Source: Botryllus schlosseri
Lineage: Eukaryota
Reading direction: 5' to 3'
Assembly: GCA_051294905.1 (NCBI GenBank)
Contig: CM119371.1
Location: forward strand, 13,332,001 to 13,396,000
Length of the DNA stretch: 64,000 bases
The translations under genes were made by a program, and so were the position numbers. The notes below the pieces were generated by a model, which saw nothing but the letters and a program-made list of their open reading frames with translations, was not told the DNA's origin and did not search any database. How positions within the stretch are numbered: the first letter of the stretch is position 1; every line of letters starts with the position of its first letter. Positions 1 to 64,000 of this stretch are shown in pieces.

Positions 1-294
1 TATTGCATCCTACAACGGTTAATATCTGGAAATGGATCTACTCCAAGTTGCGCTACCTCAGTACATGTGGCCTGAAAGTAGCGGTGTCTAAGACGTGTCA
101 AAGTACTCCAAGTTGAATTAGAAATGAAAGTTTTGAAAAGTATTCAAGGTTCAAAACGCAGACTAGATCAAAGCGTCAAATGCTTGTAGTAGATTAGCGT
201 ATTTGGTGGCTGATAGTGATCATCACTCAAGGTAAGATGTCACAGTATGTGTTTAACATTATAAACGCTCCATACATAGAATAATGCTTCATAC

Positions 295-492
295 CTGCTG
301 TTATCTTCTTGCACATTGGCGGCTTCATGTCCCACATGCCATCCTTTCCACAAGTCGCATACCGATAGTATTTGCCTTCGTAGTACTTGTAATATCCCTC
401 GTTACACTTGAAACGGAGTTGGTTGCCGACGGAGTAGTCTTTCTTGTTTGGCTTGAGTGTGCCGTGTTCGAATTTCGGCATTTTGCAGTACA
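295..492 (-). CDS. Gene A exon 15, CCP14
   Basis: YCKMPKFEHG...CGKDGMWDMKPPMCKKITA. Confidence 0.9.
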
Positions 493-3400
493 CTGTTATC
501 GTAAAATACAAGTCACGCCTTCAGCAATATGGAATGCCTTCGTAAAACATCGGGTAAGACTTAGCAAGAAAACATACACATTTGATCAAATTATTCAGTA
601 ATATTTTGGTTGTCGAGTAAGTGTAGCAATACTTGCGTAGTAAAGGTTGCAGGATGTTGACTCGATATGGAGTAGCAATTTCCGATTATATATGTTACCG
701 GACCGTCAAATCCATTAACGGGCAAAGCATTTGGTGTCTTGTTGTAAGACCGAAAGTTGAAGGAGCACTGCGCTCAAAAAATGATGTGGTCTCAAATTGA
801 AGGGCAAAACGAAAAAATAAATTTGGCGGCGGCAGTCACGCAGAGAACGAACTTTAGACATATTTTCTTCATAACATCGGCTGACGACTATATAAAGTTC
901 GTTCTCTGCGTGACTGCGTTATCGCGTCCAGCAAGTGCGACGGTGAAGACATCGTGCCATGTAACGGGTTAACCAGCCGCGGCAGCTAGAGCGTGAAGAT
1001 CCTGTGGAAATTTCAATAAATTGCAGCTTCATTACGGTGGCGTTCTGAAGAAAATGGCTGCGGCCCTTCAATTTGAGACCATATCATTTTTGAGCGCAGT
1101 GCCCCTTTAATACTGTTAACACTCTTCGTTCGGCACTTGGTGTATATCTCACTAATTGCATAACAAATTTCCTCATCGAATTTAGCCAATGGAAATATTC
1201 ACAAACAAGGACGCGGTATCTCAGTATTGTATAATCTAACAGCGGAAAATAAAATTTTGCTGCATTTTAGCCGATACAAATTTTGCCAGAACGATTTATG
1301 GTTTCGACTCGTACTGAGTGAGTTATATTTTAGGTATAAGAGTGTATTATGTTACATTTCGGTCTTGTGTCAAATAATACTGATTTCGACTATACGATTA
1401 AAAATTAAATGCATAACTTGACATGACCGTTAAAATAATCGCAATACATTCAGTCTACGGTAACGTTATACTGGCTAACCATTAGACGAGAAGAGCACAG
1501 ATTCAGTTTTTTTAGGGACCGCGTTCCAAAATCTACACGGGATAAGGATTCAGAATTTTTTGAGAAATTGGATTTGGTAATGAAATTTTCAGTTATATGA
1601 AATATCCTTGTTATTATTACTTACTCAATGTGCGGGAATATTCTCGGATTATAGTTTCGATTAACAATAGTTTAACCACTGATGACTCTCTGGTAATACT
1701 TCCATCAACCTACGTTTCTTCATATCCATGCACTTGGGTGATTTGTACTTCCATTTCCCGTCCATACAAACGTTATATTCGTATTCTTCTCCTCTGTACA
1801 TTTTCTTGAATCCCCTGGCACATTGGTAATAAAGCTTCGAGCCTTGTTGATATCGTTCAAACATCGGCCAGTATGATCCATAATAGAATTCCGGCGCGTA
1901 GCAATAGTCTGTAAACAGTGGGAACAATGTATAGTACACCCAGGTAATTTAAATGGGCGCCAAACATACTCATCATCACTTTCTTGCACATCGGTGGTTT
2001 CCTGTCCCAATACCCGCCCGGTTTGCACATAGCGTAGTCATATCTCTCGCCCTCGTAGTAGAGCTCGTAACCGTCTTTGCATTTGTAGCTGACTTTCTCG
2101 CCGTACGCATATTTGGATTTGGACGTCATGGCCATACCGTGTTCAATCACGGGAGCGTCGCAATAAGCTGAACATTAGTGTGCCGTGTAGAGGTAAGTGA
2201 GATTATGCTGCTAATTACATGCATCAGCTATTTGATTGAAATCATTGTTGAATAAAACTTGAAATAAAAATGGGGCAAAGCCGTCAGCATTCCGAGCATA
2301 GCTACATCTTGCAATATTGCATTAACATAGCATTCAAGATTTATTAAAACCCTCCTTCACTCTATTCTGAATTCAGCTTTTAATTTTATAAGAGTTCATT
2401 GGGGTGCTGAAGACTATGGCCAGGGGTGTGAAACATAGGGCCCACGAAGCTATAACGGCTAAGTTAAAATGATTGTATGACACCGCACATTTCCATCCAA
2501 AGCTCTCTCCCGACAGAAAATGTCGAAGTACGCTTACTGCTCACATACCAAATTATAACATTCTGGTGGCAATGTTGCGCTTTTACTAAACTCACCATCA
2601 GTAGCAAGTCTGTGACATTGGCACCAAATTGCGAGACGGTAAGAAAGAAGGCAAGCACTCAGTTCGGTTCATGAACCGAAAGATATAGTCATTAACGTTG
2701 ACGAAATCGCCAATGCTGAACATAATGCACGTTACATTGTGCTCAAACAATATAGCGTAAGTGGAGCGCTTCTCTGAGCAAAACAGTCCCAGGCCTCAGA
2801 AAGTCATTTGTCCCATATTTTATTCAGCATTTATGTCCTTTTAGTGTATGTTAGTTGTAGTGACAAAATTGTTTAAGCTCTTCAGTGAACTCAGTGTATC
2901 GAAGTTTTCCATCATAGAGTCAAAAGGTTGGATTCCTTTACTAAATTCCACTTTCGTTGGTATTGAGTACGCTGTTGAGTTGGAATCCGTAACGTTCATG
3001 ATTGCTGTCGGCGTTTAAATGACATCATATGCATAGCAAGCGAAGTCTAAACTAGTTATTAATATGTGGCGGTGAGCAGCTCCTCAGATTTTCATCGGCA
3101 CCTCCGCGGCAGATACAGTCTGTCTAAATGAATTCTTGCAGATATCAGACTTATAGTCTGTGTAAACGTGAACTCAGTTTATCAGAAAACTGCATTAACG
3201 TCATGATAGATATCAGCAATAATGCGAAAACAAAAGTTGTTTTGACTCTATATTCTGTGATCACCGTGACAATTCGTATATACAGGTCTCAGAATCAAAT
3301 CTTCTTCAAGCAGAAAATGTCATAGGAAAGCTACCTTACAATTTAGTACGTAACGCATATTTTGTGGATGTATCGAAACGGAATTCCGGGTAACACGATC

Positions 3401-6400
3401 TTGCGCTTCACGAAACAGGTCTCCATACCTTTCGTGGCCATTTTGCACATTGGATGCATGAATTTCCAATTTCCATCGCCCATACAGATGTTGTATTCGA
3501 ACCAATCTTTTCCGTACATCAACGTGTATCCCTCCTTGCATTTGGTGTAGTAAAGACGATCTCCTGGACTGTACATCTTCAGCGCGGGCGTGTACTTTCC
3601 GTGTTCGAAGTTCGGTGGATCGCAGTAATCTGCAATTTTACAGTGATATTTACCTTTATTATCATTACCCTACATCTAATCGAATGCGAGAGATAAACGA
3701 TAGATAACAGATTCCTTCAAGCTCAGAGGAAAGTTTGCAAGTGCTTTATGGCGTGGATTTCGTGCAGTAGTATACATAGTTCGATAGTAACCTCATGTTT
3801 GCGGGGTGTGTGAAGTTTATTCTTGTAATCATTACTTCATCAAAAGAGTTTTCTTTTCTTAATCTGTTCTATTATCAAATGAAATTGCAAGAAAGAAAGA
3901 ATGCAGGCTTACCTATCTTGTGGCTTTTGCACATCGGCGGCTCTTTGTCCCAAATGCCATCTCTTCCGCATGTAGCATACTCGTACTGATCCTTCCAATA
4001 ATACATCCCGTAGCCGTAATTGCACTTGAATCGCAAACGGTCGCCATAGTTGTATCGCCTCATTTTGGGGTAGTACATGCCATGCATGATTTTAGGAGAG
4101 TAGCAGTAATCTGAAAGAAATCATTTGGACTTTTGTTACAGGCCGATTATTATATTTTGATCGGTCCAAGACCTACACTTACACTAGTTAGATTTCAAGT
4201 CGTATGTAGGTGAGAACGCCATTCTAATCCGTCTCCACCTTGCACTGTTCAGTATTCACTCAGCAAATTTGGAGAAAATATTCACTAAATCTGGACTTCA
4301 CCCATTGTTTGTCATTTTGTGGCATACAATTAGCTCAATAACCCTATTACATAGATTTTTCAGAGTGAACTTAGAAATCTTACTTTTGTGCGCAGACTTG
4401 CACATGGGCGGTGGGTGATTCCACATTCCGTTTTTGCACATGACGTAGTCGTACTTTTCCATGTCATAATGCAATTTGTAACCGTCTTCGCAGTCATAGT
4501 ACACTTTTTCTCCATCTTTGTACCAGCTTTTGTTTGGTCTTCGTTTGCCGTACATTACGTCATGTCCCATGCAACCAGCTGAATTCAATGTAGGATTCAT
4601 CATTTCAAAAAACTAGCGAATGTACAACTGTCGAAGCCTACGTTGATGAACATGAATTGCTTGTGCAGCAGATTAGTACGCTTTTGAATTTATGATGCTT
4701 CCGTACAATATGTCTATGTTTAGGAGAAATGACAAAACTACGATAACGCCATTTTGTATTTGCGACGCCATATTTGGTTTTTAAAAGATGCAAGTACTTT
4801 CATCGCTAAAGCGCCATCCAGTTGCAAATTTCTGGTTTTGAGTAACATGAATAGTAGCTATAATATTACTATTGTAGAGTAGACGCGATTAGTCCATATA
4901 GATCCGGTTTGATGAAATCAGCAAACTACTTGACGATATTTATAACATCTTGAAAGCACATACTTGAGAATCAAGTTCAAATAACTGAAAATCCGTACTC
5001 AAATTACGAATAAAAAGCGATGCTGATCAGGTTCATATCACATACTTCAGCAACACGCATAGCTGTTTTTTTTTAATTTGATGTGGGATAATTTTTATCC
5101 ATCACATTACTGTGATTTATAATTTCTTTTGTATATATTCTGGTTTTTGGGATATTCCGGTAATTTATATGTTTAATTCTGAAATGTAAGAGAGTAGTTT
5201 GCTGAGAATCTGCACCAATGTTATTTAAGATTTTCATAATAAAAACCGTGTGAGAAAGTCCCTGTACGCGTACCTTTGTAAATTAATATATTTTTGACAA
5301 TCGTATGTACCTGTAGGGTCAGTCAGACTAGCGTAAGATACATCCTTTAATTTCGATTGCAGCCACATGCCACATTCATCTACTGCTATAATCATACGAA
5401 CCCACAAACAATTGGATCGTTGAAACTTATTACTGGAACAACTTTCAGACCTATTATTTTTTTTAATTGTAATTGCTCACAAATATACAGCAATACTTCT
5501 ACCTTTCGTACTTGAGTAGCAACGTTAACTACTTTGGCCAACTCCATCAAATAAAAAGTATCAACCGTTGTGCGCAAATTGTAAATGCCGTTACACAGTT
5601 TGTTTTTGGCAATAATATAAAAGTCTTACATCCGCTGGAGTGCTTCATGCTCTTGCACTTGGGAGGATCGAAGTCCCATTTACCATCTTTGCCACACGTG
5701 CGATATTCATACCAGTCAGTTTCGAAAAACAGCCCATATCCCTCTTTGCATCTGTGGTACATTCTATCTCCTTCCATATACATTTTCATGTCAGGAAAAT
5801 GATAGCCATGTTCGACCATGCCGGGCATGCAATATTCTGAAACGCATTGGAGTTTTTCACTTGTAAGCGTCGGGTCTTTATGGGATAGCTCCGTATATAT
5901 TGGCTAATATCGTATTGAAGACTCACTCATAGTCATAGGTCTGCATTTAGGTGCTTCGAAGTCCCAGTTTCCATCGTTCTTACACGTTGCGTATTGAAAC
6001 CAGTCTTTGTCGAAGAACAGTTTGTATCCGTCCTTGCATTTGAAAGATATGCGTTCCCCTTTTTGGTATTTCTTTTTCGTGGGCATGACCATTCCGCCGA
6101 AGTAAGGTTTCTTGCACATTACTGATAAACATTTGATTTGGATCTATTACGAGCAGGTACTATCTATATGATATTTCATAACAGTATATTCATAAACGGA
6201 TTACGTCTGACACTTCTAATTGACGAAATTATACTAGGCAATTCGCCTATTGTAGAAGCCTACGTCGTAGTAAGGTAGTATCTATATCATTTCTTGTGAG
6301 AATATAGGAATTGGGTGCTAGATCGCCGCCCGAAATTTGCACATTTCTTTCAAAATATTTATAAAGAGCGTAGATGATACACACTCGATATGTTTCAAAA

Positions 6401-9400
6401 AATCGAGAACACTTCCTTGCATAACGCCATTCCCTCTCGCGTATAGAGAGTAGCCTATCTCAGTCCGCTTGGCGGCTACTTCAGGTTTACGGCAATATAT
6501 TGGGCGTCGATTCAAGCACTATGGATGGCATTTTATGTTTTTTTTTTATGGATAGAGTGAAATTTTGGTCAGGGGGCTGGCCGATTTCGAAGGGTTATTA
6601 TATGCTTGTAAATTATAGTAGCAATGAAATTCTAAGCATAAAGTTAAATATCCAACTCGATCAAAATACGAAAGTTAAGTTAATCGCCAACAATTGCCAT
6701 CAGCGTACGGAAAAATACTAATTTGAAGAAAATTGTGTATCTAGTATGCGCAGAAAGCAAAATGCATACACCTGTACTTCCATATAATCACGAAAGGCCA
6801 CCCGCGAGGTAGAACTATGCAGTGTACCTTGTTTCAATATGCATCTTGGCGGCATGAAGTCCCACATCCCGTTTTCCATGCAGGTAGCGTATTCATACCA
6901 TGGTCCGTCGTAAAATAGCATGTATCCTTCGTCGCATTTGTAAGACACCCTGTCCCCGTAAAAGTAGTGATTCTTGTTAAGACGTGGCATCCCATGATCG
7001 ATCATTCGTTTTTCACAGTACTCTGAAGAAATTGAGATACCGGTTAATATTCCATACTGACGCCATTTTATGTCTTACAGCTTTATTCTTGTAAGATTAT
7101 CTCGCGCATATAACACAATTTTCACTTACTCATGCATTTATACGGAGATTTGTCCCAATTTCCATCATCTTTACACATGGCCTTTTCATAGTCGTACTTG
7201 GTGTGTTTGCGATAACCGTCCATGCACATAAACTTGATATATTCACCTTTCTTGTACATATTCTTGGCATAAGGCTTGTGATTGTAATCCATATGCTTTG
7301 GAGCCATACATTTTTCTGTAATGGACGTAATTAGTCATCGGATGATTGCAGGGAGTTACAATCCAAGCCGGAACCGTTTGCGTTTCTAGGAAATATTTCT
7401 TACAAAATCATCTAATTTTCAAGTTACGCTACATCTACAAGTTTTAATTGGCGTACTAAAACGATATCAGCTATATGACTTCTCGCATAAAATGCATTAT
7501 TCCATAGCTGCATAATTACACCATAGATTCTTATAAACACTCATGTCATAAACATGAGTATGATCATATTCCCATACCCCAAAGCTAATTTCCGATCTTA
7601 CTCACTTTCACTTTCACATTTATACGGCATGTTGTCCCAATTGCCGTCCTTCATACAAGTTGCCCACATGTAGCCATATTGTTCTGGCTTCTTGTAGTCG
7701 TCCTTACAGTAGTAATACATCTTGTCACCGTGCATGTACATTTTCTTAGCGTAAGACTTGTGATGGTACATCATGTGATCCGGGGCGCTGCAGTATTCTA
7801 AAACGAATATGTTCAGAATAAGAGTTTGTCGATGATATTGCTGTTTTCAGATTTGCCTGCTTTATGTTAAGCAGTTCATCAATTTTAAACAAAATACATT
7901 TCAGAACATTGTAACAGCCACTGGAGTCAACATTGAAAATGTTGGGCGCAGATATTGAATTCAATCTTGCTAATCAGTGAGCTGTCATGAGCCCTGTGGT
8001 ATTTAATGAATCCAGTGGTGGTTTTGTACTGACATTGCTTATTATACTAACTTTCGGCAATCATCTATATTCCGTAGGCTACAGCGAATATTATATGACT
8101 TAATTACCCATTGAATTAAATGAATTGTACAATACAATACCGGATAATCAATTTGTGCAGTTTAATACTTAACCACGGTTCAATAAATGTAAGCTTAGTC
8201 TATTGATTGTATGTTAGAATGAAGCCTCGTATTATGAGGAATCCATGTTGACGTGAATATACTAATAAAATAGAAATAATATTACCAAAGTGTACTGGGA
8301 AATGTCCAAATAATACGTATATAGAGCGAGTTATATTGCAGTCACTCGCTAGCAGTGCGTGATGACTAAAAATCCGACGAATAACAATCTGATGGTCACT
8401 TCATCATGTTTTGGAATGGTTTTAGACATGAATTAGACACATTATTGCATCCAGCACTCGGGATAACGGGATCACTTTATCACATAATTATGATTGATAA
8501 ATATAAAGGTCATGACAGTCAGAAGATAGACCTTATCTTTGCACACTATAGTCCGTAGCACAGTCATGCTGATTCATAAGTAAAATAAAATTCTTACTTT
8601 TGCACATGGGAGGTGTCCTGTCCCACACTCCGTTGTCTCCGCACTTCATGTAATCATATTTCCCCCCATCGTAGTATTTATAATACTTATCGGGACACAT
8701 AAAAGTAACTTTCTCGTCGTAGTAGTAATGGTCCTTCATGGGTTCGTATTTGTCGTAGTTCATTTTGGCCACCTTGCAATAATCTGAAGCAATAAAAGAC
8801 GATGAATTATATTGTGGTATGGCGAAACGAGGTGCGAAGGTATTCATTGACTCTGCGCAGACTCCTTACCATAGCATTTCGACGCCTGCATCCATTTCCC
8901 GTCCATTTGACACGTGGAATAAGTATGCTTTTCTCTATTTCGCGGACAGCCATAGTATACTTTGTCATTGTATTTGTAACCAGCCTTGTTCGGATAGAAT
9001 TGACCGCCGAAGAATGTTCGAGGATGCGCGCAGGGCTCTGAAATATTTACGGAAGCATAATGACTCTGCCCTTTGTCTTCAGCGGTGTGGTTTTTGTATC
9101 GTGACAAGGAACCCGTGTTGGGATCACGTTACTACCTTCGAGTCAATGCATATTTGCACCCCGCCAATTTTGGATTTCCTGTGTGTTTTACCCACCAGAA
9201 ATCTTAAGCTGTGTTGTTTGATTTCAATATGCGGATGCATGTAAATTGTGCAATCTGTGCATATGAACTAGACCACGCCGAACTATTATAAAATATGGTT
9301 GCCCACTATTTCTAAACCACTAATTTGACGACTGTCACAGCGGTGGTTCAATTATATGTTTCTAGATGAGAATGCTGCCAATAGGAACTGATGTCGAATT

Positions 9401-12274
9401 AGTAGGGTAGTGCAATTCAACATAGAGCTAAGTTTGCTGCAGGGGTGGGCAAACTTTTTAGCTCGCGGGCCGCATTCAACATTTGAATCCATTCGTGGGC
9501 CGCACAATATAAAATTGGGATAGTATAAGCCCAAATCCAATATTATTATATGATTATATTATATTAATATTATATATGTATTTTTATGTTCAAAAGAAAC
9601 CAGACATTGATTTGATGATAGCGTATACGCGTTAGAGACATTGACGAGAATTTATAAGCTAGTTGTCCTCATGGTCCCACTTAGAGATGAAAGTCGGTTG
9701 TTCCGATTCCTAAAACTGAATGTAAAATTGAGTCTGCGAGCAGCGATCTGTTCATGGATATGCTATGCTGAATGTACTTTTAGTTCAACTCCAGGACACA
9801 CAATGCCGACAGCATCACAACCCTCATGTTACCTTTAAATACGCTTCTCACAAAATATTATAAATATAAATATTTCTCCACATACAAAGAACCAATCTAT
9901 CTAATACACTCGCGAAGCTGTTTTTCCGAGTACAGAACTGAAAGTAATAAACTTGCTCGTGTTGCCAATCTAAAATCACAGTCGTGGTCCGAATTGAGTC
10001 ATTTTACTTTCTGTGAGCAATTCCAACCTTGCAAAAATACATGGGGAAGAGTATCCAATAATCAAGTTATTCGACAACATTAAATCACGTACAGCGCGAA
10101 ATTTCTTTTAAAACGTTGCATAAATTAATAAAAAAATTACTTTATAATTCAAGTATATTCACGAAATAATTTTGGCCTCCCATTGGAGGTTTTGGGGTGC
10201 GGCAGTTACGGTCCTGGTAAGAATATAGCTTATTATCACCATGTTGTAATATATTGAGAAAAAGTTCCCTACAGTAATTTGATTTTTGTACGCATTTTCT
10301 CAATTTTTTTACGTTTCTTGAGCTTTCGCGGGCCGTAGTTTGCTCACCCCTGGTTTAATGGCTAAAATCCAGCATACAAGGCTTCAAGGGCACCGCCGAC
10401 CTCATACTTGTAGAGAGATGATTTGAGGTTTGAGCATGTAGGAGCAAACTTTTACCTGAGTCGCGATTTTTTGGTGACTCGAATTGACTCGAGTCATTTT
10501 CTTAAAAATGAATAATGACCCGACTCGAGTCAATTTGTGTATTGTGCGTGACTTGGACCAAGTCATATGACTTGAGACTGGGTCCACCAAGACAGGCATT
10601 TCATTGTAATTTCGAAGAGTAGTAAAGTTAATACACTATTATTATTTCGTCTATCGGTACTGGTACTTGAAAATGCTGCCAGAAACTGTTAAAGTGAGGA
10701 AAACTAGCATATTATGAGTGCGAAGCTTTCGATATCACCGAGAAGAGTTGTAAAAAGTTGGTTCCACATGACATAAACTCGGAACTGAACAGTCGACATA
10801 ATGACTTGGACTCGGACTCGAGTCAAAACACTGTGACTCGGACTCGACACTCTAATCCGTGACTTGGACTCGGACTTAACTCGGTGGTGAATTAAAAATG
10901 TATCGACTTGACCCAAGTCTAAACTATAAAAGCTATATTGACTTGTGAATCGGAACCTTGTGACATGGTTACAACCCTGCTTTTACCAAATATCGTCGAA
11001 ATTGCTAAAAAATGATCATCTCTGGATTTTACACACCTGATTCAATGTATTTACGCATTGTTTCGATGACATCACGATGCCTGTAAATGCCAAAAGGGCA
11101 ACAGTTAAGGCCAGCCGTAACTGGTTCATCTCGATGTCTCTGCTGTTTAAATTACTGATATCGAAATCGTAAACAGAAATAGATTTCAGAAAATAATAGA
11201 TTAACATTTATCGCATGCCTTACTGTGAATATTTGATTGAAAATTAGATCAAAGTCTGCATCTGATTCACGAGTTAATCCAAATTGGTTATATTAGCAGT
11301 CCGAGTTAAGCCAAGGAATTTTGGGCAGTGACTGTCAGGCCAAGACCTGAGTCATTTCAACACGGCGGCAACCACATCCAGGATTGATTTGTAGCAGGTT
11401 GATCCATATTTGGAAATTGAAGTTTCCTAAGGAATAGTGCAGAGCTCAGAATGCAGAGTATTTCCGACGTTTAATAATCTTGCTGGCAATACAATCAAAT
11501 GTAGGCTGTGATAGTGATAGGTTCCTGATTTAAAGGTTCACATTCATGGAGGGTATGATATGTGGACATAGTATTATTACGAACTGGTTGTTGTTGGGTA
11601 TGATTTGATATACGATCTTAACCTACTTACTTATGCACATCGGCATGCCAGCATCCCAGTTATTTGAGCTATCGCAGTTCAGTCGTTCTTTTCCTTTTAT
11701 CTCGTAGCCGTCCCAGCATGTGATCCACACAGCACTACCGGATGGATATTTGCCACCTCGCATGTTATGAGATGACCGCATTGTGGCATACTTCACATTA
11801 GGTTTGTCGCACCCTGCAAGAGTGGCAGATATGATCAGTCAGTACGCGATAAAATCTCGTGTGAAACTGGATGTCGCTGTGAGACATCCCTACATAAAAT
11901 ATATCGTTCACATAACAATTCCAGTATTGGTTGTAAATATGGTTCAGTATATCCGTCATTGTCGAGTTAAATCACCCGATCTACCGAAAAATGTAACGAA
12001 ATCGACCCGGACAGCTTTTAGTAATATTAAGGTTGATTCATTGCAATTTAGGCCGGTTCTCTCAACCTGCAGATAACCTGTATGCTGTTACGCATTGCTC
12101 ATGTTCAAATGCCAAGGCTTTATTGACTATCAAGAGGTGTTAGCCCGTGCTCATTGCACAGTGTTTGACAATGCAGTTGCTTACAGTGATGCGAATTTAA
12201 TTAGTCATAGGCTTCTTACCGAGAGACACTTGAATGATCAGTGCCAATGTGATGGAACTGAGTAAATTGATCAT
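295..12274 (-). CDS. Gene A: secreted multi-CCP/Sushi protein, Tyr/Met/Lys/His-rich (signal peptide + at least 14 CCP modules; 3' end beyond window start)
   Basis: Hand-assembled exons (minus strand): 12274-12220, 11813-11631, 9037-8870, 8783-8598, 7797-7606, 7315-7130, 7022-6828, 6121-5927, 5836-5630, 4578-4384, 4110-3913, 3629-3429, 2167-1970, 1908-1714, 492-295. All introns are GT-AG and phase 1, all internal exons are multiples of 3, and each encodes C..P..(HG)..Y..G....C..GY.....C...G.W....P.C. Bases 1-160 match the gene B intron just before its exon 16, so the gene continues off-window. Confidence 0.93.
761..1106. mobile_element. Palindromic MITE with ~45-bp TIRs and TTAA-like TSD (Kolobok/piggyBac-type)
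   Basis: AGGAGCACTGCGCTCAAAAA...TTTTTGAGCGCAGTGCCCCT flanked by TTGA/TTAA; absent at the paralogous site in gene B (~35980). Confidence 0.8.
1714..1908 (-). CDS. Gene A exon 14, CCP13
   Basis: YCYAPEFYYGSY...CMDGKWKYKSPKCMDMKK; follows a 61-bp intron. Confidence 0.9.
1970..2167 (-). CDS. Gene A exon 13, CCP12
   Basis: YCDAPVIEHG...CKPGGYWDRKPPMCKKVMM. Confidence 0.9.
3429..3629 (-). CDS. Gene A exon 12, CCP11
   Basis: YCDPPNFEHG...CMGDGNWKFMHPMCKMATK. Confidence 0.9.
3913..4110 (-). CDS. Gene A exon 11, CCP10
   Basis: YCYSPKIMHG...CGRDGIWDKEPPMCKSHKI. Confidence 0.9.
4384..4578 (-). CDS. Gene A exon 10, CCP9
   Basis: GCMGHDVMYG...CKNGMWNHPPPMCKSAHK. Confidence 0.9.
5630..5836 (-). CDS. 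Gene A exon 9, CCP8
   Basis: YCMPGMVEHG...CGKDGKWDFDPPKCKSMKHSSG; tttcag / T|gtaaga. Confidence 0.9.
5927..6121 (-). CDS. Gene A exon 8, CCP7
   Basis: MCKKPYFGG...CKNDGNWDFEAPKCRPMTM; tttatcag / A|gtgagt. Confidence 0.9.
6828..7022 (-). CDS. Gene A exon 7, CCP6
   Basis: YCEKRMIDHG...CMENGMWDFMPPRCILKQ; 195 nt. Confidence 0.88.
7130..7315 (-). CDS. Gene A exon 6, CCP5 (His-rich subtype; broken in gene B)
   Basis: KCMAPKHMDYNHKPYAKNMY...CKDDGNWDKSPYKCM; ttacag / A|gtaagt. Confidence 0.9.
   Translation of the reverse strand, partial: KNVWLQSIWITITSLMPRICTRKVNISSLCAWTVIANTPSTTMKRPCVKMMEIGTNLRINA
7606..7797 (-). CDS. Gene A exon 5, CCP4 (His-rich subtype)
   Basis: YCSAPDHMMYHHKSYAKKMYMHGDKMYYYCKDDYKKPEQYGYMWATCMKDGNWDNMPYKCESE; tttag / A|gtgagt. 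Confidence 0.88.
8598..8783 (-). CDS. Gene A exon 4, CCP3
   Basis: YCKVAKMNY...CGDNGVWDRTPPMCK; ttcag / A|gtaaga. Confidence 0.9.
8870..9037 (-). CDS. Gene A exon 3, CCP2 (short module)
   Basis: PCAHPRTFFGGQFYP...CQMDGKWMQASKCY; ttcag / G|gtaagg. Confidence 0.88.
9440..10352. mobile_element. hAT-type non-autonomous element in gene A intron 2
   Basis: TIRs CAGGGGTGGGCAAAC / GTTTGCTCACCCCTG, imperfect 8-bp TSD gtttgctg/gtttaatg, empty site in gene B. Confidence 0.8.
10457..10979. mobile_element. GACTCGAGTC-rich MITE family copy
   Basis: Ends GTTACAACCCTG; flanking cttttacc duplication; homologous to 49217-49782, 58295-58797 and 60266-60848. Confidence 0.8.
11631..11813 (-). CDS. Gene A exon 2, CCP1 (CDKPNVKYATMRSSHNMRGGKYPSGSAVWITCWDGYEIKGKERLNCDSSNNWDAGMPMCI)
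   Basis: cttgcag acceptor, A|gtaagt donor, 183 nt, 4 Cys + Trp; not shown in the ORF track. Confidence 0.9.
12220..12274 (-). CDS. Gene A exon 1, signal peptide MINLLSSITLALIIQVSL(G)
   Basis: ATG in context caaccATG, hydrophobic 18-mer, G|gtaag phase-1 donor; paralogous to 24182-24236. Confidence 0.88.
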
Positions 12275-12372
12275 GGTTGATTCTTCCGACTCTCGTTCGG
12301 ATTGAAATCCACTTGTTTATTCCGTTACCAAGACTAATCAAGGCAACTTGATTAAATGAGGTTTTATCCTCG

Positions 12373-12402
12373 CATATATACACCTAGAGAAGATCACGTG
12401 AC
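12373..12402 (-). promoter_or_regulatory. Gene A proximal promoter: E-box GTCACGTGAT + TATATA
   Basis: Same order and spacing as in gene B, on the reverse strand. Confidence 0.6.
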
Positions 12403-24236: not shown

Positions 24237-27200
24237 GTAAGTGGCCTATAACTTATTAAGTTCACTTGATTGTAAGCAACCGCATTGTGAAACACTATGC
24301 ACTGAGCCCGGCCACGGGCAACTACATGCCAAACACTTTTGATTTTGAATAAAACATCGGCAAGTAAACAGACTTAATGCGTATTAACACGCGGGCTATC
24401 CGCAGGATGAGCGAACCGGCGTAAATTGTAATGAATCAACCTCAATATTACTAATAGCTGCTTGGGAAGATTCCGTTAGATTTTTCAGTTCAGTGGGTGA
24501 TTTAACTCGATAATTGACAGATATACTAAAACATATTTACAACCAATACTGGAATTGTTATGTGAATAAAAATATTGGATTTTATGTAGCGATGTCCCAC
24601 ACCAAAATCCCGTTTCACACGAACTTTTATCGTGTACTAACTAATCACATGTATTACTCTTGCAGCGTGCGACAAACCAAATGTGAAATATGCCACAATG
24701 CGGTCATCACATGACATGCGTGGAGGTAAATATCCATCCGGTAGTGCCGTGTGGATCAAATGCTGGGATGGGTACGAGATGAAAGGAAAAGAACGACTGA
24801 ACTGCGATAGCTCAAACAATTGGGATTCTGATATGCCAATGTGCATAAGTAAGTAGGCCTAAAGTAGTAGGCGTACAGTGAAACTCTGGGTAATACTATC
24901 TTCTCCACTTCGAATAAGGTCAAATTTAATGAATCGGATATTTCCCGCTGAAGGATGATATATACCAGTAGCGATAATAGTAAGTCCACATATAACTTCC
25001 TACGTGAATGTAAACGTTTAAATCAGGAAGCTAACAGTAGAGCAGTCTGCATCTCATTACCTTGGTCTTGGCTTGACAACCACCGCCCCAAAATAACTTG
25101 GCTTTACTCGGACTGCTGGTCTAACAATTTTCGATTAACTCGCGAATCGGATGCAGACTTTTTGATCTAATTTTCAAGTCATCAAATATTCAACTTGAAG
25201 CATGCGATAAAAATCATTCCATTATGTTTTGAATTCTATTTCTGTTTCCGATTTCGATATCATTCGTGTTAGCAGCAGCGACATCGAGATAAACCAGCTA
25301 CGGCTTGCCTTAATTGACGCCATATTGACGTTTACAGGTATTGTAGGCTAATATCATTGAAACCATGCGTAAATATACTCAATCAGGTGTGTAAAATACA
25401 AAGTTGATCCTTTCTTAGCAATTTCGACGACATTTGGTACATGCTCAAACCTTAATTTTTCTCTCTGCAAATATGAGGTCGGCCTTTATAGCCTTATATG
25501 CTAAATTGTTGCCATGAAACGTAGCTTACGTTGAATTACACTCCCATACTAATTCGACAGGAGCACCTGTAACCATCATTCTCGTTCGGACACGTATACA
25601 TACACTACCGCTGTGACTAGGGTTGTGTTTAAAACAAGAATCTATTTAAAACAAACACGTTTAAAACATTTTTTACGGAGTCATGACGTCATACTGGATT
25701 TATATTCGCATTTGAAAATATAGGGTTAAATAAAGCTCCTTTGACGAAATAGGCTTCCAACCCCTGTCATACATGGACCGCTTGTTTTGAATGCAACCCT
25801 AGCTGTGACAGACATCGACTTAGTGGTTTAGAAATCGTAGGAAACCAAGTTTGACTATATAGTTCGGCGTGGTCTAGTCTATATGTAATTATGGAGATCC
25901 GCAGATTAAAATCAGACAACTGACGCTTAAGATATCTGCTGGGGTGAAACCAACTGGAAATTGACGAATGCGAGATGACTTGTCTTGACACGATTCGAAA
26001 ATTGCGTGACTTTTAACTGACTCTACCGGATTAGAAATATGCAGCAGTGACTGGAAGGTAGTGACGAGTTCCCAACACAGGCGCCTTGTGGTCGTGTAAA
26101 AGTCACAACGCTGAAGACAAAGGGCGTAGTCATTATGGTTCCGTAAATATTTCAGAGCCTTGCGCGCATCCTCGAACATTCTTCGGCGGTCAATTCTATC
26201 CGGACAAGGCTGGCTACAAATACGATGACAAACTCTATTATGGCTGCCCAGGAAATAGAGAAAAGCATACGTATTCGACCTGTCAAATGGATGGAAAATG
26301 GAAGCAGGCGTCAAAATGCTACGGTAAGGAGTCTGCGGGGAGTCAATGAAGGCGTTCGCACATCGTTGCGTCATACCACAGTATAATTCATCGTCGTTTA
26401 TTGCGTTAGATTATTGCAAGGTGGCCAAAATGAACTACGGCAAATACGAACCCATGAAGGACCACTACTACTACGGCGAGAAAGTTACCTTTATGTGTCC
26501 CGATAAGTATTATAAATACTACGAAGGGGGAAAATACGATTACATGAAGTGCGGAGACAACGGAATGTGGGATAGGACACCTCCAATGTGCAAAAGTAAG
26601 TATTATCCTTTTACTGCAGTATCAGGTCGCGATTAGCAATGCCCATGGTCTACCCCTGACTGTCATGACCTTCGCACCCATAAATCAGAAATATGGCGGA
26701 TTACAAAGCTTCATTCTAACGTACAAGCGATAAACGAACCATGCATCTATTAAGCGTTGATTGATTATTAAACTGCAGAAATTTATTACCCGGTATTGAA
26801 TTGTTTACAGTTCATTTAATTCCATGGGTAATTTGGTCTTATAATATATATTAGGGTTACCATATTTTGGCGGAGCAAATTCCGGATAGTCTTTAGCGCC
26901 CACTAGCGGATTACACAATGGGATGAATACATAGTCAGTTATTATGACGTCACACTAGCAAAGCTTCGCCTATCGCATGTACAGGAGCTGAGTGGAACAT
27001 AGGTTTTGAATTGGGCCATCTAGAATGTGAGCTGTGGTGATAGCTTGGGTCTGCAACATATTTCTTCACGGGCCGGATAAAATCGTCTGGTGTACCTTAT
27101 CAGGTCTATCCGGTTGTGTGCTTGACAATGACAGTCCTGTTATATTGTTAGGTCGGTGCATTTATCTGGCTGTGTGTTGTAATCAGGTCCGAAACAACAT

Positions 27201-30200
27201 TGTTTCAGTCCCCTTCCGCACGAAAAATCACTAATCTTGGGAAGGCAACATAGGGTATTCGAAGCAACTTCTTGCGGGCTTACTATGTGCATCTGCTTGT
27301 TAAAATTTGTGAATGAATTCTGTTATTAATATTGGTTCTTCCATATATTACTATAAAATACACCAGTAGATTTCACATCCGGTGGTTTCCAACCTTTTAT
27401 GGTCGCGCACTCATTTCCAAGTGGAAAATGTTCCGAGGTCAGCTTGCCCAGACTTACTCAATGCATATTTTGGGAGCTGATGACGTCCAACATCTTCGCG
27501 ATCACCAGAATAAAGGCAAACGACCCCCAGGTGTAGAACAACTGTCTTTGACTAAAGCCCCAAACGGCCTTAACCAACTCCACGAATATACCGTTATCTT
27601 GTAATTGCTAAACCAATTACACATATTTCAGTAAATGATGGTTATTTTTATTTAATTTTGATTGCATTTTTTGCGAGGGCGGTGCGTGGTCCCCATATTA
27701 ATATCACTATACGTTGTATCGAATCGCGCACAGCACGAGGAAAAATTTCAAATGGCATAAATCTGCTTGACAATAATATTATTTATGCTGATTTACGAAA
27801 AAATGTTGAGCCTACTTCACGCCTTCAAAATTCCGGACATTTAGGCATATTTTAGAATTTCCTCCCGGACGCAGTTTTTACAGTGAAATTCCGGACATGT
27901 CCGGGAAATTCCGGACGTATGGCAACCCTAATATATATAGTAATAATCAAAGTTGGTATAAAATGAGCTAACAATTCAATAGCGTTGCTAGGTTCATTAA
28001 ATAGCTTATTCCTGCAAAACTAAATAGCTAGATCCAATGCAACGCCTACTCCCTACATTTGTAATGTTGGCTATACAGTGGCTGTTGCAATGTATGAAAC
28101 TGCATTTTGTGGAAATTTGACGAATCTTAATCATAAAGCTGGGACATCTGAAAACAGCGATGTATTCGACAAACTCATATTTTCAATGTATTATTGTTAG
28201 AATACTGCAGTGCTCCGGATCACATGATGAATCATCACAAGTCTTACGCTAAGAAAATGTACATGCACGATGACAAGATCTATTACTACTGTATGGACGG
28301 CTACAAGAAGCCAGAAAAATATGGCTACATGAGGGCAACTTGTATGAAGGACGGCAATTGGGACAATATGCCGTTTAAATGTGAAAGTGCAAGTGAGTGC
28401 GATAGGAAATTAGGTGTAGGGCATGGACATGGTTATACTTATGTTTGTAACTTTAAATTTGACGAGTAACTGTACATTGTGTTATACAATGAAACAATAC
28501 TTCTTTTTTCGAGAACCCTTATAGTATACGCCGATTAGAATTTTTATATCTACCATTACTTGAAAATTAGAAGATTTTGTAAACAATATTTCGTAGAAAC
28601 GTAACTTGTCCCGGCTTGGATTGCCTCCCTACAATCATCAGATGCACAATTACGTCTAGGGTTGCATATAAAACAAACCGTGTTTTAAAACACTTTGTTT
28701 AAAACATGCTTTAAACAGTGTTTTAAACAGAGGCATTTTACCATTTTTTTTTTCAAGTTGTAAAATATGCCATAATTGGGTAAATAATTTCCGAAAAATA
28801 TGTTGTATGAGCCTACGGACAATTACCGCCCAATTTAGCCGACGTATATCGATATCGGATGGTTGCAACCCTCAAAATAGTCGGTTCAACAGTTATAGTA
28901 CAGATATTTCGTCAAAGGCGCTATATTTACCCTATATTTTCATCTGTCAATGTAAATTCCATTATGATGTCACAACTGAATATTCGTGACGTCAAGGCTT
29001 GAAAAAATAAAAAACATGTTTTAAATTAGGGCCTTGTTTCAAACATGTTTGTTGCTAATTGATTTTTGTTTTAAATGCAACCCAAATTACGTCCATTACA
29101 GAAAAATCTACAGCTCCGAAGCATGTGAAATACAATCACATGCCGTACGCCAAGAATACGCGTTTTTTACGTGAGATTATCCTAAATGAATGATGCTGTA
29201 ACACTTAAAATGGCGCCTGCATGGAATATTGACCGGCATCTCAATTTTTTAGAGTACTGTGAAAAACCAATGATCGATCATGGGATGCCACAGCTTAACA
29301 AGAATCACTACTATTACGGGGACAGGGTGTCTTACAAATGCGACGAAGGATATATGCTATTTTACGACGGACCATGGTATGAATACGCTACCTGCATGAA
29401 AAATGGGATGTGGGACTTCATGCCGCCCAGATGCGTAATGAAACAAGGTATATACAACAACAGTTTTACCTGACGGGTGACCGTTCGTTGTTATGGGGAA
29501 GCTTTGAGCGCATTCTATACAATTCTGTTTCAAGCTCGTACTTTTTGTGGCGCTGACGGCAACTGTTCAGCATTAACTTAACTTTCGTATTTTGTAGCAA
29601 TTGGGTATTTATTAGAGATGGTGTGAACGTGAGGTTCACGTTCGCGTTCTGTGTGTGAACCTCGGAAATTTAGAGGTCCACGTTCACAAACGAACCTTGG
29701 TAGGTTCTGCACTGTGAACCTTTTTCATATATTACAATTTTCACGTCATTATAACATCATTGGTTGAGATTTATCACATTTCAACTACGGGCCACTCTAT
29801 GCATGGCGCTGGCAGCATAAAGAATCAACACTAACCGAGCATGCACCTTCACAATCTCAAAAATTTTACATGCTTTATTAAAATAGTTTGCTCGAAATAT
29901 CCAACTTTGTGTTTGTGAATATTTATTGACTCTCTGCTGTAAGCTTGACCCGCAATCACTGTATCACACAACATCAAGAGCGAAATACGCTACAGGTGGT
30001 CAGCGAATGACGCTTATTCAACCAATCAATTAAATTGATACCGTTATCTGATATAACAAATCTAGCAAGCGTACGGGGTCCGTCCCGATTTCATGTTTCA
30101 CTGTGTCATAAAAACCAAATCCGTGCGATTTGGGTGTGGGCTAGATGCTGTAGAACTTGTTAATGGGGTAAAACCCATAGCACACTCTGCTCAACATCAA

Positions 30201-33200
30201 CGTAGCAACACTCAGACGCCGAATACATTGTCCGGTCTGGCCTAGACCGTTAAAGCCTAAGCTTATATTTCCTTCCAAGTACTCGTCGAAATTGTTGGCA
30301 AAGCGGCGGAAGATACTGATGTTATGGAATCATTATATCATTTGATTGTCCCTGATGATACATTTAGCGACGTTTAAAAAGTCAGTATGTACTTCAGCAT
30401 TGTGGCATTATGTGGCCCGAGTCGTCGTTAGGTATCGTGTATATTAATATAGGCTATCACTTCACTGAAATGTAGGGTTGGAATTAGCAATATGACGTCA
30501 CGTGACGTCATAAGTTTCACGTTCGCGTTCACACAGAACCTTTTAAAAGGTTCGTGTTCACACGAGCCTCAACCTTTCCGAGGTTCCCACCATTCCCAGT
30601 ATTTAACTTGACCCTTGGAATTGCATTGTTGCCATAATTTACAAGATTATATCAAGTGAAAATATGAGGAATGTGTATCAACGCTCTATAAAAATATTTT
30701 GAAAGAATTGTGACAATTTCGGGTGGCACGCGATCACCCAATTCTCACTAGAATTGACATTATACTCCGAAATACTACAATTGGATAAGCGTTTATTATA
30801 ATTTCGTCAATTGTGTTGTCGTCAAAAGTGTGTTGTGATGAATGCAAGGAAAATGTCATCTTAATGTTCGAAAACGAACAATTGGAAAACTTTTGAGTGC
30901 TTGTCTTCCCTCAGTACGGCGATATAGATGGATTCGTGAAATTGATTTATGGTTAAGCAACATGTGACTTGGAATTCGGAATCTTTGAAGTTTTGCTACA
31001 TTAGAATTATCAGCCGTAGTCCTTTTCTGAATAAACTGTTTCTTAATATCAAAACGAAAGTACCTGCTCTTGATATATCCAAATTAAATGTTTATCAGTA
31101 ATGTGCAAGAAACCTGACTTTAACGGAATGGTCATGCCCATGAAAAAGAAATACCAGAAAGGGGAACGCATATCTTTCAAATGCAAGGACGGATACAAGT
31201 TGTTCTTCGACAAAGACTGGTTTCAATACGCAACCTGCAAGAACGATGGAAACTGGGACTTCGAAGCACCTAAATGCAGACCTATGAATATGAGTGAGTC
31301 TTCAATGCGATATCAGCCAATATGGAACTATCCCATCATGTCCGAACGCGAACAAATGAAAAATTCCCGCTACGTTTCAGAATATTGCATGCCGAGCATG
31401 GTCGAACATGGCTATCATTTCCCTGACATGAAAATGTATATGGAAGGAGATAGAATGTACCACAGATGCAAAGAGGGATACGGGCTGTTTTTCGAAAATG
31501 ACTGGTATGAATATCGCACTTGTGGCAAAGATGGTAAATGGGACTTCGATCCTCCCAAGTGCAACAGCATGAAGCACTCCAGCGGATGTAAGGCATTTAC
31601 ATTGTTGCTAAATACATATTTTGTAACCGCATTTACCTTTATGCTTTCAACATGTTATTGATACTGTTTAATTTATAGAGGTGCCAAAGTAGTTAACGTT
31701 GCCACTCAAGTAGTAAAAGTAGTAGTAATGTTCTAAATTTGTACTCAATTACTTGTGAAAAAATAATAGGTCTAGGAATTACTGAAGTAATAAAAGTTCT
31801 AAGACTAGATTTGGCCGAGAGCTCGCATAATTATAGCAGGCAACGTATGTGGCTACTTCCGAAGTTAAGAGATCTTTCAGACTAACGCCAACTGACTGAC
31901 CTTACAGATGCATACGATCTTCAAAAATATATTCAGCTGGAGTGGGCAGGTACAGCACCTTCATCGCACGATTCGTGTGGCATTCATTATTAAAATCGAT
32001 TCAAACTTCTCAACAAACTATATTTCACTCAAAATTAAACATATAAATCGTCGGAATATCACAAAACCACAATAATGTGATGGATATAAATTGTCCCACA
32101 TAAAATTTCAAAAACGGATATGCGTGTTATTGAAGTATGTGATATGAACCTTATTATCGCCGCTTTTTTCTGCTTGGAATACGGTTTTTCAGTTATTTGA
32201 ACTTAATTCTCAAGAGGTTTCCTCCTATAATTTTCGTCAAGTATTTTACGTAGTTCCTCAAACTGAGTCTATATAGAAACGGATTCTTTGACAGGACTCT
32301 ACAAGAGTAATAATATATATATATATTAATTATCATACTCATAATCAGGAAATATGCGAACAGATGACGCTTTCTTTTTGAAAAGCAATATGGCGTCACA
32401 TATACAAAATGGCGTCTAGAGTAGTTTTGTCGTTTCTCCTAGACATTTACAATAGATAATATAGACATATTGTACAGAAGCGTCATAAATTCAAAAGCGT
32501 ACTAATCTGCGGCACAAGCAATTTAGATTCATCGAAGTAGGCTTGGACAGTTGTAGGCTACTTCCGCTAGATTCTCGAAATGATTCATCCCATATTGAAT
32601 TCAGCTGGTTGCATGGGACATGACGTAATGTACGGCAAACGAAGACCGAACAAAAGCTGGTACAAAGACGGAGAAAAAGTGTACTATGACTGCGACGAAG
32701 GTTACAAATTGCATTATGACATGGAAAAATACGACTACGCCATGTGCAAAAACGGAATGTGGAATCACCCGCCGCCCATGTGCAAATCTGCGCACAAAAG
32801 TAAGATTTCCAATCACTCTGAAAAGTCTACGCAGTCTAAGTCTACGTCTATTGAGCGAATTATATGTCACAAAATGCCAAACAATAGCTGAAGTCCAGAT
32901 GTGGTGAATACGTTTTCCCGGTTGGCTTAGTTGATTCTGAACACTGCAAGGTGGAGTGGAGGTGGATTAGGATGACTTTCTTGCCTAGGCTGTATATGAT
33001 TTGAAATCAAACTGTTGTATGCGCCGTTGTATCCGACCAAAATTTAAATTACTGGCCTCTAACAAAATTATAAATGATTTCCTTCAGATTACTGCTACTC
33101 TCCGAAAATCATGCATGGCATGTACCACCCTAAAATGAGGCGATACAACTATGGGGACCGTTTGCGATTCAAGTGCAATTATGGATACGGTATGTATTAT

Positions 33201-36200
33201 TGGAAGGATCAGTACGAGTATGCTACATGCGGAAGAGATGGCATTTGGGACAAAGATCCGCCGATGTGCAAAAGCCACAAGATGGGTAAGTCTGCATTCT
33301 TTCTTTCTTGCCATTACATTTGATAATAGAACATATTAGGAAATAATGATCTTTTGATGGTAACGAAAATAAAGGTGAATATCACTGGTAAATTGTGTCT
33401 ACTACCTACTATACGGATGACGCTTCATTTTTGTGAATCAAAGCGATCCATTCAAAACAAACCGTGTCTCGACTGAAAATTCTTGTTGCTACAGATTACT
33501 GCAACCCACCGAATTTCGAGCATGGAAAGTACACGCCCGCATTGAAGATGTACAGTGCAGGAGATCGTCTCTACTACACCAAATGCGAGGAAGGATACAC
33601 GCTGGTGTACGGCGAAGATTGGTTTGAATACAACATATGTATGGGCGATGGAAATTGGCAATTCATGCATCCAATGTGCAAATTGGCCACGAAAGGTATG
33701 GAGACCTGTTTCGTGAAACCCAAGATCGTGGTACCCGGACTTCCGTTTCTATTCACCCTCAAAATATGTATTACGTATTAAATTGTAATCTAGCTTTCCT
33801 ATGGCTTGTATGAACTGTCACGGTGATCACAAAAATATAGAGTCAAAGCGCCTTTCTCTTCGCATTATTGCCGATATCTATCATGACGTTAATGCAGTTT
33901 TTTATTAAACTGAGTTCACGTCCACAGACTAAAGTGTGATATCCGTGAGAATTCATTTTTACAGGCCGTAGCTGCTTCGGGTTTACGGATGAAAATCTAA
34001 GGATCACTGCCGCGTATTAATTACTAGTATAGGCTTCTCTTGCTCAGCATATGATGTCATTTAAGCCCAAATTGCAATCAACGTACGTGACGGATTTTAA
34101 CTCAACAGCGTAGTTATATATATCCATACCAACGAAATTGGAATTTAGTAATGAAACCCAACTCATTGACTCTATGATAAAAAACTTGGAAACATTAAAC
34201 TCACTCATGAAAGTGGAACCTAAATAATTATGTCAGCACAACTGAAATATAATCTAGAATGGCATGAATGCTGGATATAATACGGATCAAATGAGTTACT
34301 GCGGCCGGGGACCGTTTTCCTCCGAGAAGCGCCCCCGCAGATATTTACACTGTATTCTTCGAGCACAATGTGGGTTAACGTGCATTATGTTCAACAATGG
34401 CGTTTTCGTCTCTGTGAATGACTTGCTTTCGGTTCATGAACTGAACTGATGGCTTGCGTTTCTCTTAACCGCCTCACTATTTGGTACCAATGTCACCGAC
34501 TTGCTAGTTATGAAAGCGCAGCATTGCCGCCAGAATGTTATAATTTGGTATATGAGCAGTGAGCGTACTTCGCATTTGCTGTCGAGAGAGAACTTTGGAA
34601 TTAAATGTGCGAACAAATATAATCATTTTAATTTAGCAATCTTAGCTTCGCGGGCCCTATGTTTGACACCCCTGGCTTATAGCTTTTAGCATCAAAACGA
34701 ATTCCTATAAAATTAAATGCTGAAGTCAGAATAGAGTGAAGGAGGGTTTTAATAAATCTCGAATGCTATGTTAATGCAATATTGCAAGATGTATGCTTGG
34801 AATGCTGACGGCTTTGCCCCAGTTTAAAACCTTCAAGTTTTATTTAACAATGATTTTAATAGAGTAGCTGATACATATAATTAGCTTAAAGCAAAATATT
34901 GCTTACCTCTACACGGCATACTTATGTTCAGCTCATTGCGATGCTCCCGTGATTGAACACGGTATGGTCATGACGTCCAAATCCAAATATGCGTACGGCG
35001 AGAAAGTCAGCTACAAATGCAAAGACGGTTACAAGCTCTACTACGAGGGCGAGAGATACGACTACGCTACGTGCAAACCGGGCGGGTATTGGGACAGGAA
35101 ACCACCGATGTGCAAGAAGGCGATGATGAGTACGTTTGGCGCCGACTAAAATTACCTGGGTGTACATTGTTCCCATTATTTGCAGGTTATTGCCACGCGC
35201 CGGAATTTTATTATGGATCATACTGGCCGATGTTTGAAAGATATCAACAAGGTTCGAAGCTCTACTACCAATGTGCCAGGGGCTTCAAGAAATCTTACAG
35301 AGGAGAAGAATACGAATATAACGTTTGCATGGACGGGAAATGGAAGTACAAATCACCCAAGTGCTTGGATATGAAGAAAAGTAGGTTGATGGAAGTATTA
35401 CGAGCGATTTATAATCAGTGGTCAAACTGTTGTTAATCGAAACTATAATCCGAGAATATTCCTGCACATAAAGTAGTTAGTAATAACACGAACATTTCAT
35501 ATAATTGAAAATTCCATTTCCAAATCCAGTTTCGCAAAAAATTCTGAATCCTTATCCCGTATAGATTTTTTAATGTGGTCCTTTAAAATGTGAATCTGTG
35601 CTCTTCTCGTCGAATGGTTGGCCAATGTAACGTTACCGTAGACTGTATGTATTGCGATTATTCTAACAGCCATATCAAGTTATGAATTTAATTTTTTAAT
35701 CGTTTAGTCGATACCAGTATTATTTGACACAAGGCCGAAATCTAACACACTCTCATACCTAAAATATATTATACTAGGTACGAGTCGCAACCGAAAATCA
35801 TTTTGGCAAAATTTGAAATCGCCTGAAATGCAGCGAAATTTTATTTTTAGGCTATAAGTTTATACAATGCTGACATACAGCGTCCTTGTCCGTGCATGTT
35901 CATTTGACCAAATACGAAGAGGAAATTGGTTATCCAATTAGTGAGATATAGACCAAGTCCCGAACGAGAGTGTCACCACTATTTACTTCCCGTCTTACAA
36001 CAAGACAGCAAATGCTTTGCCCAATAGCGGGTAATATATATATATAATCGGAAATTGCAACTCCATATCGAGACGACTTTTTCTACGTATAATAGTAACT
36101 ACAGCAACTATGGCGGCACTTACTCAACAACTAAAACATTACTGATTAATTTGGTGTAATCCTAATGTGTCTGCTTTCTTGCTGACCCTTACCCGATGTT

Positions 36201-39200
36201 TTACAAAGACATTCCACTGCTGAAGGCGCGACTAGTATTTTCCGATAACAGTGTACTGCAAAATGCCGAAATTCGAACACGGCACACTCAAGCCCAGCAG
36301 GAAAATGTACTCCGTCGGTAACCAACTCCGTTTCAAGTGTAACGAGGGATATTACAAGCACTACGAAGGCAAATACTATTCGTACGCGACTTGTGGACAG
36401 GATCGTATGTGGGACATGAAGCCGCCAACGTGCAAGAAGATGACAGCAGGTATCAAACATTATACTCCGTCTGAAGCGTTTATAATGTTAAACATATACT
36501 ATGGCATCTTACCGTTGGAGACGATCAGTATCAGTCACCAAATTCTTCTACTAATGTACTCAAGCAGGCATTGGTTACTCAGACTACGTGCTCAAATTTC
36601 AATGCTTATACGCGAGGCTACTTCTTTTTCCCGACAGATTTAGTACCAAAGCACTGAATTAGTTACTCTTCAGAATCTGTGAAGCGGAAAGTAGTTCGTT
36701 GATAGGTTTGTATCACTTTCACGAGTGAGAGAGTCCTTTGTGACTGTACTTCAATATTTTATTCGACCATTGTCCTGAATCGTAAATCTTTCAATAGTCA
36801 TTCGTCATTGCGATGGCATCGAAATGCATTTTTCTATATGGAAAATAGATTACCTCAGTTTGATTACTATATTTATGCGACGCTTTAATCTATTTTACGT
36901 TTTGAAACTTGAATACTTATCAAACCTCTCATTTCTACTTCGAATTGGAGTATTTTGACACGCCTTTGAGACCACTACTTTTAGGCTACTCGTACTGAGG
37001 TAGCGCCACTAGGAGTAGATGCATTTCGAACTAGCCCGATGTCTCTAACCGACGAATATCATCATATCGTTTACAGGCTCTTGTATGCATATGATGGTAC
37101 CACATGGCGTCTATTCACCGATGAAGGCTAGTTACAAACCGGGCGACAGAGTATATTACCAGTGTGCTATTGGATACCGACTCAAGTACCATGATGACAA
37201 CGCGTACGTCTACAACTATTGCGGTAGAGATGGAAAATGGACTCGGAAGCAACCCAAGTGTATGAAGATCGGTAAAAGTATGTATCGAATATCCGGGCAG
37301 CTACTGAAATTCAAGTGTAGAGTAGACACATTGTAGGCCTATAGTTAAAATGTCATAATGAGTGATACTCAAATAATCGACCACAAGCTTAACACTCGTT
37401 TAGGAATCGATTTTCCCCAGCCATACAAATCCTATGGTGTCTCAGTACCTTCCTGAACGGTTCGATTACCAGTCAATTATTTACTGGTCATTATGACATA
37501 AAAAAAACTAGTTGAGAAGTAGAAAGAACAGAGTATATCAACAATCCAATCACCAAGCATGACGTCACCGACATGAAAATACGAATGATAATCGAGGTGA
37601 AGATTTCGTTCAAGTTCAAGGTACTATATTTATGTGGTACATGAACTCCTTTTGTTGGTAGTAAATAGGTTGGCATATTTTGATAAAAGTCGACTCCAAG
37701 TTATTATCAAAAAGAACAAGTTAATTGGTTACCGAAAACTAAATGATATGCATCGCCCTGTGTTAATCATCCAACGAATTGAACATTCTATGTCTACGGT
37801 TGAAATGACGCGCTCGATTGAAATGACAATTCTACCTGTAATCAGAGTTATTGTATGGACTAGGGCTAAATCTGGTAATCATGAACACTCAATCTTTATT
37901 GTATATTCGAATCATTGCAATCAAGGGTCAAAGCAGAATTGACTACGAGAGCCGTTTTGTGGAACTCAAGTCATCATATTCCCAATCAGTTCAGAATACC
38001 ATCTTTCTCAGAATACTGCTCCCCGCCGATGGTAGAACACGGCTACTACGAACCCGAGATGAAATACTACGACACCGAAGACCAGATATACGTCAAGTGC
38101 AAACCAGGGTATTACAAGTACAACGAGGGAATGATGATGAAATATTACTCTTCCTGCCAGATGGACGGCAATTGGGACAAATTACCGGAGTGCAAAAGGA
38201 TGCCAACCAGTAAGAATTTACGGAGTTTAATGAAAGTACTTCTATCCTGCCCAATTATCGCACAAAGTTTATATGTTCGCGTACAATATCTTATCCGTGC
38301 GTGTAGGTATTAGGTAATAGACTAAGGTGGTGCTCGTTCCGGTCATATGTTATCCTATATAGAATCCGTCAAAAATTCTCAACAACCTGCTACTTCTCTG
38401 TGGATAGTATTAATCTATCAGGTCCTCTGCTTATGATAGAATGTCTAGCTGCTGGGTAAAATTCAGCATTCATGTTTCGGAATCATATCAGATATTGTCA
38501 TGGAGGACAATTGACGCTTTTCGGAACAAATCTAACAGAATATGGGCAGGAAATGGTATTTGCGTGAACAAGTTAATATAGTCTGTTTACCCATGGTCCT
38601 GCGACCACAACGTATTGGGTGTAGCAAAGAAAGCCCACACAGATACTGCTATATTTATACTTGTAAGATAATTTTGTAGGCTATATAAACAGCGTATTCA
38701 ACCTTTCCCAATTAAGTATATCCGCTTTCACGCACTTTGCCATGCTAATCCGAATGATATCCCTTAAGAATACTGCAAAGTGCCAGATCACCGCGCCTAC
38801 AACCACGTGGCGTATTCCAAGATGCGATACATGGAAGGTGAATACACCAAGTTTGAATGCGATTACGGGTACTACGCCCCTGCCAACTACCGCAAACACG
38901 CGAAGTGTATGAAGGACGGAAACTGGGACGGCGAGCCGCAGAAGTGCAAGAGTAAGATTCTGCATTCTGCAATTCACTCTTGGTTCGCTATAGTAGCTTT
39001 GTATGGAACAGATTTTTTATTTTAAATCATATTACCGAATAGGTTTCGTATCATGTCCGCAACAATAGATTACATCCTTTACAAAAGTTGATTCATTTAC
39101 AGAGTACTGCATGGGAAACGATGTAATGCACGGGTACTACTATCCAATGAAAATGTACTACCGCAAGGGCGAGCGAGTGCAATACCGCTGCAAGTCAGAA

Positions 39201-40467
39201 TACCAAATGTCGTACCACGGTTCCAGGTATTCCTACATGACATGTATGGATGACGGAAACTGGGATAACAAGGCCCCCATGTGCAACAGTAAGTGATTTG
39301 GATAACACATTCAAAGCAATGAGACAAGTTGAAACTATTGATTGACTAAAAGAAACACGGTAGTAAATATTAGTGTCATAGCAAGTCTCAATGAGCATTT
39401 GTTCGAATAATTAAACGGTTATAGGCCTACCGCTACTTTGGGCGATATAATCATTTACTGAGAAACCGTGTCTGATGTTTATAAGCTTCCGCACGATGTG
39501 GTGATTGCTTGATCTGGAAGTAAATCCACAAAATGATGATGAGAACACGATTTTAACTTTATACGATCTCCATGCTCAATTGTTCATATATAGCCGACAA
39601 ACAATTCCTACTTAAGTGCTTAAGGTATGTCTTGGCTCCTCCTCGCCATCTAACCAGCGTAAGCGGTCTTATAACAATACTAGAAGTGGGCCGCGCTAGA
39701 AGTCGGCAGTTACGGAATAAAACTGAAAATTATCGGCCAGGTGCAAGTGACCACTGACCAACGACCGTACTAGTGGACAAATAGACGAATACACCAAACA
39801 AGCAAACAATAGCCAACAACGTATTTTAAATACTTCTAATGGGAGACTGTGTAAATAATAATTTCATGTAGCTCATAAACGTATATGTACCAGCTGCCCC
39901 AGTGACTGTATTAACACGCCCTGACGCCGATGCAGTCGGACAGCACAAAAAAAAAGTGAAAGCACAATGTATCGCTACAATAAATGTCATAGTGCACACT
40001 GCAAATCAATTGAGTATGGTAGCTAAAACTGTGTTGACTTTCATAACGAGACATACTCTTCGCCTGACTTTATACTCGTTAAAGGATGGGGAAAGTAGCC
40101 TAATAGAACACGACCAGTTTATAATTATCGGATAATTCAGAGGGCGAATGTTTGTGGGGATAATTTACCGGAATTCATTCGCTATGGTGGGGGTGGTGGG
40201 AAATTCACTAACTGCAAATATTAATTTTAAGTGGCTGTTCAAAATTAAATGCTCTAATCGTAACACAATATACTCGTATTCCAGAAAACTGCGGCGTTCC
40301 CCGTCCCTATTCCTACGCCTTCTTCTACCCGGGGAATAAATACTCCTACTCTTACGGGGAAAAGATCACGTTCTACTGCAGCCGCGGATACAAACTCAAT
40401 AAAGCGTATCAGCAAGTATCTTGCGGTCGTGGCGGCAACTGGAGGGCTGAACTACCAAAATGCATCC
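24182..40467 (+). CDS. Gene B: secreted multi-CCP/Sushi protein, Tyr/Met/Lys/His-rich (signal peptide + 18 intact CCP modules, ~1170 aa), paralog of gene A
   Basis: Exons: 24182-24236, 24666-24848, 26156-26323, 26410-26595, 28201-28392, [broken module 29102-29170], 29253-29447, 31099-31293, 31381-31587, 32605-32799, 33088-33285, 33495-33695, 34932-35129, 35186-35380, 36252-36449, 37077-37271 (or 37277), 38012-38209, 38769-38951, 39103-39288, 40285-40467. All introns are GT-AG, phase 1. Intact exon lengths match the gene A counterparts. The terminal exon is ambiguous. Confidence 0.93.
24666..24848 (+). CDS. Gene B exon 2, CCP1
   Basis: CDKPNVKYATMRSSHDMRGGKYPSGSAVWIKCWDGYEMKGKERLNCDSSNNWDSDMPMCI; cttgcag / A|gtaagt. 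Confidence 0.9.
25618..25801. mobile_element. hAT-type MITE in gene B intron 2
   Basis: TIR TAGGGTTG / CAACCCTA, perfect TSD GCTGTGAC; single GCTGTGAC at the gene A site (~9334-9341). Confidence 0.9.
26156..26323 (+). CDS. Gene B exon 3, CCP2
   Basis: PCAHPRTFFGG...CQMDGKWKQASKCY. Confidence 0.88.
26410..26595 (+). CDS. Gene B exon 4, CCP3
   Basis: YCKVAKMNYG...CGDNGMWDRTPPMCK. Confidence 0.9.
26852..27930. mobile_element. hAT-type non-autonomous element in gene B intron 4
   Basis: TIR TAGGGTTACCATA / TATGGCAACCCTA, TSD ATATATAT, tccggac subterminal repeats. Confidence 0.88.
28201..28392 (+). CDS. Gene B exon 5, CCP4
   Basis: YCSAPDHMMNHHKSY...CMKDGNWDNMPFKCESA. Confidence 0.88.
28657..29085. 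mobile_element. hAT-type MITE inserted just upstream of the CCP5 acceptor of gene B
   Basis: TIR TAGGGTTGCAT / ATGCAACCCAA, perfect TSD ATTACGTC; same family as 25618-25801; empty site in gene A. Confidence 0.9.
29102..29170 (+). pseudogene. Truncated remnant of the CCP5 exon in gene B (pseudo-exon or 23-codon linker exon)
   Basis: KSTAPKHVKYNHMPYAKN aligns with gene A KCMAPKHMDYNHKPYAKN; the rest of the module and the original donor are deleted. Confidence 0.8.
29253..29447 (+). CDS. Gene B exon 7 (CCP)
   Basis: YCEKPMIDHG...CMKNGMWDFMPPRCVMKQ. Confidence 0.88.
29613..30598. mobile_element. hAT-type element with GTTCAC/GTGAAC subterminal repeats
   Basis: TIR TAGAGATGGTGTGAAC / GTTCCCACCATTCCCA, TSD gtatttat/gtatttaa; an internal segment recurs at ~14870-15030. 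Confidence 0.8.
31099..31293 (+). CDS. Gene B exon 8 (CCP)
   Basis: MCKKPDFNG...APKCRPMNM; A|gtgagt. Confidence 0.9.
31381..31587 (+). CDS. Gene B exon 9 (CCP)
   Basis: YCMPSMVEHG...PPKCNSMKHSSG. Confidence 0.9.
32605..32799 (+). CDS. Gene B exon 10 (CCP)
   Basis: GCMGHDVMYG...PPPMCKSAHK. Confidence 0.9.
33088..33285 (+). CDS. Gene B exon 11 (CCP)
   Basis: YCYSPKIMHG...PPMCKSHKM. Confidence 0.9.
33495..33695 (+). CDS. Gene B exon 12 (CCP)
   Basis: YCNPPNFEHG...HPMCKLATK. Confidence 0.9.
34932..35129 (+). CDS. Gene B exon 13 (CCP)
   Basis: HCDAPVIEHG...PPMCKKAMM. Confidence 0.9.
35186..35380 (+). CDS. Gene B exon 14 (CCP)
   Basis: YCHAPEFYYG...SPKCLDMKK; follows a 56-bp intron. Confidence 0.9.
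36252..36449 (+). CDS. Gene B exon 15 (CCP)
   Basis: YCKMPKFEHG...PPTCKKMTA. Confidence 0.9.
37077..37277 (+). CDS. Gene B exon 16 (CCP); donor after either 37271 or 37277 (both phase 1)
   Basis: SCMHMMVPHG...CGRDGKWTRKQPKCMKI(GK). Confidence 0.85.
38012..38209 (+). CDS. Gene B exon 17 (CCP)
   Basis: YCSPPMVEHG...CQMDGNWDKLPECKRMPT. Confidence 0.9.
38769..38951 (+). CDS. Gene B exon 18 (CCP, His-rich subtype)
   Basis: YCKVPDHRAYNHVAY...CMKDGNWDGEPQKCK. Confidence 0.88.
39103..39288 (+). CDS. Gene B exon 19 (CCP)
   Basis: YCMGNDVMHGYYYPMKMYY...CMDDGNWDNKAPMCN. Confidence 0.9.
40285..40467 (+). CDS. Gene B exon 20, last CCP (NCGVPRPYSYAFFYPGNKYSYSYGEKITFYCSRGYKLNKAYQQVSCGRGGNWRAELPKCI)
   Basis: ttccag acceptor, C|gtaagt donor, 183 nt; not in the ORF track. 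Confidence 0.88.
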
Positions 40468-41014
40468 GTAAGTACCGCAGCACTGCGTCGGTGACTGAAG
40501 TAAAAATGTGATATACCCTAGTTCATTATGACACAGTTTCTCACAATCAGTTTAAGACTTGTCGTCTTTCACATAATATGATCCGTAATGCCATATTTCA
40601 TTTATTCCAATATCTTTGTTAATGTTATACACATTACACTCATGCAGTGGGGTTATAGATTACTTCCGTTTCGAATTGAGTAGTTTATGCGGTTAAACTC
40701 ACTGTTTACATTCTTAATTTGTCGAGTAGTATTTGGATAGATTTACATCAGTTTTTATGATTGAAATTCAGATAACTATACCAGGCGATGAAACCAATGC
40801 GCCATCGTAGCATTAATCTGTCGAAACATCAACACCGACACATCTTTGATGTTTTATCGGCAATATTGTAACGCCAATCTCGGTGGTCCCATCTATGATT
40901 GAGATATCTTAGTACTTCAACAGGGTAGTTCTATAGGCAATTTACAGCAGCGCAAACTATATTGATTTGGTAGGTTAATGACGCGACGAAATAAGAAATA
41001 TAGCGCGAAATCAC

Positions 41015-42258
41015 CAGAGGTGGTCAAAGTAGTCAAGAAAGCTACTCAAGTAGAAGTAGAAGTAGCGACGACAAAATCTACCCAAGTACAAGTAGTAGAA
41101 GTACTTCTTCCATAAGCAACCTAAAACTACTTGCAGTAAAAGTAGAATTGACCGACTTTAAATCTACTCAAGTAAGTAAGTAGTTTTAGAAACAGTCTTA
41201 ATTCGTTCGCACGGACTGTAAGCTGCAAATTGAGCTATGCAGAAGGTGCAGAGAGCTTGATTCGTATTGATGCATCCGAGGAGATCAGATGTAAATTATA
41301 GCACTGATATGAAAATGAGATAGAAACCCTTTGTTTACTAGAAGACCCCGTTTTAGAGAATATCATGGCATGGCGCCACCCCATAAGGCACCAAGTTTAG
41401 GCGAAGAGCAATACGGACAAGTTGTATCGAATACGATTTGAACACTTTGCGTGACTAGTGTACGTTAATAACAAGTATTGTGGATCGTAAAATCTATATT
41501 TAGTGTAGCTTTATTTTCGGAAGATAGAGGCATTACTACACTTGCTTTTATGTTTCAACATATAGGCCTGTGCTCTGCAGACAAAAGAACTGAAAGTAAC
41601 TAGAACTCAAATTATGATACTCAGAATTAATAGTGAAATACAAATACCACTTCTAAAAAGCGGAAATATATTTCATGTCTTTTGTCCATAAAGCTTCAAA
41701 GGTGATCAGCTAAAACAGGTGTAACGTTAAAAAAGCCACATTTTCCAGATTAGCAGGACACGTCATGGGCTGCTAGATTACGATATGATAGGTAATTGCT
41801 AGATTGCGAAACGGTAGTTTCAAACGTTATGGTGGGCCATGTATACTGTGATGAAATATTTGATATGGGCGACAATGCGGTGTGAGCGGAACCAAGCAAT
41901 CCAGTACCTAAATTATATTTCTGATACTCTCGTTAAAACATATTTGTCACTCCATAACTACTGTGTGCGAAGTGCAACAAAATTTCTGGACTTTACTTGA
42001 CTTTCATGAATATTAAATGTTGGTACTGCGTGTAAACAGCCCCGAAATTCCTCAGGTTAGTATTGGGGGATTAAACTACTTCTACTTGACAAACTGAAAA
42101 TAGCGAAAAGTAAGTAAGTAGATCACAAAAATATTATGAAGTAAAAGTAGAAGTAGAGAAAATCAGATCTACTTGAGTAAGTACCAGAAGTAGAGGAAAA
42201 CTACTTGAGTACTTCAAAAAAGTAGAAGTACTTCGTTACTGACCAGTGACCACCTCTG
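41015..42258. mobile_element. hAT-type element with AAGTAG/CTACTT repeats
   Basis: TIR CAGAGGTGGTC / GACCACCTCTG, perfect TSD GAAATCAC. Confidence 0.9.
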
Positions 42259-42359
42259 GAAATCACCTGCAGCAAAATAACGCATCAATCAATTCAATGC
42301 CATTTTCCGAATATGTAATAATTATATACAGTGCATCTAATGTTCCTAATTTATTCCAG

Positions 42360-42473
42360 GCCGTTGAAGTACTGAAAAGATATCAAAGTCGACGTATGAA
42401 ACTATGAACATAAAGGAATGATACTTCTCTTTCGAATTTACTCAACCTATTACCACATTTAACCGGAAATAAA
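42360..42473 (+). other. Candidate terminal exon of gene B (RR-stop, 3'UTR, AATAAA at 42468-42473); alternative candidate 40772-40791 (HNYTRR-stop)
   Basis: ctaat...ttattccag acceptor, in-frame TGA at 42365-42367, polyA signal ~100 nt later; cannot be distinguished from the 40772 candidate without RNA data. Confidence 0.4.
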
Positions 42474-44149
42474 AACTTATTTGCAGTAAAATGTAGCCAT
42501 ATTGCATTGCCTATATCTATATTGTATGCAGGGTAGTGAAGAGGTGACACATCAATAGCTTAAACAGGAGTGGGATACTAGCCATAGCCTACGATGTAGT
42601 ACGATGAGATTTGCGGGCAGATCTGACTTATTTCCTTCAGTAGCGGACGGTCGCATTCTTGTTTCTTATTCGCTCAAATTAACATATCTGCTTGCTATCA
42701 ACATCGTAGCTGATGTATTTCAGTTTCGGTGGGAACGCCCGATTTTTTATTTTGAAAATTTATTTTTTCTCTCACTTAAATTTGCTGAAGCATATCCTAC
42801 GCTCGAGATCCTTTGGCGTCTCATTTGAAGTTATCTCGCACGTCATGGTTTGATTACCCCAGCATTCACTGTAAAAAATCTCCACATTTTTTAAAAATGT
42901 GCTGGATAATATAAGCCTTTTTCAATCTATGTGAACTAGCTACTTAGGCCGGATGGAATCGCTTGGCGGGCCATGCGGCCCGCGGGCCGTATGTTAGACA
43001 CCCCTGCTTTAGGCTAAAGGTTTGCTTGTGCAACCTGCTGGATGTGTGGGACTATTAGCCACCGTAAATTAGGCGCCGGCCCTAAAGCCCGTCACAAGAC
43101 ACACCAATACATGCGAAGTTTTGGTGATTACATGATCACGTGATTATAACATCGTTGGTTGCAAATCTTGGCATTTTATTTGTAGTGTCCTGGCCCTGTA
43201 GCAGCAATGAACGCTCTTTTATTTTAGTTCAATGTGTGACTGTCTCATTGGTGACTATACCTTGCCGTGGTCATGTCATTGGCCACAGAAGGTATTAATT
43301 AAAATTGGCCGTCACAAACAACCGTATCAAGACTTTTCTACCAGTGTGGGTCTATTTCTAGACTGGTTATTCACCCATTAAAATGACTTGATATGACTTA
43401 TTTGCGGATATATCGTACCGAAATTCAAAATTGGAAGCGAAATATTAGAGAGATGAAGTTCCACTCGAATCACTGGCATAATATTCTTATAACCGGCCAT
43501 TTCCAATCACGTTTCTTCAGTTTCTATGTTTTAAATACATCGCTATCTACTATAAATCCATTCTGTTTAAGCTGACGTTTCGGAATAGCGGCGAGGTATC
43601 GCACATAACACGCTTAGGAAAGCACCCCACCTCAGGCTACATGGATGTCGAACTGCTCATAGTGAATCAGCGCGTTTAAATATATCGTCGACTGAGCGAC
43701 TGTGAGCGTGTTATTTCGTTTACTAGACTTCGTGACTGCGTCACATGTTAAAAGTAATAGAGATACGACAGCGTCATTTAGTTGCTTTGTCACTTAACAC
43801 GCCAATCTTTTGCTGTTATGCTACCTGTGGTCTCCAGAAAGGCGACGGTTGTAGGAAGCTGACTTTGTGCTGGTTCTCAAATCTCAACTGACACCGAACA
43901 AGAACACCAAGTGGGTGAATCTTTTGATTAATGACGTTAAAAATCACTCGTAATTCTGATGAGTAGGGCAAGTTTTTGTTGCAGTTAAATCCGTGGAAAG
44001 TTGCATTTTGTTTTGGAAAAAGTTGAAAAGTTGCAGAAGTTGCAACACTTGCCCTACTGATGAGACAATAACAAATATAAGAGAACCAGAACTTTAACAA
44101 CAACAAAACAGACTAATTTGCAGGCACAGCAAACGCAGAATGTTTTATG

Positions 44150-44870
44150 TGAATGTGGTCGCTTGCTGAATCAAGCGATTTAGAAAGGCGCCATCGTTGT
44201 CCTGGCTTGGGTACCTGAGCATGCTGATATCGGTGGTAATGAGTTAGCCGATAAATTGGCTTGGCAAGCCGCCAGGACTGATGTCGAAAATACCCCTTCT
44301 CATACACTTCCAGACGAAGTTAGCCACGCTGCGGCTAAAGCCAAAGGACGTCCATACTGTAGAGCGACCTGGAACGCCGTATATCAACGAAATGAGCGAG
44401 GAGGTCACTATCGAAATTTCCATAGATCATTGACTGATGGCCACTTTCCATCGATGCATCGACATAGGCTTTACGAGCGATTAATATTTCGGCTTCTTTC
44501 AGGCCATTGCCGCCTGAAAGCGCATTTATATAAAATTGGATGTAGCGACACCGACCTATGCGACCATTGTAACGCACCTGAAACAGTCGAGCATTTTTTG
44601 CTGCACTGCAATCGATATGATTTTCATCGGAACTTTTTATTCGACGGGGCGCGCGAGCTCAAAATCACCGCAACACTCGAAAATCTACTGATCATCACTG
44701 AAATATAATCCCATGTTGCAGAATTTGTTTTATCTTGTGGTACTTATTTTAAATCGGTTCTTGCCCACATTTTGGTGTATCGATCGCTCATTCTAGTCCG
44801 TGACGCACCTGGCCTCACAGGCGAAAAGCGTCACTCAACTTTTCATCAATAATATTATTAATAATAATAA
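44150..44870 (+). mobile_element. 5'-truncated non-LTR retrotransposon (I-group-like) 3' end: RNase H C-terminus + CCHC motif
   Basis: LAWVPEHADIGGNELADKLA (RNase H motif), RLLSGHCRLKAHLYKIG and CDHCNAPETVEHFLLHC, followed by a (TAA)n-like tail near 44855. Confidence 0.8.
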
Positions 44871-45609
44871 CAAATCGGACGACCGCCACCGCGTCACCTA
44901 ACATATTGAGCCCTGTTTCACGTGCGACAAACCATCTGCACTCCGAAGGACTGAAGGTGGCGAAGGATGAGCCATAAGGAAAATCTGTAGCACGCAATTT
45001 ACTCACAAAATATTTGTAGCCGCCGTACGGCCCTAAGGTGTCGCTGTAGCTCCTTCACACTCCCGCCAAGCAAGGAAGTGGACTCAGTTTCATAGTTACA
45101 ACACAGCGGTAACTAGGTCTTACGCATCATGGTGCAATTCACTGTTTAGTGCGCGTGCGTAAGTGGTAGGATCGTTTTAGCATTACTTCAGTTATTAGAA
45201 TAGGAATAGTTGGGTTATTGCATTACTAGAATAGGGTTAGTCAGGTCAATTCATTCATTGTCTCACTGTTTTGATAACTCGTTACAGTCAAAGTAAATCT
45301 ATAAATATAATTAACTAAAAAACCCGGAAGACACATTGTCAAGTAAGATGCTTTGTATATGATAAGCTTAGGATGTATTTGCCAATGCTTATTGTATTTC
45401 ATTTTTAACAGAAAACACGCACCAACAAAGCGAGTCTTTTTCTCTGTGCCGAAAGGGAATATAAGCAGCCAGATATTTCAATCCACCCTGTGGCGCGATC
45501 TGCGGGTTGCGGCTACAATATTCAATTACTATACACAAATAATACATTAACCACAAAATTTACACAAAACATACATTCCCAAATATCCGAAAAAATCCCG
45601 GATTAGGAG

Positions 45610-47932
45610 TAGGGCTGGGCAAAGTCGAGTATGTCAGTTTCTGAGTCAAGTGTTCGGGTATCGCTAAGTATGAGGTCATAAAATAATAATACATTTAGGA
45701 CAATATTGTGAGTTACAAGTCAACAAAAATAGTGTAAGATTCTCTGACCATGACTCTTTCATGGCACTTTATCGTGACAATGCCACTGGTTAAACAAATG
45801 ACGTTTCTATTCACATTAGAGCGGGCATGGACCGGAGCCGGACTTTTTCATTTCTATCCGCAGCCGATTCGGAGCCGGATCAGTACTTTTTACTAAGAAT
45901 ATGACAGCCTAACCCTCTTTCACCCTCGAATCAATAGTCAAAGTGAAACGTTCATGAGAATAAACCACATGCCAAGTCCAAGTTGGCATAATTACTTCAG
46001 ATAATGGTTGGGATTGATCTTCGAGTTTTTAATTTCATATTTGCATTGTTTAAATCAGTGGTTCTTAACCTTGCCCCCAGCGCCCCCCAGGGGGCGCTGG
46101 CGATTTTGAAGGGGGGCGGAAACGCTCAGGGGGCGATATGGGGGGCGCTGGGCTCAGGGGGCGGTATGGGGGGCGCTGGAGAAAAATGGCTTCGCAGTAG
46201 ATTATGTGGTGCTAGGACATATCCTTAATGAGTATTCAGAGCAAATTAACACCGAAAACTTCGTTACATATAGCCTTCAAAATACATATAGGTTTAATTG
46301 TCCATGGGCGCCTAAATGACTGACACCGAATGTTCCTGTCTTGGCAATCTGAACCCCAGAAGACGAATTCCATCTGGCAGGGAAAAATTATATGTCAGTG
46401 AAGAAATACCAATCTGAAATCGTGTGCGTCTTTTAGTTTAGTACGATTGGGCGACAGGGATATGTTGGGCGATATCCCCGTTGAGCGATTCTATATTTTT
46501 TGATATTGCAGACAAGGGTCACGAAATAACATCATGCAACGAAGTCATACCAACGGGTTCGCCCGCCCGAATATGTTTAATCATTAGTAACGGGCCCTAC
46601 AGTTTCCAAGAAACCTCACAATGTTCGCTTTAAGTTTTGATGAGTCTGTGTACACTCAACAACTCACTGCGCTGACCCCTGGACAACAGTGCGTATCGAC
46701 CAAAAAAAGGTAATAATTTCGGATTTGTTGTGCGCAACGTAGATTTTCTGTGCGCAGAGACCGTGTCAGCACTGCGCACGCGCAGAGCTTAGAGGGAACA
46801 TTGCACCTCACTCAGCTCTACCGGTAAATGTGTTTACGTGAGCAGAGAGAGGATAAAAGTTAATCTCAATTTACATGCAATTCCCGATGATATTGACCAA
46901 TTCAATCATTAATTAGTGAAATTATTCGCGCTTCGCGCGACTAGGCGAGGATAGCTGCCTCAGTAAATGGACACCCAATGGAGATATCTAACAGGCTTTG
47001 AGCAAATAGAGGACAGCCTAATGGGGGTCTGGGAGTGAAGTCCCCCGGAAGCTTGGTTTATCACCCGATGGGGGCCCAGGATCAACGTTTTTTGTTTGTG
47101 GGGGGGCTGACGAAGTGCTGTTACGGCCCTGGTAACGAATAATTGTATACCTGCGGGCACGCCCGAATATGTTTAATTATTAATTACGTGCCCTTTGTCT
47201 TCCTATACAACAGCTCACTCAGTTTATCACGATTTATATATGTAATTACCACCAATTCATTCATGCATTATAGAAAATTTCGGTACCTAGGGCGACCAGG
47301 CCACACAAACTTTGCTGACCATCGAAATCACGATGGGGGGCTCGTGGGGGCGAAGCCCTCAGAAGTTCGGTTTATCACGCTATGGGTGCGCAAGGCAATC
47401 GTTTTTAGGGGGTTGACGAAGTGCTGTTACGGCCCTCCCTCTTACTCATTGTCTTTATTACATTCCTTACATTATGAAGTTGGGGAGGGGGGCGCTGGAG
47501 CACGATAATTTTTGAAAGGGGGCGCTGGAGGAAAAAAGGTTAAGAACCAATGGTTTAAATCAATATTAAAAACTATACCGTGAGTAGAATATCCGAGTTT
47601 TTCGAGCCGGATTACGGTCATTTCTAGAATCTGGTCTAGGAGCTGGACCGGAGACGGACCTGAGCTTTAAAAAACATGATTGGAGTAAAAACAGATAATT
47701 TGCCGATCTGATCCGGGCAAAATGTTTTGGAACGTGAGTGGCGACAAACCTCGCTGTGTAAGGAAATTCAATAAATAACATTTTTCGTTGATGAAATAAC
47801 TCTGAGTGTGAATGGCGTATGTATTTCATACTGGAAAAATATTCCACTCTTCATACTTCGTACTGGAATAATTACAATATTGATACTCGACTACGATTCG
47901 AGCTATTGCTCAGTCCGTGGTGTCCTGCCCTA
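45610..47932. mobile_element. Older hAT-type element hosting nested insertions
   Basis: TIR TAGGGCTGGGCA / TGTCCTGCCCTA, imperfect TSD attaggag/atcagggg. Confidence 0.6.
46056..47552. mobile_element. hAT (Charlie-like TIR) element with GGGGCGCT repeats
   Basis: TIR CAGTGGTTCTTAACCT / AGGTTAAGAACCAATG, perfect TSD GTTTAAAT. Confidence 0.9.
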
Positions 47933-49216
47933 ATCAGGGGTTTGTACAGTGGCGGCTCGTCCTATAGGGCAACTGGGGCATTGCCCCACCTAAAATTCTG
48001 TTCAATAACAATTCTTTACCATTTATAGACGCACAGCAATCTATATATACCGAAATCACAGCAAAAATCGTATTCTTCTTGTCCTTTCGCTTGTAAATGC
48101 CCATATATATAGCGAAGCAGACATGGGGTGATTACTTCACGAATGTAATCGATTGCGATTACGATTACTTGTAAATCCCGCGATTACGATTACGATTACG
48201 ATTACAGCAAAATCAGGAAGTAGTCGATTACGATTACGATTACATTTCAAAAGTAATCACGATTACACACGATTACATTTGTTTTGCTTCTTAGAACTAA
48301 TATATTGGAAGAGATATTTGAAGACAATATAAGGCTTTTGATGAAAATAAGGTCTAATGAGATAACAACTTTCTTTATAAATAATACGTCATTTGCTTGT
48401 TGCGTCATAATCCACACATTGCCCGACTCTATGCAGGACTATTCGTCGCACCCAACGATTTGCATTCTTGCCAGGTCCGTAACTGCCACACTCCAAAGTC
48501 CCCAATAGGACCGGGAGCGAGCTCTAAGGGGATTCAAAAGTATTTCGTAAATCAACATAAATTATTATAGAGTATTTTCAAGAGAGTTAATTAACTTTAA
48601 AATTTTCTTCGAGCTTCGGGATTTAATGTCTCTAAATAGCCCGATTTTGAAATGCATACCTCTCCCCCTCAAGAAAAAAAGCATGCATAATTTATAGGAA
48701 TATGCATTTTTGTGGCGGTCATTACTCCGCCACGACACACCAAAGACGTATGCAATTTCGGCCAACATTCAACTCCACAAAGTGTGCTACCAAAGAATGA
48801 CCTTGGCCAAAACTTTGGGTATGTGTCCATTGTCAGTAGCCGCGCCCTGTGGGCGTGACGAACAGTCTGGTCCCTCCAATCTGAGTCCCGACAATGCAAA
48901 TGCTAGCCGGGGCACTCACAGAAGAATGAAGACATTACAATTTGTGTGTGCGTCTAACGAAAGTTTTTCGTTTAGTCTACTGCGTTTGGGCGACTACAGT
49001 ATCATTTGCTTATACGAAAGGCGAGAGGTCGCGAATTAACAACATACAATAAAGTAATTATAACAACATACCAGATGCTATAATTATGAATTACGTGCCC
49101 CCAGCTCTACCGGTAAATCTGAAAGAATAGCAATATAATGCAATTACCAATATTATGACGAAATTCAGTCATCAACTTGAAAAGTGACCAACATGGGGGC
49201 ATGGGGCCCCAATACC

Positions 49217-49782
49217 AAGGGTTGTAATGACTCGAGTCGCGATTATTTGGTGACTAGAATCGACTCGAGTCATTTTTTTAAATGCGTAAATTGACTCGAC
49301 TTGAGTCAATGTTTGTATTGACTCGACTTGTATACTCGGGTCATTTTGCATGACTCGTGAACCAAATCATATGACTCGAGACTAGAATGGCCAAGACAGA
49401 CATTCAATGTAACTTCGAAGAATAGTAAAGTTACCACATTATTTGTATTTCGTCTATCAGTCCTGGTACATGGGAGTAGGGCGGTAAACTGTGAAAACTG
49501 ACGAAAATTACTATATTATGAATACGAGCCATTCTATATCACTCGAGCAGAGTTGAAAAAAGTGAGTGGAGCCGGATTGATCTGAAAACTGATCTGTGAA
49601 CATAACGACTTGGACTCGCACTCGAGTCAAACACTATGACTCGGACTCGACCCTCTACTAGCTGACTTGGACTCGGACCTGACTCGGGGGTGAATTGAAA
49701 ATGACTCAACCTGACTCGTGTCAAAACTATAAAAGTGAAATTGACTTGTGACTCGGAACATTGTGACTTGGTTACAACCCTA
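49217..49782. mobile_element. GACTCGAGTC-rich MITE
   Basis: TIR AGGGTTGTAA / TTACAACCCT, perfect TSD CCAATACC. Confidence 0.9.
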
Positions 49783-49787
49783 CCAAT

Positions 49788-50220
49788 ACCGAGCGAGATA
49801 GTGTAATGGTTGTGCGTCCGGCTTCTCGATCGGTAGGTCGTGGGTTCGATCCCGGCCGGGTCAGACCAAAGACTCGAAAACTGGTATCCGCGGCTATCCT
49901 GCTAGGCGCTCAGCAATCACAGATAGCATGGAGGAGAAAAAACGGGGGTGCAGACTAGATGACCTTGCAATAAAGGCCGTATCGCATCTCCGTCGTCAAA
50001 GCATCTCGATGGTGCAGGCGAAAAATAATACCATATCTCTCTGTCTCTCTCTACCAATACCAACGTTTGGAGCGGGGGACGAATTGCTGTTTTGGTGCTG
50101 ATTGTACCTACAACCCACGCTAACATGGTGTATAAGGGGATGGCTATGGCGACAGGTATAAATGTCGAGTGACGAATTGTGAAATGACGATTGGCGCCCG
50201 TTTCAAGTAGAGTCATATGA
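49788..50220 (+). mobile_element. tRNA-derived SINE with MetaSINE-like central domain
   Basis: Pol III A box TAGTGTAATGG and B box GGTTCGATCCC, then GGGTCAGACCAAAGACT...AAACTGGTATCCGCGGCTATCCTGCTAGGCGCTCAGCA; Meta domain recognised from memory; 3' boundary approximate. Confidence 0.75.
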
Positions 50221-50593
50221 GAATAAGATAATATAGTGACCTTAAAATTCGACCTTCCACTTCATACAGATACAGATACAGAAAACTGCCGTTACGAGAA
50301 ACGGCAAAGAACGGCTCGGTTATGATATATGTCAGCAGCTGTTGATTTTACCCATCGTAATGTTTTATTTGATGTGTACAAAATTCCAAATCTTTGTCCG
50401 GTGGACGTACAACACATACGTATACTACATAAATAGGCCTACTGTTCGCCAAGCAGCAACGGTCAAACTGCGTAACCAATCATCAATACATAAGTTACTA
50501 TTAGAAACAAGGCAGAGTGGTGATTATTTTCTTGCTGCGAGGTAGTGGCGTCTGGAGCGTATTGATAACCCGATATAAGTCGTGGCTTATACT

Positions 50594-51932
50594 CAGGCCG
50601 TGTTATTTTTGGCATTTCAGGAGCCAGATGCCAAAACTGCCAAAAATAAAAATTTGAAAATGCCAAAAATAAGCAATTTTTGGCATATGCCAAAAATAAA
50701 ACGGTCTGCCAAATAGTGTATTTCGTCCATGGTGTTGTGTTAACAGGGCCGCGTTACAAGCGAGAAGAGCGTTCGTTTGTGAAAGGCAGGTTTCTTAATC
50801 TGGGTTCAGCCCACCCATTAGGGGTGAAAGCATGGTGTCTTAAATGATGGTGTGGGCACAGCGAGATTGAACGGCTGACAGCATTTGGTTTACGTCATAC
50901 TTTCCATTTGTCCAAAGGCAATTTTACGACCATTTTTGACAGGCTTGTCGAGCGCTAAATTTGATAAAACGGCTATCAATGAGAAGCTGCCGCAGTACTG
51001 ATTATTAAAATATAAATTATATTCTGCTCATGGAACTGGAACCCCCAAAATCAACCACGTTTTTTGCATTGTGATCGAGTTGAACATTGTGACGCAACAA
51101 ACTGTCTGGCTATTTCCGAGCTCCATAGTCTCGTTTTGCCAGACAGTCTTGTTGCGTCAATGTTCTTAAACATGCTAACCTTCCCAGGACTCTTCCATGC
51201 GAGTTGGTAATATTAAAGCCACCTGAAGTGACAAAAGTCCTCCGAAAATATATCGGTAGACTGAAGGAGAAATGATAGTCGGGCTACTAAATAGAATGTG
51301 TTGAGATAGACAACACAGGAAACTCCTGGAAAAGGGTCGAAAAGAAAATTCTTTCCGCGACGAGATCGGTGGCACTGGCGAAGTGATCTCTTTTCATGAT
51401 GCATGGAAGCCGGTTCGGCCCTCCAAAGATTTTGAAGCTCTGAAAGCCTTTTGTGGATGACTGGCAACATTCTTTCACTCAACGGCTACTGTTGAAGCCG
51501 ATATTTCCCAGATTCGCTGGGCGAGAAATGAATTTAGGAAAAACTTAGCTGACCTGAGTTTGGAAGCACTGATTTAAGTCTATTCAACAGCTGTTGAGCG
51601 TGTTTATTAGGCTTTTCCTTCTTTTGTTTGCTTATTGGCACCGATTACGATGGATACTGCACATTTTGTGGTTTCGTTTGATATAATTTACCTATGAAAT
51701 CGTTAGGTTTTTCTTCTTCTTATTGTTTGTTGGCACTGATTATACGTGGATGCTGCACATTATGTGGTGTCTTTTGACAAACTAGCTCATATGAAGCGTT
51801 TTTGTGACTAATTCGAGGCTGAAACTATCTATTTAGAGGACGATGCCAAAACTGCCAAAAATAAAAATCGAAAAATGCCAAAAATAAGTTATTTTTGGCA
51901 GTTTTGGCATATGCCAAAAATAACACGGCCTG
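50594..51932 (+). mobile_element. hAT deletion derivative with a decayed transposase C-terminus
   Basis: TIR CAGGCCGTGTTATTTTTGGCA / TGCCAAAAATAACACGGCCTG, perfect TSD CTTATACT; ~51450-51575 reads FCG*LATFFHSTATVEADISQIRWARNEFRKNLADLSLEALI (hAT dimerisation-like). Confidence 0.85.
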
Positions 51933-52589
51933 CTTATACTGCTCTAACAATCACACAACAATGTACATCGAATATATATTTACTACGTGTACTGTATATA
52001 CTTCTAACGCAAGGACGAGCAAATAATACTTCTGACGTAATAATGAGCATTGGCGTTTGAAAATCAACCGTTTGCGCTATCAATAACCTGGTAGAATATC
52101 TATTCATTGTTCACGAATGTTCGGTTATGTCAAATTCATTGTACAAATAAAAAGTAATCGTTCTTTCACAAAGAAATCGATTGGATATGTGAAGTAGTCG
52201 ATTACGATTACGATTACTTTGGATTTTTTTCGAATGTAATCGATTGCGATTACGATTACTTGAAAATGCTGTAATCGTCGTAATCGATTACGATTACTAA
52301 TCGCGATTACCCCATGTCTGTAGCGAAGTCTCTGCGAAAATCGAATTCTCTTCGTGTTTTCGCTTTGCAAATGCCTAGCCGGGGCATGCCCCGGTAGCGC
52401 TCATAACAAGCTTTCACTGTCTATTCTCTCAAAGCTGCGCACAATAAAGAAACAGTGATTTACTCTCTCCTATTCATAAAATGACCGAGCAACCGGGGCA
52501 ACATAGCCTGCTCGCCCTTAAGGTGTGATGTAACAATCGTATCTACATCTGAACTAGGTTACCGTCATATGCGTTTAGTCGACCTTTGC

Positions 52590-53260
52590 TGGTTGGTATA
52601 GGTCGATTTTGATGGTGTTTCACACCATGATAATTCTTGAAACTTGGTATGTCATGTCGTGATGGTGGTATTTAACATTGTCCCAAGTTTCAGGGTTTCT
52701 ACTTAAAGTTTAGGGTAGTAATTCCGTTTCCGAAGTTGAGTGTGTGCTGATTCGTCATGTATCGCAAACAGATTTTACTCAAAAGCCGGTATTGGTATCC
52801 ATTGATTTTGACGATGTTCCATACCGAGATCGGTCATGACATTTGGTACGGTAAGTCTTAATGTTAGTATTCAACGCGGTACCAAGTTTCAAGTTTGTCA
52901 CTGTACTGTGTTAGTGGTAATTTCGTTTCCTAAATCGAGTGAGAGCTGACTCGTCATTTATCGCAAACATATTTTACGCAAAGCCGGTATTGGTCTCCAT
53001 TGATTTTAACGATGCTCCTTACCTAGATCCGTCATGAGCTTTTGCATGGTATGTCTTGATTTTAGTATCGAACGCTGTGCCAAGTCTCACGGTTGGCACT
53101 CAATGATTAGGGCAGCAATTTCGTTATCAAGGTCGAGTATGTTAAAGATGTGCGCTGATCTGACACTTAGCCTACCTAACGCATTGCGTATTTCACGCAA
53201 AAGTCGGCGTATCTGTGTTAACGCTAACTGTGTTCCATACTGAGATAAGTGATGAGATGA
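52590..53260. repeat. Diverged tandem repeat, ~190-bp unit, about 3-4 copies
   Basis: Recurrent ccattgatttt(g/a)acgatg...ttggtatg...ccaagtttca...tcgtcat.tatcgcaaaca.atttac.caaagccggtattggt. Confidence 0.7.
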
Positions 53261-54049
53261 TGATATCATGAAACAGTTTACTAGCATCCTCGGTTTGCAT
53301 TCAAATATTTACTTTTATTTTATATTCTCCAATGTCAATTTTGACCGTGAAATTGTGGCCTTCAGGCCATTTGCTTACAATTACAACCCCTGTCAAGCGC
53401 GATAGCTGTTTCGTTTTCGATGGCGGCTAACAGCTGATCGCTTGATCAATGATCAGCCTATTCCTCAGTAAATTTTACGCAAAATTCGGTGTTGGTCTGT
53501 TTGTATTAATTTTGACAGTGTACCATACCGAAAACGGTCATGAGGCTACTTCTCGTTGATTTCATGTAACAGTGTACCAAGTTTTCGGCTTTCATCCACG
53601 TATTTATTCGGTAATATATTTTCCAAAGGCGATTTTGCAGCAGACATATAGACCGTAAGCCGTATGTGTCGTGTGACAGTCTCCAGCACCAAGGCCAAAA
53701 CATCTCCTATGCTGTATCGGGACCGAATTTCCGAGGCTGCTATCCGTAGGTCTTCAGAATTATGTTTTGGATTCAATATGACATTGTCCAATCTATGAGA
53801 TAACAATTGCGTATGTGTCCGAACTCGTTGACCTTTCCAGCTAGGCTTACGCAATCTATCGAGTTATAGTCATTTCCATTTCTGCAGATAATTAGTCAAG
53901 TCAGGTATAGTGCGAACATGAGCCGTGTGAAATCTTTGTTCCGTACGCCGTTTACGCAGTTACCACACTTCAAGTCACAGCTCACCGGCAGACCTCTCGC
54001 GGCACATACGTTAAATCACTGTTGTCGGGAAGTTCGTGTTACCGTAGTT

Positions 54050-55239
54050 CAGAGGTCTCAAACACGCGGCCCGCCAGAGCATTTTGTGCGGCCCGCGACG
54101 ACATTTTAGATTTTTATTAATTTGACAATATATAAGTGTCACATATATATTTTCAGGTTATAAAGTGAATATATTCCCTCTTAAATTGCCCCGAAAGCCT
54201 GAAACTATTAATCAAACATCAGTATCACATCAATTGCAAACGATGTCGTAGTGGAAGATTCACTATTTCGCCACATTTCCAATTCATGATGACAAAACCT
54301 GACCCTTAGACGATTCGTGACTGAAATTTGTTAGTTGGACTTGGACGCGACCTTTTTTAGAATTACTCCGACTCGGGCTAACTCAATGGCAAAATGAATA
54401 TGACTCAAGTGGACTCGGAATACCGTGAATTTGTTAGAACCATGGACGCAACAAACTAGTCGCGTACAGGGGGGATAGTAATAGATCAAAAGGTCGCAGC
54501 TTGGTATTACGCTAACTAAGCAAGTAGTTTTGGCAGCCATTGGCAATCTGTTAGTTACATCTTTGGTCGCTTAACCATGTTATTAGGGTCACTCAAAGGT
54601 TCCGATAGTACCGTGGTACGCTCCAACGATGTAACAACAATGGGCCGTTCGGCGTTTCGACATTTCAATCACTAGGACACATTCATCAATATATTTATAT
54701 TATATTTATATTTTTTTCCGTTCCTATTATTGAAGATATTTGGCCATGAGATTAATAGCCTACTTATCAGAAGTATACCCGAATCCTGGATTGGAATTAC
54801 AATGATCAACCTAAAAATGTTTTGATATCAGATCAGTCTCTATTATCAATCTGTTAAATTCAAAACATTCACAGTAGCTGCAAAATTGTAACCCAATAGC
54901 TTTTATGAAGGCATCATACGTTTGTCCGTCCATATGGTGTCTATATCTTATAATTAATATATATTATGTTTAATTGTTGAGTTGAGTACAACAACAATTC
55001 TATTCAAATGTGATGATTCTTTTCGTGTCAGGCCTAAATTGATACAAGAGTAAATCACATTTTGACGATGTGAGTTTACTGTCAGTCTGGTGGATCGGCT
55101 CACTTTCAATAGGACAATTCATTCCCGCTAAAGAAGGCCTTCTTGGAAAGACATAGAGTACCCCTATAAATGATGCGGCCCGCGGCGTCATCAAAACTGG
55201 AAAACTGGCCCGCGAGCACATTTGAGTTTGAGACCTCTG
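54050..55239. mobile_element. hAT-type element
   Basis: TIR CAGAGGTCTCAAAC / GTTTGAGACCTCTG, perfect TSD CCGTAGTT, gcggcccgc subterminal motifs. Confidence 0.9.
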
Positions 55240-55859
55240 CCGTAGTTCGTACCACTAAGTTACTTGTTTACGTTGGGAAACTCCATTGTGACGTCATCTT
55301 GATAAAAAGTCGCTTGCAGCCCTTGCCCCACCACCCGATATTGTCACGAGCCGCCACTGGGTTTGTACCTCATACTCAATGACGTGCTCTGCCTGCAATT
55401 GTCTCTTGAAAAGCTTATGGGAACACTACAGTCTCGTGCACGATATCTCGTCACTCGTGCAATCATTTGATAACTCAATATCATGCGACAGGTCTGCATC
55501 GTCATGATCATGAACATTTATACCGCTGGGTGCTGCATGCTTGAAATCGTAGTCATTGCTGTGTCCATCCGAGCTATTGGCTGCATCTTCCTGTTTGGCA
55601 CATGGATGTGATAGTTTCTTAGGTTCGGGTTGATACCAATCCTTGCTTTCCGTCGGTACGTGGAGAGACTTATGTGACCTTGGTTCTTGCATGCTGCGAT
55701 TGCGTCGTACGGGCACGGTTGCGTTTCTTGGCCTCGGAGATTTTGTATTTCGACATTGCTGTTGGGGAGAAACCTGAATAACATGACAGTGTTACAGAGG
55801 ACGTCATTTATTCTCTATTAAGGAAAGGACGTAATTTTTGTGTATTTTCTGTGCATATG

Positions 55860-56072
55860 CCGCTGGACAAAAAGGTGCAGATATAGCCTCGTACGACTTT
55901 CTAAGTCTTGCACCAGATCTCTATGCTATATCAGTAACGCACGAGCACCAAGCGGGGAGGTCGTGTATGCCAGCGTTACTACTCTAGTATTTCATCTGAC
56001 CCGGCCGGGAATCGAACCCACGACGTACCGATCAAAAAGCCGGACGCTTTACCATTACGCTATCTTGTCGGT
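55860..56072 (-). mobile_element. tRNA-derived SINE, related family
   Basis: Reverse complement head ACCGACAAGATAGCGTAATGGTAAAGCGTCCGGCTT...GGGTTCGATTCCCGGCCGGGTCAGA closely resembles the 49788 head; body diverged. Confidence 0.7.
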
Positions 56073-56929
56073 GCATGCTGGGTTGTTTAAATGCTATGCC
56101 ACGTTCCCCTTAATGGTCGCTATCGGGGCCCCTTGTGAATGAAATTGGCATTATAGATTGGCTCTGTAGAATATATTGGCAGTAATATGTGGAATAATCA
56201 CCAATAAACAACTTTGAAAGTTGTCATTGGCAATTAGCTGAAAACTGGTCGCAATTTGATAAGCCACTAGCATGAATCATATGCAATTGCTCGGACTTGA
56301 AAATGTTAATATCAGTCATGCTACAGCTCGATGTACGCGAAGAGTACGATATGGATATCAATGAATCAATATGTTATTAGAAGTAATAATATATCACTTG
56401 ATAGCAACACAGCAGAAACGTGTTGATTTACCGCGAGTGAAGACATTCTCTTATCCAATGTGGAGAGGAATCCGGATTTTAACGAATCATCTACCGTGAC
56501 AGCCAGCACCTGGCTGACCTCTTGCGATAGACGATGAGTAATTGAAATACCGGTCGCGGCTCGTAGAGCTGAAGACAATGATTGCATTGAAGTTCTTCAT
56601 GATGCATATAAACACCCACCACTGCGAGGGTATGACAGTCGTAATATATATGTCAAATTATCAGTTCTGGTACATAGTCATGTATGTGACATCACGACGT
56701 CGAAAGGTATGGTAGGCAGATCATCGGTTAAGTCTGGTATACCATACATGTCAAATCCAATTACGATTGTTGGCCAGATTCGGACCCTTTGATAGCTTGT
56801 ATGACGAACCCATCAAATGACGCCACAATATTACCCACAAATCAATATCTTTATGTTCAGTGAGATGATTGATCATTATCAATTGTTTACTTATTGTACA
56901 CAGTTATAATGACTCGAGTCCGACTAGAG

Positions 56930-58294
56930 CAGTGGTTCTCAACCTGTTAGGCTTCACGGACACCTTTTGAAAGTCACGGACCATCACGGACCCCTCAAGG
57001 TTTAGTTCAATTTTAGCTCTATTATGGTGCAACCTTCATCTGTCTTGTGCAAATATGAAATGTAGGCTTGTGATAAACAGCAAAATAACGATTTTTCTTG
57101 ACGATAACATCATACTATTGATGTAGAAATGGGTGGACTTTTAATATTTCAAATCTAATATTGCTGCTGTATTTATTGAAGTACATGGTCGCATCTTCAA
57201 AATCCGCGTCTTCGTTTTGATATGAACGAATAGTGCCGAAAACCATTTCCGCAAAGATAAATGGAGGCTAATGCAATATTAACGCATAATGCTTCCGACG
57301 ATACTTTTTGTGTGATCGCAACATTTATGGCACCAAAATGAAGAACCACATCTTTTATGAAGATATCACGTCCAGCAGCTAGCGCAGGGACGGGCAACAT
57401 ACAGACCGCGGACCGGATTCGGCCCGCAGAGAGTTTCTGCCGTCAAAGTGAAATCCAAAGAATGGATCCACGTTTTCCAACCAGAGAAAGACCGTCATGA
57501 AACGGCTTGTTCTGTTCGGGTTTACATATATATTTACAAGCAAACATTTTCGACCATGAACAATTGAACATTAACAAGACAAGGCTGCATACCAATATAA
57601 CTAGTGATATGAATTTCAGGGTTGGGGCGTAATGCTTTGATAGCAATGAGACACTCGTTGTTCATAAAAAAATCAGCCTTGTCGATAGGGCATCCGCAAT
57701 AAGAATGCCTCAAATCTAATAGCCGAGCTTTAAGAGCAGGTATATCAATGTCCAATTTATGACGAGTGTCAGCCGAAAATATTCGGGTTCATTTCAATTT
57801 CAAAATACTATTCAATTGTAGGCCTATATTAAAGTTATGTACCTCCAAGAAGTGGTTCCTTGCATTGGGACAAATTATGGAAATACTTCGGAAATTTTTA
57901 TTTCAAACGACTGTTCACTAATTTGATGAGACTGACAACTTCAAATAGCGAAGGTTCTGCAGACATTACGAAGTCCCCCTGAATGGCGTTACTATCTCCA
58001 TATTTTTAGTTTTCCACAAACCCCAACAAAACGTCTCTAAATAGCAACATGTTTGTATCAGCAGGTTATTGGAACATTGGCAATGAAAATGAGTTTCCAC
58101 ACTACAATGGTCCATGTCAGATGATTATTATGATGATATGAGTCATGAGGTTTTAGCAGTTGTGGTGCTAAACTGCCTCATGCTTTCTCAAATTGAAATA
58201 TAAAATGAAAATTAGGTTATCAACAATATTAAAAATTTAGAGGTGTCGCGGACCCCCTGAAATTGCTTCGCGGACCCCAGGTAAAGAACAGCTG
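56930..58294. mobile_element. hAT-type element inserted inside a GACTCGAGTC MITE (~56900-58797)
   Basis: TIR CAGTGGTTCTCAACCTG / CAGGTAAAGAACAGCTG, TSD gactagag/gaccagag; host MITE sequence on both sides. Confidence 0.75.
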
Positions 58295-60265
58295 GACCAG
58301 AGTCACGATTTTCTGATGACTTGACTTGACTCGAGTCATTTTTTCAAAATACGGAAATGACTCGACTCGACTTGGACTCGAGTCACTACGCATGACTCGA
58401 ACCAAGTCATATGACTCGAGACTCATACGGCCAATACCGACATTTCATTATAATTTCGAAGAATAGTAAATAAACCACACTATTTGGATTTCGTGCATAG
58501 ATACTAGTACTTGAAAATGCGACCAGTAAGTACTGAAGTGAGAAAAATTAGTATATTTCAAATGCGAACCATTCGATATCACCAAACAGACTACTAAAAA
58601 CATGGTTTAACGAGACTTCATCTGGAACCTTATCAGTCAGCACAATAAGTTGGACTCTGACTCGACCCTCTGCTCGTTGACTTGGACTCGCACTTGAATC
58701 AGTGTTGAATTGAAAATTACTCGACTCGACTCGAGTGAAAACTATAAAAGTGAGATTGACTTGTGACTCGGAGCCTTGTGAATTGGTTACAATCCTGTTA
58801 TTATACAATATTACGGATTATTGGACTGGACTTTAGGAATACCCTTATTCGCAAACAATGAAACGGTTAACATTAGAATGATTAGCAGATTGAATCTTTC
58901 ACTTTCAGAAGGTGTCACAATGGCTGAGAATCCCTTTCCTAAACTGTCATCCACAAGCTACCCGATTTCATTGCTAATCTCCCAATATTTTGCCATGATA
59001 GTAAAGTAGGGCTTACTACTTCTTCAGCTTAAGAAAAATCATTTGTGATAGGCAGCCACAACAAAATTGGGCAAAAGTGAAACATTGATATCATAATGAT
59101 TTCCATTCGAACATTCGATTAACCCAAAATGACGATATTATTAAGACACCCGAACATGCGGTTCCTACCTCCAAGACCAATAGGAATGGTCGAATTTCCA
59201 CATATTCCCGGAGTATAAGTCCATCTTCCAGGAAAGCCTTCTCTAGGTGATAAATTTTTTACGCTTAAACATGCACCGCAGATTTTGGCGTGAAATTTTC
59301 GATATAAGCGTTTTAATACCCAATAAATCTCTCATGAACGCTTTCATGACTTACCAAATTTCAAGATCGAGGCACCTCAACCATTGGCACCAACTTATGA
59401 GGTTACAAGGTGGCGCAACCACCTCATCACTATATTAATGAGGCAGCCGCCACCTAGTACAAAATGCTCAAACGCTCCAGTAATTAGTAACTAACAATTA
59501 TTAATCGGGCGAATAGACGCGACCCCGTCGATTCTAATACGCGCGTGCGCTGAGAAGCACCCTCCCCGGTCTACTCTCTCGAGCTCGACCAAATCGACGT
59601 TCTCTTTTTCTAAAGTCTAAATTAAGTTACGCGTGCCCTACAAAATTCTTGAGCTGGCTTAGAGATGTATTTTTTAATCTGAAGTGAAATTGGACATTGC
59701 GTTTGTGTATGCCTGCGAATCGGATTCCATTCCTGCACATGCACATATTGGTTTCTCTAACAAGGCCAACATTAATATGGGAAACGTAGCACTACAACTT
59801 AAACACCGATATTGAGATAAAACAATTGTTGCAAGACGAGCTACTCAATACGATGCCGCAATCAGGAACTGTTCGTGCTGTATGCAAGAGATGAGATACT
59901 AATCCTTAGATGCACGCCCGGAATTGGAATTACTCCTAGCCCACAATCGATACATTAAATAAAAATAGGACGCGATAGATTTTCTATTTGCGGCATATAC
60001 ACACCGATATACTCCACAAATGCGAACGTAAATCGGGAAATGCAGCTATTCAGCCGAAAGCGCCGTTTTAATCTGCAGACCATTGCCGGGATAGGAGCTG
60101 CATAACGCGAAGTCAGAAACCCATTGTGTTGGCCGTAAGAGACAATTACTGATTGGTTTCGCGCTTTCACATCTGTAATCATCATTCATGTCTGCCTGAA
60201 ACGGTTGCCCGACATTTGAGCATGCGACAAAATGAAAAACGACTGTTGAACATACGACAAAGTAA

Positions 60266-60848
60266 CAGGGTTGTAACCAAGTCATAATGCTCCGAGTCAC
60301 AAGTCAATCTCACTTTTATAGTTTTGACTCGAATAAAGTCGAGTCATTTTCAATTCACCACCGAGTCAAGTCCGAGTCCAAGTCATTGAGCAGAGGTTCG
60401 AGTCCGAGTCATGGTATAATGACGCGAGTCCTAGCCAAAGTCATTGTGTTGACTGTTCAGTTTCCCGTTGAAGTCTTGTTAAACCCACTTTTATAACTCT
60501 GTTTGGTGATATCGAATGATTCGCATATATAAAATAATAATTTTCCTCACTTTCAACAGTTTCTGGTCACATTTTCAAGTACCAGTACCAATAGACGAAA
60601 TCCTAATAAGGTGGGTACTTTACTGTTCTTCGAAATTACAATGAAATATCGTTCTTGACCGTCTGAATCTCGAGCCATATGACTTGGTTCGAGTCATGCG
60701 CAATGACTCGAGTCCAAGTCGAGTCGATACACATTGACTCGAGTCGAGTCGAGTCATTTCCGTATTTTGAGAAAATGACTCGAGTCAAGTCGAGTCATCA
60801 GAAAATCGTGACTCGAGTCGAGTCATGACTTGATTCATCACAACCATG
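60266..60848. mobile_element. GACTCGAGTC-rich MITE, reverse orientation
   Basis: CAGGGTTGTAACC...CACAACCATG flanked by an aaagtaac duplication; homologous to 49217-49782. Confidence 0.85.
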
Positions 60849-60854
60849 AAAGTA

Positions 60855-61310
60855 ACATGGGGACACATGATCATGGTAATACATGAGCGTGGGGAAATAT
60901 TAGCATGATGACTCATGAGCACGGGGACACATCAACATGGTGCCATATCAGCATGGGGACGCCTGAGCATGCTGACACATTAGCGTAGGGATATATCGGC
61001 AAGGTGACACATCGGCATTGGGACATATGATAATGGAGACACATGAACATGTGGAAACTTGACAATGTTTACATATGAGCATGGTTACACAGGAGCATAG
61101 GGCCACATAAGCATGGTGACAGTTTGACATGCGGCATTTTATCGTTAGACAGTTCAGCATGCGACTATTGAGAATCTCGACACCTCCGCATGCGACATTT
61201 AATCATGCGACAATTGAGCTTTACGACACTTCCGCATGCGACATTTATTAATGCGACAATTGAGCATTGCGACACTTCAGCTTGGGACACCTTAGCACGC
61301 GACAATTGAT
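60855..61310. repeat. Degenerate ~15-bp minisatellites (gacacatgagcatgg-like, then catgcgacaattgag-like)
   Basis: Repeated units visible directly in the sequence. Confidence 0.75.
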
Positions 61311-62947
61311 CAAGTGATCAATTTTCGCCCAGATAATTCGGCCAACATTCTCGTAACGGATCATAAAAGTTAAATGTGCTCGTGAAAAATCCCGTTAATT
61401 CAGACAATTATCCGTTTACTTCGGACACAGGTTCGCAATTCCTATCGTTAGACTGTGATACAATAAACAGCATTATTAGCTCAGTATTCGTGATGCGTTG
61501 TCTGCCTTTACCAATGACCACGAAATAAACGAACAAAGCCGTTTCTCCGGTCAAGAGTGAGCGGAACCTAAGTTTGCGAATTCCAGATTGTCGCGTATTG
61601 CGAACTTACCAGTGCAAAGTGTATTTCGTTACTCACACGGACTATTAACGCAGTTCTCCTTTTGAACGATCGTAGGCTGCCGTTTTAAGATTCCGTTTAA
61701 TAACTCGACTGTATGGCTTGATGTTAATGAGTGCAGGACTGGTATTAAAACATCTCATGAGTGGTTTAACGCTCAGCGGCATGTAGTAAAGTGCCTTGTA
61801 GTGTGACCATGACGTCACAGATATGGAATCATCATGACGTCACAATACTTCGCCACCTCGTACAAATATATAACTTGGTGCCTATATGACCACAGATAGT
61901 ATTATTAATTGCAACGGCATGTTGGCATGTCAACGAATCCACTATAGTTAAATCAAAATGGTCCAAAAAACACTCACTTAACATCCGCATCAGTCTTTGG
62001 CATATCAGAAGTCGAGATGACGCCTTTCAATATCACATTCGAGTCATTTTCCAAAACTTTATTCTGATACAAAAGGGAAAAGTCGAATAGCTTAGTAAGT
62101 TGGATACATTGAACGATTTGGTTGTGATGGAAAGGACAGACGATGCGGCGTATATGAGGCTTCATTTGAATGTTGTCTAATAAGGTATTTTAGCCATTTA
62201 TGATTGTTGCTAATCTATATCAGCATCCAAAGGCAGAATTTCCGTGAGACACCTGTGAAATGGCTCGATCGACAATTTACCTAATGTAGGAGCTGAGATT
62301 CGGCTATCACTGTATCAACCCAATTCGCTTGTTTCTATAAATATCAAATCCAGTATTCAAATAAGAATTGACTGAACACTGCAAACACCCAGAAAGTATT
62401 GGACCATAGGTAGGCGTGATTGACTTACTGTAACAGTCAGTGGGAAGACGCTTTGAGCAGTTCGTTCAGTTGCCACGAATTTCTCTTTGCATCGGCGACG
62501 AATGTATGATGGGAACAATGGATTGCGCATAATGAATGACCGCAGTTCCTGCATTACCTTCTCAGTTCGGAAACAATGAAAGATGGAAAAGAAAACACCC
62601 TAAAAGTTGGTAAAATTATATGTTGTAAGAGGCTAAATCGGCATAGTAGGAACATTGGATATGTATGTCTATGCACGCAAAGCAATTGCGAAAAGCTATA
62701 ATAACGTTCCAAGAAAGCACACTTTGATCGAAGTTGTGCGTCTTGTTACTCAAGTAAACGTAGCATTTTATAAAGGTTGTGATCTGCATTTTAGCAACTG
62801 ACGCAAGTAAAATGACCACAGACTACAAATATTGATGCAATGTTCGAAAATATATTCCGTTACCGTGATTTATCCACATTGTTTAGGTAATGTCTCACAT
62901 AAATAATTAATGCAAACTAGTCAAAAACTACTTACAATACCCTAAAC

Positions 62948-63475
62948 CAGTGCTTTCCAAACTTTTTCAGGCACGACCCCTTGATGATAGTGAAAAATTT
63001 CGCGCCTACTTTTCGTCATATCAAAAAATATAAAAAGAGCAACCAGAATGTTTGTAATAAAAACACTTTGTTTGTTAGCATGGACGGTTATCACTGTTGG
63101 TAGACCTCTCAAACATCAAATCTTAACTGTGAACAGAGCAATATTTATGGGTTGGAAGCAACTGGCACCGCGTGCAAAAATAATTTCAGTTCAACAGATT
63201 TTTCGAAAATAACCGCATGCACTCATTCAGCAGCGAATCCTAATTCAGAGACATCTTCCGATCGGAGCAAGGTCCGGTAGCAGTAACAATCTAGCATCGG
63301 AGTACTGATAGTACGACGCTAATATGACATTTTAAAATCGCAATATAATAATAATTGGGAATATTGCCGCTGTTAAAACTTGGATGTTTGAAGACAAATT
63401 AAACCCATTCCGAATTCATGAACGTCGTTTCTCTCGGAGGACTTCACCCGCTCCCCTCCAGTTTGAGAACCACTG
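62948..63475. mobile_element. hAT-type MITE
   Basis: TIR CAGTGCTTTCCAAACT / AGTTTGAGAACCACTG, TSD ccctaaac/ccctaaat. Confidence 0.75.
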
Positions 63476-64000
63476 CCCTAAATAATCCAAATTGTAAATG
63501 TTGTTTTGGTATTTACGGTATGTCTACGATGTTGGTTCATAACCTTGGTCAATATAATTTATTAGTTTTTTTTTATTTATACTTATCCTGATTCCAGATA
63601 TTCCGATTTGCACCGCCTAGCATTCACTTTTGTTTTTGTGCTAGGTTTTAAAAAGACACCAGCGACACGGCTCAGTACACTTGGGTATTTAAAACGTACG
63701 TATTTTTATTTCAAATACAGTCAAGTAAAAGGGAGTGCAAATTGGAAAAATATTGATATAGGTCAAACTTTACTTTACCTTTCTTTTACGAGTCATAATT
63801 TTGATAGAGTAGTGTTTAAGAAAAGACACAACTTACTTGCAACACATGGCAAATCGTAAATATGTAGGCCAAAACTGCAGAGCGTTGGTTCACAAAAAAT
63901 ATCCCGACAATCCAAGTTACACCCAGAAGACTGAGCAAAGCGGCCGAGGTTTTTATCCACTTTCTAAAAACATTGTTCGCATTTACAGATCAGTAGGCCT

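Follow-up and report, generated by a model that had tools for sequence, protein, structure and literature searches.

Tandem genes for predicted secreted Sushi-only proteins rich in tyrosine, lysine and methionine in Botryllus schlosseri: a possible extracellular matrix scaffold

The window considered here, a stretch of 64,000 nucleotides of Botryllus schlosseri DNA (contig CM119371.1), holds long genes whose products consist of a leader and CCP (Sushi) modules loaded with Tyr, Lys and Met. The question raised by this locus is whether such proteins belong with complement regulators of the factor H type or whether the module has been put to another use, the sequence-only reading having proposed a DOPA- or metal-crosslinked adhesive or matrix system. 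Genes A (minus strand) and B (plus strand) stand head to head and had been described as a pair, but a third intact copy of the family (gene C) lies directly to their left, making three tandem copies. Gene A has 19 CCP modules, 14 of them in exons inside the window (11813 down to 295) and five to its left, while the third copy also has 19 and gene B has 18, which gives 56 in total. The parts of gene A found in the window are the following:

12275..13382, minus strand: upstream block that putatively comprises the promoter and a 5' untranslated part (self-alignment with the corresponding block of gene B, 78% alike; no RNA joint seen)
12220..12274, minus strand: leader exon, start codon and predicted signal peptide, 18 codons and 1 base (block 89% identical to the gene B leader region; signal peptide judged by eye)
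11631..11813, minus strand: CCP module 1, the least biased module (AG..GT phase 1-1 exon)
8870..9037, minus strand: CCP module 2, short (exon call)
8598..8783, minus strand: CCP module 3 (exon call)
7606..7797, minus strand: CCP module 4 (exon call; covered by an RNA contig of run X2)
7130..7315, minus strand: CCP module 5, of which gene B retains only a relic (Pfam-tested; joint to module 6 in RNA run X4)
6828..7022, minus strand: CCP module 6 (RNA joints 7020/7130 and 6121/6828)
5927..6121, minus strand: CCP module 7 (RNA joint 5836/5927)
5630..5836, minus strand: CCP module 8 (RNA joint 4578/5630)
4384..4578, minus strand: CCP module 9 (RNA joint 4110/4384)
3913..4110, minus strand: CCP module 10 (RNA joint 3629/3913)
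3429..3629, minus strand: CCP module 11 (exon call and RNA)
1970..2167, minus strand: CCP module 12 (RNA joint near 1907/1969)
1714..1908, minus strand: CCP module 13 (exon call and RNA)
295..492, minus strand: CCP module 14 (exon call; the window's left edge cuts off modules 15-19 and the stop exon, which belong to locus L001)

Gene B consists of a leader exon (24182-24236) followed by 18 phase 1-1 CCP exons between 24666 and 40467 and a last exon further to the right:

23074..24181, plus strand: upstream block with a TATA-like site near 23228 and a donor-like site at 23325, putative counterpart of the gene A block (self-alignment; no RNA joint seen)
24182..24236, plus strand: leader exon, start codon and predicted signal peptide (likeness to the gene A leader; translation)
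24666..24848, plus strand: CCP module 1 (exon call, Pfam)
26156..26323, plus strand: CCP module 2 (exon call, Pfam; one contig of run X3 joins modules 2 and 3)
26410..26595, plus strand: CCP module 3, with 12 Tyr, 10 Lys and 6 Met (Pfam; predicted fold, mean pLDDT 88.8)
28201..28392, plus strand: CCP module 4 (Pfam; donor picked by likeness to gene A)
29085..29158, plus strand: relic of module 5, of which the front part of the exon remains, with an altered first Cys codon (contig C17 carries this relic too)
29253..29447, plus strand: CCP module, family position 6 (exon call, Pfam)
31099..31293, plus strand: CCP module, position 7 (Pfam; RNA joint 31293/31383)
31381..31587, plus strand: CCP module, position 8 (Pfam; RNA joint 31587/32605)
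32605..32799, plus strand: CCP module, position 9 (Pfam; RNA joint)
33088..33285, plus strand: CCP module, position 10 (exon call, Pfam)
33495..33695, plus strand: CCP module, position 11 (exon call, Pfam)
34932..35129, plus strand: CCP module, position 12 (Pfam; RNA joint 35130/35188)
35186..35380, plus strand: CCP module, position 13 (Pfam; RNA joint 35380/36252)
36252..36449, plus strand: CCP module, position 14 (Pfam; RNA joint 36446/37074, cut +3)
37077..37277, plus strand: CCP module, position 15 (Pfam; contigs and 4 raw reads show RNA joint 37277/38012)
38012..38209, plus strand: CCP module, position 16 (Pfam; RNA joint 38209/38769)
38769..38951, plus strand: CCP module, position 17 (Pfam; RNA joint 38951/39103)
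39103..39288, plus strand: CCP module, position 18, with 11 Tyr and 8 Met (exon call, Pfam)
40285..40467, plus strand: last CCP module, position 19, of canonical length and Met-poor (exon call, Pfam)
42360..42473, plus strand: last exon, Arg-Arg-stop and then the 3' untranslated part, AATAAA at 42468 (54 raw reads from run X14 and one X1 contig span the GT..AG joint 40467/42360)

The gene does not finish at 40467, as had been assumed, and its 3' end falls at about 42365-42470. Its terminal exon, the start of which is set by the RNA joint 40467/42360, contributes Arg-Arg-stop only, and the chain of gene C ends in Arg-Tyr-stop. Genes A and C conserve an exon-like block found in gene B at 40772; it was considered as the end of gene B and discarded because the RNA joints bypass it to reach 42360, although it could act as a minor alternative end. 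The copies differ in module number, gene B having lost module 5 except for the relic. The frames of genes A and B are intact and, according to RNA joints, their transcripts are spliced, and purifying selection between the copies is strong (dN/dS 0.11-0.15).

The description of both products as a leader followed exclusively by CCP modules has held up. Sushi is the sole Pfam domain type in these proteins of ~1170-1240 residues, and the cut-off of the Pfam model (20.7 bits) was passed by all 19 modules tested. Every one of the 56 modules of the three genes carries exactly four Cys, and Cys and Trp are invariant across 32 aligned modules. The earlier failure to find a transmembrane segment is borne out as well, since no membrane-like stretch appears within any module (peak 19-residue hydropathy, 0.11) and the terminal exon of gene B supplies no more than two Arg before the stop codon. 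The proteins are predicted to be secreted on the basis of a signal-like leader, judged by eye, and to bear 1-2 N-glycan sites each. Folding of one module (gene B module 3) yielded a model with a pLDDT of 88.8, whose fold matches are all CCPs (at the top, those of MASP-1/3, factor B and CD46; TM 0.7-0.85) with E values of about 1e-3 to 1e-2, the tool counting none as 0.001 or lower; the best PDB sequence matches are CR1 and factor H. No enzyme partner turned up in the window when 121 stop-free stretches, located between the genes or to their right, were scanned with Pfam. Two single-module searches, with 56 matches among 118 candidates and 51 among 68, recovered from the genome only this cluster, a copy on C17, another on C23, and one 38% match.

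What sets the family apart is its composition, for which 58 other Sushi modules of the Botryllus genome served as background to the 56 family modules. Tyr reaches 13.9% against 5.0%, Met 8.1% against 1.1% (about 7-fold) and Lys 11.8% against 5.1%, whereas Ile, Leu and Val together fall to 5.3% from 14.9%; His is mildly raised (3.0% vs 1.4%) and Trp stays at background level (2.5% vs 2.0%). At least eight Tyr occur in 38 of 56 family modules and in 1 of 94 background modules, and at least four Met in 41 of 56 and 0 of 94, respectively. The proposal that the composition lies far outside that of other Sushi modules is sustained, and the hand counts behind it (12 Tyr, 10 Lys and 6 Met in exon 26410-26595; 11 Tyr and 8 Met in exon 39103-39288) are correct, each exon containing 61 whole codons. 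AT mutation bias was rejected as the source of this composition, given a GC3 of 0.60, a value of 0.53 at four-fold sites, and Ile, Asn and Phe that are not raised.

Taking alignment columns as a proxy for burial, 5.3 of the 8.1 Tyr per module sit outside the columns that form the hydrophobic core of other CCPs (background, 1.0), and non-core Met amounts by the same proxy to 4.4 per module against 0.5. The extra Tyr map to columns where other Sushi modules have polar residues, and to a family-specific aromatic insertion of four residues between Cys2 and Cys3, where the median spacing is 17 instead of 13 and aromatics number 4.5 instead of 1.2. In the Styela clava relative P0001, 48 of 66 non-core Tyr are kept, compared with 137 of 383 other non-core residues. 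Tyr/(Tyr+Phe) is 0.84 here, 0.94 in P0001 and 0.62 in the background, and this preference for Tyr over Phe points to a role of the hydroxyl beyond that of the ring alone. Met, in contrast, is conserved in amount and not in placement (15 of 51 retained, and Lys in its stead in 11 of 56), and only 4 of 13 non-core His are kept. The chain is basic, with 12-13% Lys, a calculated charge of +56 to +64 at pH 7, a calculated pI of 8.9, and a net charge per module of about +2 (background, +0.3) concentrated between Cys1 and Cys2.

The KY/YK and YY pairs emphasized in the sequence-only reading are indeed frequent, but the claim does not extend beyond what composition gives: as sequence neighbours, KY/YK pairs number 103 over the 56 modules against 106.7 in shuffles of the same modules, 36 against 44.0 in gene A and 45 against 49.0 in P0001. 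YY totals 84 against 60.1 over the 56 modules, an excess that arises because paralogues are counted three times, since it is not raised in P0001 alone or in gene A alone (27 vs 23.2). Of the Met/His clusters that had been invoked, those of His do not occur in the proteins of the window (each has 1-2 His-His pairs), and MxM/MxxM shows a weak excess (59 vs 46.8 in shuffles) with the three paralogues counted together.

Word-indexed searches brought up close relatives in Styela clava only, where the proteins bear the label 'complement factor H-like', just as had been anticipated of annotation pipelines. Outside Styela, the same searches returned only generic CCP proteins at 23-32% identity, and the protein atlas yielded generic Sushi clusters only. 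Proteins XP_039261760/62/65 (the P0001 cluster) consist of a leader and about 20 CCPs only (20 in P0001), and XP_077969782-84 (the P0002 cluster, 'complement receptor type 2-like') belong to the same family; these accessions are automatic annotations, and no paper naming six of them was found. P0001 shares the Tyr/Met/Lys bias (Tyr 17.8%), the 17-residue Cys2-Cys3 spacing and the basic charge, and its module order is largely kept for 12 module pairs with identities of 36-61%. The Styela proteins end in Arg-Tyr-stop, as does gene C. Unlike the Botryllus copies, P0002 carries an insertion of 224 residues (70 His, 82 Asp) inside one module. The middle modules have been duplicated separately in the Styela and Botryllus lineages, and the gene copies have multiplied in both. 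No description of the family was found in the openly accessible literature, although a 1995 Botryllus SCR cDNA (PubMed 8574924) may correspond to one of these genes; a word search of the endostyle transcriptome supplement of PMC9953650 gave no match.

Factor H, CR1, CR2, C4BP and other RCA proteins are the obvious comparison, being likewise secreted, built only of CCPs, about 20 modules long, and of the same fold (TM about 0.8). Such architecture, a leader and some 20 CCPs with nothing else, favours a soluble immune protein, one that regulates ascidian C3 as factor H does or opsonises polyanionic surfaces, in which the odd composition would serve surface binding. Botryllids possess C3, Bf and putative CCP regulators according to the accessible text of PMC5465252, and a NACHT gene adjoins the locus, which is circumstantial at most. 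However, the module-by-module orthology to factor H that such a role would lead one to expect is lacking: the best module identities to factor H (P0004) are 24-45%, scattered and out of order, far from the ordered likeness to Styela P0001, and in the tree 51 of the 56 family modules form, with weak support, a cluster separate from the modules of factor H and of fish RCA proteins. Factor H has 5.8% Tyr, 1.6% Met, a pI of 6.1 and 9 N-glycan sites, where the family shows about 14%, 8-9%, 8.9 and 1-2. Regulatory CCP triplets have been described by an ordered motif signature, M5-M3-M1-M2(-M4) (PMC6683126). Regulators have specialised modules, whereas the modules of this family resemble recent internal repeats of one design; the strong purifying selection between copies likewise speaks against an immune role, which is considered unlikely. 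Also unlikely, though slightly less so, is a non-covalent, multivalent glycan binder whose Tyr and Trp stack on cellulose or other sugars and whose Lys grip sulfate, so that the chain would tie tunic fibres together or pack sulfated glycans into granules while its Tyr stay unoxidised. Cellulose-binding modules have planar aromatic strips, and some CCPs bind heparin. The aromatic-rich insertion of most modules, the non-core Tyr conserved to Styela and the basic charge would all suit this function, and the literature describes both cellulose in the tunic and blood cells that carry heparin; but stacking alone does not require a strong preference for Tyr over Phe with Trp at background level, and it leaves the excess of Met unexplained.

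That Met is kept as amount, together with the weak MxM/MxxM excess and the His/Asp insertion of P0002, would fit a sink for metals, halogens or oxidants in blood cells or tunic, with Met and His taking soft metals or HOCl/HOBr and Tyr taking iodine or bromine. This role is regarded as quite unlikely, because metal sites usually demand positionally fixed ligands, which the poorly kept His do not provide, because the window's proteins lack both the P0002 insertion and His clusters, and because all Cys, four per module, are of the paired type. Other secreted roles, such as that of a protein of the egg coat or the larval tunic, or of a substrate iodinated to make thyroid hormone, appear very improbable. 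Ascidian egg coats are formed by repeat-module proteins, low bulk expression fits a stage- or cell-restricted gene, and large Tyr-dense secreted proteins suit iodination; against a hormone precursor, a thyroglobulin-like precursor with Tg1 domains has already been identified in Styela clava (PMC12992692), and the accessible text and six supplements of that paper do not mention Sushi or complement proteins. The idea of a thyroglobulin substitute was given less weight; thyroglobulin-like precursors, according to the same text, have multiple Tg1 domains and >2000 residues, in contrast to the shorter Sushi-only chain of this family.

The reading tentatively preferred, though at somewhat less than even chances, is that the three tandem styelid genes encode a predicted secreted, cationic Sushi chain that serves as an extracellular matrix scaffold, cured via oxidation of predicted surface Tyr. 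The basic chain would bind tunic cellulose or sulfated glycans; phenoloxidase or a haem peroxidase would turn Tyr into DOPA-quinone, dityrosine or halotyrosine; Lys would act as nucleophile, and Met would serve as soft hydrophobic filler and oxidant buffer. The same design recurs in almost every module, which suggests a materials protein and not a single binding site. With regard to the DOPA or cross-link proposal, the Tyr bias, its non-core placement, its conservation to Styela and the preference over Phe speak for it; the Tyr-Lys adjacency on which it had also leaned does not, nor does the one ascidian DOPA adhesive identified chemically. Mussel foot protein 2 is a DOPA adhesive with a disulfide-bonded EGF repeat scaffold, and the idea in common is that of a cationic, Tyr-rich, disulfide-bonded repeat; unlike it, the family uses CCP instead of EGF, is rich in Met, and is not enriched in Tyr-Lys pairs. 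High Met is not known to be typical of catechol glues. The holdfast of another stolidobranch, Halocynthia roretzi, makes a halogenated-DOPA adhesive (PMC13079984) from short peptides of 1.5-2 kDa, in which catechol accounts for ~50 mol% and Glx, Ser and Gly are also present, a composition unlike that of the family; the paper does not mention sushi, CCP or complement. Cross-linking of the ascidian tunic is driven by phenoloxidase in the accessible text of PMC5465252 and PMC10531651. A precedent for CCPs in a cellulose-based tunicate matrix is offered by Oikopleura house proteins (oikosin 17a, 23 and others), which contain CCP modules and are secreted beside peroxidasin-like enzymes (PMC3390340); in the part of that source available, they have one or two CCPs among other domains and no Tyr or Met richness is mentioned, and word-indexed searches did not recover them as homologues. 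Chance-level Tyr-Lys adjacency, scarce transcripts and the dissimilarity of the known ascidian DOPA adhesive stand against the scaffold reading, and conserved exposed Tyr are also compatible with plain binding surfaces.

A bolder version, judged quite improbable, is that an immune-type chordate module has been rebuilt as an oxidatively cured glue or tunic protein, in which catechol, dityrosine or halotyrosine links of Tyr would be joined by haloperoxidase-made sulfilimine links between Met and Lys, which are enriched together and replace one another. The sulfilimine bond is known from collagen IV only. If true, this dual-chemistry glue would be a named high-mass partner for tunic cellulose hardening. 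Little is known about which proteins bind the cellulose of the ascidian tunic and harden it, and the literature consulted names short phenolic peptides only; the family represents a testable high-mass candidate, whose fixed fold makes the predicted surface Tyr individually mutable. If curing were shown, a Sushi module able to keep its fold at 14-18% Tyr and 6-8% Met could also serve well as an underwater-adhesive scaffold. The label 'complement factor H-like' in ascidian genomes can conceal a different design, which bears on claims about the age of complement regulators.

Gene neighbourhood did not tie the locus to either of two single-cell markers of Botrylloides diegensis (PMC12212465): 'CR1', of cluster 8, adjoins a carbonic anhydrase gene, and none of 34 carbonic anhydrase matches falls near the locus (nearest, ~9.8 Mb), while 'CSMD3', of clusters 7/17, adjoins CPSF3, which maps to another contig. 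Rearrangement could mask a true link between these markers and the locus. Regarding expression in Botryllus, reads on the 5' and middle exons of gene A are near nil in one single-cell run, and the depth over gene B exons is ~2 or less among the 12.9 million records of bulk run X10, the runs bearing no tissue labels; in bulk run X14, 54 reads in 10.0 million cross the last joint of gene B.

The window encodes two genes of CCP modules, located by six-frame and splice-aware exon scans, every CCP exon of which is stop-free, in phase 1-1 and bounded by AG..GT:

295-11813, minus strand: 14 CCP exons, the part of gene A inside the window
24666-40467, plus strand: 18 CCP exons of gene B
29085-29158, plus strand: relic of the front part of gene B module 5

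According to self-alignment, they form an inverted duplicate, 70-88% alike in exons and introns both, and each starts with a 55-base leader exon whose short hydrophobic product is, judged by eye, a predicted signal peptide. Elsewhere in the 495.5-Mb genome, neighbouring stretches complete gene A to 19 modules and hold an intact third copy, gene C, likewise with 19 modules, which occupies the minus strand from 14 to 53 kb left of the window. The sequence-only reading had described a pair: both genes are real, but the set comprises three copies. Gene B has lost module 5, whose relic is split from its own intron by ~430 bases including repeat sequence (28656-29158, plus strand). This loss is common to gene B and to its copy on contig C17, which is 93-97% identical, flanks included, and is probably the other haplotype. 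On contig C23 (56000-75000, loci L007-L009), a mirror-image pair repeats the final three modules plus the stop exon, with identical arm translations, probably an assembly artefact or palindrome, or else a fourth partial copy.

Genes A, B and C are a live gene set. Between copies, dN/dS is 0.15, 0.11 and 0.11 (over 18, 18 and 17 equal-length modules, respectively), and GT..AG joints were recovered in at least nine places of gene B and at least seven of gene A. These joints come mostly from assembled contigs of runs guessed as RNA, with raw RNA reads backing three, and paralogues can cross-map at the 92% and 95% similarity applied, so that a joint is evidence for the family and not always for the copy; that between modules 5 and 6 must derive from gene A or C, module 5 being gone from gene B. 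No leader-to-module-1 joint appeared among the matches listed. The last joint of gene B (40467 to 42360), seen in 54 reads of sequencing run X14, adds only Arg-Arg-stop, and the homologous exons end gene A with Arg-Leu-stop and gene C with Arg-Tyr-stop. The gene B product thus lacks a membrane anchor or GPI tail, as had been claimed from the exons. Expression is low in the bulk libraries examined, which carry no tissue label. An exon-like block with an acceptor and an early stop (40772-40800, plus strand), conserved in genes A and C and bypassed by the RNA joints seen, is a possible alternative last exon.

The composition of these modules lies outside that of the other Sushi modules compared, as the sequence-only reading had proposed. 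A neutral CCP profile accepted 195 of 202 candidate cores, and removing duplicates reduced these to 187. The 56 modules of the three genes, paralogues whose lack of independence inflates the P values of the comparison, hold 13.9% Tyr, 8.1% Met, 11.8% Lys, 3.0% His and 5.3% Ile+Leu+Val, versus 5.0%, 1.1%, 5.1%, 1.4% and 14.9% in 58 other modules of the genome, which were taken at 50 loci surrounding the top 150 of 1066 Pfam candidates and lean canonical rather than representing all of PF00084. Eight or more Tyr occur in 38/56 modules against 1/94 in a background that joins those 58 to 18 factor H and 18 coral modules, and four or more Met in 41/56 against 0/94. Codons for Tyr, Met and Lys are AT-rich; AT mutation bias was rejected as the source, GC3 being 0.60 and Ile, Asn and Phe not raised. 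Since protein P0001 of the ascidian Styela clava is even richer in Tyr (17.8%), the Tyr bias predates the split of the two species. Of the motifs first described, Tyr-Lys neighbours occur as often as composition predicts by chance, and the proposed Met/His loading holds for Met, while His clusters are absent.

One module is predicted to fold as a CCP (pLDDT 88.8). With the core defined as the columns where 70% or more of background modules have a hydrophobic residue, an alignment proxy rather than coordinates, each module bears 2.8 core and 5.3 non-core Tyr (background, 1.8 and 1.0), and 4.4 of its 4.7 Met are non-core. The Cys2-Cys3 stretch spans 17 residues instead of 13 and holds 4.5 aromatics instead of 1.2; where 86% of background modules keep a Gly in this stretch, the family mostly has Tyr. 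The Cys1-Cys2 half is basic (charge +2.0 versus +0.3) and often carries Pro-Met-Lys-Lys-Met-Tyr-like runs. Over 12 module pairs ordered with Styela, 48/66 non-core Tyr are conserved, versus 137/383 other non-core residues (Cys, Trp, Gly and Pro left out of the count), and 15/51 Met, most commonly swapped for Lys, which argues that selection acts on the position of Tyr and on the quantity of Met. Styela has Tyr in place of 12 of the 19 Phe of gene A.

In a set of 5.8 billion proteins, searched through shared 5-residue words, close relatives came from S. clava only (5/592, 2/517 and 8/586 candidates passing), which identifies the genome as that of a styelid ascidian. P0001 (1315 aa, several gene copies) is named 'complement factor H-like', the very label that had been expected of pipelines, and P0002 (1671 aa) 'complement receptor type 2-like'. 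Module-by-module orthology to factor H had been named as evidence against a repurposed scaffold. Gene A modules 1-5, 7, 10-13, 17 and 18 find their best P0001 matches in rising order (36-61% identity), whereas against P0004, presumably factor H to judge by its length and sequence, best matches are scattered (24-45%). A quick tree covered 149 modules and 59 columns, with gene B and C modules left out; in it, 51/56 family modules and one background module share a branch of weak support (SH-aLRT 82), a grouping into which composition can draw such rows; the terminal modules of the family sit outside it. Together, ordered P0001 matches, scattered P0004 matches and the tree suggest that the chain arose by lineage-specific multiplication of a single altered module. 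By every test run the product is a CCP protein and, by the comparison made here, it is not a factor H orthologue. The module is already known, and RefSeq lists its Styela relatives under automatically assigned names; searches of the accessible literature, which extends neither to subscription papers nor to the Botryllus SCR cDNA paper of 1995, gave no account of the family or of its composition. The family is real and odd, and its function is a prediction from sequence.

The repeated Tyr-bearing chain is most readily understood as a material, not as a regulator with a single site, because a rigid, basic chain would present one surface design 17-18 times and the phenol group of Tyr would be under selection; an immune role is rated as unlikely. 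The product may function in the manner of DOPA matrix proteins. Phenoloxidase and phenolic peptides released by ascidian granulocytes cross-link tunic fibres (PMC5465252, PMC10531651), halogenated DOPA occurs in the holdfast of a related ascidian (PMC13079984) and the Oikopleura house includes CCP modules (PMC3390340). On these precedents, an oxidatively cured matrix scaffold is a serious candidate, if somewhat short of probable, and a non-covalent glycan binder is rather doubtful; these readings overlap, and a structural role covering both is fairly probable. A metal or oxidant sink is improbable: within one CCP module, P0002 (XP_077969783, residues ~1094-1317) carries a 224-residue insertion of 70 His and 82 Asp, retained in all five members of its cluster, a candidate metal-binding tract which hints that some member of the family may bind metal, but it is absent from genes A, B and C, as are His clusters from the window's proteins. 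Other coats or a hormone substrate (PMC12992692, PMC13078365) seem very improbable.

A Pfam scan found no enzyme partner within the 64-kb window. Flanking sequence carries a NACHT gene, an MFS transporter, retroelements, an adhesion-type receptor and a ubiquitin hydrolase; loci L063, L069 and L071 lie outside the window:

L063:5069-6595, minus strand: NACHT-domain gene, directly left of gene C
44184-44705, plus strand: retroelement end fragment (weak RNase H and zf-RVT matches, below cut-off)
10458-10979, 49229-49781, 58292-58811 and 60263-60822: a 550-base interspersed repeat in four copies that are 70-79% alike
L069:996-6002, plus strand: L1-like non-LTR retroelement just right of the window (frames of 520 and 1148 aa; endonuclease, RT, zf-RVT)
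L071:2529-9375, opposite orientations: two near-identical reverse transcriptase elements (frames of 860 and 769 aa), presumably Penelope-like

Between genes A and B lies a broken SNARE gene remnant (18473-18853, minus strand; weak Pfam SNARE match, E 5e-4, pieces in three frames), which presumably resembles the end of syntaxin-5 and is also present in the C17 copy. One copy of the 550-base repeat sits within gene A intron 2; RNA contigs that derive from elsewhere give the repeat heavy coverage.
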